Source of the DNA: a virus
Lineage: Duplodnaviria; Caudoviricetes
Reading direction: 5' to 3' (one strand)
IMG/VR virus record: IMGVR_UViG_3300037502_003070
Location: 1-57,075 of that record
DNA length: 57,075 nt
The translations under genes were made by a program, and so were the position numbers. The notes below the pieces were generated by a model. That model saw nothing but the letters and a program-made list of their open reading frames with translations, ran no database searches and had not been told where the DNA came from. Position 1 is the first letter of the stretch. Each line of letters starts with the position of its first letter. Positions 1-57,075 of the stretch are shown here, piece after piece.

Positions 1-718
1 GCCCGATCATACTTGCGGGCGATCGCACCGACGCGAAATTTATTCGCAAGCGGATAATCCGGGCACCGATCGTCGTTGATTCCGACGAAATCGGCCCCGA
101 TGAATTCGGCATACCGCCTGAACCGCGGCCAAGTGATTTTAGATAGGTCGATCGCCTTTTGGCCGGTGGCGACGGAAACGACTGCCAGGGAGTGATTCGG
201 TTCGGCCGGCGGGTCAAGGCTGAACGCAATCGGGACGGTATCGGGTGTCTGTTTTTTGGTCGGGTGGCAAACTGGGCACCGTTCTAGCCCCTTTTCGCTG
301 AACACACTGGACCCGCATTGATCGCAGTTCCACCGCACCCGCAGCCATCGACCAGCCGGACAGCGTGCCGTTGGGATCTCGACCCCGACGTGTATTAGGC
401 ACGGCCGGTCGGGCTGAATTGTCTTCAATTCCATGCAGGCGCCGCCGGAATTGCTCGGGCATCGCTCGCAAATCGATTCGCGGTCGATTTGATACGCGAT
501 CGGTCCGGGCTCGCACTTGTGGCGATAATTCGGGTAAGCCGCCCGGTATGCCCCGCAGTCCGGGCAGTGAAAATCAATTCGGGCTTTCGTCGGAACCGCC
601 TTTGCGATTTTTTTTCCGCTGATTTCCTCGATCGCTGACCGCCGAGCCGTAACACCCCTGGCAGCCCCGCCAATCTGGACAAGTTCCGGCGACTCCGATT
701 TCCTAGGCGAACACCCCA

Positions 719-2335
719 TCAGGTCACCTCGCACGGGCACGGACGGCCGCCGGTAATTGTCCCGGTGATCGTCCAGGTAAATACCACGCCGCCGACCGTC
801 ATCGTCCCGGATCCGGTGATTTCGTTGCAATCAGTTAGGATCGCGTCGAGAACGGCGGCCGAAAACGGCCCATCAGGCATCACAAAATCTAGGCTGATTT
901 GCAGGTTCGGGGCACAGTCTGACGTGCCGAGCGTAACTCGGGCGCGACCGTGGGGCGGATTCGACGGGGCGCAAGTCTGTGACGTGTCCTCGACATCGAC
1001 CATCAGGCCATTATCCCGCGGGCATAAAACGCCGTCCACAAGCTGGCAGATACCAAAATGCTTGCTTAGGCCAGTGCCGTGCTTCCGGATTTCCGCGGTG
1101 TCGGTCGTTCCCCCGCAAAATACGTTACTGTCGGCAGTAATTTCGATCAGCAGTTCGGTTAATTGGGTGGGGCCGCCAATTTCGTACAGTTCACCGAATT
1201 GCGGATCCTCTTGGGCGGTCTCGCAAAAATCCTTTGACAACGGCCAATAGCAATCGCACACGCAATGGGGAGGGCAGCAGCATCCCGAATTATCCTCTTC
1301 GCACGACTCAAAGCCGAACGTCGCCCCCAGGGTGGTTGCTTCGTCGACTTCGACCACGATTGAGACCTCGCCAAGAACGTAAGCTTCGCAATAGATATCG
1401 GCGCAGTCCGCAGCCAGCGAAACCGAGTATTCCGTCTCTGATTTGGTCCCAAAGTTGACCGAGCCGCCATCGTCCGGCGGGGTGTTCGGGTCGGTCGATC
1501 CATCCGCAGGATTCACGGCCGGGGAGTTGTCGGTCAGCGTCCACGGATTATCAAACGTCACCGATACTGAGTATTCCTTCGCCGGATCCCATCGGGGCGG
1601 GATTATCTCGATTTCGACATCGAGCCCTTCGCCGGGACAATATAAGCCGGCCGGTCCGGTGGTGTCGATCGACGCAAGCAGGCGGTAACCGCTGGCCGAC
1701 TCCGAAACCTGCCAAACCTTCCCCTGGTAGTACACCGGCGCGTCGACCGCCGGTAGTACCAAATAACAGCACGGCTCGCAGTCCGGCCCGTCGCAGCATC
1801 GCGGGGAGTCCGGGCACCGTTCTATTTCAATTTCGAGCGACCATTCGGGCTCGTCTAGTCCGATCGTCAGGTAGGCCAGAAACAACGGCGAATCGAGCCA
1901 GCACTTTGAAAACGCAATGGTGGCGGAGAATTCCTGATCCGTGATCTCGACCCAATCGATCAGGCCGCGGTCAAAAACTTTGGTCGCTTCCGGCGATTCC
2001 GATACATGGCCCCAGGCCGCGCCGTAAAAAGCGAATCCGCCGGTCGGTTCGCCGCCAGGAGGGGTTACGCCAAACGCAACGGTGATCGATTCGCCATCGC
2101 ACACGACACGCTGAAATTTGCTGGGTACGGTGATTTTGATAGAGATTTCGGTTTCGCCGACAATCTCCGTTCCGATCAAATCGCCCGAATCATCGAACGT
2201 CCCCCAATTGATCCGAATACAGCACGGCGGACACGCCGGCGGGGGCGGATAGTAATAGCAGCAGCAATCGGGATCGGTGGTGAGTGAATCGCCACCGATC
2301 AAAAGAGGTAGCCCGCCGAGGGTGATAAGCGGCAT
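719..2335 (-). CDS. Cys-rich acidic distal tail/fibre-like protein
   Basis: 538-aa ORF, last in the tail operon; Cys clusters (CCC, CPPCC, CEPCC, CCCPPHCVCDC) and internal repeats. Confidence 0.6.
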   Translation of the reverse strand: MPLITLGGLPLLIGGDSLTTDPDCCCYYYPPPPACPPCCIRINWGTFDDSGDLIGTEIVGETEISIKITVPSKFQRVVCDGESITVAFGVTPPGGEPTGGFAFYGAAWGHVSESPEATKVFDRGLIDWVEITDQEFSATIAFSKCWLDSPLFLAYLTIGLDEPEWSLEIEIERCPDSPRCCDGPDCEPCCYLVLPAVDAPVYYQGKVWQVSESASGYRLLASIDTTGPAGLYCPGEGLDVEIEIIPPRWDPAKEYSVSVTFDNPWTLTDNSPAVNPADGSTDPNTPPDDGGSVNFGTKSETEYSVSLAADCADIYCEAYVLGEVSIVVEVDEATTLGATFGFESCEEDNSGCCCPPHCVCDCYWPLSKDFCETAQEDPQFGELYEIGGPTQLTELLIEITADSNVFCGGTTDTAEIRKHGTGLSKHFGICQLVDGVLCPRDNGLMVDVEDTSQTCAPSNPPHGRARVTLGTSDCAPNLQISLDFVMPDGPFSAAVLDAILTDCNEITGSGTMTVGGVVFTWTITGTITGGRPCPCEVT

Positions 2336-2339
2336 AAAA

Positions 2340-2732
2340 TCACGCCGGGGCGATGATCCGGATCGCGGTTACCCGAACATTCGTACTGGCGGCCGACGCC
2401 TTTAGCTCGATTAAATCGGGGTCGACGTGGGGAAGGACCATCGCCGGATCGTTGGGACGTAATGACCCCATCACCGCGGTAAACGTTCCTGAAATATCGC
2501 GTCCGACTTCAACCGTCGCGGTCGTCGATAAATTCTTGATGACGAGCATACAAGGATCGGCAACGGCTCCGGTATCAATCGTCGCTTCGGTCGTTCCGAC
2601 GACGTTCACCACTTCCGCGGCTACGTCGCTCGTACTGTTGACCGACGCCGATTCCGGCTGAATCGTCCCGGTTTTGACCAAATTGTTCGACGTGACTTGG
2701 ATTTGCAAACTGGTATTGATCGCGACGGCCAT
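2340..2732 (-). CDS. Small beta-rich virion protein
   Basis: 130-aa ORF tightly packed in the tail operon; Thr/Val/Ala-rich. Confidence 0.6.
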   Translation of the reverse strand: MAVAINTSLQIQVTSNNLVKTGTIQPESASVNSTSDVAAEVVNVVGTTEATIDTGAVADPCMLVIKNLSTTATVEVGRDISGTFTAVMGSLRPNDPAMVLPHVDPDLIELKASAASTNVRVTAIRIIAPA

Positions 2733-2741
2733 TTCTTTCCC

Positions 2742-5222
2742 TTATGGTTCGGTTGGCGGACATTCGGCAAGTTCGATTGTAGCGGGCGAAGCGGAATTAT
2801 ACCCGCAAACTAGAATCGTTGACCGGGTAAATGCCAAGTAGCCGGGGGCGGCCGGGTTGTTTTCTGGATTGCTGCACGGCGACTGGACCGGCGAACCGGC
2901 AACGCTTGGATCTGCTGGCGGAGACGCCGGCGGGCTCGATACGCACCCGGACGCGCAAGGAGTCGTCAACACCCAAGAGGAAGTAGCAGGATTCCAGGTG
3001 TATTCCGCGTAGCCCTCGCACGCCGGGACGGGCGGGACAAGGTAGGCATTTGTTACTACGTCAATGCTTTGCAAAGTGGGTTCCGTTGTCCCAAGTTCCG
3101 GCTCTGATCCGCACGGGAACGCCAGTATAGACTGCCGAACGTAATTGATCGCACACCCCGTATCGTCATAAGCCACCGCCGAAACAAAATCAATTTCTTC
3201 GGGCTCGCCGAGCATCGCCGAACGGGTGGCGTGGGCGACATAGACCCCGGAATGCGGATCCAAATCGGCGTAGACCTCGCAAGGCTCGCAAGGCTCCCCC
3301 AAGGGGTAGACCACCACGACCGGATCGCCACAACTTTCGGGATCTTCCCCGTACCAGTAGTCCAAAATTTCCGGGGTTCCGCCCGTGTATTGAAACAAAA
3401 TCATCCGGGCACGCCGCCGGGCCGCGTCGCGAATTTCCCACCGCGGGGTCGGTGTATTGGTGTAATCACAATCGACAATTTCCTCGCCGGATTCATCGAC
3501 CGGCGGCCGGCAGGCATCGGTCACAAGCTGCAGAATGACCGGCGAATTGCAAATCCCGTCAATTTTCCAAGGGTTTTGGAATTCAATTTTCCGCAGTTCA
3601 TCGATTCCCGGCGGTTCGAGGACGTGGGGGAATGTCGACCGAACCTTGACAAATTCGGCCGATCCGGTGCCGTCGTTTCCCGTCAGTGATTCGTCTAGGG
3701 TCGCTTCAATCTCGAACCCGTCAAGTTTCTGGGCGAACGCATCGTAAACCCACCCTGGCAGTCCGCTCTCACCTCCCAAATCGACCGAACACTGATAATG
3801 GCAAAGTATCTGATCGCATTCCTTGAGTGGTGGCAAGCAATCAAGCGAAATCACCCGCAGCAAAATCGGCCGGCGGTCTGAGCCGAAATAAGGACCATCG
3901 GCGACCACGATTTGAGCTTCTGCCCATCCGTCGTCGTCTTCATCAAACGTGAGCCGAAAAACTGCCGAATCGGTCGGATGGACGTAAACTTCGGGATCCT
4001 GGCAGAGTGACGTGATCGGATAGAAATTCGGCGGCAAGCTTTGGATATGCGTCGATACCGCATCGGGATCGTCGGTGCCGGCGACTCGATAAGAGACGTA
4101 ATCGTCCCGACCGGTCAACTGCCAGGGGTGGATTCCGGGAAGCGAAGCGGCATAAGAGCGGTTATTCCAGGCCGCGTAAGTTTCGGCCAAATAGACGCAT
4201 GACAAACGGAATTTTTCGGCCGCGGCGGCGTCTACCACGATTTCCGGGGTGCCGGATACCCTCTCTCGGAAATGCCTAACAAACCAGGGGGAGTGGATTG
4301 TCGGTCGTAGGGGTCCATTTCCGAACGCGAACGAATGCGAGTAGGGATATCGTTCCTTGCATTCGTTGGAGTGATCGACGACGGCCCGGCCGATAAATCG
4401 AACCGACGCCGGGTGAATGTTGGCGGGTAAGTCTCCGCCCATCCAAGGGGCCATTGGCGCGACATTGGGGTTAAATCCTTGCGGGGAATCGAACCAGCAG
4501 ACAAGGCCATTAGAGACAAACCGGGGGACTACTCGATAGCCGATCGAGAGAGCAATCGTTTCCATTGCTACCGAGTAGCCAAGCCCCGGATTATCGAAGG
4601 TTTCGCGGTCAGGAACGCCGGCCGACGCTGGCGGCTGTTGAAAATTGGCCGGCGGGAATGCCGGGTTGCTGATCCGGTTGATAATTTGAGCCCAAGTCTC
4701 TCCCTGGGTGCTTTGTGTCAAAATCGCGTCGCGAATTACGGAATAACGGATATCGACGAGCGGCAAAAGCCAAAGGTTATTACCGCCCGTCGCGTCAAGC
4801 CGAACCGGCGGAAGCGCGAACATCGGCCAAGCAAACGCCCCTTGGTAGTTGAGCTCGAGAAGTCCAGAAGCATTCGACAGCCCCCACGATAGCGGGATAT
4901 ACGATAAATCCCCAGCGTATCCCCACAATTGGCCGGCGATTGCGGCCATCTGTTCTCGCCCGAAAACGAATAATCCCCGGCCGTATCGGGTCGCACCCGT
5001 CGGGATTATCACTTCATTGAGCCGTGGGGCCGGAATGTCGGGATATGGCAAGTGGAATCGGGCAGAATTTGTTCCCGAAAACGGGTCCGCGGTTAGTTCA
5101 AACGTCAGGCGATCGTGGGACGCCGGCCATCGACTTTCCGGCCATCGCTGAGCGGTGAACCGTTCTAGTGTCTTGCTAACGTCCAGGGCAGCCGGTTGAC
5201 CGCAAAAATACACGCCCGACAT
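2742..5222 (-). CDS. Large tail/baseplate-hub-like protein with Cys/Pro-rich C-terminus
   Basis: Start MSGVYF at 5222 forms a TGATG overlap with the upstream stop; position in tail module. Confidence 0.6.
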   Translation of the reverse strand: MSGVYFCGQPAALDVSKTLERFTAQRWPESRWPASHDRLTFELTADPFSGTNSARFHLPYPDIPAPRLNEVIIPTGATRYGRGLFVFGREQMAAIAGQLWGYAGDLSYIPLSWGLSNASGLLELNYQGAFAWPMFALPPVRLDATGGNNLWLLPLVDIRYSVIRDAILTQSTQGETWAQIINRISNPAFPPANFQQPPASAGVPDRETFDNPGLGYSVAMETIALSIGYRVVPRFVSNGLVCWFDSPQGFNPNVAPMAPWMGGDLPANIHPASVRFIGRAVVDHSNECKERYPYSHSFAFGNGPLRPTIHSPWFVRHFRERVSGTPEIVVDAAAAEKFRLSCVYLAETYAAWNNRSYAASLPGIHPWQLTGRDDYVSYRVAGTDDPDAVSTHIQSLPPNFYPITSLCQDPEVYVHPTDSAVFRLTFDEDDDGWAEAQIVVADGPYFGSDRRPILLRVISLDCLPPLKECDQILCHYQCSVDLGGESGLPGWVYDAFAQKLDGFEIEATLDESLTGNDGTGSAEFVKVRSTFPHVLEPPGIDELRKIEFQNPWKIDGICNSPVILQLVTDACRPPVDESGEEIVDCDYTNTPTPRWEIRDAARRRARMILFQYTGGTPEILDYWYGEDPESCGDPVVVVYPLGEPCEPCEVYADLDPHSGVYVAHATRSAMLGEPEEIDFVSAVAYDDTGCAINYVRQSILAFPCGSEPELGTTEPTLQSIDVVTNAYLVPPVPACEGYAEYTWNPATSSWVLTTPCASGCVSSPPASPPADPSVAGSPVQSPCSNPENNPAAPGYLAFTRSTILVCGYNSASPATIELAECPPTEP

Positions 5223-5758
5223 CAGCTTACGTCCCAATCGAAAGCGGTAGAGACAACAAGCTTCATCGCGACGGCATTTGCCTTGCCGATTATTACGTCG
5301 GCCGGCGCGTCAGAATTGAGCGGTGAAAGTTGGTCACGCAACAGCGGCTGATCGCCGTCGCGGGGTTCCCATCCGTCATCAAAACCGAAAAGAGCCTTTA
5401 GAATCGCAGTTTTCCACTGGTAGATTCCCCAGGTATTGCCATCGTCCCCGGTCAATCGCTGGCCATTTTGCCGGGGGCGGTCAAGGTTGACGATTACGAT
5501 CGGTGTAATAATTACCGATCCATCCTCGGTAATCGTCGCCGATCCGGCGCCGGCGAACATTTGACCGACAAAGCTTCCGGCGCCAGGCGAGACGGTGACC
5601 GCGTATCGGCCGCCAGGGAGGGTTACGGGGATCGCTTGGTCAGAAATGAAACAGTTCTGGTCGTTAAGCCGCTCGATTTTGTCGCGCAGTCTGGCGACGA
5701 TCGACTGCAGGATCTTTTCCTGAGTCGTTCGGCTGCGCAATTCGGGGTCGATCGTCAT
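5222..5758 (-). CDS. Tail protein (tail completion-like)
   Basis: 178-aa ORF translationally coupled on both sides within the tail operon. Confidence 0.5.
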   Translation of the reverse strand: MTIDPELRSRTTQEKILQSIVARLRDKIERLNDQNCFISDQAIPVTLPGGRYAVTVSPGAGSFVGQMFAGAGSATITEDGSVIITPIVIVNLDRPRQNGQRLTGDDGNTWGIYQWKTAILKALFGFDDGWEPRDGDQPLLRDQLSPLNSDAPADVIIGKANAVAMKLVVSTAFDWDVS

Positions 5759-7653
5759 TGAAGCCCTTGAACCTGTTCTGAGGAAAGGTCAAGCCAGTTA
5801 TCTTGCGGGGTCAGGCGGTCGATTTGACTGACCGCGCCTTTTAATTTTGCGAAATTCGACACCCCGGTCTCAAGTAAATAGACGTATTCCGACACTACTG
5901 AAAACCGGCGACCGCTTCCATCGGCAAGCAGTTCCGGGGACTTGATAGTGTACGAAAAGCTTTCGAGCACTTCCCGCGACATATTTTGGTCGACCGCTTC
6001 CTCGACAAGCAGGGGAACCGCGGGCATTCTTCCGTCCCTCGTGGAAGTGACCGTGAAAACGCGACGGCTTACCCTGCCATGAAGCTTCGCCAGCAGACTT
6101 CTATTTCCCTGGGTGTCCGCAAGCGGCATCTGAGCCCACCCGGTTTTGGTTTCGTGCCGTTGGACTAGCTCAACGAATTGATACGGGAAATCGTAAATAT
6201 TATCCCGCGGGTTATTTTCGTACTTCGGTCGAAGATAAGTTTCATCCGCCGGTAGTGGGTCGGGGGTAGTCTCGATTTCCGATTGATCAGGGTAGCCCGC
6301 CGGCTTTACCTCGGGTCGGGTAGGCGGCGAAATGTACCCCGGCGAAACGCCTTGCGGGAATCCGTGCCAAATTGAGCAAGGCGACTGGAGATAACAGGCA
6401 AACGTTCCGGCAGGGGTCGGCGAATCAAACGGCAGGGGAACGGGCCATACGCGGGGGTCGTAGTTTTCGATTTCGTATGGGTCGGTCCCGGTTAATGAAG
6501 TAAGTGGTTGACCTATTCTGCGCATTCGAAGGGCAAGCGACCTTGGTTCTGCTGCTTCTGCTGTGTAGTTGACTTGTACCCTCAATTCTATTGACGGCTC
6601 ATTAAGTACATTCACGACAGAGGCATTTTTAATGCTTACGTTCTGAGATTGCCTTTTGCCCCCCACCCATGTTGGAACAAGTCCCGTAATTCTATCAGTT
6701 GCGACCTTGCCGGCTGAAGCTATAAGCGATGTTTTGTCTACTCCCGGCGGTCCAGTAAGTTTCACCGACACTTCGGCGCCTAAAATCGATCCGTTGCCGC
6801 TTGCGCTTTCTGCGTAATGAGCCCTCCAACTAATCGCCGGCCAAGGCGGGGCAGCGTGGGATTGCCGATCTTCAATTTGATATTTGAGGACAAGCCCGGT
6901 TGGGTCGTCGGTAAATTTCTGCCGAACTCGTTGATAACCCGCCAGGAGGGGCGGAATAACCAAAAATCGCATCAGATGGGGCCAGTGGGCATGATTCACG
7001 ACTCGGAGAGTTCCGGATATCGTCCGGGTCGTGATCCAGTTTTCGTCCTTGCTTTCGTCCAGGCTCCATCGGTTGCTGAGAACTCGATTGTCGCCGGCCA
7101 CGGGGCCGAACCCGACCGGCGGTAGGTCGTAATTTCCAAGGCACAATCGGCGGGTAACTTCGATCTCAAAAATCACCCGGATTGATCGGCCGCCGATTAT
7201 CTTCTCGACCCGAACCGCCCGCGGCTTAGGGCCGTTATCTACGTCAATCACTGACGACCGGGCTACGGTGCTTGTAATTTGGTCCGATAGCGGGTGTGCC
7301 GCCATCGCTCCATCCGGTATCCCGGTTGCGACCAGGAGGGAGCCGTCAACACCAGAACCCGCCGGACCGGCTTCATTCGTTACCCCGCCGTCAACCAAAA
7401 GCCAAAAATCCTTGCGGGGCTCCCAGAGGCGGGAGTTAATATCGGTCATTCGCTCGACCGCCGACGATCCCGCCGGGGTGTCGATTCCGAATTGTGGCGA
7501 GGTGTGGATTGCTACCAGGGTGGACGCTACGCGAATCGTAAATCTTGAGCTAATTACGTCGGTGCCGCTTTCATCAAACTGGACTGATTGTTCGAAAGAT
7601 TGAGTTTCGCAATCCCGGAGCGTGACACCGTTGTAAATTACAGTAGTGGCCAT
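5755..7653 (-). CDS. Tail protein downstream of tape measure (distal tail-like)
   Basis: 632-aa ORF, coupled to neighbours; assignment by synteny. Confidence 0.55.
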   Translation of the reverse strand: MATTVIYNGVTLRDCETQSFEQSVQFDESGTDVISSRFTIRVASTLVAIHTSPQFGIDTPAGSSAVERMTDINSRLWEPRKDFWLLVDGGVTNEAGPAGSGVDGSLLVATGIPDGAMAAHPLSDQITSTVARSSVIDVDNGPKPRAVRVEKIIGGRSIRVIFEIEVTRRLCLGNYDLPPVGFGPVAGDNRVLSNRWSLDESKDENWITTRTISGTLRVVNHAHWPHLMRFLVIPPLLAGYQRVRQKFTDDPTGLVLKYQIEDRQSHAAPPWPAISWRAHYAESASGNGSILGAEVSVKLTGPPGVDKTSLIASAGKVATDRITGLVPTWVGGKRQSQNVSIKNASVVNVLNEPSIELRVQVNYTAEAAEPRSLALRMRRIGQPLTSLTGTDPYEIENYDPRVWPVPLPFDSPTPAGTFACYLQSPCSIWHGFPQGVSPGYISPPTRPEVKPAGYPDQSEIETTPDPLPADETYLRPKYENNPRDNIYDFPYQFVELVQRHETKTGWAQMPLADTQGNRSLLAKLHGRVSRRVFTVTSTRDGRMPAVPLLVEEAVDQNMSREVLESFSYTIKSPELLADGSGRRFSVVSEYVYLLETGVSNFAKLKGAVSQIDRLTPQDNWLDLSSEQVQGLQ

Positions 7654-8645
7654 TATCGATTGAATATCTCCCTTGGCCCGCCAAATTCCGGTCTTTTTCC
7701 GTCAAGCTTTCCGTCTGAAACATCGGCAAGAAATGCCTGCCAAGCAGTGAGTTCTGGCTCTTCGAAAGCGCCAGGGAAAAGCATTCTTATTTCTCGAACG
7801 GTCGAAGATATAGTATCGGTTATTCCAGTGATTTTATTGGCGTAGTTTACTATCCATGTAACCCCCGTCAGTAATTGAACAAATCCGGCACTAATTTCGT
7901 TTGATACCTCAGAAATGCTGTCTTTTAATTCTGATTGCTCTCGCAATAACCCTTGCAACGGCCCCGACATTGTTTCGGCACGCCGAACGCCCCGCTGTAT
8001 TTCGTCCGCGTCGAATTGAGCGTAGGCCGCCGCTAGTCCGCCCTCGTATTCGCTGAGCCCACGATTGAGCGACAAAACCCCGGTGTTCATCAATTCCAGG
8101 CCGCGGACTAGCCCGGTAACGACCGTCGTTGCCCTGACCGCTATCCCGGCGAAATCACTCACTGACGAAATCGCGGAAGAAAATGCCGCACCGATCCCGC
8201 TTCCCGGCTGATTTGACGGCGGCTGGCCGGGTGCCGATCCAGGCGGGGCCGGTGGCGGTGGCGGCGGCGGACCTGCGGCCGATCCTGCCGGCTGAGCCGA
8301 ATTGCTTCCCGACGGAGTTGAAACCCCTCCTGGCTGCGTCGCCGCGGTCAGGATTCGGCTGAACCGTGCCGAAAATCGACGTTGAAAAAGCTCGTCGGGA
8401 ACCGCACCGGCCGGCGCGTCGGCTAGCTCGTCGTCGCTGATTTCTTCTCCGGCCTGAATCCGTTCAAGAAACGATTGCCGCATTGACTCGATATCGGAAG
8501 TGGGCTCGCTAGCCCCTTCCTTTTCGCCAAGCAATCGCGGGAGCCCGGAGATAAACCGGATCCCGCTTCCGATCATTCCACGGCCGCCGGAAGTGATCGC
8601 CGCACCGCCGATCCCGCGAAGTAATGCGCCGATGATCGGAATCAC
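7653..8645 (-). CDS. Putative short tape measure protein
   Basis: Follows the frameshifted chaperone pair; Ala/Gly/Ser-rich and helical with hydrophobic stretches. Confidence 0.55.
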   Translation of the reverse strand: MIPIIGALLRGIGGAAITSGGRGMIGSGIRFISGLPRLLGEKEGASEPTSDIESMRQSFLERIQAGEEISDDELADAPAGAVPDELFQRRFSARFSRILTAATQPGGVSTPSGSNSAQPAGSAAGPPPPPPPAPPGSAPGQPPSNQPGSGIGAAFSSAISSVSDFAGIAVRATTVVTGLVRGLELMNTGVLSLNRGLSEYEGGLAAAYAQFDADEIQRGVRRAETMSGPLQGLLREQSELKDSISEVSNEISAGFVQLLTGVTWIVNYANKITGITDTISSTVREIRMLFPGAFEEPELTAWQAFLADVSDGKLDGKRPEFGGPREIFNR

Positions 8646-8911
8646 TTACTCACCTGGGAAAGCGTGAATTGATATTGGTCGTAAGCGTACTTCGCCTCGT
8701 CTGGCGATTCGCAAACGCTGTTAAACCACGATGGGGTTAGTGTACCAAAATAAGAGGCAACGCCAGAACGAACCACCGCAGATTGCCGGACTTCTTCCCG
8801 CCGTCGGTTCAACCAGAGGCCGAAGAATCGCTCGTAATCGGTTCGTTCGACGCTGGCAAGGTCGATTCCGTAGAGGGAGGCGAGATCGGCGAAGTATCGG
8901 TACTTTTTTTT
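8642..8911 (-). CDS. Tail assembly chaperone, -1 frameshift C-terminal part (lambda gpT-like)
   Basis: Overlaps the upstream ORF in the -1 frame from an A8 run (CTA AAA AAA AGT -> AAA AAA AAG TAC). Confidence 0.75.
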   Translation of the reverse strand, partial: KKKYRYFADLASLYGIDLASVERTDYERFFGLWLNRRREEVRQSAVVRSGVASYFGTLTPSWFNSVCESPDEAKYAYDQYQFTLSQVSK

Positions 8912-9213
8912 AGCGTCAGGCAATAGGCGTCAAACGCCAGCATCAGTTCAAGTAGTTCCGAAATCGTTAATCCGCGGCCGGATCCGGAAAGAGAATTGAC
9001 ACGAAAAACGGTCTGAGCCGTTTTCGCGACGACTGCCAGGGCGAGTTCGTCACCCTTGGCCGCGTCGAATAGGTGCCGTTCGGTGAATTCCGGGTGATCG
9101 CGAAGGGCCATTGCGACCGCGATCGGATCGGCGGCGCGGATTCGCTCGCCATCGTAGAAGCGAAAGATTGACCGGCGCCGATTCCATAGCCATCGGCGAA
9201 TAAATCCAAACAT
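8809..9213 (-). CDS. Tail assembly chaperone (lambda gpG-like)
   Basis: 134-aa ORF between tail tube and tape measure; contains slippery A_AAA_AAA followed by a low-complexity Ser/Thr tail. Confidence 0.75.
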   Translation of the reverse strand: MFGFIRRWLWNRRRSIFRFYDGERIRAADPIAVAMALRDHPEFTERHLFDAAKGDELALAVVAKTAQTVFRVNSLSGSGRGLTISELLELMLAFDAYCLTLKKSTDTSPISPPSTESTLPASNEPITSDSSASG

Positions 9214-9233
9214 GATTCAACCCTTGGTGGGCG

Positions 9234-9845
9234 TTACTGAAGTGACCCGTTAAGCCACGACGGAACCAAAGACGAATCGCGATTATAGACTACCCCGACG
9301 TTATTTGCATTTGTCAAAGCGTAATAATGCCCGACGGGTACGCGGTGAGCTTCGAAGCTGAACGAAAGAACGGAAAATTTCGTTCCCTGCCCGCATTCGA
9401 CCGGATCGCCGACGACGCAACACGGGAAATTTCGGAAAAACCAGTCTTTTCCGGCGTCCTGTTCCCCGAACGGGATCGGGTTCGATTTGCTCGGTGCGAT
9501 CACGATTCGGAACGACCGATCCCGCAGTAATAACGAGCCGATTTCGGCGTCGGTGATCCGACCCTCGACTGCGTTGACGTTATGCGCCTCAATCAGCCTT
9601 TTCACCGCCGGATCCCATCGACTGAGCGAAAATTGACCGCGGACGATCATGCCGAGTTGCTGTTTTTCAATCGGCGGTCCTTGCGGTCCCCCGTGAGAAT
9701 CGCCGGGCACGTCATGGGTAAACTTCTGGACGGAAAGCCGGGTCTCGTCCATCTGTTCGCCGATCTTTAGGAGCGTCGAATAGTTGTTTCCGGGGAACCC
9801 GATATACAATTTCGACGATCCGGCGACCTGAATGTATTCCGGCAT
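9234..9845 (-). CDS. Putative major tail tube protein
   Basis: 203-aa beta-rich ORF directly upstream of the chaperone pair. Confidence 0.6.
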   Translation of the reverse strand: MPEYIQVAGSSKLYIGFPGNNYSTLLKIGEQMDETRLSVQKFTHDVPGDSHGGPQGPPIEKQQLGMIVRGQFSLSRWDPAVKRLIEAHNVNAVEGRITDAEIGSLLLRDRSFRIVIAPSKSNPIPFGEQDAGKDWFFRNFPCCVVGDPVECGQGTKFSVLSFSFEAHRVPVGHYYALTNANNVGVVYNRDSSLVPSWLNGSLQ

Positions 9846-10354
9846 TATCGGCCCCTCGGAAGTCTGCTATCTGGTACGGGAAAGTATCGGCCCATTCGGA
9901 CCGTTAAATCGTTGCGGTTTTCCAGGTCAACGACGGAAGGTCCGCCGATATCAATTACGCTTGCGTCAATTACCGACGGCAAGCCGAAAACGTTTTCGCC
10001 CCGCATAAGGGCCTGAATTGCGTCGCGGGAGTTCTTTGTCAGCCGGTCAATCATGTCGCCATCGGCGGCCTCGGGACGACGCTGATAAAGCGCCGCCATC
10101 GCCAAGCCGCAGACGATCCGCTTTAGGTGCGACAACGCGCCGCCGGTCAATCCCGAAAGCTGGCTGACAGTGTATCGACCGCCGGCCAGCAGTGCCGCCT
10201 CGACCTCCCCGGAAGCATCTTCAAGGGCTACCGCCACTTTGGTTGACGTAGCGACCAAATCGCGATCTTGCGTCGCTCGATCGTCGGTCGCTAAGTCTCC
10301 GATCAGATCGACATCGTATCTGTCGATCAGGTCTTGTCCGGTTGCGTAGGCCAT
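9845..10354 (-). CDS. Head-tail connector, Mu gp36/DUF1320-like
   Basis: N-terminus MAYAT..DLIDRY and motif ALEDASGEVEAAL..GRY; directly follows the capsid gene. Confidence 0.8.
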   Translation of the reverse strand: MAYATGQDLIDRYDVDLIGDLATDDRATQDRDLVATSTKVAVALEDASGEVEAALLAGGRYTVSQLSGLTGGALSHLKRIVCGLAMAALYQRRPEAADGDMIDRLTKNSRDAIQALMRGENVFGLPSVIDASVIDIGGPSVVDLENRNDLTVRMGRYFPVPDSRLPRGR

Positions 10355-10387
10355 TGCTGCCAGGGAGGGTTACGGGTCGGGTTGCGA

Positions 10388-11443
10388 TCAGGCCGTGATT
10401 ACGTCTTTAAAAACGAATCCCGACGCCGAAGCGGTGATTACCGCGTCGAAATCGTCAACGACGTGACCTTCAAGCCGACGATGCTTTTCGTCCTTGAATT
10501 CCTCGACGGTCATTTCCTCGTACATGAAGAGACAGCACGTCGAAAAATTCGGGCCGTTTCCGGCCGGTGCAACGAGCGAACCAGGGCGGGCCATCAAGTA
10601 GGCACGACCGGGAGTTGCCACGAAGCTTCGAGTCGGGGACGACGCCCCACGTCGGGAAGTGACCTTGACGGTATCCTCGACTACCACTGGGTAGCCATAG
10701 AGTTCGTCCGGCAAGCCGTATTGGCTCCATCGGCCCGCCTGACCCTTCACCTGAGCGTAGGCATCCGGCGACCCCTTGATATGGTCGACGATTTCTTGGC
10801 ATTCGCTGATCCGGTGGGCCGTTTCAACGTCCAGGACGAGCCTCAAGTCTTTCTTCCGGACAACCGAAAGCGTCGATTTGAGGATCACTTCGGCCGCGTA
10901 ATTCAGCGACCGCTTGATATCCTGCCTCGCAACGGTCGAAGCGTCCCACGGGCCGGTATTGCCCGAAATATCGTCGACGGCGATAACGTGGCTCGATTCC
11001 CAGTTCGAATCGTTCCCCAAAATCGCGTGGACACGGGCCGTCCTGGCCGTCATGGCCTGTTGGGCTTTGATGGACTTATGCGTCTCGCTGATCGCCCAAT
11101 CGGCCTGTTCGACCGACTTATTTCCAAGCTTGTACGGGTAATCGTATCGCTTGGTGAAGTAATCGAGGTAACCGAAGCTCTCGGTACCGTCATTGTTTTG
11201 CGGCCGATCGGCACCGTCGGGCCAAACGAATTCCGCCAAATCGGTACTGAGAATCCGACCGGCTTCCTCGGTCGTGACCTTCAGGTAAAACCCGCGATCT
11301 TTCGAAACGGGCTTAAGCTGAATGTAGCTGTTCAGCGGGAATTGATCTGGGTTTCGGCTGAAACCGATCACCAATCCGCCAGTCGCCTCATGGTCGGGGA
11401 CGTAAGTGTTCGATTGTCCCGGACGCACAAAAGTAGTGGTCAT
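10388..11443 (-). CDS. Major capsid protein (HK97-fold)
   Basis: 351 aa; between decoration and connector genes; LPDELYGYPVVV motif and C-terminal GFVFKDVI. Confidence 0.85.
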   Translation of the reverse strand: MTTTFVRPGQSNTYVPDHEATGGLVIGFSRNPDQFPLNSYIQLKPVSKDRGFYLKVTTEEAGRILSTDLAEFVWPDGADRPQNNDGTESFGYLDYFTKRYDYPYKLGNKSVEQADWAISETHKSIKAQQAMTARTARVHAILGNDSNWESSHVIAVDDISGNTGPWDASTVARQDIKRSLNYAAEVILKSTLSVVRKKDLRLVLDVETAHRISECQEIVDHIKGSPDAYAQVKGQAGRWSQYGLPDELYGYPVVVEDTVKVTSRRGASSPTRSFVATPGRAYLMARPGSLVAPAGNGPNFSTCCLFMYEEMTVEEFKDEKHRRLEGHVVDDFDAVITASASGFVFKDVITA

Positions 11444-11501
11444 CTTGCGTTATCCTCTTTGTGGCTCGGGAGCCCGAAGCCTTACCTACGGGTTAAATAA
11501 T

Positions 11502-11526
11502 GCCGCGGGGGACGAACCCCCGCGGC
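11502..11526. terminator. GC-rich hairpin between decoration and capsid genes
   Basis: GCCGCGGGGG-ACGAA-CCCCCGCGGC perfect inverted repeat; weak U-tract, so it may be a stabiliser or processing site. Confidence 0.5.
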
Positions 11527-11543
11527 TACGGAAGTTCAAAAAA

Positions 11544-12272
11544 TCAGGCGAGGACCGGTGTGGTCGCTGCACCCGTCGCAATGTTGAGCCGTTCGACGAC
11601 CACCCATTCCGCGCCGTCCCAAACGAGCCGAACCCGGTCGCCGACGTTGCTGAACGTGATCGTGGTCCCGTCCTTCAGGTTCGCTGGGGTCAGGGTGCCG
11701 TCCCCACCATCGACTACCAGGGTGATAATCTTTTGTTGGCCGACGCTTGTCCCGTTGGCCAACGTTCCGGCATCTGCGCCGGTCGTCGTCCAGTTCGTCG
11801 AGAAGCTGGTGACGTTGATTGCACCCGCACCGGAAAGCGACTGAACGGCGGCAGTCAGAACGCCATCGAGACCGTCACCGGTTACGACGCCGGCCATCAC
11901 GGTTACCTTGCAGTTCTGATCGACAACGCAAGCCGCATCGGCGATTGCCGAATAGGCTTCGCCAACGCCGGCGACGACGGCTTTTCCGTTGGCATCGGGC
12001 TTGAGCTTGTCACCGGCGGCGATCGTTCCGCCCGCAACGACTTCGCAGGGCATCCCCTCGGTATAAACCAAGCAGGATTCGCCGGTCAGGGCCGCTTGGG
12101 CCGTGACGCCCGGCAGGGGAGCGTATCGCGTTCCTTCGTAGGAAACGCCGACTGCCAGGTCACCGGCCACGGCTTGAAGGATCCCCATATCGGTTGCGGT
12201 GTCCCGCTTGACGAATCGCGAGGGGAGGATCGTGCCCCGCGCGATGTAACTTCGTTGGCTATTGCCCGACAT
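11544..12272 (-). CDS. Capsid decoration/cement protein (DUF2190-like) with C-terminal extension
   Basis: VVAGGTIAAGDKLKPDANGKAV motif; located between scaffold and capsid genes. Confidence 0.75.
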   Translation of the reverse strand: MSGNSQRSYIARGTILPSRFVKRDTATDMGILQAVAGDLAVGVSYEGTRYAPLPGVTAQAALTGESCLVYTEGMPCEVVAGGTIAAGDKLKPDANGKAVVAGVGEAYSAIADAACVVDQNCKVTVMAGVVTGDGLDGVLTAAVQSLSGAGAINVTSFSTNWTTTGADAGTLANGTSVGQQKIITLVVDGGDGTLTPANLKDGTTITFSNVGDRVRLVWDGAEWVVVERLNIATGAATTPVLA

Positions 12273-12332
12273 TTTCTATGCCTCGGTCTATTGCTGCGTG
12301 GGTAGGAAAACGCCCTTTCCGGGCACAAAAAA

Positions 12333-14021
12333 TCAGTGGCCGCCCATTTCTTCCTGGGCGAGCTTTTTGGCTTCGCTGTGGGTCAGCTTCCGGCCGGCCG
12401 CCAAGGCTTGCGTGTAGACCTCGACGGTTCGCGCCGCCAAGTTGGCCTCATATCGCTCGGTTTCGACCGATCGCGATCGCTCGGGGAACACACCCTGGGG
12501 GATCATCCCCGTCGCGACGGGGGCCTTTGCGGCGTAGTGTTCAAGTTCTTCCAGGTGGGACGCGAATTGCTCGTCATCCATCTGGGATCCGGCCGAATAA
12601 AGGCACTTCGAGAATTCCCGATCGGGCTCGATGAAATGCGGGTATTGGTTGGCCAATTCATTGATCGACGCCCGGCGGTTGGCGTCGGCCTCTCGCATCC
12701 GAACCTCGGCGAACCCGCGACGAAGGGCGGCGTGTTCTTCGAGCAATTCCCGGTGGCTCGACTCAAGGGCCGAATATCGCTCGGAAAGTTCCTCGTTCTG
12801 CTCGGCAATCGCCTGATATTGTTCGCGACTCATTTCGTCTTCCCCCTCGGCGGCGCCGAATCGGTTGGTCATGTACTGTTGATTTTGCTGGGGCATTCCC
12901 ATCCCGCCGTAGGGCATCATGGAGCCGGCCCCGTACTTCGGCCCACAAGCGAACTTGTCCGATTCATCGGGCTTTCCGCCCATTCCCGGCGGCTGGCCCA
13001 TCCCTGGCGGCTGACTCGCGGTTGGCTGGCCCATTGCGGAAGTGGCCGGCGGCGGCTGGGCTCCCCCAACTGCGCCGGCGCCCACCGGCGCGGCTGACCC
13101 TCCCATACCGCCGCCGGCTGGCTCCATTTCCCCGCTCTGCATCATTTGGCTGAGGAATTGAAATTGCGGCGTGCTTTGGATCGCTTCAAGAATTTGGGTA
13201 ATGTCTTCGGGGGCTAGCATTTTCGCCTTCTCCGGCTGCGTGGGTGGGGTTCCGGTCGCGTACTCGTCGCGGTCGTCGTCGTCGGTTTCGCCCGGTATGT
13301 AGGTGTTTCCGCCGGGGAGGGCGGCGACGGCTTCGTAGATTTCCCGGTGGCCTTCGGCTGCGTCGAATCCGTACTGAACCGGAAGCGGTAACCTGGGGGC
13401 TTCCGAAAGGGCGGCGATCGGGTCGATATACGAACGACCATTTGCCCGCAGGGTCAAAACCTCGACGGACCGGCGGGGGCGATCGCGGAAAGTGTGCGAC
13501 TCGTCTCGGCGGCGGTGCTCGTCACCGAATAACGCAAACCGGGGGCTGACCCGGCCGATCATGCCGATTCGGAACGGGCCGGCGAATCCGATCGTCCTTG
13601 GCGGGATCGGGTCGCGCTTCCCGCTCGGGAGGGTGTGCTTATCGACGATCGCGCTGTATGCGTCGGTGTCGGCGATTCGCAGGTTGTTTTCGCGGACGAT
13701 CGACTTAATCCGCTCGATATCGTTTTTCTTGACGATTTCGGCCCCGGTTTCGGGGTCGCGGGTCGCGGTTTCGTGCTCATGCCACAGGCAGACGTTCCGC
13801 CGACATTCAAACTGTTCCGGCGGGAAAACTGCCTGAGCCCGTTCGGTTTCGGGGTCGCCAAAACTTGCGTCACAAGCCTCCCAAACGACTTGGTTTCGCT
13901 GTGCTGGATCCGGGAAGATCGCCATCAGTTCCCGATGCGCGCGGACCGTGTAATCTTCGCGGGATTCACCCGGAAGCGGTCGCGGCGCGGAAACTGGGAG
14001 TCGTGCGATCATTTGGTCCAT
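12333..14021 (-). CDS. Prohead protease-scaffold fusion (Mu gpI-like)
   Basis: RRSVE..IAAL..P protease-like motifs, Gly/Pro/Met linker and coiled-coil C-terminus; synteny. Confidence 0.7.
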   Translation of the reverse strand: MDQMIARLPVSAPRPLPGESREDYTVRAHRELMAIFPDPAQRNQVVWEACDASFGDPETERAQAVFPPEQFECRRNVCLWHEHETATRDPETGAEIVKKNDIERIKSIVRENNLRIADTDAYSAIVDKHTLPSGKRDPIPPRTIGFAGPFRIGMIGRVSPRFALFGDEHRRRDESHTFRDRPRRSVEVLTLRANGRSYIDPIAALSEAPRLPLPVQYGFDAAEGHREIYEAVAALPGGNTYIPGETDDDDRDEYATGTPPTQPEKAKMLAPEDITQILEAIQSTPQFQFLSQMMQSGEMEPAGGGMGGSAAPVGAGAVGGAQPPPATSAMGQPTASQPPGMGQPPGMGGKPDESDKFACGPKYGAGSMMPYGGMGMPQQNQQYMTNRFGAAEGEDEMSREQYQAIAEQNEELSERYSALESSHRELLEEHAALRRGFAEVRMREADANRRASINELANQYPHFIEPDREFSKCLYSAGSQMDDEQFASHLEELEHYAAKAPVATGMIPQGVFPERSRSVETERYEANLAARTVEVYTQALAAGRKLTHSEAKKLAQEEMGGH

Positions 14022-14026
14022 AAACG

Positions 14027-14071
14027 AAAAAAGCCGGCGGGCTGCAGGATTTCTCCCGCGGCCCGCCGGCT
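14027..14071 (-). terminator. Intrinsic terminator-like hairpin just upstream of the protease-scaffold start
   Basis: 11-bp stem AGCCGGCGGGC/GCCCGCCGGCT; U-tract on the - strand ends 5 nt before the ATG. Confidence 0.7.
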
Positions 14072-14121
14072 CCGTTTTTCGGTTGCCTAGTGGCTGTTTG
14101 GTGGTGGTCTAGTGGTTGGTA

Positions 14122-14337
14122 CTATAGCGACTTTTTATCAATGTCGCCAAGTATTTGAGTTTTTTCGGTTGCGATTTTCGACAATCGGATTTTCCCGTGC
14201 TGGACTTGGAGTTCAAGCCGCGCGGAAAAAAACTCGTTGATTTCAAGCTGCGACCGGATCGTCTTTGCGAATTCGGTCAGGACGCTGAATATCAACGACT
14301 CGTTTTCGTCTTTCGCCATAGCTCGATTGTCGGTCAC
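14122..14337 (-). CDS. Small protein, YezD/DUF2292-like
   Basis: 71 aa; LELQVQHGKI..EK pattern; ATGA overlap with the 2128-aa gene. Confidence 0.5.
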   Translation of the reverse strand: MTDNRAMAKDENESLIFSVLTEFAKTIRSQLEINEFFSARLELQVQHGKIRLSKIATEKTQILGDIDKKSL

Positions 14338-17300
14338 CTGATCGCCTGAGTCAATCGAGGACGAAACGACCCGCCGGGCAAACCCACCCTGGCGGAATAT
14401 CGCTCGGCGACCGCGAATCGGCCGGCAGAGAACGGAACGAAATCATCGTCCTGCTGGCGTTCCTCCCGTTCCTCTTCCCATTCGGACGGGGTGCCCATTC
14501 GCTCATAATCCGATCGGTCCCATGCCGCGTCGATAACTTCCGGCGAATCCTTGGCCAGTTTTTCGGGGATCCCGTCGCGTAGAAGTGCGAACAAAGCCCC
14601 TTCGACATCACCGCCAGCCCCCTTCATTTTCGGGGCCAGGATATGCGGATATTGCCGCTGTGCAAACTCGGCCATTTGGTCGAATCGGGAGATTTTGTCG
14701 TAATCGCGGGCGGCTTTCACTTGGTTGATAAAAGCCCCGGCATTTCGGCCGTAACCCGCAAACGCCATTATTTCACGGATCGCCGACAATCGATCCTGAG
14801 CGTCGGAATTCATTTCTGAGAACGTCCGATCGACGATTTTCTTAAACTCCCGAACGTCGGTTGGGTGGTCGCCGATTTTCTCGACGATCGCTTTTTCTAG
14901 CTTCGTCACGGGTACGAATTTCTTTCCGCCAGTCGCCTTGGCCTTTTTGCGGGCCGCCTTGGCCTTTTCTTGGCTGTTGTCGGTGCGATATTCGCCGGTT
15001 TCCTTGATTCGCTTGACGCTGCCAGGGAGGAATACACGACGGGCCTCTTCGCCTTCGCCGACGGTGATGAATCGGCCCCGATCGCCGTAGGTGCCGGTCG
15101 TGGTTTTCGGCTTCTTTTCTTTTTTGGTGGCCCCTGATCCGGCTCGATACTGTTCGAGGAATCGATCGATTTGGTCGGCCGAAAATTGTTGCTTGTCGTC
15201 GCTCGCCTTGGCGGTCCTGATTGCATCGGGAATCCACCGATTTTGATTGACGTGCCCAAGTTCCTCATTTGATCGGCTGTACGTTTCCTCCATCCATTTC
15301 GCTGCGTCCCTTAACTGCTTTCGAGTAAATTTCCCGTCAAGCTGCGCTCGATAAGCGTCCATGCCTCGGTTGGCGTACCCGTTGCGGTCGTAGCTTGTCT
15401 GGCTACCGTCAACTTTGAGCGCTTCGGCGATAACTGGGCCGCTCGGGTGCTTTTTCAGGAAATCGTTTACTTGCTTCAGTCCTTCCTGCCCTAGTTTGGG
15501 CTTTTTAATTCCCATCGCTTTTTGGATGGCTTCGGCTTCGTAAGACGCTCGCTTAAACAGGTCGGATTGCGGCAGGGGCATTTCCTCGCCCGCCCCGTCT
15601 CCACCAAACATATCCCGTTGCCCCGGAAGCGACTTCCGGCTTTCGGCTCGTTTCTTTTCTTCTTCGTCAATTTGCTCAAGCAGACTTGCCGACGGTGCTT
15701 CACCCTTCCTGGCTGCCCGCTGATCGGCCTTGGTCGGTCGAACCATGTTGAACAGCGACTTTTGGCCGGTGTTCATGTCATCGCCGCCGAATAGCGACGC
15801 CTGTTGACCGGGGACCATTTCGGGGGTGAAGGTTGACGGGGCGGGAGATGGGGCGGGGGCGGGGGTGGGCTTAGAGCCCGCTTGTTGCTTACCGCGATCA
15901 AAGGCGGCGCTGGCCGCGTTGGCAATCTTGTCGGTAACGTCCCCACGGGAAACGGCGGAATTGATCGCGGAATCAAAGCCCTTTTCAAAGTCTTTGGCGG
16001 TCAGTTTCCCGGCAGTCTGTAGCGCCCGACCGAGATAAAACTTTCGTATGTCATCGTCCGAGTAATTGTTGATTTTTCCGGTTTCGTACCAACTTGAAGA
16101 CGATTCCTCGCCCGGCATTTTTTGCCCGGACGCTTCGCGGATCTTGCCTTTCATTGCCGATTGAGCGAACGGATGGGCGGGGGCGGGCTTCGCGGTCGCG
16201 GGCTCGTAAACCGTCGGGAGACCATTGGCTGTCATTTCGTCGGCGGTGCCCTTCCGCTTGGTCAGAACGCCTTTACTGACAAGCGATTCGAGCGTTTGCC
16301 GCTGCTGGTCGGTTAGGTTTCCGCTGTCCCATTCGCCCTCCTTTGCGACTCGGCTTTCGTAGCTGCTCGCTTTGGTATTTCGTTCCGCTGTCGCATTCTT
16401 GACGACAAACTTTTGCCCGCGTTTTGACTTCAATTCATCGAGCATTTTTTCCGGGTCGCGACTCCCGCCGGCCGCCAGCGAGAATGCGTCAACAAAACTC
16501 ACCTTTCCGTTGTTGACGATCGCAACGCCATCTTTCCCTTTGGTGGCTGCGTTTACCTTGGAAATGTCGGCGTCCGATACTCCGATCGACTTCAGGTGCG
16601 ATTCTAGCCCGTCGCTGGCGCCCGCACCGCTCCCCGGCGCATCCGGATTCTGCCACTTGCTGACCGACTTGATATCCGTGCGGTGGTCCGGGTTCTTCGC
16701 CTTGGCTGTGTCGTTGATCGCGAACGTCACCCCGCTGTCCCGGTTCACTTGCGGCTTGCCATTGATAACCGGATGGGCAACCACGGTTCCAAAACGTGAC
16801 TTGAAAACCTCGTACTCCTGGCCGGTCGAATCGGTGAACCGGTCGCGGGCTTGCAGGTCGCCGGCTTCGGGTGCGGTCGCGCCGCCCGTCCCGGCTCCCG
16901 CCGACTCAAGGTGATTGAAATACTTCATTTCGGTCGGTGTCAAAGCGATCGAGATTGTCGAATCGCTTGGGTCTATCAATTCGTTGCCTTCGCCACGAAT
17001 CCAACCCTCCCCCTGAAGCGTTTCGACAAACTCTCGTTTTGTCATTACGTCTCCGCGATACCGCTGAAGTTTTTCAAGGGCTGCTTTCGCCTTTCCAAAT
17101 TGCATCGGATTGTCTTTCATAAAGCCTTTGAACGCATCGACAGATTCTTTTTTCTTGGCTGCCTCTGCGGCTGCCCTGGCGTCCTCTTTTGCGGACGCTT
17201 CAGATTTCTGCCTGTCCCGTTCTTTGCTAAATCCCGCGCTTTTGAGCGCTGATTCTTCGGTGTCGTGTATTTCGTCACCAAGAAGCCTATCTGCCGGCTC

Positions 17301-20300
17301 GGTTTTGACCATGAATTTCTTGCCGGACTTGTAAACTGAATTGACGGGAATCGACTTGTATTCGTCGATTGTTTTTGGCTCGGGGTAATTTTCGCGACTG
17401 TTCGCCTTCTCGCCGCCCGCCGCCTTCCCGCCCCCGCCAATCTCCCCAATCTTCATTCCATCGAATTTCCCGCCCATCCCCGCTTTAATCGTCCCATCCT
17501 TCTTATCGATCATCACGGGTACGCCTTTGGAGTCCGGTCCGTTCGGTTTGACGGTGATCCAATCGAACATTTGCTGACCAGGGGAGGACTTAACCTTTCT
17601 GGCGGCGTACTGTTCGACGGATAGGCCGAAAAGTTCCGCCATGAATCGATCGACTAGGGAGTCGGCGGCGGAATACTGGGAGGATTCGCTGAATTTCATT
17701 TTTAGCAAGCTTTCCGCGCTTTGTTTTGCTGCACTTGTCAACTGCCTTTGCCATGCCTTGTTTGATGGCGACCACCGCCACCCCGACCGTTTCAGGCTGT
17801 CGATAACCGACCGGTCCGGCTTTTGATCGTGAATGATTCGGATTCGATTGTCGGCGTAATCCATCTTGACCGACCCGCCGTCGAATTCGAAATCGGTTTT
17901 CTTTTCGCCTGATTCGGCTTTCTTGGCTTCGGCTTCGAATTTCCCCTGGAGGGCAATCTGTTCGCGAACTCGCTTCATGTTCGCGTTGTTATTTCGTAGT
18001 TCGAAATCTGCGATCCCAAACCGACCCATAAAATCTGGCTTTAGGGCTTCCCTTGCTGCGCTTTCACTGACCCCGGACTGTTCGACAATCGCCTTCACGG
18101 CCGATTCAAGGTCGTACCCCTTTTTGAAAACTGGCCCATTTCGGCCGCTAGACTTGTCTAAGATTTTGCGGACCGCCGCATTAAGCTTCTTGGCCGATTC
18201 TTGGAATTGCTCAAGCTTTTGAAGTTTCGCTTCGAGAACATTTCCGGCCCCCGCGTCGCCGATTCGCATCGGGGCGTCTTCCGGGCTGATTTTCTTCATT
18301 ACCGCATTGCGACCCTTTTTTAACTGGTCGAGGTAATCTTGTGCCCGCTGATCGGCGGCCCTGTTGGCCTTTTCGTTTCTGGCAACTGGGAATCGCGCCG
18401 GCCCGGTGATCATCGGCGAAACAACCCGTCCCATCGCCGACAACATCGCTTCATAGGCGGACTTGGACCGCCTTACAAACTCTGGCCATTCCTGCTCAAG
18501 CGTCGCTTTTTGCTCGTCCGTTTCGGCCTTTTCGCTGAATTCGCGATAGGCTTGATTCATTTCGTCGTAAAACTCTTTTTGCCTCTGCTTGGCTCGTTCT
18601 TCTGGCGAAAAACTGATTCCAGCATGAGCCCGATAGGCCAACTCCCGCGAAATCATTCCAAGGCTGACGCCGGGGGCTACGGTTTCGGCTTTCGGCGCGG
18701 GCTCTTTTTTCTCCGCGGGTTCGGCTGGCTTGCTTTCGGGCATTTCGGCGGCTGGCGGTTCCTGCTGCTTCGGCGCGTCGTCTTGGCTTGGCCTGTTGGC
18801 CTTCCCAATCTCCCCGATTTTCTGCCCGTTAAACCTGCCACCCATCCCGGCGGCGATTGTCCCGTCTTTTTTGCTAATCATCACCGGTTGACCCTTCTCA
18901 TGCCCTGGAGGATGAACGGTGATCCATTGAAATTCCATCTGTCCCGGCGACGATTTGAGCCGGCGTTGGGCATACTGTTCGACGGTGATCCCAAGGGCCT
19001 GGGCCATGAATCGATCGACCCAAGCGTCAACGGCCGAATACTTTCCGCCGACTTCTTTCATGAAATCGTAAATCGACTCGTCGGCTTCCGATTTTAGGTC
19101 GGGACGCAATCGTCCGATTTCGTCCGCGACAAATTGAGCGGTTTCGGGGTTGGGGGTCGATTCAACCAAGCGGGAAACGTCGGATTTCCGAAGCGATTCG
19201 ATCGAATCGGCTGCGATTTTGACGTGGTTCTTGAAGTTAAATCCCTTGGGGGGCTTGGGTGCCGATAGTCGCTTTACCGCCCTCGGAGTTTTTTCGTAAT
19301 CGGGGTGCCAGTTGTCAATCGAATCACCCATCACAAACCGCTGTAATTCTTTTAGGGTAGAGTCTTCGGCGCGTCCGCGATTGACGGCCCAAACTAACTG
19401 CCGGGCTCGCTTGTTCTTTTCTTGGTCGCCACGCTCAAAATAAATTCGAAAACCGCTGTTGGGCTTGTCCTCTCCGTTTGCTTCGCCTAGCTGGATATAA
19501 GCTTCGTTGCGAGTCGTGGCCGATTCGCCGATCGACGCACCAGAAACAATAATCCTTTGCTCTCCCCTGTCAGAGTCATATCCGACGGTCCAGGGGATCA
19601 TGCTCGGGCTCCTTTCGCCCTTTGTTTCCTGCTTATTCTCTTCGCTACCAAGTTTGGGAAGCTCGTTATTCCTTCGGACTTCGTGCGGCTCTCGATCCTT
19701 GTTTTTATAGTTCTGTCTCAATCTCCAATGATTTGACGCAATTTCAAACGGCCGTTCTGTTGCGTCCATTTGCTTGTCGATCTTTTCGACTTCGCTTTTG
19801 TCTCCGGTGTACTGCCATCGACGCATTAACTCGTCCCGCTTTTTACTTAGGTCTTGCAGGATCTTTCCGGCAGGGTCGGCTGCTTGTTCCTCCGCTTCGC
19901 TTTTCTTTCTTTCGCGAGTCTTAAATGCTTTTTTTCCTGCCTTGCTTCGCCGCTCAAATTGCTCTTTTTTTCTTTTTGTCCCCAAATATTCCGAAAGCTC
20001 GTCTTTCGTCATTCCTTTGAGAAAGTCATCGTATGCCTTGAAACTTTCGGCCGTGTTTCCTGGGTATTTTTGCTTTAGCTCTTGATACTCTGATTCCATT
20101 TCGTCGTAAGTTCGCCGTTCTGGTTTCTTCGGCGGCGGCGGAGATGTTGGCCCGCCCGGCGGTCGTTCCGGCTTCGGTTCCGTTCTTACCCGAGCCGCCG
20201 CCCCGCCCGCCACTGAACCTTCCCTGGGTGCAAACTGCCCGCCCTCACCCGTCCCGGCCGGGTGCCTGGGGTGCGATTCTTCGTCCCATAGCGACTTTTG

Positions 20301-20720
20301 CCGGGCCGATGTCCTGAGCAGGTTCGACTCGGTGGCCGGATCGTCCCACAGGGATAGCTGGCCAGGGGAGTTACGTGCTCGGCGTCGTTCGTACTGCTCG
20401 ACGGTCAGGCCAAGGGCTTCGGCCATGAAGCGGTCGACGATAGGATCTTGGTCGCTAGCGGATTGCGGATCCTGAAAAGCGGAATAAACCTCGGCCGGCG
20501 AATGGTTGAAAGTGTCGTCAATAACAACTTTGCCATTCAGTAATTTGTTGACCTGATCCGCGGCCCACCTGATCGGGCTTCCTATTTCAGCGCCGGCCAT
20601 GCGAAGCGATCCGATCGAATTGGCGACAACGGAAAGCAGCTTTGGCCCCGCCCATTGACCAGTTTGGGCATCCAGCCCGATTTTTCCTTGCGGCGTTTCG
20701 ATAGTTGCCAGAAATTTCAT
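14334..20720 (-). CDS. Giant modular (polyvalent-like) protein, probable capsid-internal cargo
   Basis: 2128 aa; three VDRFMA..EQY..SPGQ repeats, HPR..GGQF motif, two WITV modules, DUF3560-like block at ~17700-18660. Confidence 0.75.
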   Translation of the reverse strand: MKFLATIETPQGKIGLDAQTGQWAGPKLLSVVANSIGSLRMAGAEIGSPIRWAADQVNKLLNGKVVIDDTFNHSPAEVYSAFQDPQSASDQDPIVDRFMAEALGLTVEQYERRRARNSPGQLSLWDDPATESNLLRTSARQKSLWDEESHPRHPAGTGEGGQFAPREGSVAGGAAARVRTEPKPERPPGGPTSPPPPKKPERRTYDEMESEYQELKQKYPGNTAESFKAYDDFLKGMTKDELSEYLGTKRKKEQFERRSKAGKKAFKTRERKKSEAEEQAADPAGKILQDLSKKRDELMRRWQYTGDKSEVEKIDKQMDATERPFEIASNHWRLRQNYKNKDREPHEVRRNNELPKLGSEENKQETKGERSPSMIPWTVGYDSDRGEQRIIVSGASIGESATTRNEAYIQLGEANGEDKPNSGFRIYFERGDQEKNKRARQLVWAVNRGRAEDSTLKELQRFVMGDSIDNWHPDYEKTPRAVKRLSAPKPPKGFNFKNHVKIAADSIESLRKSDVSRLVESTPNPETAQFVADEIGRLRPDLKSEADESIYDFMKEVGGKYSAVDAWVDRFMAQALGITVEQYAQRRLKSSPGQMEFQWITVHPPGHEKGQPVMISKKDGTIAAGMGGRFNGQKIGEIGKANRPSQDDAPKQQEPPAAEMPESKPAEPAEKKEPAPKAETVAPGVSLGMISRELAYRAHAGISFSPEERAKQRQKEFYDEMNQAYREFSEKAETDEQKATLEQEWPEFVRRSKSAYEAMLSAMGRVVSPMITGPARFPVARNEKANRAADQRAQDYLDQLKKGRNAVMKKISPEDAPMRIGDAGAGNVLEAKLQKLEQFQESAKKLNAAVRKILDKSSGRNGPVFKKGYDLESAVKAIVEQSGVSESAAREALKPDFMGRFGIADFELRNNNANMKRVREQIALQGKFEAEAKKAESGEKKTDFEFDGGSVKMDYADNRIRIIHDQKPDRSVIDSLKRSGWRWSPSNKAWQRQLTSAAKQSAESLLKMKFSESSQYSAADSLVDRFMAELFGLSVEQYAARKVKSSPGQQMFDWITVKPNGPDSKGVPVMIDKKDGTIKAGMGGKFDGMKIGEIGGGGKAAGGEKANSRENYPEPKTIDEYKSIPVNSVYKSGKKFMVKTEPADRLLGDEIHDTEESALKSAGFSKERDRQKSEASAKEDARAAAEAAKKKESVDAFKGFMKDNPMQFGKAKAALEKLQRYRGDVMTKREFVETLQGEGWIRGEGNELIDPSDSTISIALTPTEMKYFNHLESAGAGTGGATAPEAGDLQARDRFTDSTGQEYEVFKSRFGTVVAHPVINGKPQVNRDSGVTFAINDTAKAKNPDHRTDIKSVSKWQNPDAPGSGAGASDGLESHLKSIGVSDADISKVNAATKGKDGVAIVNNGKVSFVDAFSLAAGGSRDPEKMLDELKSKRGQKFVVKNATAERNTKASSYESRVAKEGEWDSGNLTDQQRQTLESLVSKGVLTKRKGTADEMTANGLPTVYEPATAKPAPAHPFAQSAMKGKIREASGQKMPGEESSSSWYETGKINNYSDDDIRKFYLGRALQTAGKLTAKDFEKGFDSAINSAVSRGDVTDKIANAASAAFDRGKQQAGSKPTPAPAPSPAPSTFTPEMVPGQQASLFGGDDMNTGQKSLFNMVRPTKADQRAARKGEAPSASLLEQIDEEEKKRAESRKSLPGQRDMFGGDGAGEEMPLPQSDLFKRASYEAEAIQKAMGIKKPKLGQEGLKQVNDFLKKHPSGPVIAEALKVDGSQTSYDRNGYANRGMDAYRAQLDGKFTRKQLRDAAKWMEETYSRSNEELGHVNQNRWIPDAIRTAKASDDKQQFSADQIDRFLEQYRAGSGATKKEKKPKTTTGTYGDRGRFITVGEGEEARRVFLPGSVKRIKETGEYRTDNSQEKAKAARKKAKATGGKKFVPVTKLEKAIVEKIGDHPTDVREFKKIVDRTFSEMNSDAQDRLSAIREIMAFAGYGRNAGAFINQVKAARDYDKISRFDQMAEFAQRQYPHILAPKMKGAGGDVEGALFALLRDGIPEKLAKDSPEVIDAAWDRSDYERMGTPSEWEEEREERQQDDDFVPFSAGRFAVAERYSARVGLPGGSFRPRLTQAIR

Positions 20721-23290
20721 ACCATCCCCTTTACTGCCGCAATCGTATAGTTGAAGTGGTTCTTGTTGAATTTCGCAAAATAGTATGCGTTTTCGTACAA
20801 AGACTGCAAACCCATTGAAAGGATTTCAGTTGAGTCGTTTCCGGGGTAATACTTCCCCGTGTACGCATTTTCAAATCCGTTTTTTGTAGCTACTTCGTGG
20901 GTTGAGTAGCCATTTCCTAAGTGCTTTACTGGTTGCTCAAAAGTTTGCGAATGCAAAAACGCCCTGGAGGTTCCCCCGATCTTGCCTTCGTTTGAGTGCT
21001 CGATTGCGTGGCCAATTTCGTGAATTATGACAGATGTGCCGGCGTGAGGCGCAAGAAAAACAGTGTCGCCGCTACAATGGCTCCGGCCGTCATAGTTGGG
21101 GTGATTCGGGTCCATCGCCTTAAATTTAATCTTTCCGATTGAAAGACTTGGCGAAATTATAGACGAAAGCCAGTTAATAGCTTCCGAAACATCAGCTTTT
21201 TGATTTTCGGGAAGAGACTCGACCCCTTCGGTTTCTATTTTAATTTCTCCGCTTTCTCCGATTTCTTTTATCAGGGCGGAAAACGATTCTTTTCTAATTG
21301 ATTCTTCTATTTGATAAACAGAATCCGAACGGGCCTTTATCTCTGCTCCTATCCTATCCATTTCCAATTCATTTCCGCTTCTTGAAGCAGCCGCCCAAGG
21401 ATCATAGAAGCTATCTATCTCCTTTTCCATTGAAGTCTTTTTATCATATAACTCTTTTGTAGCCGAAAGCCTCATCTCGACTAAAGATTTCCTATAGTGC
21501 TCGATTGCCGCGTTTGCGATTTGAGATATTTTCCTGCCTTTTCTGGCACTTCTTCTAGTCGCTTCGCTTTTATTTTCTTTTTCCCACGTCTTGACTGAAT
21601 AATTTCTGTCCGCCCGAACCCGGAGAGACTGCGGGAGCCAGTCTGAATACATATAATCGTCAAGCGCTTCGTCGCCTATTAAGTCTGGATTCGATTCAGA
21701 TGCTTTTCTAACTAAATCTTTGTGTTCGTCTTGAAGCTTATAGTCCCATCTCATTTCTGCCAGATCAGAAGGAAATTTGCCAAGCCTTGATAGGGTTTCT
21801 GCAAGATTGGATAAATTTGTAAATTCAGAAGCTTTTTCTACTCTTGAAAACATGGACTTAAATCCGTGCATGTTTTCTATTTTTTTAGCTATAGAATCCG
21901 CGTCTCCCCATCTTTTTTCACTAACAGCTTGAGCGTACCGGCTGGATATTTCGTAAAATCTTTTGTAATCCTTTTCAAAAGATTTAATTTTGTTGGCCTT
22001 TTCCCTTACCATGTATTGAAGAGAACTTATTTCTTCTGGCCTTTTTTTATTTAATTCGTCAAGGTTTTTTATTACACCCAAAACGTCATTTCGTGATTTT
22101 TGAATGTCCCATTCTTTTTGAATTTCTTCTTTTGCGCCAAACCTTCTTTTTCGCTCTTCTAGGTATTTGTTCCAGGCGTTTTCCTTTATTTGCAAATCTT
22201 CGCTTTCGCTTTCCTGCTTATATTTCTTGTAAAGCTCCGATCGGGATTCCTCTTCCTTTTTTGTAAAAGACGGCCTCTTGTTTTCTTTTTGCGGCCGAAT
22301 ACTTCCTATTTTCTGTCCTTTCAGCGCCGGCGGTCCCTTTGATATTTCGCCATTCCCTTTCACGAAAACCGGCGTCCCGCCTTTTTCTCCTTTCGGGGCT
22401 TCTTTGTTCGAGCCTATGGTTATCCATCGGCCGCCCTCGGTGGCTTCGTACATTTCGGCAAATCGGGCCGAAAACCGTTCTTCCGGTTTCACCGGTTCGA
22501 ACAGCTTCGGATTCGGCTTGAGTTTCGCGGCCAGAATCCGGGGGATCATGTTGTTGTGCAAAATGAACGGCCGGATATCGACGCCCTGCTGCCGGGCCTC
22601 TTGGATCATCGCCGCAAGCTTTCCAAGGTGATTCGCGACCTGCTTCGGGTCGACGCCCGGAACCGCTTGGGAGGTCTGCCGAACCCCTAGCGCGACAAGT
22701 TTCGGATCGACCCCGCCGGACTGGGTGTAGCCGCCCCACTGACGCGCCGCGGCTTTTCGGATCGAGTCGGAGAGCGTATCGTCGGGAGACGGCTCGAATT
22801 CCTGGCCGGACTTGGCCGCTTTCAATCTTCCCTCGGATTGCCTCGATTCGTGGGCTGATTTGGCCCCCTGCATCGCTTGGGCGATCGGCTGGACAATCGC
22901 TTCGGCGTCGTTCGTCCAGGCGATCAAGGGCCGCCGGATCGCTTCGGGGAGATTGGAGTAGTGGAGGGGGTGGGATTTGCTGCCAGGGGTGGGTTCTTTG
23001 ACTTCGCCGGTGGACTGGACGGGTTTTTCCTTCGTCTTTTCATCTTTTCCCGCCGGCGCCGCCGGCCCCGGTGTCGATTTGACCGGGCTTGGCGGGCCGG
23101 TGATTTTCTTCCCCGTCCGGCCGATTTCGCCGGAATTGGTTAGGAAAAACTGCTGGCCGCCGTCGCCGGTGACGTATCGGCCGCGGTCGCCGAATTTCCC
23201 GGTCGTTTGGCCATCGGCGGCTGCCGAAAAACGGTCAATAATCGCCCTGGCAGTAAAAGCGGCCACAATGTCGCGAGCATTGATTATCAC
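20717..23290 (-). CDS. Modular protein with C-terminal zincin metallopeptidase
   Basis: 857 aa; HEIGH at 21008-21022 plus downstream TEILSMG; WITI module; AT-rich C-terminal two-thirds. Confidence 0.7.
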   Translation of the reverse strand: MIINARDIVAAFTARAIIDRFSAAADGQTTGKFGDRGRYVTGDGGQQFFLTNSGEIGRTGKKITGPPSPVKSTPGPAAPAGKDEKTKEKPVQSTGEVKEPTPGSKSHPLHYSNLPEAIRRPLIAWTNDAEAIVQPIAQAMQGAKSAHESRQSEGRLKAAKSGQEFEPSPDDTLSDSIRKAAARQWGGYTQSGGVDPKLVALGVRQTSQAVPGVDPKQVANHLGKLAAMIQEARQQGVDIRPFILHNNMIPRILAAKLKPNPKLFEPVKPEERFSARFAEMYEATEGGRWITIGSNKEAPKGEKGGTPVFVKGNGEISKGPPALKGQKIGSIRPQKENKRPSFTKKEEESRSELYKKYKQESESEDLQIKENAWNKYLEERKRRFGAKEEIQKEWDIQKSRNDVLGVIKNLDELNKKRPEEISSLQYMVREKANKIKSFEKDYKRFYEISSRYAQAVSEKRWGDADSIAKKIENMHGFKSMFSRVEKASEFTNLSNLAETLSRLGKFPSDLAEMRWDYKLQDEHKDLVRKASESNPDLIGDEALDDYMYSDWLPQSLRVRADRNYSVKTWEKENKSEATRRSARKGRKISQIANAAIEHYRKSLVEMRLSATKELYDKKTSMEKEIDSFYDPWAAASRSGNELEMDRIGAEIKARSDSVYQIEESIRKESFSALIKEIGESGEIKIETEGVESLPENQKADVSEAINWLSSIISPSLSIGKIKFKAMDPNHPNYDGRSHCSGDTVFLAPHAGTSVIIHEIGHAIEHSNEGKIGGTSRAFLHSQTFEQPVKHLGNGYSTHEVATKNGFENAYTGKYYPGNDSTEILSMGLQSLYENAYYFAKFNKNHFNYTIAAVKGMV

Positions 23291-24747
23291 GGAGAATAAA
23301 CCTGAGAAAGTGAAGCGCTAGCCGCGTTCGGCGTGGTAATCCGAATCTTGGCGATCGTCCCGTTCTGCCGCGCGAACGAAAGGTCATATTCCTGTTCGCG
23401 ATACAACATTAACTGAGCTAATCCCGTCGAGTCGGTCACGTCCTCGATAACCGCGTTGACCGCCATCGTCCCGGATGCTACCGACCACCCGGCCGGGAAT
23501 CGGGCTGTCACGGTCACCGATTCGAACGGGCTCCCGGATTGCTTGGCGACGTAAACCGAAAGCAAGCATTGAGACGGCGACGGCGGGGTCGGTGCGGGGA
23601 TCGCGACTAGGGTTTTCGTGACCGTCGCGTCGGCGGCGACTACCAAGGAAGAATCTGCGACGGGCTGGTATCCCGGCGGGGGTGTCGTTCGAAGTGTGTA
23701 GGTATCGGCGTCGAGATTGATCACCGCGACACCCGACGAATTCGAGTAAACGACCGTTGACGTTCCGACGATTGAAAATTTCGTCGCGGGGACGGCACCG
23801 CCGGCCGAAGTGGCTACCAGGGTGATTGCGTAATCTCCCTCGCCACCGCCGCCGGAAGGGGCTTGAGATAGTGCCGTCGATTTCCACCGCCAGATGCTTG
23901 AGACGAATTCTAGCATTGTCGATAGAGCGTAGACGACCAGCCCCATCGATCCGGCCGTGGCTGAATATCCACTGACCAAGGCGGACCAGACACCAGACAC
24001 GATTGCCGCAATGGCGTGAACGTGACTGTTTGCATCAATTTGGATCTTGTCGCCTGCGGTCGGTGCTGATGTTAGCGGTTCTTCAATCGTGATCGTCGAC
24101 GTGCCGTCGCCATTATTTACGTAGGTTAAAATCGGACTGTTTTGGTTCGCAATCGTCGCATCTTCTGCAAAACTTAAAATAGAGTGTTTAAAAGCTCCTG
24201 TCGGGTAATTAACCCCGGAAATATTGAAAGCAGTCGTTGTTGGAGTCGGGGACGCAAGAACGGTGCCTTCGACCAGCAGATTACTTTTTCGAATCGTGTC
24301 GAGATTTTTGCCGGTCGAATGAGCAGACAGGTGATCGCGGTTATCCTCGTCCCACACAGCATCGGCAATAGATCCGCGCTCGCCAGTCGTCAGCGAATAG
24401 CCCGCTTTGTCGCTGTTTGCCACAGTCGTTACCGCAGGGGCTCCGACCTGTTGAACGTCGGGGATGATGACGTAATTCGCGAGCGTTCCCTCAATTGTGA
24501 GCCGTGGAGTCGCTGACGCATACGCATCATTAGGGATCGCGATCTCGTAGGATCCATCTCCTACGTCGGTGTAGTTTGGCGTGGGCGCATTGACGATCGT
24601 AATCGTCACCGGCGACGATCCTTGCCGCTTGTACTTGATGGTCGCACCGTTGCTGTGCAGCAACAAACCAGGTGCAGGAATACCCCCGTCATCAAGTATT
24701 CGGATCGTCGCCAGATTGCCGGTTGAATTAACAGATCGCAGACTCAT
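23287..24747 (-). CDS. Virion fibre/appendage-like protein
   Basis: 486 aa, Thr/Ser/Ala-rich, IADAVWDE motif, Ig-like/carboxypeptidase-regulatory-like C-terminus. Confidence 0.55.
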   Translation of the reverse strand: MSLRSVNSTGNLATIRILDDGGIPAPGLLLHSNGATIKYKRQGSSPVTITIVNAPTPNYTDVGDGSYEIAIPNDAYASATPRLTIEGTLANYVIIPDVQQVGAPAVTTVANSDKAGYSLTTGERGSIADAVWDEDNRDHLSAHSTGKNLDTIRKSNLLVEGTVLASPTPTTTAFNISGVNYPTGAFKHSILSFAEDATIANQNSPILTYVNNGDGTSTITIEEPLTSAPTAGDKIQIDANSHVHAIAAIVSGVWSALVSGYSATAGSMGLVVYALSTMLEFVSSIWRWKSTALSQAPSGGGGEGDYAITLVATSAGGAVPATKFSIVGTSTVVYSNSSGVAVINLDADTYTLRTTPPPGYQPVADSSLVVAADATVTKTLVAIPAPTPPSPSQCLLSVYVAKQSGSPFESVTVTARFPAGWSVASGTMAVNAVIEDVTDSTGLAQLMLYREQEYDLSFARQNGTIAKIRITTPNAASASLSQVYSP

Positions 24748-24748
24748 A

Positions 24749-25567
24749 TCACACCCCCATCACAGCCGCATGGCTCGCGGCGAAAATTGCCAGCGGGTTC
24801 GACGGAAACGCAAACAGTGCGGGCTGTGGTGCCGGCGTCAACATGCCACCGCGGCCAATTTGGTAGAGTTGTCTAGCTTCTGCGTCCGAAAGTGATCGAT
24901 TCCAAACTGCGTTTTCAAAAATACGACCACTTCCTGGAATGTCGGACAAAAATTGTGATGTTCCCATTTGCCAACTCGTCATAGCACCGAGAGTCGAGGG
25001 AATTATTGAAATGAAACCTAGCGTTACGCTCGCACCATCAAAATATGCCCTGAGTTTTTCAGCATTTGTTAATTTTGACCCGTCGTACACTACTACTAAA
25101 TGATGCAAATTTAAATCGTTACTAAAAAGCGTAGCGAATGAGTTATTTGCACCGTTGACGGCTGTTATGTACACAACGCCGTCCGAAAAGACTAACGTGT
25201 TAAAACGAATATTTTGCCCACTGACACCAGCACCAAACATTGGTCCATTGGTCGATACCGAAGTGCGTCTAAACCATGCAGAATACGAGGCATTAACAGC
25301 ACCGTTGAAAAACGTCCAGGGCACATTAACAACATCGTTTGACCCGTCAAAATCCAAAGCGTAGCGGCCACCATCAACGACCCAATCTGTAGCCGCATCC
25401 ATGTTGGTCAGCGTGCCCCAGTTTGATGGGCCGCTAAGATCCGCTAAGCGTGTACCTGTGGGGCCGAGACACGGAGCCAAATAAAGACGAACACCTTCCC
25501 ACAGTTCTGGGTAGGCGCTCTGATCATGCGTCCCAAAATGCTCCCAGCTTGGCACGTCTACGATCAC
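24749..25567 (-). CDS. LamG/concanavalin A-like lectin domain protein
   Basis: ALDFDGSND, SYSAWF, HHLVVVYDG and WNRSLSDAE..LY motifs. Confidence 0.85.
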   Translation of the reverse strand: MIVDVPSWEHFGTHDQSAYPELWEGVRLYLAPCLGPTGTRLADLSGPSNWGTLTNMDAATDWVVDGGRYALDFDGSNDVVNVPWTFFNGAVNASYSAWFRRTSVSTNGPMFGAGVSGQNIRFNTLVFSDGVVYITAVNGANNSFATLFSNDLNLHHLVVVYDGSKLTNAEKLRAYFDGASVTLGFISIIPSTLGAMTSWQMGTSQFLSDIPGSGRIFENAVWNRSLSDAEARQLYQIGRGGMLTPAPQPALFAFPSNPLAIFAASHAAVMGV

Positions 25568-26091
25568 GCCCCGATCCTCCAGCGATGCGGGACAATCTCG
25601 ATCCGAGTCAAATTGCCACTCGCTGGTGAGCGGTTGCGAAACGCGACCGAGAAGTTGTTAATAATCATCGGAGCCAAGTAACGTCCAACTGGTTGGATCC
25701 ACCAAGGCCCTTGATAGAGCCTCGTATCCGCATCGTTGGTTGCGATCAGACTGTAGAACCGACCGCCAAATTGCCGCAGGTTCGCATCATTCGTCCCGCG
25801 AGTGTACGAGCCATCGGAACCGGTCAGCTTTGCTGGGAAACGCGTTCCGTCGTGCGACCAACCGAGATAGAGATCAACAGTCCCCCCCGCTGTTGGTGCG
25901 GTGCCAGTCTCGACAAATAGGTGAACAGCAAGCCACGGCGGAATGTTGGCACCAAGGTCAGCAAACTCACCCTGTTGCGCCGAAGTGTTTGCCAATCCGT
26001 TGACTGAAATGATCTTGCTCACCCCAGTCCCACCGGATGGACCCCAGACAATTGGCGTTTGCGGCACTAGATCAGCGTATGACGTTGGCAT
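25564..26091 (-). CDS. Hypothetical virion protein
   Basis: Start MPTSYA overlaps the upstream stop (TGATG). Confidence 0.6.
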   Translation of the reverse strand: MPTSYADLVPQTPIVWGPSGGTGVSKIISVNGLANTSAQQGEFADLGANIPPWLAVHLFVETGTAPTAGGTVDLYLGWSHDGTRFPAKLTGSDGSYTRGTNDANLRQFGGRFYSLIATNDADTRLYQGPWWIQPVGRYLAPMIINNFSVAFRNRSPASGNLTRIEIVPHRWRIGA

Positions 26092-26534
26092 CAGAGATGT
26101 CCTCCGGGGCGGCGCGGCATCATTGCGGCCGATACGTCGTTCGCAGAAATTGTCTGCGGTGACCACGAAAGCAGTTCGATTTCGTCAATGTCGGCCTGAG
26201 AAATTAGCGAAGCGGATAAAAGAACCTGCATCATCAACTGAACCGATTCGAGAGTGAAATCGATCGAATCGCCGGTGGCAACATAGTCAACGAGCGTTTT
26301 GCAAACGACACGAACGGTGTAATCTTTCGACGTGTCTGAACACGTCAACGCAATCGCCCCCCATTTCTGATTGCGGCTTGCGATTTTCATAATGTCCCGT
26401 GTCAAGACAAAAACCCGAACCGGCGGAAGTATTGCCGTCATTCTTTCTGCGCATCCCTGATCGTCTCCGTCGATCGCGAGCCGCGAGGCGTTGGGGTCGG
26501 CGTCGATTGCTTCTAGTAATTCTTCGGGGGTCAT
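26091..26534 (-). CDS. Hypothetical protein
   Basis: Start MTPEEL forms an ATGA overlap with the upstream stop. Confidence 0.6.
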   Translation of the reverse strand: MTPEELLEAIDADPNASRLAIDGDDQGCAERMTAILPPVRVFVLTRDIMKIASRNQKWGAIALTCSDTSKDYTVRVVCKTLVDYVATGDSIDFTLESVQLMMQVLLSASLISQADIDEIELLSWSPQTISANDVSAAMMPRRPGGHL

Positions 26535-26788
26535 TCTCTTGGCTTCCCGGTTTTGTGTAAGCAATCAATTCGCAAATCCAGGCAATCGTTAATGATTGCC
26601 TGATTTTTAACTGTCAATTCTAGTTCGTACAGCCTTTGCTCGACCTTCGAGAATCGACGGCCAAGATTACAAAGCAGGCAGAATAGGAAGATCGAAAGAC
26701 CGATATACCAAATCGCCGTCAAGTCCCCGCCGGTTGCCGCGGCGAGTTCGTCATAGAGTTCCGGGTTCGACGGATTCGGCTGCGACAT
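26531..26788 (-). CDS. Small single-TM protein
   Basis: AIWYIGLSIFLFCLLC helix followed by a coiled coil. Confidence 0.55.
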   Translation of the reverse strand: MSQPNPSNPELYDELAAATGGDLTAIWYIGLSIFLFCLLCNLGRRFSKVEQRLYELELTVKNQAIINDCLDLRIDCLHKTGKPRE

Positions 26789-26908
26789 CGGTTGTCCCTC
26801 TCCACCACTGGACCATTCGAAGAATTAACGTAATCGGGTTTAGATCGTAGGTCGGTGCCGAAATCAACGGCTCAAAAACCCACCGATACAGGAGTTCATA
26901 AATAAACG

Positions 26909-27220
26909 TCATTTTGTTTTCACCAAACTTTCTAAGTGCTCGACTCGTTCGCGTAAATGCTGACGATCAGCGATACATTCGCTGTTTGCGGTCAGTAATG
27001 ATTCGAGTTTTACCTCGATTTTGCTTTTGTAATCAGAAAAAGCAGACCGCGAATCGACCAAATCCTGCCGCGTCTCTTTTATCTGAGACTCCATCAGGCC
27101 GAAATTGACGCGAAACAAAAACCCGATGGCCCCGGTCAATGTCGAAGCCCCGACGGCGATTGCCCACGGGATCCACTCGACGATTGACTGCCCTGGGTGT
27201 GGCGGTTGTAAATCGGTCAT
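26909..27220 (-). CDS. Single-TM coiled-coil protein (holin-like)
   Basis: WIPWAIAVGASTLTGAIGFLF then coiled coil; coupled to the portal stop. Confidence 0.5.
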   Translation of the reverse strand: MTDLQPPHPGQSIVEWIPWAIAVGASTLTGAIGFLFRVNFGLMESQIKETRQDLVDSRSAFSDYKSKIEVKLESLLTANSECIADRQHLRERVEHLESLVKTK

Positions 27221-28824
27221 TTCGCGAGTCCTCTGCTCTGTAATTCGCGGCCTAAAGACTGGGCGAAAGCTTCCGGGGAGGGGAATACTGCGCCGGCCCC
27301 CCGCATTGCTGCGAAAGCGGCCTTTGGGCTTCCAGGGGGAATTGGCTCACCGCCGGCGGCTGATCCGGGAACCATCTCTGGCGGCATTCCCGGCTGTTGC
27401 GGCGGGTAAATCTTCGGATTAGCCAAAATCTCGTCGTCGGCGTCCGGCCGGGCCGATCCGATTATCTGATAAAGCTCGTCCGACTTGATTTTGAGCCCCA
27501 TCTCGTAGGCTTTTCCGATCGCTTCAAGTCGTTCGCGGACGTTATCGGATTCGGTGTCGATCACGAATTTGACGCCGATATGCGCCGACTTCGGAAAATT
27601 CCAAAGCTGCAGCGGCCGCAAAATATCAGTGGTGATCGCTTCCTGCAGTTTGACCGCATCGTAGCTGAGAATGTCGCCAAGCGTCGCTAGGTGCGCATCT
27701 GCGACCCCTGAACCCATTCCGATTGCGTCTGCTTCGCTGCTTAACGTCTGGCCAAGAATGTACCGTTTGATCTTATGACCAAAATACGTCCGAATTATCT
27801 CGATCGTCGTGTTGACCCCGCCGAGCCCCGGTTCCACAAGCTGAGGCATGTATCGGTCAGAATCTTCGCCGGCGGGAATCGGTGCAAGAATCACCGTCCG
27901 CCCGCCACCCATCGCGGCGTAGGCGGCTTTTTCGGTTTCGCTTTTCGCTTGCTTATTGCCAGATTGATACGGCCAAATCTCAATCCCAAACGCGGCCCGG
28001 TCTAAATACTCGATAACCCGCTGCAAACACTCGATTTGAGCGTACCACGTCCAGTAAATCCGATCGCGAATCCCGACCCCGTGAATTCGGCCGGCCATGC
28101 GGGGCTGATCCCACGGGCCGTCTTCGATTAAATGCTTGTGGACCGCGACGGTTGCCCGTTCCCATCGGTTCAACCAGTAGACCAAGCCGGATTCGGTGGC
28201 CTGAATCCTGGCTCGCCCCTTTTCGTCGCGATTGCTCGGAAGCTCTGGCCGAAATGCCGACGAAACCCGGATCCCAATTTGGTCCGGGTCGATATCGTGC
28301 GATCCGTCGTCGTACCGAAAAACAAGCTTATCCCCGTGACGCGGCTCCCATCGGCGAATAACCGTTCGCCATTTCCCGCCGATATTTTTCGATCCGTACT
28401 GATTGGCGACGGCATAGCGACCGTACCAAATTGCTTCCTGCATCACCCGCCGGTATTCAGTAAAATACGGGGTGTTTTCCAGGATTGTCGTCAGCGCCGC
28501 GGCTAAGTCTTTTTGCTCTTGGCTCTTTTCGTCGTCGACCGCCAAGTGCCACGGGCAAAGGGCTACGGTTCGCTGCCGGCCCTCGACGCATTCCATAATG
28601 CCGCAATCGGCCCGCATCCTCTGAGCATTCGCCCTGCTATCCTGCAGAGCCTCGTCCATGTTGAGATAGCTTTTTGAGCTAACCCCGAACCGCCCCGATG
28701 CCGTGTGAATATGCGGGACGACATCCATCCCAAAATTCGGTGGGGCTCCCGTCCCCTTTGCTGGGTCGCGCAAAGACGCCTGAATTATCGACGCGGGGAT
28801 CGTGCGGGGGTCGATTTCGGCCAT
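27217..28824 (-). CDS. Portal protein, DUF935/Mu gp29-like
   Basis: EAIWYG, ILGQTLSSE..G..VADAH and ILRPL motifs; downstream of the terminase. Confidence 0.88.
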   Translation of the reverse strand: MAEIDPRTIPASIIQASLRDPAKGTGAPPNFGMDVVPHIHTASGRFGVSSKSYLNMDEALQDSRANAQRMRADCGIMECVEGRQRTVALCPWHLAVDDEKSQEQKDLAAALTTILENTPYFTEYRRVMQEAIWYGRYAVANQYGSKNIGGKWRTVIRRWEPRHGDKLVFRYDDGSHDIDPDQIGIRVSSAFRPELPSNRDEKGRARIQATESGLVYWLNRWERATVAVHKHLIEDGPWDQPRMAGRIHGVGIRDRIYWTWYAQIECLQRVIEYLDRAAFGIEIWPYQSGNKQAKSETEKAAYAAMGGGRTVILAPIPAGEDSDRYMPQLVEPGLGGVNTTIEIIRTYFGHKIKRYILGQTLSSEADAIGMGSGVADAHLATLGDILSYDAVKLQEAITTDILRPLQLWNFPKSAHIGVKFVIDTESDNVRERLEAIGKAYEMGLKIKSDELYQIIGSARPDADDEILANPKIYPPQQPGMPPEMVPGSAAGGEPIPPGSPKAAFAAMRGAGAVFPSPEAFAQSLGRELQSRGLAK

Positions 28825-28890
28825 TTTGCTACCAGGGTGGGTTACGCGGCGGGGTTGATCGTAGCATAAACCGCGGCCGATTTCGACACT

Positions 28891-29859
28891 TTACCGCCCC
28901 CGATTCGGCTCTCCGCGGTCGGGCTCGCCTCGGTTCGGTTGCGCGAAAAGCCTCTCGGGCAGGGTCGACCGGGTATAGGATCGCCGAATTGCCCTGGCCC
29001 GTTCGCCAACCGGCGTAAATTCTGCCTGACGAAATGGTCCTTCCCCGCCCATTCTGGCGACGGTTCGCGTTTTAAATCCGGCGGCCGTCGCTTTTCTCGG
29101 GACGTAATCGCCGTGAGACTGAATGAGACGGTAAGTGTGCTGATGACTCCAGACCGACCCACGGACGCGAAGATAATCCCAGACGGCCCCGCCGGCGGAT
29201 TGTGCAGACGCCCTCGAAAAGTCGTGGTATTTCCGAACGGGGACATCGTAATAGGCGTAGGTTTGACCCGGCCCGGATCGGCCGCCGGATGAAGTCACTC
29301 CCAGGAAGGTGACGTACAAAATCCCGCGGGTTCTTGATTCCGGCTCGAAAAAATACCCGTAAACGTTGGTCGATCCGGGGGTCAACCGCATCGCGTCCAT
29401 CATCTCCGCGAATTGCTGCGGATCGTATGCGGCGCCACGGCCAAATAATCCCCGCGGCCTTTCTGGTTCTGGGGGCGGAGGGGCTGCAGGTGGTGGCGGT
29501 GTGGGCGGCGGCGGCCCCGGTGGCGGTGGGGCCGCGGCCGGCCTGTTCGGATACGTTATCTGCGGCGGCGGTGATGGCCATTCCCGAATCTGTATCGGCG
29601 GGGCTCCCGGCCGCCAGTCCGGCGCCCGTTCCTCCCGTTGTTCCTGCTGCTGCCTTTGCCGAAAAACAAGTTCGGCCAGTCGTCGGGCAACTGCTCTTGC
29701 GAAATCCTGAGCGGCGACCGGCCTGAACGATCGGCGGCCGATTGTTTGCCGGACATAGGGGCCGGTTTCCGTTTCCGGCGGCCGTCCGGTCACCGCTTGG
29801 CTGATAATCCCGCGAACGGTGCGGCCGGCCGATTTGGCGAGGTTAAACAATCGGCTCAT
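28891..29859 (-). CDS. KTSC-like domain protein with Pro-rich linker
   Basis: STNV...LYVTF...YAYYDVP...SAGG pattern. Confidence 0.65.
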   Translation of the reverse strand: MSRLFNLAKSAGRTVRGIISQAVTGRPPETETGPYVRQTIGRRSFRPVAAQDFARAVARRLAELVFRQRQQQEQREERAPDWRPGAPPIQIREWPSPPPQITYPNRPAAAPPPPGPPPPTPPPPAAPPPPEPERPRGLFGRGAAYDPQQFAEMMDAMRLTPGSTNVYGYFFEPESRTRGILYVTFLGVTSSGGRSGPGQTYAYYDVPVRKYHDFSRASAQSAGGAVWDYLRVRGSVWSHQHTYRLIQSHGDYVPRKATAAGFKTRTVARMGGEGPFRQAEFTPVGERARAIRRSYTRSTLPERLFAQPNRGEPDRGEPNRGR

Positions 29860-31259
29860 CGGTACTGCCTGTCCCTTTTGTCTCGGATTCGCTGCAAGGC
29901 GACCACGGCCCCGAATCGCTGCGAGTCGACCGCCTGCTTTGTTTTCGTGGCCGGCTCCCCTGCCGACATCATACCGCTTGCGAGTTTATTAAATGCCCCG
30001 GCCGTCGCGTCTACTTGGTCATCGTGGGTGAATTCTGGGAAGGCGGTCAGTTCGTCAATCCAATCTGCATTCCACGGTCCCGATACAATTCGGATATTTC
30101 CGGCTTCGGCCTGAGCGGAAAGACCCATCGCCCGGACGATTTTCGCTTCCCCTGGCAGTTTTTCACCACCAACCATCCGGCGACTTGCACCGACAGAAAC
30201 GTTGTCGATAAACGCCGGGAAGCCCACCAGCATTTTAACAAACATCTGCGAAACTTCCTTTCCGCCTGAACCCCCTTCTTGCTCGCCGAAAACCAAGACT
30301 TCGTTTTGATACTTTCGCGCGTCATCCCTAGCGGTCTGCAAAATGACCTGATTTCGGTCGTGATAGCTCCATTGCCCACGTTTTACGTCTTCAACGTAGA
30401 AAATCCCGCGACTATCAACGGCCATCAGGACGCCCGCCGAATAGTCTCCGTCCCCTTCGGTGGACGCTCGATCCCAGTACCGGACCCGTTGACAATCCCT
30501 CGGAACGTGGTCGACAAATTGAAACCACTCCCGGCGGAACATAAGCCCTTCAATATCGACGAATTCCCCTTCGAGTTCCTGCGCCGACAATCGCGAAGAG
30601 TATCGACCGCGAATGTTTTCAAAGAATTCCTTCGGCAAAAACGGGTTGTCAATCGTTCTTGCCCGGATGAGCCCGGTATTATGCTTCGGCTTGTACGGCT
30701 TTCCGTTCGCCGTTACGCATCCCTCGGCGTATTCCTCGCCGTGCCCCAACGGATCAAAGCATTCGGTAAACGTCCAGTGTTTTGTCCCCCTAGGCGTAAA
30801 CGTCAACCACAACGGCCCCATTTTCCCCTTGTATCTGAGCGTCGGGATAATCACGTCAAACGCGGCACGGCTTGTCAAACTAGCTTCATCAATCCAGACG
30901 CCAGCTTTTGACGGCCCGGCCAGTTTGTCCGGCACCTCGGCGGATCGGAAAACAATCGACGCGACCCCGCGGTCGGAAGTTCGCCACCATATTCGCGGAT
31001 ACGGTGACAGGATTTGGCGAATGTAAACATCCGTTTGCTTGGCTACTTCCTCAAACGTCGGAAAGGTTGTTTCACGGACGACCCCAGCGTCGGGAGATAG
31101 GGCGGTAAACTGGTCGCCGGATTTCGCGTATTTCTGAACGGCGCGAGCCCCGATAACCGTTTTGCCGACACCGCGGCCCCCGCAAAAAGCACGAATCCAG
31201 GTTTTCAGGCCGATAAAATCAGCCTGCTTGCGATAGATCGGAAACGGACGAACTTTCAT
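29856..31259 (-). CDS. terL: Terminase large subunit
   Basis: Walker A GGRGVGKT, Walker B WIDEA, TFTP, nuclease RYWDRA..DYSAG and HDDQVDA; start MKVRPF overlaps the TerS stop. Confidence 0.93.
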   Translation of the reverse strand: MKVRPFPIYRKQADFIGLKTWIRAFCGGRGVGKTVIGARAVQKYAKSGDQFTALSPDAGVVRETTFPTFEEVAKQTDVYIRQILSPYPRIWWRTSDRGVASIVFRSAEVPDKLAGPSKAGVWIDEASLTSRAAFDVIIPTLRYKGKMGPLWLTFTPRGTKHWTFTECFDPLGHGEEYAEGCVTANGKPYKPKHNTGLIRARTIDNPFLPKEFFENIRGRYSSRLSAQELEGEFVDIEGLMFRREWFQFVDHVPRDCQRVRYWDRASTEGDGDYSAGVLMAVDSRGIFYVEDVKRGQWSYHDRNQVILQTARDDARKYQNEVLVFGEQEGGSGGKEVSQMFVKMLVGFPAFIDNVSVGASRRMVGGEKLPGEAKIVRAMGLSAQAEAGNIRIVSGPWNADWIDELTAFPEFTHDDQVDATAGAFNKLASGMMSAGEPATKTKQAVDSQRFGAVVALQRIRDKRDRQYR

Positions 31260-31816
31260 TATTGTCCGCGGGCTCGCTTGTAATCTTCGAGCGAGATCGC
31301 CCGGAATTCTTCGGCCTCTTCTCTTGTCTCGATCAGTAAATCGACTACTTCCGGGGAGTCGGCTGTTTTTCCTTCGTCGATCTTTTCGAACGTCAGACCA
31401 AGCAATTCGCACCGCTGCCGGACTGTATTGGTGATCGTCGCTAAAAACGCCGGTGATCCGGCTTGGTTGATTCGCTTTGTGCCGGTTTTGACCGCCGGCC
31501 CCTTCGGGCCGTCGGTTTCCTCGTCGACGACCTGAACCTCGTCTTTTAGCGATCGATCCCACCCCTCCCAAGCGGCCCGCTCAACAGCGTCGAGCTTCGC
31601 GCATTCCTTCGCGATCAAATCGTTTCGGGCCTTTTTGGTCCTGGCCCGCCATCGCTTCCGTTCGCGGGAAATGATTTTCCGGACTTCTCCGCCGTCGATC
31701 CCTTCCCGCTGAGTGATTTCGTGAATCGGATACCCGCGGACGTAAAGACCGACAATCCGGCCCGCCGTGGCGGTCGTAATGTCGGCCGATTGCGTCTTGT
31801 CTACGGGTTTAATCAC
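31259..31816 (-). CDS. Terminase small subunit-like HTH protein
   Basis: N-terminal HTH, RCELLGL motif; directly upstream of terL. Confidence 0.7.
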   Translation of the reverse strand: MIKPVDKTQSADITTATAGRIVGLYVRGYPIHEITQREGIDGGEVRKIISRERKRWRARTKKARNDLIAKECAKLDAVERAAWEGWDRSLKDEVQVVDEETDGPKGPAVKTGTKRINQAGSPAFLATITNTVRQRCELLGLTFEKIDEGKTADSPEVVDLLIETREEAEEFRAISLEDYKRARGQ

Positions 31817-31817
31817 T

Positions 31818-32804
31818 TCACTTCACCGCGGGGCTTTCCAGCATTTTCGCGACCTTGGCCCCGGTGAGTCCGGGGTACTCATTTTTCAGCGCGGAGGCAA
31901 TTTCGCCTGGCTTCATGCCGTCAACCGCACAAGCGGCCACCCGCTCGACTACGTTATCGATTTCGGGGTGCGGCCCTCGCTGTCCGGCGGATTTTGCCCG
32001 CTGAAATTGCTCATCCTCCTGCCGTCGCATTTCGGCCAATCGATCGGCGGGAGAGGCTACCAGGGAGGGTAACTGCCCGTCGATCGGCATTCCCAGAAAA
32101 TCGGCCCGTTCTTTGACCTGCTCGACACTGATACCCTTCATTCGTGCGATTTGAGCCGACGGAACCCTCTGTTCGATCAACGAGTCGATCGACTCGGGGG
32201 CGATCTTCGCCGGCTTCGGCTTGCTCGGATTCGCGTACCGGTTTCGTTTGGTACGCTCGGACCATTCCTTTTCGGTCTGTTCGACTTTTCGCCGGTAGGC
32301 CGGTGAAGTCCAGGTTTTTCGGTCGTAATGGGTGCCCGGCTTTTCGTATTCTTCGCGCACCATTCGAACGTCGGAAAACCCATACTGTAAAGCGATTTGA
32401 CGATCGGAAACGCCCTGAATATCAATAAGCGTCTTGATCGATTCGGGATAGACGACCCTAAGCGGAGAAACATAGCCAATCGCCGACCATGCGTTCCAAA
32501 GCTGATAGCTGCCGGCTGGATCGGTGTTCGAAGCGTCAATTTCGATCCCTTGGCTCCAGTCTGCCAGGGTGTGTTCGAATCGATCGATCGCCAGGATTAT
32601 CGGCTTGGCTTCCAGTTCTGCCTCTGCCGTGTCGCATAGATCGATCAAATCGGCCCACGCATTCGCGACGGCTTCGGAAATCGTCTTTCGTTCAGCCCCC
32701 CGCCAGTTCACAAGCGGCGCCGATTCCTCGGGCATTTCGTTCCACTGGTCGATCACCGCTTGGGCTTTAGCGATTTGGTCGGTTAATTGTTGTCTGGTCA
32801 GCAT
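31818..32804 (-). CDS. Hypothetical protein with repeated HTH-like units
   Basis: PESIKTLI..VSDRQIA, PESIDSLI..VPSAQIA, GMKPGEIA. Confidence 0.6.
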   Translation of the reverse strand: MLTRQQLTDQIAKAQAVIDQWNEMPEESAPLVNWRGAERKTISEAVANAWADLIDLCDTAEAELEAKPIILAIDRFEHTLADWSQGIEIDASNTDPAGSYQLWNAWSAIGYVSPLRVVYPESIKTLIDIQGVSDRQIALQYGFSDVRMVREEYEKPGTHYDRKTWTSPAYRRKVEQTEKEWSERTKRNRYANPSKPKPAKIAPESIDSLIEQRVPSAQIARMKGISVEQVKERADFLGMPIDGQLPSLVASPADRLAEMRRQEDEQFQRAKSAGQRGPHPEIDNVVERVAACAVDGMKPGEIASALKNEYPGLTGAKVAKMLESPAVK

Positions 32805-32887
32805 CGAACCATTCCTGGCAGTTTGTTGGGGGAATTTCAAAACAAAACCCCGCCGAATTTTAGCCGGCGGGGCGATCGATCGGCAAA

Positions 32888-33283
32888 TCAAAGCCCGAAA
32901 AGCTTGAGAATCGCCGGCAAGTATTTCATCACAAGTTCAAAAAACGCGGCCCAATCGCGGGCCATCAGCGTACCGTCGGGAGCTTCTTCGAGTTCGCCGG
33001 AAGTCTCCATTTCGTGAAGAACATTGTCAACGATGTTTTCCTTGAGCCGCGGCCGGCGGCCGTCACGGAAGATCCCTTCCAGCCGGCGGCGCTGCATCGG
33101 CCGAAGGTCGGGATTTTGGTCGATTGACTCAAGGATCGCCGCTTCGACTTCCTTTCGGTTGACGGCCTGGGGCTGACGAATCGCCATTGTGACGCTTTCC
33201 ATGACCGGCGGGGATTCGACTACCAGGACGGGTTGCGGCTTCGGTGCCGGCCGCTTGGGCTTCGGCTTGGATTTTGTGACCAT
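32888..33283 (-). CDS. Hypothetical protein with C-terminal amphipathic helix
   Basis: Ends DWAAFFELVMKYLPAILKLFGL. Confidence 0.6.
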   Translation of the reverse strand: MVTKSKPKPKRPAPKPQPVLVVESPPVMESVTMAIRQPQAVNRKEVEAAILESIDQNPDLRPMQRRRLEGIFRDGRRPRLKENIVDNVLHEMETSGELEEAPDGTLMARDWAAFFELVMKYLPAILKLFGL

Positions 33284-33290
33284 TTTTGCC

Positions 33291-34211
33291 TTAAAACTTG
33301 GGGGAACGAACGATCAGAAACTCTTCGCCCGTTCGCTTATCGACAATTCGAAAATCGGCAAACGGGTTCGAGGGGTCGGGAGTCGGCGGCGGGTCGACCG
33401 GATCCGGTTTTCCGCCGGGGACGCGAAGCATTACTTCATCAGAGGGGCGCACCTTGTTTTTCACGATGTAGCCAAGCGACCTGGACTGAGCAAAGTCCGC
33501 TTCGGCTTGCCACGCCTTGCGGGCTAACGATTGCTGATTGATTTCCGGCCTCATCAGAGCCCCGGCCGTCTGAACGTGAGGATGCCCCAATGCGTGCCCG
33601 ATTTCGTGCGCCATCGTCGTAGCGCCGAACCATAGCTGCCACGTCCGATCGGAGTCGATCCGCTGCTGCTTTGGCCGGCTGCACGAATTATCTGCGAGGT
33701 AAGACCATGCTAGGGTTGACCCGCTGAGAGACGCCGCATCGCACCAAATATGGGCGCCGTCCTTCACCCATCCGGGGTTCGGAGTAAGGCTGATATCGAT
33801 CGAATGATTCCAGCAATTCATCGCCGCAATCAACATCTGATCGACTTCGGCTTGGCTCAATCCCTTGAGGGCCTTAAACACCCTGCCGTATCGAAGTTTA
33901 CCGCGGCATGACTGCGGCCAGTTCGCTTCGGCCGGCTGATCCGAAGCGTAGAGTCGAGCCCCAGACGGATCAACCGGAAAATCAGGAAAACCGCACCGGG
34001 GTTCTTCAAGAATCGCCGAAAATTCCGGACTATCGCCTTCGTGGTCGACTTTCGACCGCATGAAAAGCTGATAGCTTTCGATCGCCGTTTTGACCGCTTG
34101 GTCGGTCAGTTTCAGAAGCGGCAAGTCTTTTTCCGTTATCCCGGTCGGGGCTGCCGGACTGTTAAAGTGCCCCCATTCGTACAGGCGGCGGATAATTTCG
34201 GCGGATTTCAT
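33291..34211 (-). CDS. Matrixin (M10) metalloprotease with cysteine-switch propeptide
   Basis: PRCGFPD (33981-34001), HEIGHALGHPH and Met-turn ALMRP. Confidence 0.88.
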   Translation of the reverse strand: MKSAEIIRRLYEWGHFNSPAAPTGITEKDLPLLKLTDQAVKTAIESYQLFMRSKVDHEGDSPEFSAILEEPRCGFPDFPVDPSGARLYASDQPAEANWPQSCRGKLRYGRVFKALKGLSQAEVDQMLIAAMNCWNHSIDISLTPNPGWVKDGAHIWCDAASLSGSTLAWSYLADNSCSRPKQQRIDSDRTWQLWFGATTMAHEIGHALGHPHVQTAGALMRPEINQQSLARKAWQAEADFAQSRSLGYIVKNKVRPSDEVMLRVPGGKPDPVDPPPTPDPSNPFADFRIVDKRTGEEFLIVRSPKF

Positions 34212-34819
34212 TTCTTTCCAATCAATTCGTTGACTTTGGCGGTAACTTCGACGGCCTTTTCAAGCGTGATTTTGTCGGCCGATCGCTCGACCCCTTGGGA
34301 AATCGCGATCAAAAACGTTGACATTTTGGCGGCGTCCATCGGCCCGCCCGTCGCAATCCTTTCCGCGGCTTCTGAACCTACGCGGGTGCGGAAGGTTTCC
34401 CACCCTTTGACCAACGATTCGGCGGCCGATTTCGTAACGTTCGCGGCGTTATCCGGCGGCACTTCGCCGCGCTGGACCGCTTCACCGACCTGCTGGTAGA
34501 TCGTCGCGATGATCCCGGCCCCGTCCCTGTCGTTTTCGCCCCTGGCCCATTCATCGGCCTTAACGCTCAAGGCTTCGTCGGGGCTCTTGGGCGGTTCCGG
34601 CGGCGTCGGTGGGTTTGGTGGGTTTGGTGGGTCCGGATTCGGATCCGGCGGTGATGCCGTCCGTAAATCGGCAACTGATGACGCCCTGGTAAGGATCGGC
34701 GTCCCATCACCCGATTGCGTCAAAACGAAATAACCCGCGTCGGTGATGACGACGGCGGGTTCGGTGGAAAACGCGATCGCGGGGAATGCGATCGCGAACA
34801 AAATCAAGGCTCGTAACAT
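34208..34819 (-). CDS. Exported protein with Pro-rich linker
   Basis: Signal peptide MLRALILFAIAFPAIA; PPDPNPDPPNPPNPP. Confidence 0.7.
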   Translation of the reverse strand: MLRALILFAIAFPAIAFSTEPAVVITDAGYFVLTQSGDGTPILTRASSVADLRTASPPDPNPDPPNPPNPPTPPEPPKSPDEALSVKADEWARGENDRDGAGIIATIYQQVGEAVQRGEVPPDNAANVTKSAAESLVKGWETFRTRVGSEAAERIATGGPMDAAKMSTFLIAISQGVERSADKITLEKAVEVTAKVNELIGKK

Positions 34820-34854
34820 TGCGCGTCCGTGGGCTAGCGTCGCGGTTGGGGTAA

Positions 34855-35274
34855 TCAGCGTATCGACGTTCGGGTCGATCCAAGCAAGCCTAGCGGCCCG
34901 CGTCTACTGACTTGATCGATTCTTTGGCGTCCTGAGGCTTGGATCGCAAGAATTCGCTGTTGAACGGCGGACTGAGTAAAGCAGGCACCGCCGGCGCATT
35001 CCGCCACCCCGCTTCTTATTCGGATCCGCTGGACCTGTGCGGGTTGCACCTTAACCGCCTGAATTCTTTGGATTTTCTGGACCTGTTGAATTTGAACCGG
35101 CTGAACTTTTACTGCCTGGACGGCTTGCAATTCATAAACCGGATCGGCCTGGATCAATTGAACAACCTGGTCACCGTGCCCGCCGGCTTCGGAAATCGTC
35201 GGCAATCCAATCGCAACAAAGCAAACGGCCACAATGGCCAGCAAACCTAAAAAGCGTCGCAACTTCCCTAACAT
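34855..35274 (-). CDS. Exported Gln/Val-rich protein
   Basis: Signal peptide/TM, QAVKVQP repeats, CAGGAC. Confidence 0.6.
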   Translation of the reverse strand: MLGKLRRFLGLLAIVAVCFVAIGLPTISEAGGHGDQVVQLIQADPVYELQAVQAVKVQPVQIQQVQKIQRIQAVKVQPAQVQRIRIRSGVAECAGGACFTQSAVQQRILAIQASGRQRIDQVSRRGPLGLLGSTRTSIR

Positions 35275-35275
35275 A

Positions 35276-35776
35276 TTACCAATCTCCCAGGAACAGTATT
35301 TTAGCCACTTCACCGCGTTCCTGGTCGGTTAATGGCTCCAAATCCTTCGGCATTTCGCCGCTTAAAATCGATCGCATGACCTTCGACTTTTGCTCGGCGG
35401 TCAGTGTCTCCGATCCGTCAAGCACAATTCCGCCGGCCGAATTTTGGGCAGAATGACATTTGGCGCACTTCTGGGCCAAGATGGAATTCACCGGGGCCGA
35501 TCTCGATTCGGCGATCGATTTTTCGGCTTCAAGAAATAAGCGGAATTTCTTTAGCAGTTCGGCGTCTTCGTGGTCCGCCGATCGTCCCATCATCGCAGAT
35601 TCGATAAGCACCTGAGCCCGATATGGGGCGCCGACAAGGTAAAGCACTTGGGGGGCGGCTTTTTGCACGACCGAGTATTCGACCGACCGCTGAACCTGTT
35701 GGACCTGATAGCAATCAGTCGCGATCGCGGGAGCGGCTGATAACAGAACTGCCAGGAGGGTTACGAATCGGATCAC
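35276..35776 (-). CDS. Exported monoheme cytochrome c (planctomycete cytochrome C-like)
   Basis: Signal peptide; CAKCH (35453-35467); GGIVLD; axial-Met motif EMPK..PLT. Confidence 0.8.
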   Translation of the reverse strand: MIRFVTLLAVLLSAAPAIATDCYQVQQVQRSVEYSVVQKAAPQVLYLVGAPYRAQVLIESAMMGRSADHEDAELLKKFRLFLEAEKSIAESRSAPVNSILAQKCAKCHSAQNSAGGIVLDGSETLTAEQKSKVMRSILSGEMPKDLEPLTDQERGEVAKILFLGDW

Positions 35777-37059
35777 GGCTGCGATCTCCAGTCTTGTATC
35801 GATCGCACCGCCTGAGCGTAAACTGATTCCCAGGACGTGCGGGGAATCGTGAATCCGTGGGCGAGGGCGATCAGCCGGGGGTGAACGGGTTTCCCGCTAT
35901 TCTGAGCGTATCCGATGGCCTTTGTCAAATCGTCGGGTATCACCCCGACCTCACGGGCCGCGGTTTCGATCGTCAAAGGCGAGTCGTAAAGCTTGACGGT
36001 CGAAACAAAATCAGCGACGGCTTCGCGGGGCGGCTTGCCCGTCACCGCCTGAACGATCGCCGCGAATTCCTTCCGGTTTTCGCGTAATTCGCTTTCCAAG
36101 TCGGACAAGTGGAACGACTCGATTTTCCGCTGCGTGTTCTTGTCGGCGGCGTATAACTCGGCCCCAGCACCGATCAGTTCGCGGACCTCGTTTGACTTTG
36201 TGTCGATCAGCCCCTCGGCGTGACAAGCGATACACGAAACACCGTTGCGAATTTCGGTTGCGTTGTGACGAACTCGGGTGTAATCGCTGGCAACATCCGG
36301 CGGCGCCGCTTCCTGCCGCTGGCCGGCGGCGTTGCTCAATAAATAGACTTGCAAGGCCCCGCGGGTGCCGGTCGCCGTGTGAATTTTCGGCACGCCCACA
36401 ATCCATTCTTCGGCTTCGTGCTCAAAGCTGCCATCCGGTCGAAGCGTCGGATCGGTTCGGTCGTTGATTTCAGACGAATCCCGCGTCCCGTAAGCGTACC
36501 CCTGACGAACCCCGAAAGATTCAATCCATCGTTTTTTCGACAGGATCACCCCGGAATTCCCTTCGATCAAACCGAACGACTGACCGGCTGATCGGGACAC
36601 CCCGACCCGCGAAAGAAAATCATCCCTGGTAGCCGGCGGGGCACCGAAAAGTAAATCGTAATAGCTGGTCGACTCTTTCGCGTCGGTGGCAAACGTAATA
36701 AACCAATCGGCCCGGATCACCAGAGACGGCCGGCCCTTCGCGAAAACCGCGTAAGGATTCCGGGCTGCCACGATCGGGAATCGAGACTCCCAACCGAATG
36801 CCGCGGTATCAATCCAATAGAGCCCTTCGCCGGCCGGGTTTGGTCGCTGGTAATCAACAATCGGCTCAAGCGATAGCGACGGCAGGATCAGACGGAGGGC
36901 TGCCAGGGTGGGTTCGTGTCGGTCCGGCGGAAGATGATTGACCGAAAAGTAATAAGTCGTCGCCGGATCAAGCCCGCTAGAATCGCGGTGGGCGGTCGCC
37001 GCGGCCCCGTCGAGGACGGGAAGCACGCTGGCGAGCAGAAGATAAATTGCGGTCAGCAT
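35773..37059 (-). CDS. Exported CxxCH (c-heme) protein
   Basis: Signal peptide; IRADWF; NGVSCIACH (CIACH at 36220-36234). Confidence 0.75.
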   Translation of the reverse strand: MLTAIYLLLASVLPVLDGAAATAHRDSSGLDPATTYYFSVNHLPPDRHEPTLAALRLILPSLSLEPIVDYQRPNPAGEGLYWIDTAAFGWESRFPIVAARNPYAVFAKGRPSLVIRADWFITFATDAKESTSYYDLLFGAPPATRDDFLSRVGVSRSAGQSFGLIEGNSGVILSKKRWIESFGVRQGYAYGTRDSSEINDRTDPTLRPDGSFEHEAEEWIVGVPKIHTATGTRGALQVYLLSNAAGQRQEAAPPDVASDYTRVRHNATEIRNGVSCIACHAEGLIDTKSNEVRELIGAGAELYAADKNTQRKIESFHLSDLESELRENRKEFAAIVQAVTGKPPREAVADFVSTVKLYDSPLTIETAAREVGVIPDDLTKAIGYAQNSGKPVHPRLIALAHGFTIPRTSWESVYAQAVRSIQDWRSQP

Positions 37060-37106
37060 CGAGGATCCGTGGGCTAGTCGGATGGCCGGAATCGGCTCAC
37101 CTGACC

Positions 37107-37400
37107 TTAGCCGCCTATCGGTTCCCCGTCAAGCTTACGTCGCGTTCGCTCAATTCTGGCCATCACCAGCCATTGACGGAACGGCGTCCACTCCCGAACC
37201 GCGGCGTCGATCGACTCGGACTGATTCGGCGTCGATCGAAGAAATTCGGCCACGTCGCGGGTCAGGACCGCGGAGGTTTCAATTTTGCGTCCGGAACTAT
37301 GCTTGGGCTTGCGCCCGGAGTTCGGACGCTTTCCGCCGCGGGTGCGCCCGGAGCTACCGGCGGGGTCCGGACGTTGTGTCGTTTCAATTAATTCTGTCAT
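37107..37400 (-). CDS. Small DNA-binding protein
   Basis: RGGKRPNSGRKP motif followed by an RHH-like segment. Confidence 0.6.
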   Translation of the reverse strand: MTELIETTQRPDPAGSSGRTRGGKRPNSGRKPKHSSGRKIETSAVLTRDVAEFLRSTPNQSESIDAAVREWTPFRQWLVMARIERTRRKLDGEPIGG

Positions 37401-37728
37401 GCTTTGTTACCTGTTGCTTGTATTCAATCACAATTTGTCGGTTTCTTTCATCTCGCCAAACCTCGACGGTATCGAGATTTGATGCCAACATAAACGACGG
37501 ATCACCGATTCGGAGTTCTCCGCCATTTTGCTTGGCAAGAAGCATTAGCAAATATGCAGCATCGAATTCATTGACCTGCGGTCGATGCTGCGGCTGCGAC
37601 CTGTCGTTGCGAATCTTGTCAAGTTTCGAATCTTGCATAATGTCCCAGATCCGCCGGCAATCGTCGCAAACATCCCGACCGCCGGCTGTCGTTGTGGCCG
37701 CTTCGCGGCAGTAATGGCAAGCTGTCAC
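37384..37728 (-). CDS. Hypothetical protein with CxxC..CxxC
   Basis: CHYC...CDDC; overlaps both neighbours. Confidence 0.55.
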   Translation of the reverse strand: MTACHYCREAATTTAGGRDVCDDCRRIWDIMQDSKLDKIRNDRSQPQHRPQVNEFDAAYLLMLLAKQNGGELRIGDPSFMLASNLDTVEVWRDERNRQIVIEYKQQVTKHDRIN

Positions 37729-38315
37729 GATTTGTTCTCCGTTTTCTTAAACTTGATCACCCAGACCCACGGATTCGCGGCCCACGATTCCGGGCCGTTA
37801 ATTGATCCCCAAAGTTCACAAAACCAATCGCAAGGATTCTGACCGTAAGCGAGGTTTGAATGCGGGCACCCCTCGGCCATTGCATCGCCTCGGCTAATTT
37901 CGTTCAAACGCTCGACGCGAACGGCAGTAATTTCCAGCGTGATCCGGCTCGCGCGTCGCGGCATGTGAATCGACGGCTTCCAGCGATCGCACCCAACCAA
38001 ATGCTGATCAGTCGCGGCGTAGGCGATTTCGCCGCCGTGAATCGCAAACGTTTCCCGCACCCAAAGCCGGTCGCCGGGTTTGCCGTGCGGGCAGTATTTC
38101 GCCATCGCCGAGCCGATTTCATCGACCTTCCATGCTTGCAATTTGCACTTTTGGCCGATGCTCCATCCCCACCCAGCAGACACTAGGCCGTCGCTGCCAT
38201 GCTCAAAAGGCTGTGGCTTAATCACCCGCCGCGTTTGCGTCTTCCGTCCGTCGATGATCGCCCGGACCATTGGACCAGAAAATAAAATCGGCCGCTCTTT
38301 CAGTGTTGTAATCAT
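37725..38315 (-). CDS. ASCH-like phage protein
   Basis: KERPILFSGPMVRAIIDGRKTQTRR, GDRLWVRE, WKPSIHMPR, NPWVWV. Confidence 0.85.
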   Translation of the reverse strand: MITTLKERPILFSGPMVRAIIDGRKTQTRRVIKPQPFEHGSDGLVSAGWGWSIGQKCKLQAWKVDEIGSAMAKYCPHGKPGDRLWVRETFAIHGGEIAYAATDQHLVGCDRWKPSIHMPRRASRITLEITAVRVERLNEISRGDAMAEGCPHSNLAYGQNPCDWFCELWGSINGPESWAANPWVWVIKFKKTENKS

Positions 38316-38542
38316 GCTGTCACCGCTCCCGAATAAGCGACGACAACCGGAACCGGATGCGACTCAAACAAAACAAAACCGGCCACCGACCGGCCGCTTA
38401 GCTTCCTGACGCCTAGCTTTGCCGCCTTGCGTCGAATCGTCGATCCGCTGACACCCAGGCTCTTGGCCGCGTCGCCGACCGTTGGCGACCATGCGGCGAC
38501 CATCTGGCTTCGTTCTTCGACTGTGATCAATCTTGCGTCCAT
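38312..38542 (-). CDS. Small HTH protein
   Basis: VGDAAKSLGVSGSTIRR. Confidence 0.6.
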   Translation of the reverse strand: MDARLITVEERSQMVAAWSPTVGDAAKSLGVSGSTIRRKAAKLGVRKLSGRSVAGFVLFESHPVPVVVAYSGAVTA

Positions 38543-38599
38543 CGTTTGGATTCCTTGAGTAATGAAAATTGAAAGTAAAAACCGACCGCCCGACACCTG

Positions 38600-38818
38600 T
38601 TACCGATCGCGAAGATATGCCGCTTCGGCAAACTCATCTTCGGTCAGCCCTACAAGTTCGCCGTCTTCAATTCGCTTGATCGAAGCCGGAACGTAGCTCG
38701 ATTCGCCATTCGTTCGCTTGATCATGCGCTGAAACTTGTCTTCGGCTTTAACGGCATTTTTAATCGAGCGATGGCGGCTGATGGTTCGGTTCCAAAACGG
38801 GCTGAATACTGCGTACAT
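38600..38818 (-). CDS. Hypothetical early protein
   Basis: Start MYAVFS downstream of a consensus promoter. Confidence 0.55.
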   Translation of the reverse strand: MYAVFSPFWNRTISRHRSIKNAVKAEDKFQRMIKRTNGESSYVPASIKRIEDGELVGLTEDEFAEAAYLRDR

Positions 38819-38874
38819 GCTTTTAATCCTGGTTAGTGGTGAGGTTCTGTCGTTGTCGCGATTGCGACACCTGA

Positions 38875-38902
38875 ATCTTATCGTCCGCCGTTTGATTGTC
38901 AA
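38875..38902 (-). promoter_or_regulatory. Sigma70-like promoter
   Basis: TTGACA-16 nt-TAAGAT; near-copy of the promoter at 39712-39740. Confidence 0.7.
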
Positions 38903-38912
38903 ATACAAAATC

Positions 38913-38948
38913 AAAGAAAAATCCCCCGGTTTTTTATTCCGGGGGATT
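38913..38948 (-). terminator. Intrinsic terminator
   Basis: Stem AATCCCCCGG/CCGGGGGATT with U-tract on the - strand after the DUF6011-like gene. Confidence 0.75.
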
Positions 38949-38969
38949 AGGTGTCGATCCGTTCACTAA

Positions 38970-39419
38970 TTACCGTCGCTTCGCACACGTCGGGCCGATC
39001 CCGCTCTTGATCGACTCGGGGGTCGTCAGCACCCGGTTACACTTCCGGCATCGGCCCTCGAAGTGGTAGACCAGCCCGATCGACTTGAAGTGCTCGACCT
39101 TCTGCAGAACGCGGGCCAGGGCGAAATGCTGCTCGGTCTGGTATCGCTTCCACAAAAACACCCGGCCGTCATCCTTGACGAATCCGATCCCCAGATAGTC
39201 GGCTTCGTTATCCGCACCGATCAGGAGCGACAAAATCCGCTCCCCCGGTGCGAATTTCGCGTCCGCCGGCTGGGTTTCGATCCTGAAGGTCCGGTGAGTC
39301 CCGCGGGCCGGGTTCTCGACGGTGATGATCCCGTTGTGGGTCTCGATCGCGAAGTGACTGACGACTTCGGCGACTTCGGCGAATTCGGCGGTTTCGGCGG
39401 TTTCGATTTCTGCAATCAT
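38970..39419 (-). CDS. DUF6011-like zinc-ribbon protein
   Basis: C-terminal RCRKCNRVLTTPESIKSGIGPTC. Confidence 0.75.
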   Translation of the reverse strand: MIAEIETAETAEFAEVAEVVSHFAIETHNGIITVENPARGTHRTFRIETQPADAKFAPGERILSLLIGADNEADYLGIGFVKDDGRVFLWKRYQTEQHFALARVLQKVEHFKSIGLVYHFEGRCRKCNRVLTTPESIKSGIGPTCAKRR

Positions 39420-39515
39420 GCTTTTCACGTTTGGGTTTAAGAGGGGAAGGGGGAAAATGGAAATGCCGGAGCCTATCCCGGCGGGGGCTGTGGCATGCTG
39501 CTGCAATCGCTTTGA

Positions 39516-39671
39516 TTACGCGTTTCGAATCATCGCGATGTTTTCGGCAGTTTCTTCGATATCGCGATCCGCAAGGTAGTAGCCGATTTGCGAATCATCT
39601 ATTTCGCTCATGTCCTTTTTTTCGTTTTGGCAAATTGCCATCGCTAATTCAAATGCTTGCTGGCTAGTCAT
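39516..39671 (-). CDS. Small acidic protein
   Basis: Start MTSQQ about 40 nt downstream of a consensus promoter. Confidence 0.55.
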   Translation of the reverse strand: MTSQQAFELAMAICQNEKKDMSEIDDSQIGYYLADRDIEETAENIAMIRNA

Positions 39672-39711
39672 TTCTGCGTTCTGTTGTTTGGGGTAACTGT
39701 CTGACTCCCAA

Positions 39712-39740
39712 AGTATAATCGTCCGCCCTCTGATTGTCAA
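39712..39740 (-). promoter_or_regulatory. Strong sigma70-like promoter
   Basis: TTGACA-17 nt-TATACT. Confidence 0.8.
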
Positions 39741-39784
39741 ATAGTAAATCAAACATTTTTCCTGAAATACCTCCCGACCCGACT

Positions 39785-40282
39785 TTATTCGGCAAATCGG
39801 CCTGAAAGCTTTTGTTCTTCCGCTTTTCTTTCGGCTTTCACACGCTCCCATTCCGCCGCCACCGACTCCCCCGTCGCCTTCGTCCCGCACACCGGACACC
39901 GCGTATCCGTCGTCCCGTCCGAATAATGCTGTTCGGCCAGCATCGACGACCAGCACCGGCGACACACCGGCGCGAAGCACTGAAGCCAGTTCCGGCCAGT
40001 CTCCCAGACGATCGCGGGAGCGCTGCCAGGGGTGGTTTCTCCGCTCGTCGTCGGATCGAGCGTCGGCTCAAACGGAATTTCAGCCAAGGTAGGTCCATCG
40101 GTCGCGTCATGGGGCCGTTTTTCGCGGTCTGGCGCGATCGGCACGGAGTCCGGCCCGCGGTCGATCGCTGCCAGGGTGAGTTCATCGGCCGGGGTCAAGA
40201 TCGGTGACGGTCCAGCCTGGGCCGGTTTCGCGGCCGGTTTCGCGGTTGGTTCGAACCGCTTGAAGTTTGGGAATAGATTCAT
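39785..40282 (-). CDS. Hypothetical protein with zinc ribbon
   Basis: CRRC...CPVC. Confidence 0.55.
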   Translation of the reverse strand: MNLFPNFKRFEPTAKPAAKPAQAGPSPILTPADELTLAAIDRGPDSVPIAPDREKRPHDATDGPTLAEIPFEPTLDPTTSGETTPGSAPAIVWETGRNWLQCFAPVCRRCWSSMLAEQHYSDGTTDTRCPVCGTKATGESVAAEWERVKAERKAEEQKLSGRFAE

Positions 40283-40329
40283 CGAAAACCTCTAAGGGAA
40301 AACAGCTAAGGGAAAAGTGCAAAAATCCT

Positions 40330-40777
40330 GTGCTCGTGTGCGCGTTTTTGCTGAGAAAGGTCAGCTACTAGCTATTTTAGGCCAAAACACCAAAAACGGC
40401 CAAAAGGCTCCCTTGCACTCTTTCCTCAGCAATATCGAGCACACGAGCACAAAATTCTTTAGAATAATCGATTGAAAATCAAAAAGTATCATATTTACGG
40501 GCATTTTAGCGTTTTTTCGTCCGGTAGTCAATCAAAAACTTTTGTGCTCGTTTTTTTCGCTGCGAGCACATGCGAGCACAAACGAGCACAGAATTCCTTC
40601 GACCGACCGGCCCGATCGTGTTTTTTCTTCATCTGAAAAACCGTTGCCGTTTCAAACGTTCAAAAACTCGGTTTTTTCGTCTCCGTCGTCAAGAAAATCG
40701 ACTCGGACCGCCTGACCGGTCAAAATCTGTGCTCGATCCGTGCTCGTTTGTGCTCGATCGACCAAATTTGCGAGCAC
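40330..40777. repeat. Iteron-like CGAGCAC array, putative replication origin
   Basis: 11 copies in both orientations in a gene-free region rich in A/T tracts. Confidence 0.7.
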
Positions 40778-40833
40778 GCAAATAGTGGCCTGAATTTTCA
40801 CCTTATTCGTTTTTCTGTTACCACTTGAACACT

Positions 40834-40875
40834 AAATAAAAACCCAGCGGACAAAATTGTTTCGTCCGCTGGGTT
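40834..40875 (-). terminator. Intrinsic terminator
   Basis: 12-bp stem AACCCAGCGGAC/GTCCGCTGGGTT followed by a U-rich tract on the - strand. Confidence 0.75.
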
Positions 40876-40903
40876 AGGTTTTGTCCGTCGTGTTTGCTTG
40901 CGA

Positions 40904-41185
40904 TCAGGAATAGCTTGCCCGGTGAATGACCGGCCACGAAAAGAAAGCTGTGTCTATGCCGTGCTCGTCGAATTCGATCCGAAGTTCGTCCGGCCCGTAA
41001 AAATCACGAAGCCTTTCCGGATCGAATCGAAGCATGTCTGCGGCGATCATATACCCCTGCTCATGCTCAAATATCTTCCGCCGCTCAAACTCGAACCAGT
41101 GATCGAACTCGTCGAGGATCCGGAACGGATTCTTGCCGATATAGCGATTCCAGCGTCGTTCGCGAAATTTCTGGAATAGGCCCAT
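40904..41185 (-). CDS. Hypothetical protein
   Basis: Start MGLFQK; last gene before the terminator. Confidence 0.5.
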   Translation of the reverse strand: MGLFQKFRERRWNRYIGKNPFRILDEFDHWFEFERRKIFEHEQGYMIAADMLRFDPERLRDFYGPDELRIEFDEHGIDTAFFSWPVIHRASYS

Positions 41186-41204
41186 TCCGTCACCCCCAGC
41201 CAAA

Positions 41205-41489
41205 TTAGTTAAAAATCTCACTGTCGGACCATCCTTTTGTTGTCCAGTGTGGATGGATGCTAGACGCTTCCCTTAACGACATAAAATTATCAACATCGGC
41301 ATCTGGAACCGATCCGAATCCCCACGCATCGCCGTTGTCGTTGAGTATGCAAGGCACCATCCATCCGCGGCTTTTGTCGCTGATGCAGGCATTACACCGG
41401 TCCCTTTCTGGCCGGCGGAACATTCCATAGTCTCGATAAATCCTGACTCCGTTTTGACCGCACTTTCCGCAAATCGGTACGTCACTCAT
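41205..41489 (-). CDS. Hypothetical Cys-containing protein
   Basis: CGKC...CNAC; AAGGTGA ribosome-binding-like sequence before the ATG. Confidence 0.55.
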   Translation of the reverse strand: MSDVPICGKCGQNGVRIYRDYGMFRRPERDRCNACISDKSRGWMVPCILNDNGDAWGFGSVPDADVDNFMSLREASSIHPHWTTKGWSDSEIFN

Positions 41490-41517
41490 CTTATCACCTT
41501 TATTTTTGCCGAAAAAA

Positions 41518-41724
41518 TCAAGCGTCGGGCGTTTCAAGAATGTTTGCTACGATATCCATGATCCTGCTGATCCTTTCCGCTACGTCTTTAAGAACGTAAG
41601 ACCGGACGCAGCACGGATCTTGCGGCGGAAGCCTGCCAGCCATTGCTTCCGTTTTAGTTCGCTCATTTTCGAGAAACATCAAATAATCCCGAAAGACGGA
41701 TTCCACACGCTCTGGGTTTTTCAT
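41518..41724 (-). CDS. Hypothetical protein
   Basis: 68 aa; ATGA overlap with the upstream gene. Confidence 0.45.
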   Translation of the reverse strand: MKNPERVESVFRDYLMFLENERTKTEAMAGRLPPQDPCCVRSYVLKDVAERISRIMDIVANILETPDA

Positions 41725-42101
41725 CCCGTCACCCCCAGCCCCGCCGCTTCGATTTCCTCCCTAGTCGCACGTCGGGCAAATCGCCAAGAAGACAGACCGC
41801 TTTCTTCTTTCCCTGGCGTGATCGTGTAGTACCATCCACTCTTCGCAACAAGCAATTTCGGGCCACACTCCCCTAATTTTGGATCATCCCGCACCATCAC
41901 CCAAGGCCGATCTAAGGCGTCTTTATCAGTCAAAGGAGGCTCGACATATGGGAAGCCATCTGTCGTGTTGTTTTCAATAATGCGATTAAAAACCGAAATC
42001 ACGCAATCAACATCAACACCGCCGTTTTTCAAAATCAAAAGTCCTCCACAAATAGACCTTGCGTAGCTTATTTCGTCTTGCGTCAACCTTCTCTGTGTCA
42101 C
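41721..42101 (-). CDS. Hypothetical protein, paralog B
   Basis: Similar along its length to 42101..42481. Confidence 0.7.
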   Translation of the reverse strand: MTQRRLTQDEISYARSICGGLLILKNGGVDVDCVISVFNRIIENNTTDGFPYVEPPLTDKDALDRPWVMVRDDPKLGECGPKLLVAKSGWYYTITPGKEESGLSSWRFARRATREEIEAAGLGVTG

Positions 42102-42481
42102 TATTTCACCTCGTTAAATCCAGCCGCCTTAATTTCATCCTTGGTCGCACGTCGGGCAAACGCCCAACTTCCGCCCCAAGAACAATCCGGCTCCAAAACG
42201 ACATATTTATTCGATTCGATCTTGGTTATCGCTGCCAATCGATACGGGCCTATGTAATCCGTTTCGTTCCAGTCCTTAACCATTACCCATGTCCGATTCT
42301 TAACGTCCTCAAGCGTTAATTCCGGCTCGATGTACGGCAATCCGTTAGACGTGTCGTGTTTCAGGAATTGCTCCGCGGCTTCGTATCCTATTCCTATGCC
42401 AGAAGCATTTAGAAATTTTGCCGCACTTATGTAATCGCGAAGCGTCTTTCGCTCATCCAAAGTCAACCTTCTCTGTCCCAT
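42101..42481 (-). CDS. Hypothetical protein, paralog A
   Basis: QRRLT.DE, PY.EP.LT, WVMV.D and W.FARRAT..EI.AAG shared with the neighbour. Confidence 0.7.
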   Translation of the reverse strand: MGQRRLTLDERKTLRDYISAAKFLNASGIGIGYEAAEQFLKHDTSNGLPYIEPELTLEDVKNRTWVMVKDWNETDYIGPYRLAAITKIESNKYVVLEPDCSWGGSWAFARRATKDEIKAAGFNEVK

Positions 42482-42485
42482 CGTC

Positions 42486-43040
42486 TCACCCCTCTACAAG
42501 TTGAAAAGAATCCCCGCCGTCTAATAGCTCGATCATGTACGGTTCGGCCATTCCGGCCGCGATCATCTGGTTATTGATCAAATTCCCCCGCGGGTCGAAA
42601 AAAAACGCGATATACCGGCCGAAGGTCCGCTTCTGCTTGCGCAAAATCGGTTCCGGCGTCTTGTTCTGAACCGTTCGGATCCAAATGTAGTCGTGATCGT
42701 TGACAAGCTCTTGAAGCTTGTTTTTCGCCGCCCGCCCGGCAAGTATCGTCTCGCCTTTCAATTCCGGCGCGTTGATACTCGCTAAGCGAATCGAAGACCG
42801 AATCAACGAATTCATTGTCAATTCGACTGTCGCCTGTACGGTGTCGCCGTCGGTCGCCAGTAACGACCCGAACGGCTGCAAGTACCAAAACCGGTCAGGA
42901 CGAAATAGAAGCGAGTCTCTAGAACGAACCACCCCTGGTGGCATGTCTGCCGGCCTGGCGTACTGTTGAGCGTGCAGCATCGCCGACGCTGATCCGACTT
43001 GAAACTCTTCGCCGCCTGAAATTACCCTAATTTCTCGCAT
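42486..43040 (-). CDS. Thermonuclease (SNase-like)
   Basis: DGDT, IRLASINAPE, FGRYIA, N..MI..GMA. Confidence 0.8.
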   Translation of the reverse strand: MREIRVISGGEEFQVGSASAMLHAQQYARPADMPPGVVRSRDSLLFRPDRFWYLQPFGSLLATDGDTVQATVELTMNSLIRSSIRLASINAPELKGETILAGRAAKNKLQELVNDHDYIWIRTVQNKTPEPILRKQKRTFGRYIAFFFDPRGNLINNQMIAAGMAEPYMIELLDGGDSFQLVEG

Positions 43041-43351
43041 TTCTTCCTCTCCAAAACGACCCTGATCTTGCCTAACACCGTGTTAAGCTTTTCTGAAAAA
43101 TTCAAAAAATCGTCGGGACCGATTTTTTTTCTTCCATCGTTGCCGATGGCCCCGACTATTTGCGTAGCCGTCACTAGCGCGTCGAGTTCGTAAACCGCCG
43201 CACTCAAATCGGCTTGATCCCGTTCGGTAAACAGCCCCGCAACATTTATATTTTCAACGGACGACACGAAGGCCACCCACGACCTGTCCGCCGACATCAC
43301 CGACAAAAAATACGGGTACTTCCGTGGCATTTCCGATACTAATTCAGCCAT
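43022..43351 (-). CDS. Hypothetical protein
   Basis: 109-aa ORF coupled to the primase-helicase. Confidence 0.55.
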   Translation of the reverse strand: MAELVSEMPRKYPYFLSVMSADRSWVAFVSSVENINVAGLFTERDQADLSAAVYELDALVTATQIVGAIGNDGRKKIGPDDFLNFSEKLNTVLGKIRVVLERKKCEKLG

Positions 43352-43352
43352 T

Positions 43353-45380
43353 TCAAAACCTTTTCATTTCCTTTTCAATTACTGGTTTAAGACTCAGCCC
43401 AATCCACTCACGCCAGAAGTAATCGCCATCACGACCGCGGGCGACTTCAATCCGCGGGACAATTGACCGGACCCGTTTTGCGAACGCCTGCCGGGTCGAT
43501 CGGTCAACCAAATCATTTGATCGGCACCAATTCTGATAAGCTTCAAAACAGTCCGCCGCGTTGACTTTTCCGCCTTCCTGGCAGCATTCCCACACAAAAG
43601 CCGATACCGGGGAAGTTTCTATCCGCATCCAGTTAACCGAATCGGTCCCCGATTTCGGCTGCTTGATCTTCCCGTTCTTTTCGGAATAGAGCCGGTGGCG
43701 GCCAAGAATCGCCCAGTTAAGTATCCCGCTCAATTCCGACTGAATCCGCATTTCGACCCGCGGATCTTCTTTGCCGGCGTGAGTCTTATTCATGACCAAA
43801 ATGATAATTCGGTTCAAAATCGCGTCGGATGAATCCTTGAACAGCGGGATTTCATTCGAAAACAACATAAACCGAATCGGCAAATTAACCCCCGATAGAC
43901 TTGGTTTGTACTTCCTTTCGATTTCCTGCGGATCCTCGCCGACGATCGACAAGACACGTTCGGTCAACACCGTGTAATCGATCCGATCGCCGATTCGAGC
44001 GTCGGGGATAACAGCTAAGGATTTACCGATCAAAGACGCCAAACCAAACTGACCCGATAGCGTGGTGGGGGTCGGGGAAGCCACTGACGAATGGCCGATC
44101 ATCGCCTTCACCAGCCGCATGATCGTACCCTTGCCCGATCGGGATTTTCCGATCACGCAGAGGAACCGCTGCATACTCGTATCTTGGGTGAGCAGGTAGC
44201 CGAACCACTCCTGGAGGGCGTCTATCGCTTCCTGATCGCCTTCAAATTGTTCCCAGAGCCATTCTTGCCAATAGAGACATTGGGCCTCGGGGTCGAAATC
44301 ATAATCCAGCTTCAAAGCCGAAAACCATTCGTGATTGTGCGGCCGAAGTGATCCGGCTAGGTCGCCCGACAATACCGCGTCAAGGTCAAGCAAACCGTTC
44401 CTCATCGACACCCAATTTCGCCGCCGGCGGTCGGATAGGTGCGACGGCATTTCGACCGAACCGGACAACGCGACCAAAGATTTCATGGCGGTTACGACAT
44501 CGCGGATCAGCCGGGTCGATACGTTGCGGACCTTTTTGGGCTTCTGCGGTTCCCCGGTCTCAATTTCCTTCCTGGCCCGCTCTTCCTCTTGGATTCGCCA
44601 AAGCCGCTCGAATTCGGCCCGGATCACTTTGAATAACTTCGCCTGCAGGTCGCTGTCACTGATCGGCGACCACAAGCCGGACTTCCATTTCCAAAATTCG
44701 TCCCGCCAGAAAACCAGCTTTCCGCCGGCGAATTCCGAGTAAAACTGCAAATTTAGACGGGCAAGCCGGGTGTGGTCGTCGTCCGATTCGTCGATATCTA
44801 CGCTGCCAGGGGTAAATTCTCTCGGCCCCTCTGGTATCGCTGCGATCGCGGTTTCTGCCGTCTGAATCTTCGCCGGTCCGTCGATTTCCGCCGGCTGTTG
44901 AACCTGTCCGGATCGACCGATCGCAAGCAATCGAGCGTATATCTCCTGATCGTCCAGCCCTTCGAGTCTCTGATCAGCGATCCAGTCCCGAACGTCTTTC
45001 CCGTCCGTCGGGGCAATCGGATACGGTAGAGTCGCATTCCGAACCGTCTTCGCAAATTTCGCAATCACCGGCCCCCACCCCGGCCGCTTTCCGCCGTTCG
45101 GCTTGCTCACCCAGGTCGCGCCGTCCTGGCCGGGCACATCGCAATCGTGAATCACGATAACTTCGTCCGCACCCGCAAATCGCGAGCAGTATTCGACGGC
45201 TTCGGGCTTGGTAGCGTTTTCGGTCGATCCGTAAATGTTGGTCGTCACGATATGCCGCGGCCGTCGATCTTCGGGGAACGAAAGAATCAACGAACGGATG
45301 GCCGCGGCGTCTGGGAAACCCTCGCATTTCCAAATCAGTTCCGCCGGTTCTGACGGGTCGAAGATAAAGCCAAAGCTCAT
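43353..45380 (-). CDS. TOPRIM plus D5/P4-type SF3 primase-helicase
   Basis: CEG..D, HDCD..G and KDVRDW (TOPRIM); LQEWFGY, Walker A GKSRSGKGT and IERKYK (SF3). Confidence 0.88.
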   Translation of the reverse strand: MSFGFIFDPSEPAELIWKCEGFPDAAAIRSLILSFPEDRRPRHIVTTNIYGSTENATKPEAVEYCSRFAGADEVIVIHDCDVPGQDGATWVSKPNGGKRPGWGPVIAKFAKTVRNATLPYPIAPTDGKDVRDWIADQRLEGLDDQEIYARLLAIGRSGQVQQPAEIDGPAKIQTAETAIAAIPEGPREFTPGSVDIDESDDDHTRLARLNLQFYSEFAGGKLVFWRDEFWKWKSGLWSPISDSDLQAKLFKVIRAEFERLWRIQEEERARKEIETGEPQKPKKVRNVSTRLIRDVVTAMKSLVALSGSVEMPSHLSDRRRRNWVSMRNGLLDLDAVLSGDLAGSLRPHNHEWFSALKLDYDFDPEAQCLYWQEWLWEQFEGDQEAIDALQEWFGYLLTQDTSMQRFLCVIGKSRSGKGTIMRLVKAMIGHSSVASPTPTTLSGQFGLASLIGKSLAVIPDARIGDRIDYTVLTERVLSIVGEDPQEIERKYKPSLSGVNLPIRFMLFSNEIPLFKDSSDAILNRIIILVMNKTHAGKEDPRVEMRIQSELSGILNWAILGRHRLYSEKNGKIKQPKSGTDSVNWMRIETSPVSAFVWECCQEGGKVNAADCFEAYQNWCRSNDLVDRSTRQAFAKRVRSIVPRIEVARGRDGDYFWREWIGLSLKPVIEKEMKRF

Positions 45381-45390
45381 TTTACCCGAC

Positions 45391-45588
45391 TCAAATATTT
45401 TTCAGCGCGGAAACTATTAGCCAAATAGCCAAAAACCAAACGACTATCGGCCAAAAAACAGCAATAAAAAGGGCTGGCCAAGTCCTGAATTCGTCGCTAT
45501 CGCTCGGATCTCTCAATGCGACAAAAAAACACCCAGACGTAGAAAAGTAAAAAACCCCAAATAAGCACACCCAATGAAAAAGAGACAT
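45391..45588 (-). CDS. Small two-TM membrane protein
   Basis: Two hydrophobic helices; FWP motif. Confidence 0.55.
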   Translation of the reverse strand: MSLFHWVCLFGVFYFSTSGCFFVALRDPSDSDEFRTWPALFIAVFWPIVVWFLAIWLIVSALKNI

Positions 45589-45594
45589 TGATTA

Positions 45595-45786
45595 TCACCT
45601 CGCCTTAAAAAACAAAAGTTTCACCGCCACCGACGCGACCGCCACGACTGCGACCAATACCGTCACCGGCCAAAAAGTCGCGAGTAAAACCGCTGAAACG
45701 AGCCCAATTCGGCCACCGCGCGGAGAATCAAGAGCCCAGAAAAACAAACAGCCGACTACCCAGTAAATCGCACTCAGAATTGGCAT
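45595..45786 (-). CDS. Small two-TM membrane protein
   Basis: Two hydrophobic helices; FWP motif like the neighbour. Confidence 0.55.
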   Translation of the reverse strand: MPILSAIYWVVGCLFFWALDSPRGGRIGLVSAVLLATFWPVTVLVAVVAVASVAVKLLFFKAR

Positions 45787-45818
45787 CGTTTCCCCTTGCG
45801 TTGAAGTTGCGGCCGGTT

Positions 45819-45981
45819 ACTCTATCGTCCGCACCGTCCACAATCAACCACATTATCCGCAATGTCCACAACTCGACAGCGCGAAAAAAAATTTAACCCT
45901 TTGCCACGCAAAGACTTGCGACACAATATTTTTTTATCGTCCGGTTTTCTGCTTGTCGGTGCCGATACCCGTTGCTAGATT
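45819..45981. promoter_or_regulatory. Divergent promoter region
   Basis: Leftward TTGATT-17-TAGAGT (45847-45819); rightward TTGTCG-17-TAGATT with TGn (45953-45981); ATCGTCCG at 45824 and 45936. Confidence 0.55.
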
Positions 45982-46013
45982 TTCCGCGTCAACACTATCC
46001 ACAGCGTCAACAG

Positions 46014-46226
46014 ATGGCTCAATACCTTAAATCGAAATGCCTTACGCCTGGCTGTCGCCGGCCGTCACGGGCTCGCGGTTGCTGCGAATCGTGCTATCGG
46101 TCGCACCTGCGGGCCGTTCGGTCGGGGAAAACGTCTTGGCGCCGATTGATCGCGGAAGGATTGGCCAAAAGTTGCGATCGCGTCTTAGCGCTGCGGGCTC
46201 GAATCGCCGCGGGGGTGCAAAAATGA
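46014..46226 (+). CDS. Small zinc-finger protein
   Basis: CLTPGC...ARGCCESCY. Confidence 0.6.
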   Translation: MAQYLKSKCLTPGCRRPSRARGCCESCYRSHLRAVRSGKTSWRRLIAEGLAKSCDRVLALRARIAAGVQK

Positions 46227-46771
46227 TGACGGAATTTGACATAATTTTGCCTATGGCAAAATTGATTGTCGGCGAAGTTCATCGGCTCGAAACCAAGACG
46301 TTTCAGTATCCCGTCACCGCTGCGTTTCTTGACGCAATCGCCGGCGAATTTTCGCCGCATTCGGCTTGGGTTGCTCCGGCCGACGAAGACAGGATCGCGG
46401 GTTACGTTGCAATTAGCCGCGGATTTGGAATCGACGGAAAGCCGGTTGTTTCGATTAATTCAATCGCGGTCGATAAGCCGTATCGAAAAAACGGAATTGG
46501 TTCGTGGCTGCTTGCTTTTGTTGTTGGCCGAGCCGCCGGCGGAATTCGAGTTAGCGCGACGGTTCCTGATGCTTCGCCGGCTGCTCAAAAATTTTTCAAA
46601 GCTTGCGGGTTTAGTTGCGTCGCGATCCTGCGCGATTGCTACGAAACCGGCGGTGATGGCCTGTTGTTCCTTCACCCTGGTAGCAATGAACCACAGCCGA
46701 AATTTTCCGGTGCGGTTCAATACGATATGCCGAAACTTTGCCCCCGCATAGAATTTAAGGGCCGCCCATGA
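46223..46771 (+). CDS. GNAT (RimI-like) acetyltransferase
   Basis: IAVDKPYRKNGIGS and AQKFFKACGF. Confidence 0.85.
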   Translation: MMTEFDIILPMAKLIVGEVHRLETKTFQYPVTAAFLDAIAGEFSPHSAWVAPADEDRIAGYVAISRGFGIDGKPVVSINSIAVDKPYRKNGIGSWLLAFVVGRAAGGIRVSATVPDASPAAQKFFKACGFSCVAILRDCYETGGDGLLFLHPGSNEPQPKFSGAVQYDMPKLCPRIEFKGRP

Positions 46772-47556
46772 GCACTTCCGCGCCGATTATTTTCGACATT
46801 GAAACCGGACCGCTTCCGGTCGAAACACTGAAAGCGATCCTTCCGCCGTTCGATCCGTCGTCGCTTGGAAAGCATCCAGGGGTGTTTGATCCCGCATCGG
46901 TCAAGCTGGGAAACGTAAAAGATCCGGTTAAAGTCGAAGCCAAAATAGCCGAATCGGCCGCGAAGCACGCCGCCGAGGTTGCCGATTACGAAAAGCGATT
47001 GGCCGAGGGCGAACCCGCACACTGGCAGAAGATCGTCGATTCTGCGGCATTGTCCGCTGTCACTGGGGAGGTTCTGGCAATCGGACTGTCGGGGAAAACT
47101 GATCAAATCATTTACCAAGACGCTGAAGCCGGAATTGATGAGACAGTTTTGATCGAGCGATGGTGGAAGATTTACCGCGACGCCCGCGGGTCACAGCGAA
47201 AGCTTGTCGGGTGGAATTCAAAAAATTTCGACGTTCAATTCCTTGTCCAGCGTTCGTTTATCCTAGGAGTCGCCGTCCCCGATTCCATTTTGACCCCGAC
47301 CGGCTATCTCAATCCGATATTTGTCGATCTTCGCGAAATCTGGTTGTCCGGGAATAAATTTGGAGCACAGCCAGGGATGACGACGTTAGACACCGTGGGC
47401 CGAGCCTTGGGGCTTGGCGGAAAAATGAAGGGCGTCACCGGTGCCGATTTTGCTCGATTGTTTCACGATCCCGAAACCCGGCCGCAAGCCATTGAGTATT
47501 TACAAGGCGATATCGCCCTGACCCGTGCAATCGCCGAGCGTTTCGGCGTCGCTTAG
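46768..47556 (+). CDS. 3'-5' exonuclease (DEDD/PolB-exo-like)
   Basis: FDIET, VGWNSKNFDV, Y..GD. Confidence 0.85.
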   Translation: MSTSAPIIFDIETGPLPVETLKAILPPFDPSSLGKHPGVFDPASVKLGNVKDPVKVEAKIAESAAKHAAEVADYEKRLAEGEPAHWQKIVDSAALSAVTGEVLAIGLSGKTDQIIYQDAEAGIDETVLIERWWKIYRDARGSQRKLVGWNSKNFDVQFLVQRSFILGVAVPDSILTPTGYLNPIFVDLREIWLSGNKFGAQPGMTTLDTVGRALGLGGKMKGVTGADFARLFHDPETRPQAIEYLQGDIALTRAIAERFGVA

Positions 47557-47580
47557 TTGTTAGTTTGGAGCATAGAGAGC

Positions 47581-48579
47581 ATGAAGAGTTACGTTGAACT
47601 TGCTGGCAACATGCCGGCAATTGAAACCCTCGGGAAGTGGATCGCCGCTTCCGGGATGTTCGGAACGCTTACTTTGGCACAAGGCCAAGTGATAGCGGCG
47701 CATTGCTTTATCACAGAAACCCCGCTGCTCGATTATCAGCGACGTAACATGCTGGTCGGCAATCGTCCGGGCATCCCTTACGACGCAATGGTAGCAGCGT
47801 TTCAAGAAGGCGGCGGGTCGCTAAAAGTCATTGAGAAGTCGGCGAATGCTGCCAGGGTAGAGCTAACCGTTGGCGGGGTGACGACGCCATTTGCTTTGAC
47901 TTGGGATGAAGCCAAACGCGAGCCATTTGTTTATGGCGAAAAGGGGACGACCGAAAAAGAAATCGTACAGATGATTCGGAACGAAAAATGGGCCGAACTT
48001 GAGAAGATTATGAAGCCGAAATATGCTTCGCCTCGATCCCGTGCTATCATGCTATGGGCTCGTTGCGTCTCCGATGCGATCCGCACGGTTGATCCGAAAG
48101 CCAATTTCGGTACTTACACCGAAGAAGAACTAGAAGACATTCCGTCTTCAGCGCCCGCACCCACCGCACCCGCGGCGGCATCTACTACGCAGCCGGTTCA
48201 CCCTCCGGCGCCGCCGCGGGTGCCTTTATCCAGTGTCTCGACGCCGCCGGCGCAGGCTGAGCCGGAAGTCATGCGCCCGGTTCTGCCGGCGGCCGTCGAG
48301 ACGATTGAATCCCCTGTCTCTGAGAGAATCGACGGCCCGGCAAGCGAAGAACAGCGGGTCCGGTGTCTCGAATTGCTCGCTGAAATTGAACCCGCGTTTC
48401 CTGGTGTCAAAGCCAAGTTGGCCGAAAAACTCAAATCGGCTGGCATCCAGGGAGGAATTCGGGGGCTTACGATTGGCGAGGCAGTTTTGCTGGTTAAATC
48501 GCTGGAAAATCGAGCGATAGACGCATTTTTCACGCTGGACCTAAAGGGGCACTATCAGCCCCCTTTCGACGCAAAATAG
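47581..48579 (+). CDS. RecT/Bet-like single-strand annealing protein
   Basis: MLWARCVSDAIR..P...GTYTEEE; between exonuclease and SSB-like genes; alternative TTG start at 47557. Confidence 0.65.
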   Translation: MKSYVELAGNMPAIETLGKWIAASGMFGTLTLAQGQVIAAHCFITETPLLDYQRRNMLVGNRPGIPYDAMVAAFQEGGGSLKVIEKSANAARVELTVGGVTTPFALTWDEAKREPFVYGEKGTTEKEIVQMIRNEKWAELEKIMKPKYASPRSRAIMLWARCVSDAIRTVDPKANFGTYTEEELEDIPSSAPAPTAPAAASTTQPVHPPAPPRVPLSSVSTPPAQAEPEVMRPVLPAAVETIESPVSERIDGPASEEQRVRCLELLAEIEPAFPGVKAKLAEKLKSAGIQGGIRGLTIGEAVLLVKSLENRAIDAFFTLDLKGHYQPPFDAK

Positions 48580-48738
48580 GCGCGGAGCTATTCCGCGATT
48601 GTTCGCCCCATGTCGCGAACTTGGTTAGTAGATTTGGAGCCGAGCGGGTTTGGGACGCCGGCATAGATGTTTTGAAGTATCCGCCCACGTGGGCACCTGA
48701 CGGTTTTGAAATCCTCACACTTGCAGAAAGGTTAGAAA

Positions 48739-49344
48739 ATGGCAAAGCGTAGCCTCACCACCCCAACCGCTGACGATCTTGCAGACAGCGGACGCCTCGA
48801 CACTCCGGGCGTGTATCATGTTCTGGTGAAGTCGGTCAAAGATATGGAAAAGATCAACGGCGAAGCCGGGGAGGGCTTTACGGTTGAACTCCAAGTCCTA
48901 GCCGGCCCGCAGCAGGACAAGACAATCAAGCAATGGTTCTCGGACGGCCAGCCATCGGACCGTGACGGCGGGGAATTCGCACGCAAGCGGCAGACGGTTT
49001 TTCTGATTGCCGCGAACGTGATTACACCGGTCCAGCTTAACGGCGAAGCGGTTGAATTCGATCCGGAAGAGGCGAGCGGATCACAATTGGTCGTGAAATT
49101 CAAGTCGAACGAATACACGAACAAAAAAGGCGAAAAGGCCACCTCGATCGAAGTTGCCTATCTCGACATTTTCCACGTTGACGACCCGCGAAAACCTGCT
49201 TGCGACATTAACGCCGGCGCGTTGAACCTGATCGACAAAAAGCTTCGTCGAGACGCGACGTTTTTTGCCCCGCTTGCGTCTTCGTCGAGTCGATCGAGCA
49301 AGCCGGCACCACCGGCCCAAACGTTCGATTCTTCGGACCTATAA
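48739..49344 (+). CDS. SSB-like protein (DUF669-like)
   Basis: PGVYHV.V, OB-like strands, acidic tail FDSSDL; synteny. Confidence 0.6.
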   Translation: MAKRSLTTPTADDLADSGRLDTPGVYHVLVKSVKDMEKINGEAGEGFTVELQVLAGPQQDKTIKQWFSDGQPSDRDGGEFARKRQTVFLIAANVITPVQLNGEAVEFDPEEASGSQLVVKFKSNEYTNKKGEKATSIEVAYLDIFHVDDPRKPACDINAGALNLIDKKLRRDATFFAPLASSSSRSSKPAPPAQTFDSSDL

Positions 49345-49365
49345 AGGCCCGTCCTCACCGTCTTA

Positions 49366-49434
49366 GCGCCGCCGGGGAGCAAGTGAGGGCTCCAGCCGTG
49401 TTCATGCTCCCACGGCACCGGCGGCGCGTTTTTT
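49366..49434 (+). terminator. Branched hairpin with U-tract
   Basis: Closing stem GCGCCGCCGG/CCGGCGGCGC, two inner hairpins, then GTTTTTT. Confidence 0.6.
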
Positions 49435-49530
49435 GCCAGCCATAAGGCTAGGCGGTTGGACCTCCGAAAAGCCGCCGCGTTCCGTTTGTTAAGCCAGCGC
49501 GGCGACCTGCCTTTTTATGGATTTTTTGCG

Positions 49531-49770
49531 ATGGCATTCAGAGATTACCAGACAAAGCCGAAGGGTGACGAAATCCGAATTCGATTGGACAGCGGCGCCA
49601 ACATCCAAAGCGAAAATTGGGAAATAGTCTTGCCTCCCGATCTTGGTTTTGACACCAAGGTCGACTGGGACGCTGCCAGCGAAGACGAAAAGCTCAAGGC
49701 TGTTCAAGAGTATTTTTATGGCAATGGTTACCCCGATTGGTCATGGGATGACGAAAGCACCGCAAAATAG
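49531..49770 (+). CDS. Small acidic hypothetical protein
   Basis: Start MAFRDY. Confidence 0.55.
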   Translation: MAFRDYQTKPKGDEIRIRLDSGANIQSENWEIVLPPDLGFDTKVDWDAASEDEKLKAVQEYFYGNGYPDWSWDDESTAK

Positions 49771-49782
49771 GAATTTTTTACG

Positions 49783-50124
49783 ATGGACCTCGACTCGCCA
49801 ATTAACGTCCAAAAGTTTCAGGACAAAGCCGCAAACACCGTTGACGATTTACTGAGCCTTCAAGGGCCGAACGGCGCGTCCGCGGTCGATCGAATTCAAA
49901 TTGAAGCCCGAAAGCTGGTCGAAGCCCGCAAGTCGGGCGATCTGCCCGGCGCCGTCGCATCGTCGGCCCTGATCACCGTTTTTCTGTCGTCGGTTTTGCA
50001 CGATTGCGGTTTCGAGCTTGAACGGGCAATGGCGATGGGGTTGTGGTCGATCGAGCACGAAATTGCGTTTTTAAGTCGAGACGAAGCGCCGCTATCCAAT
50101 CAAATTCGGATGCCGAGGGGATGA
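49783..50124 (+). CDS. Hypothetical helical protein
   Basis: 113 aa; ATGA overlap with the methylase. Confidence 0.5.
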   Translation: MDLDSPINVQKFQDKAANTVDDLLSLQGPNGASAVDRIQIEARKLVEARKSGDLPGAVASSALITVFLSSVLHDCGFELERAMAMGLWSIEHEIAFLSRDEAPLSNQIRMPRG

Positions 50125-51437
50125 AGCCGCACTTTGAAAGCGAATCGGCGACCATTTATCACGGCGATCGTCTGGACGTGTTGCGGTCAATTCCGGACTG
50201 TAGCGTCGATTCCGTCGTCACCGATCCACCTTACGGATTAAGGTTTATGAATAAGCGATGGGATTGCGACGTCCCACCTGTTGAAGTTTGGCAAGAGTGC
50301 TTACGAGTGCTCAAGCCCGGCGGGCATTTACTATCGTTTTCAGGAACACGAACGCAGCATCGGATGGCGGTTCGAATTGAAGACGCTGGATTTGAGATCC
50401 GGGACATGATCGCTTGGATTTACGGATCGGGTTTCCCTAAGTCGCTGGATGTCAGCAAGGCCATCGACAAGGCAGCGGGCGCGGAGCGGGAGGTGATCGG
50501 CGAGAAATTAACCGGCAAAGCGCGAACCGATGACGGGTGGAATGGTGGCCAGCAGATAGTGCCTGTGACAGCCCCCGCCACCGACGCCGCCCGGCAATGG
50601 CAAGGCTGGGGAACCGCTCTAAAGCCAGCACTAGAGCCGATCACCGTAGCCCGCAAGCCGCTAATCGGGACGGTCGCCGAAAACGTTTTGGCGCATGGCA
50701 CGGGGGCAATCAATGTCGATGGGTGCAGGGTGACGATTGACGCTTCCGACAATGATTATCGGAAAAATTGCTCCGGCGATCGCGGCCACGAAGGAACAAG
50801 GAACAAATCAGAAACGGGATTCACCAGCATCAGAACCGGCGGCGGATCGTCTTCATTTGGCCGATGGCCAGCAAACCTAATACACGACGGAAGCGACGAG
50901 GTTTTATCCTGCTTCCCGCAGTCAAGCGGCCAGCAGGGCGACGTGACCGGAAGCGAGCCGAGCCACACGGGGACAGCGAATTGCTACGGCGAATATGGAA
51001 GAATTCCGGCAATGAAGCGGGGCGATTCCGGGTCAGCCGCTCGATTTTTTTATTGCTCAAAGGCCAGCAATAAAGACCGAAATGACGGAATGAACGGGGC
51101 GGAAGATAAAGTCCTGGCGAGATCAAATCAGGCACAGGCAGAAGCTTCCAGGGGGAATACTGTCGAGAAGTCCGGTGGGGCGTACAACAAACCTAGAATC
51201 CGGAAAAATAATCATCCGACTGTAAAGCCGACGGATCTGATGCGTTATTTATGCCGACTCGTAACTCCCCCTGGCGGCATTGTAATTGATCCGCACATGG
51301 GATCGGGATCGACCGGCCGCGGTGCGATTCTAGAAGGGTTTCGGTTTATCGGAATCGACAACGAATTCCCATATTGTGAAATTGCGATTCGAAGGATCCT
51401 TGCTTCGATCAAGGAAAGACGGTCGAAGCTGTTTTAG
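50121..51437 (+). CDS. DNA N6-adenine/N4-cytosine methyltransferase (beta class)
   Basis: VTDPPY, HPTVKP, DPHMGSGSTG; no cognate restriction nuclease adjacent. Confidence 0.92.
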   Translation: MKPHFESESATIYHGDRLDVLRSIPDCSVDSVVTDPPYGLRFMNKRWDCDVPPVEVWQECLRVLKPGGHLLSFSGTRTQHRMAVRIEDAGFEIRDMIAWIYGSGFPKSLDVSKAIDKAAGAEREVIGEKLTGKARTDDGWNGGQQIVPVTAPATDAARQWQGWGTALKPALEPITVARKPLIGTVAENVLAHGTGAINVDGCRVTIDASDNDYRKNCSGDRGHEGTRNKSETGFTSIRTGGGSSSFGRWPANLIHDGSDEVLSCFPQSSGQQGDVTGSEPSHTGTANCYGEYGRIPAMKRGDSGSAARFFYCSKASNKDRNDGMNGAEDKVLARSNQAQAEASRGNTVEKSGGAYNKPRIRKNNHPTVKPTDLMRYLCRLVTPPGGIVIDPHMGSGSTGRGAILEGFRFIGIDNEFPYCEIAIRRILASIKERRSKLF

Positions 51438-51471
51438 TGAACCGCAAGCAAGGTTTAACCAAGAAAAACCA

Positions 51472-51765
51472 ATGACCAGCAAATTAAACCAGTCCGATAG
51501 AGCCGTCTTGTCGTTGCTCGAAGCCGGAAACGGCGCGTTCGTTACTTGCGAATCCGGGCCGGTTGGTCGGGCAAGGGTCGTCATAAGGCTTCCGAGCGTC
51601 GAGCACGCCCAGGCGTTTCATCAAGCGCTGATCAAATGCGGCGACGCTGCCAGGGGGTTGATACAAGACGAAGTTCGAGAGCAGGAAAAACAATCGATGG
51701 CAACTCCGATTGTTTACAGGGTGCAGCCGACGAACGACGGCGAACAACAATACGAGAAAGGTTAA
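51472..51765 (+). CDS. Hypothetical protein
   Basis: Start MTSKLN. Confidence 0.5.
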   Translation: MTSKLNQSDRAVLSLLEAGNGAFVTCESGPVGRARVVIRLPSVEHAQAFHQALIKCGDAARGLIQDEVREQEKQSMATPIVYRVQPTNDGEQQYEKG

Positions 51766-51771
51766 GCAAAA

Positions 51772-52242
51772 ATGTCAGACGAAAACTGGCCAGAATACAA
51801 AGCTAGCGATTTGGCTGAATCGATTAAAACTTCGATCGACAAAGCCAAAAAGTCGATCGGACTCAATTCGCAATTCACCTTAAAGCCAGTGGTAGCCAAG
51901 CCGATTGAAGGATTGAGGGGGACGGGCCGGACCACAAAAATGCTGGCGGTGGCCAAGAATCTTGTGGCCGAGAACCCGAACCGAAGAATTGTCGTGGTAA
52001 TGGGTAATTCCGCAGAAGCAAACAAAGCGAGAATTTTACTTCCAGAGAAAATTAAAGTAATTCACGAACAAAACAGCGAGTGGTGTTGGAAAGAAAGAAG
52101 AATTCGCGGATTTGACAGAGAAACGGTTTACTTAATTGATCACTATGCAATTGAAAAAATGTTGAGAAGGGAGTTTGGCGATTTAATTGACCTGCTCCAC
52201 GAACACGATCCAGAGACGATGTTTCTTCGGTATCAGCGATAG
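51772..52242 (+). CDS. P-loop-like hypothetical protein
   Basis: RGTGRTTKML and YLIDH; AT-rich. Confidence 0.55.
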   Translation: MSDENWPEYKASDLAESIKTSIDKAKKSIGLNSQFTLKPVVAKPIEGLRGTGRTTKMLAVAKNLVAENPNRRIVVVMGNSAEANKARILLPEKIKVIHEQNSEWCWKERRIRGFDRETVYLIDHYAIEKMLRREFGDLIDLLHEHDPETMFLRYQR

Positions 52243-52317
52243 AAATTACTTGCTAACCTGTCCCCGCCGAATGCGTAAAACGGCACCTCCGCAACACCCG
52301 AACCCCAGAGCAGTCCG

Positions 52318-54957
52318 ATGAGCACCCTCGAAATAATCGCCCGATATCAGGGCGAGCGTATGCGCTGGCCGATCGACGACCCGGAATCGCCGGGGGATTT
52401 TACCCTGATCGGTCTGGCGGCCGTCTGCGAACAATCGCGGGAAATCTGCAAAGCCGCCGGGATCGACACCGACGAGCCGGTCACGATCAAAGGAATTGCA
52501 AACGACGAAGACTTGGAGCGAAACGGCTCTTACCGTTTTTTCGGCTCGTTTTCGTACTACACAAACCGCCGGACCGGCGACCGTGAAAAGCAATTTCACT
52601 TCCGCTCGTTTACCCGCCATGTTCCGCACGATCCGGACGGCCTAGCCGACTATCTAGCCGCGGCCGGAAAGGGGAACGGGATCGGCCACCGAAAAGCGAT
52701 GGCGTTAGTTAAGGCGTTCGGTTGCGAATCGGTTCTGTCGAAATGCAAAGAGGACGTTGCCGCGGTAATGGCCGAGACTGGGATCAAGGAAGATCAGGCG
52801 AAAGCGTTTGCCGAATTGCTCAGAGCCCGCCAAGCGACCGAGAATTCCACCCTGGAAGTCGAGCGGATTTTAGCGAAGAAGAAATTCCCCCGCGCCCTAA
52901 CGCGCAAGCTGATAAAGACCTGGGGCGCTGAGGCCCCGCAGCGAATCCATGACGACCCGTTCTCGTTGATGCAGTTCCGCGGGGTCGGGTTCTTGCTTGC
53001 CGATCGCCTCTGGGTCGATTTAGGCAAAGACCCCGCAGCAATTCGCCGACAGTCCGCGTATATCTGGCATGAGGTTCACACGTCGCGAGACGGCCACGCA
53101 TGGCACGACGTAGAGACGATCGCCGCGAAACTCCGTCGAGCGATCGGCGTAAAGGCCAGCCCCCGCGACGCGATACTTTTTGGTAAGGAAATCTTTGCGA
53201 AATCGCCGAACGAGTTTGGAGCGATCGCGACTGCTCGGAGTGATTTGAGCGGCCGATACGATCCGAAGGGAGGTAAGGTTTGGGTCGCTGATGGAAAGGA
53301 CGAAGAATCCGAGCGGTGGGTCGCCGATTTGGTTTCGGCCGCGGTAACGGAAGTCCGGCCGGTCTATTATTACCGCCAGGACGAGCCCCGGACCACGACA
53401 GCGAAGATACTTGATTCGGCGCGTTGCCAGCGATGTTATCGGCCGCTTACCGCCCCCGATATTCACGTCTTGCACGGTCGACCGTATGGCCCGACGTGCA
53501 TCACGCACGTTGACCCGAAAGGGACCGCGGAAATCGTCACCCAAGAAGAATGGAACGAACGAAACGAGATCGGGCCGCAAGAAGTCACGCCGGCGAAGCT
53601 GGTTAGCGTCCCCGAAGTATCGCTCTGGCCGGACGAATCGGAAATCGAGGGGATAAGCGATCATCAGCGAGAGCAAATCGGCAAGTCGCTGACTGCCAGG
53701 GTGGGTTTACTCGGGGGCTCGCCGGGGACCGGAAAAACGTACACGATTGCGGCGCTGATTAAGGCGATCGCGAAAAGCGGCCGGGTGCCGCTCGACCAAA
53801 TCGCGATTGGAGCACCGACCGGGAAAGCCGCCGTCCGATTGACCGAATCGCTGCACGCTTTTGGGCTCAGCGTCTACGCTCGAACCTGGCATTCCCTCCT
53901 GGGAGTCGCAAAGGCCGGCGACGGAGAATCGGAAGAATGGGGGTTCGTTCACGGGCTAAAACAGCCGTGGAGCTATCGAGTAATAATCGGCGACGAAACC
54001 TCGATGGTTCCGGCCGGGCTAATGGCGTCGATCCTCAAAGCCCGGCCGAACGGCTGCCACGCTCTTTTTGTGGGCGACGCAAATCAACTCGCCCCTGTCG
54101 GGGTTGGCGCCCCATTTCGCGATTTCATCGGGGCCGGTCTGGCATACGGCGAACTTCGCGAAATCAAGCGCAACTCCGGCGGCATCGTCGAAGCCTGCGC
54201 CGACATTCGCGACCGACGGCCGTGGGCCGCGAATTACTGCGACCCCGGCCAAAACCTTTGGATCACCGGTGACCGCACGCCAGCAAGTCAAATCGCAAGA
54301 ATTCTGTCACTGATTGAAAACTGCCCTGGTGATCCGGTTTGGGATTGCCAAGTTTTAACCGCAGTCAACCAGCGGTCGGAGCTATCGCGCGAAGTTTTAA
54401 ATCATATCCTTCAGGATCGTCTAAACCCGAATCCGCCGGTCGAAGGAACCGACTTTAGAATCGGCGATAAAGTCGTCTGTCTTTCGAACGGCGGATACGA
54501 TCCGACCGACGACACCGAATCAGAGGGCCAAATCTACGTTGCCAACGGCGAGATCGGCCGGGTTCGTGAAATCATGCCGGGCCGGATGATCGTAACGCTC
54601 GAATCCGGCGAGCGAGATAAATCAATCGTTGTTTTACGCGGACCGAAGAGTACCGAAGGCGATGCGACCAACGGTTGCCCGTGGGATCTTGCTTACGCCA
54701 TGAGCGTTCACAAGTACCAAGGAAGCGAACAGAAAACGGTTATCGGAGTTTTGGATAACTATTTCGGCGCGAAGATGCTCTGCGATCGGGCTTGGATTTA
54801 TACGCTGATCAGCCGGGCTAAGCACTTTTGCCAGCTAGTCGGGACAAAGGAAACCGCCGAGCTATTTTGCAAGGTTTCCCGAATGCACTTGCGAAAAACA
54901 TTTCTTGCCGATCGCATTCGCGAGAAGCTTTACTCACATGACGCGGAAGGGTTGTAA
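52318..54957 (+). CDS. recD2: RecD2-like SF1B helicase
   Basis: HhH N-terminal region, GSPGTGKT, APTGKAA, DETSMV, GDANQL, AYAMSVHKYQGSE, YTLISRAK. Confidence 0.92.
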   Translation: MSTLEIIARYQGERMRWPIDDPESPGDFTLIGLAAVCEQSREICKAAGIDTDEPVTIKGIANDEDLERNGSYRFFGSFSYYTNRRTGDREKQFHFRSFTRHVPHDPDGLADYLAAAGKGNGIGHRKAMALVKAFGCESVLSKCKEDVAAVMAETGIKEDQAKAFAELLRARQATENSTLEVERILAKKKFPRALTRKLIKTWGAEAPQRIHDDPFSLMQFRGVGFLLADRLWVDLGKDPAAIRRQSAYIWHEVHTSRDGHAWHDVETIAAKLRRAIGVKASPRDAILFGKEIFAKSPNEFGAIATARSDLSGRYDPKGGKVWVADGKDEESERWVADLVSAAVTEVRPVYYYRQDEPRTTTAKILDSARCQRCYRPLTAPDIHVLHGRPYGPTCITHVDPKGTAEIVTQEEWNERNEIGPQEVTPAKLVSVPEVSLWPDESEIEGISDHQREQIGKSLTARVGLLGGSPGTGKTYTIAALIKAIAKSGRVPLDQIAIGAPTGKAAVRLTESLHAFGLSVYARTWHSLLGVAKAGDGESEEWGFVHGLKQPWSYRVIIGDETSMVPAGLMASILKARPNGCHALFVGDANQLAPVGVGAPFRDFIGAGLAYGELREIKRNSGGIVEACADIRDRRPWAANYCDPGQNLWITGDRTPASQIARILSLIENCPGDPVWDCQVLTAVNQRSELSREVLNHILQDRLNPNPPVEGTDFRIGDKVVCLSNGGYDPTDDTESEGQIYVANGEIGRVREIMPGRMIVTLESGERDKSIVVLRGPKSTEGDATNGCPWDLAYAMSVHKYQGSEQKTVIGVLDNYFGAKMLCDRAWIYTLISRAKHFCQLVGTKETAELFCKVSRMHLRKTFLADRIREKLYSHDAEGL

Positions 54958-55457
54958 TGCAGATTTACGCTTTAAATGGTTACCTCTACCAGATCGAACC
55001 GCGGCTAAAGCCCGCCTTGGCGGATTATGTCGTGCAGTTCCCATATCACGCAAACTGGACCCCGAGACGGGCAGAGGCGTTATCGGCGACGATTCGGAGC
55101 CCTTGCATCCTGATTGGATTTTCCGACGGGGCCGACGCGGCGGCCAGGATTGCGAAATCAAACCAGAATGTTAAAGCCCTGTTTTTTCACTCCGGATTAG
55201 ACAGCGGGATAAAGCTTCCCGATTCGGTCGATTTTGTCGCGTATCGGACGACCGGCGATCGTACACCGACCTACCAGCAAACTAAGCGGTTTTACTGGCG
55301 GCAGAGAGACGGGGTGATGGTCGAACTCGCTCCCGTTGCGTTTGACGATCCGACCCGATTTGAGCGGACGTTCTTGAATCCGCTTGGCCATCAGTTTCAC
55401 AACGCGATCCCGCATTTAGTTTCGGCGATCGGGGAGGTCATGAAAAAATGGTCCTAG
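54957..55457 (+). CDS. Small alpha/beta-hydrolase-like protein
   Basis: IGFSDGA nucleophile elbow, GD and GH motifs. Confidence 0.6.
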   Translation: MQIYALNGYLYQIEPRLKPALADYVVQFPYHANWTPRRAEALSATIRSPCILIGFSDGADAAARIAKSNQNVKALFFHSGLDSGIKLPDSVDFVAYRTTGDRTPTYQQTKRFYWRQRDGVMVELAPVAFDDPTRFERTFLNPLGHQFHNAIPHLVSAIGEVMKKWS

Positions 55458-56245
55458 ACTCGAAATTCAAAATTCTGGTTGACCATTTTGGGATTCTTGA
55501 TCCCGAAGATTGGCAGGCGATCCGGCCGTCGGAAATATCGGCCGTTCCGTCAATCGGACCGTCGACGCTAAATCACTTGCGGGTGATGCTGGCGAACCGC
55601 GGTTTAACTTTATTAGAAGATCAAACCCCCGAACACTGGCAAGCGGAATTGGGGCTAAAGCGAGGGGCGACGGAGATATCGCAAACCGATAACACGATCG
55701 CTTCGGAATTTCGAATTTTGATCGACACAAGAGAACAAAATCCGTTCACCTTTGCAGGAATTAAGGCCGACGCCCGCCAGGGTGGAAAACCCATCCTGGT
55801 GGCCACCGAGCGGGCTACGCTTGGCGAATCGCACGGAGATTACACCGTTCCGGAATTGATCGACTATTGCCATATCGAGCGAAAGAGCCGAGAAGATTGC
55901 TGGGGAACCGTACTTGGCTGGGGCGATCGCCGGGAAGCATTTCAACGAACGCTTGAATACCTAGCGGAGATCCCGGTCGGGCTCGTCGTCGTTGAAGCGA
56001 CATGGGGCGATTGTCTAAATAACATGCCCGAGCACGGCACCCGTACAAAATCTAGTAATCAGAAGATTTTTAATCGGCAAGTGTTAGCATGGGGTCAAGA
56101 TTACGGGGTCCAGTGGCATTTTTTTGACGATAGACGATTGGCCGAAGTTAATACATTCAGGATCCTCGAAAGACAATGGAGGAAGCAAAAAGAAGCACAG
56201 AAAAGAGCACAAAAAGAAGCAAGCGAAACCGATTACGAACTATAG
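55448..56245 (+). CDS. ERCC4/XPF-family nuclease with N-terminal HhH-like domain
   Basis: IDTREQ, GDY, IERKS..D. Confidence 0.85.
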   Translation: MVLDSKFKILVDHFGILDPEDWQAIRPSEISAVPSIGPSTLNHLRVMLANRGLTLLEDQTPEHWQAELGLKRGATEISQTDNTIASEFRILIDTREQNPFTFAGIKADARQGGKPILVATERATLGESHGDYTVPELIDYCHIERKSREDCWGTVLGWGDRREAFQRTLEYLAEIPVGLVVVEATWGDCLNNMPEHGTRTKSSNQKIFNRQVLAWGQDYGVQWHFFDDRRLAEVNTFRILERQWRKQKEAQKRAQKEASETDYEL

Positions 56246-56274
56246 ACCGAATCCCTCACACAAAAGCCCAAACA

Positions 56275-57075
56275 ATGAAAAGAACATTACAGCCAGGAAA
56301 GATTGTCAAATCACAAGCCCCACAGGTGGAACCGGCCGCCGAAGCAAAGCTTGAAGCAAAGCCCGACGCGAACGCCAAGCCGGCGATCGTCGGCGTCAAT
56401 TTTCTGGACGAAATCTACAGCGATCAGAAGTTGATTTTGACCCTGCAAACGAAGATAGCCGGGTTGGTCGAGCAGATCGAAACCACGAAAACCCAGCTAT
56501 CCGAAGCAATGACTAAGCAGGCCCGATTCTTGAGGTCGCTGCCGGCCGCGGTGATTGCGGCTCACGAAGGCCGAAACGTCGATGACGTTCAACAGGAGAT
56601 TGACGGCGCGGTGATGGACGGAGCCCGCGTCATTTATCGCGGCACAACGATTAAAGGCGAAGGATCGATAATCGGCACGGCGATAGAATCCGGCGAACCC
56701 CAGGAGCTTATCAAGGTTGCCACCCCGCCGCCGATCGTCGTCACCGAATCGGAACCGGCCGGCGGGTCGGTTGTCGCCAAGTCCGCACTCGATACCCCGG
56801 CCGTTAGTAGTACCGAGCCCTACCCCGAAGGCTGGAACGAAATCCCGACGCAATCGATCCTGGCCGATGTTCGCGGGTTAGGCCCGAATCGGATTGACGC
56901 CATCGTCGAAAAATTTCCGAAGCTTTCCGACCTGCACAACTCGCGAGTTTTGGCCGAGTCGCAAAGCCGATTTTGGTACAACGAATTCCCGAAAGGCACG
57001 GGAAAAAATATCGTCGCCCGAATTGCGGAATTGATGGACCGGCTCAAGACCGAGCAAAGCGAACCAGAGGCCGAA
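56275..57075 (+). CDS. Hypothetical protein (partial) with coiled coil and HhH-like motif
   Basis: Read manually: MKRTLQPGK...VRGLGP; open to the window end. Confidence 0.65.
   Translation, partial: MKRTLQPGKIVKSQAPQVEPAAEAKLEAKPDANAKPAIVGVNFLDEIYSDQKLILTLQTKIAGLVEQIETTKTQLSEAMTKQARFLRSLPAAVIAAHEGRNVDDVQQEIDGAVMDGARVIYRGTTIKGEGSIIGTAIESGEPQELIKVATPPPIVVTESEPAGGSVVAKSALDTPAVSSTEPYPEGWNEIPTQSILADVRGLGPNRIDAIVEKFPKLSDLHNSRVLAESQSRFWYNEFPKGTGKNIVARIAELMDRLKTEQSEPEAE

What the first reader, a model, noticed from the sequence alone, without database searches (positions are those of the whole stretch)
181..53701. Genome-wide dispersed 10-mer RCTRCCAGGG, strand-skewed and independent of reading frame
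Manual scan found 18 exact copies on + (181, 4118, 7511, 9032, 10356, 11713, 15018, 22979, 23813, 28828, 32056, 36899, 40022, 40167, 44802, 47848, 51646, 53692) and 7 on - (656, 1722, 3753, 23245, 30150, 36624, 46675). Near-copies include 2051, 5609, 32560 and 35748. Chance expectation for a 4-fold degenerate 10-mer in 57 kb is well under one per strand. Several copies extend as ..(A/T)GGGTT, and 3744-3762 is the exact reverse complement of 53692-53710. It lies in genes on both strands and in different frames (TLAA, TPGS, LPG, AARV), so selection acts on the DNA. The + bias holds on both sides of the transcription switch, and it is absent from 15028-22978. Inference: an unrecognised cis signal such as a Chi-like site for RecD2/RecT, a translocase/packaging polarity signal, a nucleoid or partition protein site, or a modification target (it contains CCWGG).
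Basis: partly seen in the sequence, partly recalled or inferred. Interest (0 to 1): 0.85.

Follow-up and report, generated by a model that had tools for sequence, protein, structure and literature searches.

The report
Phage-private strand-biased DNA word
An uncultured phage of Planctomycete-type bacteria and its relatives keep about 28 copies of one 10-17-letter DNA word written through their genes, mostly on one strand; it is a selected signal read on the DNA itself, and what reads it is still unknown.

Summary
Confirmed. All 25 exact copies of RCTRCCAGGG stand where listed (18 +, 7 -), against 0.17 expected. Codon-preserving shuffles give at most 6. The word extends to an asymmetric 17-mer (RCTRCCAGGG-N-G-R-G-T-T-H), lies in all three frames and forms no hairpin.

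It is selected. In four IMG/VR relatives (~89% identical) word positions change 2-4 times less often than the rest. A ~70% identical relative keeps the density while copies move. Deeper relatives carry the same CCAGGG core with other 5' letters.

It is not a host word: at most 29/Mb in 201 Planctomycetota genomes, against 438/Mb here. It is repeated in no other IMG/VR lineage.

Strand bias is moderate: 19:9 on the rebuilt 62-kb circle, 25:10 with a relative's private copies (P=0.017). It follows the absolute strand rather than transcription. The + copies are evenly spaced (P=0.004), but this was not replicated elsewhere.

My best guess (0.3) is start or loading sites for the phage's split primase-helicase. 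Nick sites as in phage tf (0.2), sites of a dispersed DNA-binding protein (0.18) and a private Chi-like signal (0.12) stay open. Host Chi, uptake, KOPS and CCWGG-methylation readings are not supported. The scan has noted similar words in other phages.

The parts
181..190 (+). word copy ACTGCCAGGG, inside ORF 3-830(-)
   Evidence: kept at the matching site of the G001 phage piece C641
656..665 (-). word copy GCTGCCAGGG, inside ORF 3-830(-)
1722..1731 (-). word copy ACTACCAGGG, inside ORF 719-2335(-)
   Evidence: absent at the aligned site of G001 piece C586
3753..3762 (-). word copy ACTGCCAGGG + TGGGTTTAC, inside ORF 2742-5237(-)
   Evidence: kept in G001 piece C586
4118..4127 (+). word copy, inside ORF 2742-5237(-)
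7511..7520 (+). word copy, inside ORF 5755-7653(-)
9032..9041 (+). word copy, inside ORF 8809-9213(-)
10356..10365 (+). word copy + AGGGTTAC, intergenic, 1 nt from the ATG (10354) of ORF 9845-10354(-)
   Evidence: absent at the aligned site of G001 piece C447
11713..11722 (+). word copy, inside ORF 11544-12272(-)
15018..15027 (+). word copy, inside the 2128-aa ORF 14334-20720(-)
   Evidence: kept in G001 piece C338
22979..22988 (+). word copy + GTGGGTT, inside ORF 20717-23290(-)
   Evidence: identical in contigs A, B
23245..23254 (-). word copy, inside ORF 20717-23290(-)
23639..23648 (+). decayed copy ACTACCAAGG (1 mismatch); the matching site of the G001 phage piece C602 holds an exact copy, and contigs A and B hold one more exact copy in this stretch than the window, which I read as this site
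   Evidence: extra copy in A, B, site assigned by me, not aligned
23813..23822 (+). word copy, inside ORF 23287-24747(-)
28828..28837 (+). word copy + TGGGTTAC, intergenic, 3 nt from the ATG (28824) of the portal gene
30150..30159 (-). word copy, inside the large-terminase gene
32056..32065 (+). word copy, inside ORF 31818-32891(-)
   Evidence: broken in contig B, absent in G001 piece C416
36624..36633 (-). word copy, inside ORF 35773-37059(-)
   Evidence: broken in contig A, absent in G001 piece C65
36899..36908 (+). word copy + TGGGTTC, inside ORF 35773-37059(-)
   Evidence: absent in G001 piece C65, which has its own copy about 140 nt away
40022..40031 (+). word copy, about 300 bp left of the iteron cluster
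40167..40176 (+). word copy, about 160 bp left of the iteron cluster
44802..44811 (+). word copy, inside the primase-helicase gene
46675..46684 (-). word copy, inside the GNAT gene 46037-46771(+)
47848..47857 (+). word copy, inside ORF 47557-48579(+)
51646..51655 (+). word copy, inside ORF 51376-51765(+); reads ...CCAGGA in all four close relatives
53692..53701 (+). word copy + TGGGTTTAC, inside the RecD2-like helicase gene
43353..45380 (-). D5/P4-type primase-helicase lacking a zinc ribbon; candidate reader together with a separate 242-aa zinc-ribbon protein encoded about 1 kb beyond the window's right end. Inference only.
40329..40757 (.). AT-rich cluster of 9 CGAGCACA iterons in both orientations: putative replication origin. 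This is context for the polarity tests, not part of the word.

Best explanation
Shown: RCTRCCAGGG(NGRGTTH) is a cis-acting DNA word private to one lineage of uncultured phages linked to Planctomycetes. Selection keeps it at about one copy per 2-3 kb while single copies come and go. It is read as DNA, not as protein, RNA structure or promoter. It sits mostly on one absolute strand, whatever the direction of the genes.

Inferred mechanism, my most likely guess: the copies are preferred start or loading sites for the phage's own replication machinery. That machinery is a primase split into a zinc-ribbon protein and a D5/P4-type primase-helicase.

On the complementary strand every copy reads ...AAC-YC-N-CC-CTG-G-YAG-Y. 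This holds an invariant CTG, the start trinucleotide of well-studied DnaG primases. A conserved 5' side would be copied into a primer beginning AGGG. A 3' side varies between lineages and would be the part touched by the zinc-binding domain. The strand that carries most copies would then be one template strand of a mainly one-way (for example rolling-circle) replication.

No step of this mechanism is shown. The confidence given is for the mechanism. That the word is a selected, phage-private DNA-level signal I hold at about 0.9.
For: The signal is real and selected:
- 25 copies against 0.17 expected; at most 6 in codon-preserving shuffles.
- In four ~88-90% identical IMG/VR contigs, word positions differ at 4/150, 5/150, 4/70 and 3/90 sites, against 10.2-12.4% elsewhere (Fisher P 0.001, 0.002, 0.1, 0.024).
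- In 12 small contigs (37.6 kb) of a ~67-79% identical phage, binned in MAG G001, there are 12 copies. Three are at sites shared with the window. Five window copies are missing at aligned sites. At least three copies stand at aligned sites where the window has none.

The signal runs in a family:
- L173 (terminase 60%, primase 49% identical) has 7 copies of CKRCCAGGG in 11 kb.
- L231 has TCGRCCAGGGRRAGRGG: 9 CKRCCAGGG matches and 2 looser copies read by eye, in 13.4 kb.
- Record G550 has CKRCCAGGG 21 times against 3 for the control.
- Of 157 loci of 5 kb or more, only these, the window's lineage and (weakly, 3 copies against 0.44 expected in 5.8 kb) the G001 piece L084 stand out. One more locus, L063, scores weakly (9 copies against 2.55 expected) and I did not follow it.

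The signal is phage-private.

Polarity follows the strand, not transcription. The share on + is 19/26 in the left arm and 6/9 in the right arm. The antisense share is 19/26 against 3/9 (P=0.05). The likelihood ratio is about 16.

The + copies are evenly spaced on the rebuilt circle: CV 0.55, P=0.004.

Primase parts:
- The helicase model matches D5-type primase-helicases.
- A separate 242-aa protein carries PF08273, the primase zinc ribbon (E 8.7e-13), and matches the N-terminus of PHROG 'DNA primase'.
- Its best fold matches are primase zinc-binding domains, though weak.
- In L231 the two parts are one 997-aa protein.

Two copies lie 160-300 bp from the iteron cluster. A near-copy lies 62 bp from the iterons of L116.

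Literature read:
- DnaG primases start at d(CTG) or d(CTA), from the middle nucleotide; primers begin pppAG (PMC2978363, abstract and section 13).
- T7 primase site choice depends on a 10-nt 3' flank probably read by the zinc-binding domain, with about 26 strong sites per genome (PMC12839067, abstract and section 3.5).
Against: - No known primase site is a 10-17-letter exact word.
- Relatives with the same zinc-ribbon protein and helicase at 25-40% identity (L117, L118, L124, L142, L143) show no dispersed word, only clustered iterons or nothing.
- L116, with a 75% identical helicase, has no exact copy in 6.4 kb.
- Polarity does not switch at the iteron cluster, as two-way replication from it would require.
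- A post hoc domain (about 54 kb through the gap to 3.8 kb) has the opposite bias, 2+:5- against 17+:4-, Fisher P=0.02. This is unexplained.
- Even spacing is not replicated: L231 P=0.07; L173 and G550 not significant; G550 copies are clustered and unbiased, 11:10.
- The N-terminal domain of the helicase has no Pfam hit even at E<=1. I read it as TOPRIM-like only from a recalled motif in the alignment.
- The CTG register is my reading of the sequence, not a test.
- An earlier primase reading of a similar word in this scan was later judged to have fallen (note e1-217365).
Confidence: 0.3

Rival explanations
1. Recognition sites of a phage nickase. Virion DNA carries ligatable single-strand interruptions at the word, as in phages tf, T5 and the phiKMV group.
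For: This is the closest documented case. Phage tf has 14 copies of TACTRTGMC in 46 kb, with purine degeneracy, inside genes and at gene junctions, all on the top strand across two convergent gene arms. Relatives carry variant spellings at similar places (PMC3517423: abstract and passages found; GenBank record HE611333).

Here too the word is private, asymmetric and degenerate at purines, lies in genes and is biased to one absolute strand. Its patchy occurrence among relatives fits an accessory function. Nuclease genes are present: SNase-like 42486-43040 and ERCC4-type 55448-56245.
Against: In tf, all 14 nick sites and all 17 single-substitution variants lie on one strand. Here 9 of 28 copies lie on the other strand, and in G550 the split is 11:10. 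No gene was found that is shared by the word-bearing lineages and missing from word-less relatives, although the held loci are partial. Nicks could not be looked for: every public run found is kept only as contigs.
Confidence: 0.2
2. Dispersed binding sites of a phage-encoded sequence-specific DNA-binding protein (regulatory, silencing or DNA-organising), in the manner of the stoperators of Cluster A mycobacteriophages.
For: A 17-bp asymmetric site with about 22 bits of information, 25-28 copies per ~60 kb and mostly inside genes matches the size and number of stoperators (abstract of PMC9283540 in the listing). A conserved core with 5' letters that vary between lineages is what a co-evolving protein-DNA pair gives.
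Against: Stoperators keep one orientation relative to transcription. Here the antisense share is 19/26 in the left arm but 3/9 in the right arm. No repressor or integrase was found among the 62 window ORFs and ORF parts and 10 gap ORFs scanned; there is only a sub-threshold Xre-like hit at 38312-38596, a gene that the close relatives lack. No candidate binding protein tracks the word.
Confidence: 0.18
3. A private Chi-like signal. A phage helicase-nuclease (RecD2-like helicase with the exonuclease or ERCC4 nuclease) degrades or resects DNA until it meets the word in the right orientation. This would spare or recombine phage DNA but not host DNA.
For: The statistics resemble Chi as I recall it: inside genes, one copy per few kb, about 70% strand skew independent of transcription, and related spellings in related lineages. 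The window encodes a RecD2-like helicase, an exonuclease, an SSB-like protein and an ERCC4-type nuclease. How unmodified phage DNA escapes phage-induced DNA breakdown is an open question for T5 (bioRxiv 10.64898/2026.04.02.716235, passages found).
Against: No RecC- or AddB-like protein was detected among the proteins scanned. Known Chi words have 5-8 letters and belong to the host (recalled). Word-less relatives L124, L142 and L143 carry the same RecD2 and ERCC4 genes at 38-51% identity. G550 shows no skew.
Confidence: 0.12
4. Target of the phage's N6/N4 DNA methyltransferase (50043-51437), or of another modification, that marks phage DNA.
For: The word holds CCAGG and one invariant A on each strand. 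The methylase has a split catalytic domain with an insert of about 250 residues that could be a large recognition domain.
Against: Over-representation and strand bias are not expected of a methylation target. The 137 CCWGG sites in all are about what composition gives (my arithmetic). L116 and L118 have methylase homologues at 47-53% identity but no exact copy of the word.
Confidence: 0.05
5. A host-derived word (host Chi, uptake sequence, KOPS) or a neutral by-product of composition or codon use.
For: The 7-mer RCCAGGG is 2.6-4.3 times commoner than its reversed control in 3 of the 5 Planctomycete genomes tried.
Against: The 10-mer reaches at most 146-167 copies per genome (about 29/Mb) in 201 genomes, against 438/Mb here. 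In G001, 27 of 39 copies lie outside the phage pieces, against 118 for the control. Codon-preserving shuffles destroy the word. Word positions are conserved above background.
Confidence: 0.02

Closest known systems
Localized single-strand interruption (nick) motifs of phages tf / LUZ24 group (TACTRTGMC), T5 (RGCGCRGG) and the phiKMV group (CGACNNNNNCCTACTCCGG)
   Same: A phage-private, asymmetric 7-19-letter word with purine degeneracy. There are 4-14 or more copies per genome, inside genes, on one absolute strand whatever the direction of transcription. Places are similar and spellings vary in relatives. The function is unknown even there (PMC3517423; HE611333).
   Different: Known nick words are strictly on one strand, whereas here the split is 19:9, and 11:10 in G550. 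In tf the copies crowd in the early half, while here they are spread evenly. No nick has been looked for here and no nickase is identified.
Template recognition sites of DnaG / T7 gp4-type primases (d(CTG), d(CTA); 5'-(G/T)2GTC-3' plus a 10-nt 3' flank)
   Same: A start trinucleotide (CTG on the complementary strand, CTR on the word strand) with a flank of about 10 nt. There are tens of strong sites per phage genome at 1-6 kb intervals. The phage encodes a zinc-binding-domain protein (PMC2978363, PMC12839067).
   Different: Known primase sites are short and loose, not exact 10-17-mers over-represented 150-fold. No polarity switch is seen at the putative origin. Relatives with the same primase type lack a word.
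Stoperators of Cluster A mycobacteriophages (13-bp asymmetric sites of the L5 gp71-type repressor)
   Same: Number, size, asymmetry and location inside genes. The spelling is specific to the lineage (abstracts).
   Different: Stoperators are oriented with transcription and belong to temperate phages with a known repressor. Here orientation follows the strand, not transcription, and no repressor or integrase was found.
Chi sites read by RecBCD / AddAB
   Same: In genes and frame-independent, one per few kb, with partial strand skew tied to replication rather than transcription, and related spellings in related lineages (recalled).
   Different: Chi is a host-genome word of 5-8 letters. This word has 10-17 letters, is absent from the host-type genomes searched, and no RecC- or AddB-like reader was seen.

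Membership tests
Phage nick (single-strand interruption) motifs, tf/T5/phiKMV type | A physical, ligatable nick at the word in virion DNA | not testable with these tools
   All 21 runs found are kept as contigs. Read laying reports no places where molecules begin or end, which contigs cannot show anyway.
Phage nick (single-strand interruption) motifs, tf/T5/phiKMV type | All copies on one strand of the genome | tested here: not met
   18:7 in the window, 19:9 on the rebuilt circle, 11:10 in G550. In tf it is 14 of 14.
Phage nick (single-strand interruption) motifs, tf/T5/phiKMV type | A private, over-represented asymmetric word, inside genes, independent of gene direction, kept in relatives | tested here: met
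Primase recognition / initiation sites | A start trinucleotide of a DnaG-type primase within the site | tested here: inconclusive
   CTR on the word strand and an invariant CTG in CCCTGG on the other strand can be read from the sequence. Which strand, if any, serves as template is unknown.
Primase recognition / initiation sites | A cognate primase with a zinc-binding domain encoded by the phage | tested here: met
   PF08273 in a 242-aa protein of the gap (E 8.7e-13). PHROG 'DNA primase' N-terminus. D5-type primase-helicase fold. The two parts are fused in L231. The catalytic TOPRIM domain is not confirmed.
Primase recognition / initiation sites | Spacing of Okazaki-fragment size on the lagging-strand template, and polarity that switches at the origin | tested here: inconclusive
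   The + copies are even, CV 0.55, P=0.004, but this is not replicated. There is no switch at the iteron cluster. A post hoc switch appears near 3.9 kb and 54-58 kb.
Stoperators (Cluster A mycobacteriophages) | One orientation relative to the direction of transcription | tested here: not met
   The antisense share is 19/26 in the left arm against 3/9 in the right arm. The likelihood ratio is about 16 for absolute strand.
Stoperators (Cluster A mycobacteriophages) | A cognate immunity repressor and a temperate life style | tested here: inconclusive
   No integrase or repressor family turned up among the 62 window ORFs and ORF parts and 10 gap ORFs scanned. Terminase relatives do sit in Planctomycete chromosomes.
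Chi (RecBCD/AddAB) | Over-represented and skewed in the host chromosome | tested here: not met
   At most about 29 copies/Mb in 201 Planctomycetota genomes. In G001 there are 39 copies against 118 for the control, and 12 of the 39 lie in phage pieces. The true host is unknown.
DNA uptake sequences (USS/DUS) and KOPS/SRS | Hundreds to thousands of copies in the host genome | tested here: not met
Dcm-type CCWGG modification target | The enrichment or avoidance concerns CCWGG as such | tested here: not met
   There are 137 CCWGG sites in the window, and about 148 are expected from base composition by my arithmetic. Only the 10-17-mer is enriched.

The most novel reading that the evidence does not exclude
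A family of uncultured Planctomycete-type phages writes long, exact 'start words' for its own split primase-helicase through its genes, on one template strand. The part around an invariant CTG is fixed, and the flank co-evolves with the zinc-binding protein. This would be the first case in which the choice of lagging-strand initiation sites is hard-wired into a genome as a selected 10-17-letter word.
Probability: 0.25. Interest if true: 0.8.

Novelty: new variant of a known kind. Interest (0 to 1): 0.62.

Why it matters
The function of dispersed, strand-biased private words in phage genomes has been open since nicks were found in T5 DNA. It is still open for tf and the phiKMV group (PMC3517423).

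This case adds a deep comparative series. One core (CCAGGG) appears with lineage-specific 5' letters, at distances from 90% nucleotide identity down to 26-44% protein identity. Copies turn over while density is kept. The same genomes hold a recognisable set of candidate readers: a split primase-helicase, a RecD2-like helicase and nucleases.

That makes the question testable with a handful of expressed proteins and oligonucleotides, even without a cultured host.

If the word marks priming or loading sites, it would show how a replisome chooses its sites. If it marks nicks or 'self', it bears on how unmodified phage DNA is told apart from host DNA.

Practically, such words are a cheap way to link metagenomic fragments of one phage lineage. 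Here 12 small contigs of a MAG were recognised as phage pieces, and they hold 12 of that MAG's 39 copies.

Tried and rejected
Own genome: none is held for the window.

So the 59.9-kb ENA contig that holds the 77% terminase, 69% primase and 53% zinc-ribbon relatives (P0004, P0124, P0246), and other Logan/ENA contigs, could not be read. These would have been the best independent genomes for polarity and spacing.

Public runs: 21 runs were listed, all kept as contigs. Laying X1, X2, X3 and X6 on 1-20000 showed relatives in two lake-water runs. Only 40 of about 2,000 differences were printed. There were no molecule ends and no contig ends at the word. This says nothing for or against nicks.

Hairpin or ssDNA-structure signal: 20 of the 25 copies were folded as DNA with 30-nt flanks. 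The z-scores run from -2.5 to +2.0, with a mean of about 0. A lower RNA-parameter energy on the word strand was compositional.

Promoter, sigma-54, ops-like or translation-start readings: considered from the sequence and dropped. 23 of 25 copies are inside genes, in all phases, and no second conserved box follows.

Host-wide word: rejected.

Other IMG/VR phages: the 16-mer RCTRCCAGGGTGGGTT hits 23 stretches. Nine belong to the four known relatives. Each of the other 14 holds 1 copy of the 10-mer, except one with 2.

Terminase search of 401 and then 151 Planctomycetota genomes found only G001, a 43% hit and one 50% prophage, G436, which I did not follow.

Gene that tracks the word: none found.

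Protein Atlas for the 614-aa gap protein gave no usable hit. NCBIfam gave nothing for 9 of 10 proteins. The closest cultured phage has 25% terminase identity.

Even spacing was not replicated in L231, L173 or G550.

Print: searches found no paper on this word or on dispersed words in Planctomycete phages. The hits for the 9-mer are primers in macrophage papers. Supplements were closed and not consulted. Table S1 and Fig. S2 of the tf paper may hold more on nick sites.

Script slips: searches (errors; time-out) were rerun corrected.

Full report
OBSERVATION. Dinucleotide shuffles give a mean of 0.17 and at most 2. With one mismatch allowed there are 42 matches against 5.79 expected. So about a dozen of the 17 near-copies are probably decayed or weak members. 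They include 5609, 32560 and 35748. Site 2051 has two mismatches but a good flank.

An unbiased k-mer scan shows that this family supplies the most over-represented 9- and 10-mers of the window. Shuffling synonymous codons within genes, which keeps every protein and the codon usage, leaves a mean of 2.86 copies and at most 6. Shuffling whole codons leaves a mean of 2.29 and at most 5. Two of these are the two intergenic copies that are not shuffled.

23 of 25 copies lie in ORFs, in all three phases and in either orientation to the gene. The 19-letter identity between 3744-3762 (reverse strand) and 53692-53710 is exact. The copy-free stretch 15028-22978 is not longer than chance allows (P=0.57).

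ANATOMY. Aligning the 25 copies shows that the word goes on for seven more letters on its 3' side: RCTRCCAGGG, then any letter, G, R, G, T, T, then not-G. There is no C at +11 to +13 and nothing conserved on the 5' side. It is therefore an asymmetric site of about 17 bp and roughly 22 bits.

It is not part of a hairpin. 20 of the 25 copies, folded as single-stranded DNA with 30-nt flanks, have z-scores from -2.5 to +2.0 with a mean of about 0. An apparent excess of stability with RNA parameters was a matter of composition.

Two copies (10356, 28828) are intergenic and abut the start codons of the gene 9845-10354 and of the portal gene. The other 23 are inside genes, so this is not a start-associated element.

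WHAT THE WINDOW IS. It is a tailed phage. It encodes:
- a Mu-type portal and a large terminase;
- a D5/P4-type primase-helicase, a GNAT, an exonuclease related to PolB exonuclease domains, an N6/N4 methyltransferase and a RecD2-like helicase;
- an SNase-like endonuclease, a weak SSB-like protein and an ERCC4-type nuclease.

All supported genes from 1 to 45.4 kb are on the - strand, and those from 46.0 kb on are on the + strand. The one long + ORF in the left arm (37082-37714) is spurious by third-codon-position periodicity of substitutions, and 51376-51765(+) is real.

Terminase relatives are named by their sources as Planctomycete proteins (Roseiconus, Novipirellula, Aureliella, Pirellulaceae and Planctomycetaceae MAGs). 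Some lie on contigs of 1-8 Mb, so they are prophages. The nearest cultured phage has 25% terminase identity.

The window is not the whole genome. Two IMG/VR relatives bridge its right end to its left end with 4,965 further bases, which gives a circular map of about 62.04 kb. That gap holds three more copies, one on + and two on - in window orientation.

SELECTION AND HISTORY. Four IMG/VR contigs, here called A-D, are 88-90% identical to the window over 15-30 kb each. At the 7 to 15 word copies each covers, they differ from the window at 4/150, 5/150, 4/70 and 3/90 positions. The rest of the alignments differ at 10.2-12.4% (Fisher P 0.001, 0.002, 0.1 and 0.024). Several of the changes are R-to-R changes that keep the word. 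The four contigs are not independent of each other.

A more distant relative gives independent evidence. The MAG G001, reached through a terminase match, holds 12 small contigs, 37.6 kb in all, that match the window at 65-85% nucleotide identity (mostly 67-79%). They carry 12 of the 39 copies in this 5.3-Mb bin.
- Three of the 12 are at sites shared with the window (181, 3753, 15018).
- Five window copies are missing at aligned sites (1722, 10356, 32056, 36624, 36899).
- At least three G001 copies stand at aligned sites where the window has other letters.
- In the gene 35773-37059 each phage has copies, but at different places.
Density is thus kept (0.32 against 0.44 per kb) while copies turn over.

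Deeper still:
- L173 (terminase 60%, primase 49% identical) has 7 copies of CKRCCAGGG in 11 kb, spelled GCTGCCAGGG plus a purine run.
- L231, where zinc ribbon and helicase are one 997-aa protein, has TCGRCCAGGGRRAGRGG: 9 CKRCCAGGG matches and 2 looser copies read by eye, in 13.4 kb. By the strict pattern 7 of 9 lie on the strand opposite to its genes.
- Record G550 (50.6 kb, terminase 44%) has CKRCCAGGG 21 times against 3 for the reversed control, mostly CGGCCAGGG.
Of 157 held loci of 5 kb or more, only these, the window's lineage and (weakly, 3 copies against 0.44 expected in 5.8 kb) the G001 piece L084 stand out for CKRCCAGGG. One more locus, L063, scores weakly (9 copies against 2.55 expected) and I did not follow it. 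The core CCAGGG is constant and the 5' letters differ by lineage.

Occurrence is patchy, though. 46 other terminase relatives of 10 kb or more (terminase at most 54% identical) have 0-1 copy of the 10-mer. 30 other primase relatives have 0-2. In none of the relatives I inspected for other words did I see a comparable dispersed word.

NOT A HOST WORD, NOT WIDESPREAD. In 201 Planctomycetota genomes the 10-mer reaches at most 146-167 copies, about 29 per Mb. This is within the range of its reversed control, against 438 per Mb in the window. In G001 the 27 copies outside the phage pieces compare with 118 for the control. The short 7-mer RCCAGGG is 0.7-4.3 times its control in five genomes, which I take as compositional. 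A scan of all IMG/VR for the 16-mer with the commonest flank found 23 stretches. Only those of contigs A-D hold several copies of the word. The true host is unknown, so this holds for the genomes searched.

POLARITY AND SPACING. In the window the split is 18:7 (P=0.043). On the rebuilt circle it is 19:9 (P=0.087). Adding the seven G001 copies that are not shared with the window gives 25:10 (P=0.017). I worked out the orientation of the G001 contigs.

The bias is the same in both transcription arms: + share 19/26 and 6/9. The share antisense to the genes is 19/26 against 3/9 (Fisher P=0.05). The right arm alone favours 'absolute strand' over 'relative to transcription' about 16-fold.

The + copies are more evenly spaced than random on the circle (CV 0.55 against 0.93, P=0.004). 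The - copies are not. This evenness is not replicated: L231 P=0.07, L173 and G550 not significant, and G550's copies are clustered in 22-50 kb and unbiased, 11:10.

Post hoc, the stretch from about 54 kb through the gap to 3.8 kb has 2+:5-, against 17+:4- elsewhere (Fisher P=0.02). Five of nine - copies lie within 500 bp of a + copy (P=0.09). I cannot explain either pattern, and both rest on few copies.

REPLICATION CONTEXT. The second most over-represented word, CGAGCACA, is not dispersed. Nine copies in both orientations crowd into the AT-rich 40329-40757, downstream of the primase-helicase gene, which is typical of origin iterons. Relatives have their own clustered iterons next to the same gene: L116, L129, L133, L135.

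The primase-helicase lacks the zinc ribbon that longer homologues carry, and its model matches D5-type primase-helicases. Its N-terminal 200 residues have no Pfam hit. I read them as TOPRIM-like only from recalled motifs in the alignment.

The missing zinc ribbon is encoded apart, in the gap beyond the window. It is a 242-aa protein with PF08273 (E 8.7e-13), a match to the N-terminus of PHROG 'DNA primase', and weak fold matches led by primase zinc-binding domains. Full-length homologues of this protein travel with the zinc-ribbon-less helicase in the same contigs.

Word copies 40022 and 40167 lie 160-300 bp from the iterons. L116, whose helicase is 75% identical, has no exact copy in 6.4 kb, but has a one-mismatch copy with a good flank 62 bp from its iterons.

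HOW IT MOST LIKELY WORKS. What is shown is a selected, lineage-private, strand-biased DNA word. What reads it is inferred. I could find no gene that is present in all word-bearing lineages and absent from word-less relatives (the held loci are partial).

My best guess (0.3) is preferred start or loading sites for the split primase-helicase. On the complementary strand all variants keep CCCTGG, that is, a CTG. DnaG primases of several bacteria start at d(CTG) or d(CTA) from the middle nucleotide (PMC2978363, section 13). T7 primase chooses about 26 strong sites by a 10-nt 3' flank thought to be read by its zinc-binding domain (PMC12839067, abstract and section 3.5). The even spacing of the major-strand copies and the copies beside the iterons fit this.

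Against it stand:
- the unheard-of length and exactness of the word;
- the word-less relatives with the same primase type;
- the lack of a polarity switch at the iterons;
- the failure of evenness to replicate;
- the fate of a similar reading elsewhere in this scan.

The closest documented phenomenon is the nick motif of phage tf and its kin (0.2). It shares nearly every statistical feature except strict one-strandedness, and it could not be tested here. A dispersed DNA-binding-protein site (0.18) fits size and number but not the orientation rule of stoperators. A private Chi-like signal for the RecD2 and nuclease genes (0.12) fits the skew and density but has no reader or precedent. A methylation target (0.05) and a host or neutral origin (0.02) are weak.

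NOVELTY. Searches found nothing in print on this word or on such words in Planctomycete phages. The kind of thing, a private dispersed asymmetric phage word, is known from nick motifs and stoperators. This scan has also met it repeatedly in other phages, so I class it as a new variant of a known kind. What is new here is:
- the deep series of spellings around one core;
- the turnover at constant density;
- the partial, transcription-independent polarity;
- the link to a recognisable split primase.

Noticed in passing
window 40329-40757: AT-rich, nearly ORF-free region with 9 exact CGAGCACA iterons in both orientations (plus variants), 2.6 kb downstream of the primase-helicase gene: a putative replication origin. 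A strong hairpin with a T run follows at about 40841-40872.
   Followed up: partly
L155 5116-5844 (-), about 1 kb beyond the window's right end: A 242-aa protein with a primase zinc ribbon (PF08273), a disordered linker and a beta-rich C-terminal domain of unknown fold. The primase-helicase in the window lacks this ribbon, so the primase appears split into two genes 13 kb apart on opposite arms. In L142, L143, L124, L118 and G550 the two genes are adjacent, and in L231 they are fused.
   Followed up: partly
window ends; L155 1848-6812, L166 11285-14021: The window lacks about 4,965 bp of the phage. Relatives join its right end to its left end, giving a circular map of about 62 kb. The two gene arms converge inside this gap. 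The gap also encodes a pyrophosphatase-like protein (phrog_5658) and a 614-aa protein without any family hit.
   Followed up: partly
window 37082-37714 (+): The only long + strand ORF in the left arm is spurious. Substitutions against the close relatives fall on the third codon positions of the - strand ORF 37107-37400.
   Followed up: yes
window 50043-51437: The DNA methyltransferase has its catalytic domain split (residues about 27-129 and 387-456) by an insert of about 250 residues without family hits, possibly a large target-recognition domain.
   Followed up: no
window 38312-38914 and 41205-41724: Four small ORFs have no counterpart in any of the four ~89% identical relatives. These are local gene replacements beside the putative origin. 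One (38312-38596) has a sub-threshold Xre-like HTH hit.
   Followed up: no
They were not seen in any other held locus.
   Followed up: no
L075 and L079 (IMG/VR terminase relatives): TACCGAGCG occurs 13-14 times in about 14 kb (0.2 expected). I did not check whether the copies are dispersed or tandem. L013 has the palindrome GCGGATCCGC 9 times, L074 has ATGCGGACA 8 times, and L052 and L073 have CATACCTGT 6 times.
   Followed up: no
window 14334-20720: A 2128-aa ORF with lower G+C (about 0.50-0.54) and a strong T-over-A skew on the + strand. Relatives show internal deletions there (joints).
   Followed up: no
G436:C1 about 7.172-7.174 Mb: A 9.6-Mb genome of the same family as G001 holds a terminase relative (50% identity) inside a very large contig, probably a prophage. 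Not examined further.
   Followed up: no

Follow-up and report, generated by a model that had tools for sequence, protein, structure and literature searches.

The internal proteins and Alt of phage T4 carry a capsid targeting sequence that is removed by the gp21 prohead protease. This signal is single and N-terminal, is found on separate small proteins and is cut after L/I-x-E. Phage P1 carries in its head the 250-kDa polyvalent protein DarB, for which the sections of PMC9024508 consulted report one N-terminal signal and no repeated internal headers. phiKZ and SPN3US eject many head-internal proteins that their prohead protease processes at a short motif, and the consulted parts of PMC10052503 and PMC7411985 present these as separate jumbo-phage genes, not as cassette polyproteins with a repeated folded tag. 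In MuF-fused effectors, variable effectors are joined to a conserved head-incorporated domain in the post-portal position (PMC5512222). The same source (Iyer et al. 2017) describes the "polyvalent proteins" as giant, multidomain and strongly mosaic products encoded among virion genes, for which packaging, processing and injection were predicted and zincin-like peptidases were proposed as processors; the word 'linker' is absent from its main text.

As in T4, the locus analysed here would combine a short signal to the procapsid core with its removal by an assemblin-fold protease and injection of the cargo. Unlike in T4, the signal is repeated within polyproteins, differs in sequence, is scaffold-like and is followed by a folded module. 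DarB, also a head-carried polyvalent protein, showed no sequence similarity to the window, and phrog_10089 ('DarB-like') matched only the InPase part of a relative's protein. Compared with the polyvalent proteins as presented in the consulted text of PMC5512222, a conserved linker precedes each cassette; its helical part copies units of the phage's own scaffold, and Pfam offers no model for the beta part (WITV).

Gene layout and protein class

The window, i.e. the whole stretch of 57,075 nucleotides analysed (IMGVR_UViG_3300037502_003070), derives from an uncultured phage whose host group is Planctomycetes. The genes considered here are:

27217..28824, minus strand: Mu-type portal, start of the head module (Portal_Mu, E 2.7e-31)
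20717-23290, minus strand: 857-aa polyvalent protein (P0002)
14334-20720, minus strand: 2128-aa polyvalent protein, a putative cargo polyprotein (P0001)
12333-14021, minus strand: 562-aa protein (P0003)
10388..11443, minus strand: 351-aa protein in the major-capsid-protein position, with no family match and no header motif

The three central ORFs were as given in the preliminary description. P0001 and P0002 lie between the portal and the protease-scaffold fusion P0003, in keeping with the earlier claim of modular cargo proteins encoded among head genes. The start of P0001 overlaps the stop of P0002 by 4 nt, and the two are probably translationally coupled. The 351-aa protein has no evident propeptide.

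Judged by sequence, P0001 and P0002 are phage polyvalent proteins. Neither contains a Pfam domain. Among 30 relatives and module-sharing proteins scanned with Pfam, LPD1 was found in nine and InPase in five, while ART-PolyVal, RadC, DarA_C and a Portal_Mu fusion occurred in one protein each, and 10 of the 30 had no family; InPase, LPD1, ART, RadC and portal fusions also feature in PMC5512222. The kinship proposed earlier thus stands, but "analogous" was the wrong word, since these are members of the class proper, with orthologues that carry LPD1 and InPase. The locus has the post-portal position in common with MuF-fused effectors, with variable domains joined to a conserved one. A MuF domain, however, is not recognisable: Pfam, PHROGs and NCBIfam gave no match to it, as the preliminary description had noted, and in a weak test the C-terminal anchor of P0001 aligned with four MuF proteins at an hhalign probability of 0.1%.

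Linker units and exchangeable cassettes

The 2128-aa protein is organized as follows:

20346..20486, minus strand: header copy 1 (aa 79-125)
20196-20345, minus strand: shortened WITV-like stretch after header 1 (LSLWDD...LLRTSARQKSLWDEESHPRHPAGTGEGGQF), from a by-eye alignment with L005
19257..20195, minus strand: payload slot 1 (aa 176-488), occupied by other cassettes in relatives
18801..19040, minus strand: header copy 2 (aa 561-598; 18927-19040) and WITV module 2 (aa 599-640)
17676..18800, minus strand: payload slot 2 (aa 641-1015) with a phrog_19458-type domain (aa 747-1007)
17433..17675, minus strand: header copy 3 (aa 1016-1053; 17562-17675) and WITV module 3 (aa 1054-1096)
15837..17432, minus strand: payload slots past WITV module 3 (aa 1097-1628), four blocks with function unassigned
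15597..15836, minus strand: conserved block in which GQxx[LM]F occurs three times (aa 1629-1708)
15186..15596, minus strand: cassette specific to the window phage (aa 1709-1845)
14337..15185, minus strand: conserved C-terminal 'anchor' domain (aa 1846-2128)

P0001 contains three significant copies of a header of about 45 aa, predicted by AF2 to be helical, at the places noted earlier (~20440, ~19020 and ~17655). Two of them lead into a beta module of about 42 aa (WITV) and one into the shortened form. Segment BLASTP among the three proteins aligned aa 545-632 with 1000-1088 (57% identity, 89 aa, E 3.5e-32), aa 92-124 with 565-597 (64%, 33 aa, E about 1e-11) and aa 82-121 with 1010-1049 (52.5%, 40 aa, E about 3e-11), so the repeated headers and their WITV continuations noted earlier are real. 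The header consensus is [KQ]YSA..VDRFxA..LG.TVEQYAA[RK]K..SPGQ..F, with three aromatic residues spaced about 10-11 apart; in distant relatives, the best-conserved part is E[QHR]YA[AK][RK]K..SPGQ and not the upstream YSA. The WITV module, WITV...PVMI...GTI.AGMGGKF.G.KIGEI, is predicted to form a small three-stranded beta structure.

All motif patterns were defined post hoc, with the data already seen. The pattern [DE][RQKH][FY].A occurs six times in P0001, twice in P0002 and four times in P0003, against 0.52, 0.14 and 0.13 expected from 300 shuffles per protein, and twice in total in 25 other window proteins tested. All six occurrences of a two-part form, likewise chosen post hoc, fall within these three proteins. 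The degenerate copies reported toward the C-terminus of P0001 are present (FSADQIDRFLEQY at aa 1846, ERYSA at aa 2108), as are the short motifs common to the neighbours (DRFSA, ERFSARF, and TTG.[YF]GDRGR[FY] in both large proteins) and ERYSA, EQYQA, EHYAA and LYSA in P0003. The anchor domain comprises a degenerate header, a GDRGRFITV module and the tail PFSAGRFAVAERYSA; in many relatives the two-part motif forms its extreme C-terminal tail.

The payloads are swappable, because phages about 90% identical in the flanks differ in the cassettes between conserved linkers. Over about 10.86 kb of genes for head and tail, L001-L003 match the window at 90-91% identity, while inside the cargo genes such similarity is found in patches only. 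The patch ends at window positions 20198 and 17403 fall where linker units 1 and 3 end, and the one at 19016 falls inside header 2. Among the seven proteins read, three slots were each seen with three different contents, and the four blocks at aa 1097-1628 are present, absent or reordered among relatives. In L003, DRFSA is followed by an inserted InPase cassette whose last residues are SRYAA; the window-specific cassette, flanked by GQRDMF and SADQIDRF, closes with ...QQF. The preliminary description had set variation of payloads between phages as its own test, and such variation, between near-identical phages, is what we found. Slot 1 has a 40% identical copy in P0009. The label 'DUF3560-like' given earlier to one payload was not confirmed: Pfam gave no match at E ≤ 0.1, and PHROGs assigned aa 747-1007, in slot 2, to phrog_19458 (E 2e-31), a domain type labelled 'primase' in two cultured phages.

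Could the linker units be conserved spacers without any signal, serving mainly as homology for cassette exchange at co-infection? The positions of the patch ends, at or within linker units, fit this, as does the 85-95% DNA identity of orthologous linkers between relatives. However, DNA identity among the header copies of the gene is just 56-60%, with the same codon at about half of the identical residues (11/22, 11/20 and 12/23), which argues for selection on the peptide, and WITV is kept across many phyla, often on small proteins for which cassette exchange plays no part. We therefore regard a spacer role as highly improbable.

A role that could coexist with the others is suggested by PGQxx[LM]F in the linker and the triple block, a candidate beta-sliding-clamp motif by which released payloads would be tethered to the host's clamp on the entering DNA. 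Across 34 large proteins that share modules, 65 Qxx[LM]F sites stand against 7.3 expected, QLGLF, QMSLF and QLNLF in relatives fit the canonical Q-phi-x-[L/M]-[F/L] as given in PMC11139829, and no DNA polymerase was found by Pfam in the subset of 43 window ORFs scanned. Yet the window's header motifs QLSLW, QMEFQW and QQMFDW are off canonical, with only QASLF of the triple block fitting, and PGQ..F is predicted to run into the first WITV strand. We consider clamp binding very unlikely.

The protease-scaffold protein and the header

13398..14021, minus strand: N-terminal domain of P0003, likely an assemblin-fold prohead serine protease (aa 1-208)
13467-13469: codon of S185
12336..13397, minus strand: junction, low-complexity linker and scaffold half
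12747-12881: header-like unit (aa 381-425)
12507-12641: header-like unit (aa 461-505)

The three best fold matches that cover the N-domain of P0003 are capsid proteases, with Z-scores that sit below the tool's stated safe level: T4 gp21 (Z 6.9, 117 residues aligned), VZV protease (Z 6.3, 106 aligned) and HSV-1 protease (Z 5.2). Foldseek alone gave no match at E ≤ 0.001, and Pfam, PHROGs and NCBIfam assigned the protease to no family. In an alignment of 57 protease-scaffold homologues, H83, H129 and S185 are invariant, the last being the Ser of RRSVE singled out earlier, and conservation reaches at least 90% at Y229, A418, L474, Y475, F486, Y496 and A497. The modelled domain is thus likely to be an assemblin-fold prohead serine protease.

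A profile of 41 header instances, selected by a pattern in which G, Q and the Tyr are fixed, was compared by hhalign with 53 sliding windows of the 57-sequence alignment. It matched scaffold windows 461-515 (probability 89%, E 2e-6, 30 columns) and window 381-425 (81%), while protease-domain and low-complexity windows stayed below 1%. At the profile level, the header reproduces two conserved units of the scaffold half, a relationship that is new here; the header motif, which the preliminary description had seen in the scaffold, is shared with the protease-scaffold family and conserved there. In the AF2 model, scaffold aa 399-499 form well-packed helices (pLDDT about 86-98), and a long helix includes ERYSA at aa 414. 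The motif copy at aa 224-230 is possibly part of the fold and not a substrate, since it forms a strand inside the range aligned with VZV protease (model 70..239). Among 17 more distant loci with a P0003-type protease, the upstream protein gave a header HMM match in only two and a WITV match at E ≤ 1e-5 was found in three, two of these apparently one phage. The scaffold motif is therefore found also where the cargo bears no header.

The WITV module, which has no Pfam model, is widespread, another finding that is new here: 410 cluster representatives at E ≤ 1e-3 come from many phyla, and it frequently forms the N-terminus of small proteins. In other phyla it adjoins, or is fused to, head-maturation proteases (L031 and L029 carry it at the N-terminus of a DUF2213-type protease). 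Among Pasteurellaceae prophages whose head maturation protease is of the DUF2213 type, L009 and L008 have [SAVN][AV]MD just ahead of WITV; the motif is absent there in L006, and the L031 leader, SYAMDD, does not match. Within the protease, the C-terminal part has one to three copies of the same motif in L009, L008, L006 and L031, and TerL, portal, MuF and MCP have none. In systems with other protease families, WITV is present and the E.YAA-type motif is missing from both cargo and protease. Thus another short motif, found with a protease family of unrelated kind, marks both the pre-WITV peptide and the tail of the cognate protease, a pairing that is also new.

Processing, loading and injection

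The 857-aa neighbour P0002 has the following parts:

aa 12-23: N-terminal leader with the two-part motif FTARAIIDRFSA
aa 25-270: GDRGRY module and N-domain
aa 271-288: header-like ERFSARFAEMYEA
aa 289-335: WITI module, noted in the preliminary description, followed by a charged, coiled region
HEIGH at aa 757: C-terminal zincin (phrog_33618, aa 735-853, E 7e-11)

The zincin is present as claimed, but it may act in processing rather than as a payload; processing is the role that Iyer et al. suggested for the zincin-like peptidases of polyvalent proteins (PMC5512222). Built-in zincins, this one or the LPD1-associated HEWGH domains of relatives, would then do the processing, with headers as their sites or as plain spacers. 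HEIGH lies inside the phrog_33618 match, L003 lacks a P0002-type zincin and has an LPD1-type HEWGH zincin in its large protein instead, LPD1 is the commonest Pfam family of the module-sharing set, and HExxH sites occur in eight of the 15 polyvalent proteins checked, so an alternative enzyme is at hand. The remaining seven lack HExxH, although a neighbouring gene could supply it, and Pfam MPTase/peptidase models miss P0002. Zincin processing would leave unexplained both the header's copying of protease-scaffold units and the same pairing, with another motif, in another lineage, and we consider it quite improbable.

Because it resembles a 30-column scaffold unit with aromatics about 10-11 apart, the header may also serve in docking or loading, whether or not it is cut too; these two features would be more natural in a single docking helix than in a set of three cut sites. 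In the extreme form, the header would mimic the scaffold for loading only, its aromatic face docking on the scaffold core, capsid interior or portal, and the whole polyprotein would be co-assembled uncut at the headers. [quoted passage not shown] Against it, loading alone would require a chain of over 2000 residues to pass through the tail uncut, and the common element in Pasteurellaceae, 3-4 residues, is too short for a docking helix. Finding several copies in one scaffold is also more what one expects of cut sites, as known from T4 and phiKZ-like phages. Loading alone is therefore unlikely.

We give about even odds to the headers being signals for the head-assembly machinery, namely prohead-protease cut sites, possibly with scaffold-like loading. 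The preliminary description had placed the cut between [FY] and SA. By analogy, a cut after the Ala of [FY]-x-A is at least as likely: T4 gp21 cleaves after L/I-x-E, and the herpesvirus protease cleaves V/L-x-A before S. Of the earlier interpretation, modular cargo, swappable payloads and the motif in the protease family hold, whereas cleavage, packaging and injection are what we infer.

The region would thus be a capsid-cargo system of the polyvalent-protein kind, in which the cargo proteins are chains of unrelated cassettes with a linker unit, helical header plus WITV, before each. The head-assembly machinery would read the header as scaffold, and the polyprotein, anchored in the procapsid by its conserved C-terminal domain, would enter with the scaffold core. 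The prohead protease would cleave at [DE][RQK][FY]x[AS] motifs, WITV would become the new start of each released payload, and the pieces would exit with the DNA upon infection. Related phages would swap cassettes via recombination in the conserved linker units.

Head genes and putative cargo proteins of the window

The window is apparently one entire contig of an uncultured phage. The two putative cargo proteins, P0001 and its neighbour P0002, are encoded in a minus-strand head module, directly before the protease-scaffold protein P0003.

Head module of the window, in gene order
29856-31571, minus: large terminase (TerL)
27217-28824, minus: Mu-type portal (Portal_Mu, E 2.7e-31)
between portal and P0002, minus: several small or lectin-like proteins
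20717-23290, minus: P0002, 857 aa
14334-20720, minus: P0001, 2128 aa
12333-14021, minus: P0003, 562 aa
11544-12272, minus: 242-aa protein
10388-11443, minus: 351-aa protein in the capsid-protein position (putative MCP)
9845-10354, minus: Mu gp36-like adaptor

Between the portal and the cargo genes, positions 23287-26166 encode three proteins of 200, 272 and 486 aa, the second with a Laminin_G_3 lectin-like domain and the third with a weak S-layer-like match, and the same set of three is present at the related locus L005. The 242-aa protein gave a weak PHROG match to 'head scaffolding protein' (E 1.6e-9, aa 8-135); by eye it is Gly/Thr/Val-rich, unlike a helical scaffold, and may be a decoration protein. 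Two genes upstream of that for the terminase (33291-34211 and 35276-35776) encode a matrixin-like protein (Peptidase_M10) and one with a weak cytochrome c-like domain. The replication and modification genes (43353-45380, 46768-47556, 50043-51437 and 52318-54957) encode a D5-like primase-helicase, a PolB-exonuclease-like protein, an N6/N4 DNA methylase and a RecD2-like helicase. The scan of 43 window ORFs gave no DNA polymerase, and no tRNA genes were found in the window.

P0001 and P0002 had no Pfam match at E ≤ 0.1, none in NCBIfam and only partial matches in PHROGs, and PDB sequence searches with P0001, P0002 and the P0003 profile gave nothing meaningful. A preliminary description had labelled P0001 aa ~750-1010 as DUF3560-like; this label was not confirmed, as the segment had no Pfam match at E ≤ 0.1 and matches phrog_19458 (E 2e-31). 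When P0001 was compared by tblastn with 50,697 phage records, only aa ~720-1008 were matched, in 11 records and at below 60% identity, while a word-indexed search retrieved 10 other long related proteins. The same description had recognised no MuF, and indeed none of the ORFs between portal and protease matched PF04233 (Phage_Mu_F).

The relatives of the cargo proteins are more informative. Among 30 relatives or proteins with shared modules (header and WITV, described below), a Pfam scan found LPD1 in nine, InPase in five and no family in ten; others carried ART-PolyVal, RadC, DarA_C, SNF2 helicase or toxin-like domains or an N-terminal Mu-type portal. Among orthologues from phages ~90% identical to the window, P0004 and P0007 have LPD1, and P0009 (by Pfam) and a 460-aa protein of the viral contig L003 (by eye) have InPase. 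Relatives keep, lack or reorder at least eight blocks of P0001 independently of one another, in line with the 2-15 unrelated domains by which polyvalent proteins are recognised, and P0001 and P0002 also share the location of that class among the virion (late) genes of a portal-terminase phage. Going by sequence, we assign both to the polyvalent proteins, a placement made through their relatives, the two proteins themselves being without a Pfam domain. For this class, Iyer et al. 2017 (PMC5512222) predict virion packaging, mosaicism and processing by zincin-like peptidases. Zincin sites were found in 8 of 15 polyvalent proteins, with that of P0002 at aa 757. Two polyvalent proteins that share modules with P0001, P0010 and P0024, have a Mu-type portal domain fused at the N-terminus, a fusion that would put cargo of this type inside the head, at the portal.

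Payload exchange and the anchor domain

The preliminary description had proposed that unrelated payloads are swapped between repeated headers, and the comparison with close relatives bears this out: different payloads occur in phages that are 90-91% identical in the neighbouring head and tail genes. Three viral contigs (L001-L003) retain this identity to the window over ~10.86 kb, from the C-terminal anchor domain of P0001 (aa 1846-2128) across the genes for protease, capsid and tail. Within the cargo genes, only patches of it are kept. The patch ends lie at 20198, the end of the first linker unit (header plus WITV module), at 19016, inside header 2, and at 17403, 30 nt past WITV module 3.

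Seven related proteins, those of the window and L001 and P0004-P0008, were compared by reading. Each of three slots (after linker 1, from WITV 2 to header 3, and after WITV 3) has three different contents among the seven, and the N-terminus occurs in four states. The order of the blocks varies as well, since P0007 has the block of P0001 aa 1113-1273 behind the 1276-1368 block. An InPase cassette of L003 follows directly behind the DRFSA of the P0002 homologue and ends in SRYAA. The only block private to the window, P0001 aa 1709-1845, is flanked by ...GQRDMF and SADQIDRF, and its own last residues are ...QQF. Thus, judging from these two joints, every cassette comes with an aromatic-small-small motif of its own.

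The anchor (window 14337-15185) stands upstream of the P0003-type protease in 10 of 17 more distant loci and is the most conserved element beside this protease family; it was also noted in the upstream proteins of L043-L049. In many relatives the domain ends, at its very C-terminus, in the two-part motif common to header and scaffold (see below), and in proteins of ~930 aa the anchor is the N-terminal half, with a P0002-like zincin tail behind it. The anchor may be a functional counterpart of MuF; hhalign against four MuF proteins, a weak test, gave a probability of 0.1%, and an ESM Atlas search returned no usable match. Stand-alone homologues of the anchor were also considered, and they comprised five proteins only (281-465 aa, 79-96% identity), of which at least three are on contigs of ~1-2 kb and look like fragments.

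The header and the probable protease-scaffold protein

Every sequence feature listed in the preliminary description was found where it had been placed. The three copies of the header, a helical repeat of ~45 aa, are significantly similar to one another in segment-against-segment BLASTP (E 1e-11 to 3.5e-32). Copies 2 and 3 run on into the WITV module of 42-43 aa; the stretch after copy 1 aligns by eye with a stretch of L005 that leads into a full WITV module, and we read it as a probable shortened form of the module. Within the P0001 gene, the header copies have 56-60% DNA identity, and about half of their identical residues are encoded by the same codon; therefore, they are old and kept by selection at the peptide level.

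The header core that distant polyvalent proteins conserve reads E[QHR]YA[AK][RK]K..SPGQ..[FL].[WF], in a set of instances chosen with a pattern that fixes the G, the Q and the Tyr. A strict pentapeptide pattern undercounts headers in such distant loci and misses looser forms, e.g., VERFANSVADEMERYARTS before WVTI. The core continues in two ways, into WITV or into PGQ[LM].[LM]FGDG...PLR[ST], and in L005 the latter form then leads into WITV too. An AlphaFold2 model of header plus WITV, built with 53 sequences, has two helices in the header and three strands in WITV (mean pLDDT 75). A fold search with this model against 48,161 chains gave generic helical hairpins only, covering residues 1-51 with a best Z of 6.2, and barely tested the beta part.

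An indexed search with P0003 found 67 homologues, the named ones from Planctomycetes (Roseiconus lacunae and Planctomycetaceae MAGs). In the alignment, which includes 57 of the 68 sequences, H83, H129 and S185, the Ser of RRSVE, are invariant. The protein had no match among the protease models of Pfam, PHROGs or NCBIfam. Its N-terminal domain (aa 1-205) was modelled confidently by AlphaFold2, with pLDDT mostly above 90, and its best structural matches were T4 gp21 (Z 6.9), VZV protease (Z 6.3) and HSV-1 protease (Z 5.2), values below the safe level of the tool; Foldseek alone gave nothing at E ≤ 0.001. Given these modest fold matches, its place in the gene order and the invariance of Ser and His, we take P0003, with moderate confidence, to be an assemblin-fold prohead protease (aa 1-208) fused to its scaffold. 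Mu gpI/gpZ is a precedent for such a fusion.

The motif [DE][RQKH][FY].A, a pattern likewise picked by eye, is over-represented in P0001, P0002 and P0003, and 25 other proteins of the window have hardly any copy of it. Its equivalents recur at aligned positions in P0003 homologues, and one copy may be a strand of the modelled protease fold. To compare header and scaffold, a profile of 41 header instances was run by hhalign against 53 sliding windows of the P0003 alignment. The header matched aa 461-515 (YSAGS..D..F..H.E..E.YAAKAP) with a probability of 89% and an E-value of 2e-6 over 30 columns, and aa 381-425 with a probability of 81%, versus less than 1% for windows of the protease domain and of low complexity. 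These matches identify the header as a copy of a scaffold unit. Two other regions were considered as its counterpart, the C-terminal helix-turn-helix of the scaffold (probability 6%) and the protease junction (13-21%), and aa 381-425 and 461-515 match strongly instead. Some findings set limits to the claim of a protease-read header, among them the zincin sites and the possible strand mentioned above. The three aromatic residues of the header are spaced, and the similarity extends, as would suit a docking helix. Among the 17 more distant P0003-type loci, the header HMM matched in only two and WITV at E ≤ 1e-5 in three, two of which are seemingly from the same phage.

WITV beside other head proteases and a possible address code

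The WITV module is widespread. A full HMMER scan with the header-plus-WITV profile gave 410 cluster representatives at E ≤ 1e-3, and the module is present in genomes of many phyla (34 loci). In many small proteins it forms the N-terminus, behind a leader of ~10-35 residues. A full-text search of a paper library found none of the sequence words of the module that were tried. The gene order in Pasteurellaceae prophages runs from TerL through portal and MuF to the WITV protein, followed by the head maturation protease (DUF2213; PHROG label), cement and MCP. The WITV protein and the protease are separate adjoining genes in Mannheimia (L009), and in prophages of Gallibacterium anatis (L031:7834-10293) and Enterobacter soli (L029:7971-9842) the two are fused, with WITV as the N-terminal part of the DUF2213-type protease.

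The Pasteurellaceae prophages have a protease family unrelated to P0003, and in them the pattern [SAVN][AV]MD was picked by eye. It stands directly before WITV in the upstream gene of L009 and L008 (once each) and not in L006; the leader of L031, SYAMDD, falls outside the pattern. The proteases of L009, L008, L006 and L031 have it 1-3 times in their C-terminal part, the count being 2-3 in the first three:

L009:9188-10444, head maturation protease with [SAVN][AV]MD
L008:9275-10531, head maturation protease with [SAVN][AV]MD
L006:9121-10362, head maturation protease with [SAVN][AV]MD

For the C-terminal part of the L009 protease, three occurrences were observed versus 0.03 expected, and TerL, portal, MuF and MCP of these prophages have none. 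The pattern is a candidate cut site of DUF2213-type proteases. The E.YAA-type motif, in turn, is absent from both cargo and protease in systems with other proteases. This apparent pairing of a lineage-specific peptide with the tail of the cognate protease is the point that we weigh most heavily in favour of a signal read by the protease.

A further reading concerns the PGQ end of the header. In 34 large relatives, Qxx[LM]F was observed 65 times versus 7.3 expected, a roughly ninefold enrichment. A conserved block of P0001 (aa 1629-1708, window 15597-15836), which precedes the anchor in many polyvalent proteins, has three GQxx[LM]F motifs at fixed spacing. The canonical beta-clamp binding motif is Q-phi-x-[L/M]-[F/L] (PMC11139829). 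The relatives' QLGLF, QMSLF and QLNLF have this form and QASLF of the window fits too; the three header copies of the window do not. Binding to the beta-clamp is kept as an additional reading of low probability.

In its way of working the system would be most similar to the T4 internal proteins and to P1 DarB, which is loaded via a short N-terminal signal (PMC9024508). A T4-type capsid targeting sequence is a short N-terminal peptide that suffices for loading and that the prohead protease removes; the header can be set beside it by its position and by the motif that it shares with the scaffold. The system also resembles the phiKZ-type ejection proteins, which are reported to be cut by the head protease. 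Three things are new: a linker of two parts that is repeated, the derivation of this linker from the phage's own scaffold, and the broad distribution of the WITV tag beside head proteases. One tentative reading, which we consider rather unlikely, is that the linker unit is a reusable two-layer capsid address code. A lineage-specific peptide copied from the scaffold would serve loading and the cut by the cognate protease, and a universal folded WITV tag at the N-terminus of every released cargo would serve capsid retention or ejection, with PGQxxLF, exposed by the cut, additionally tethering payloads to the host sliding clamp. If so, such a unit would suffice to have any protein behind it packaged, released and injected.

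To our knowledge, all that is known of polyvalent proteins comes from comparative genomics. A header copied from the scaffold of the phage itself, joined to a widespread untyped tag, gives a concrete, testable rule for their loading and processing, and the same pairing of header and tag, with a different motif, is seen in a second protease family. Should the rule hold, it would account for the exchange of injected effectors as cassettes among phages with delivery kept intact, and it would offer a means of getting chosen proteins into phage capsids.
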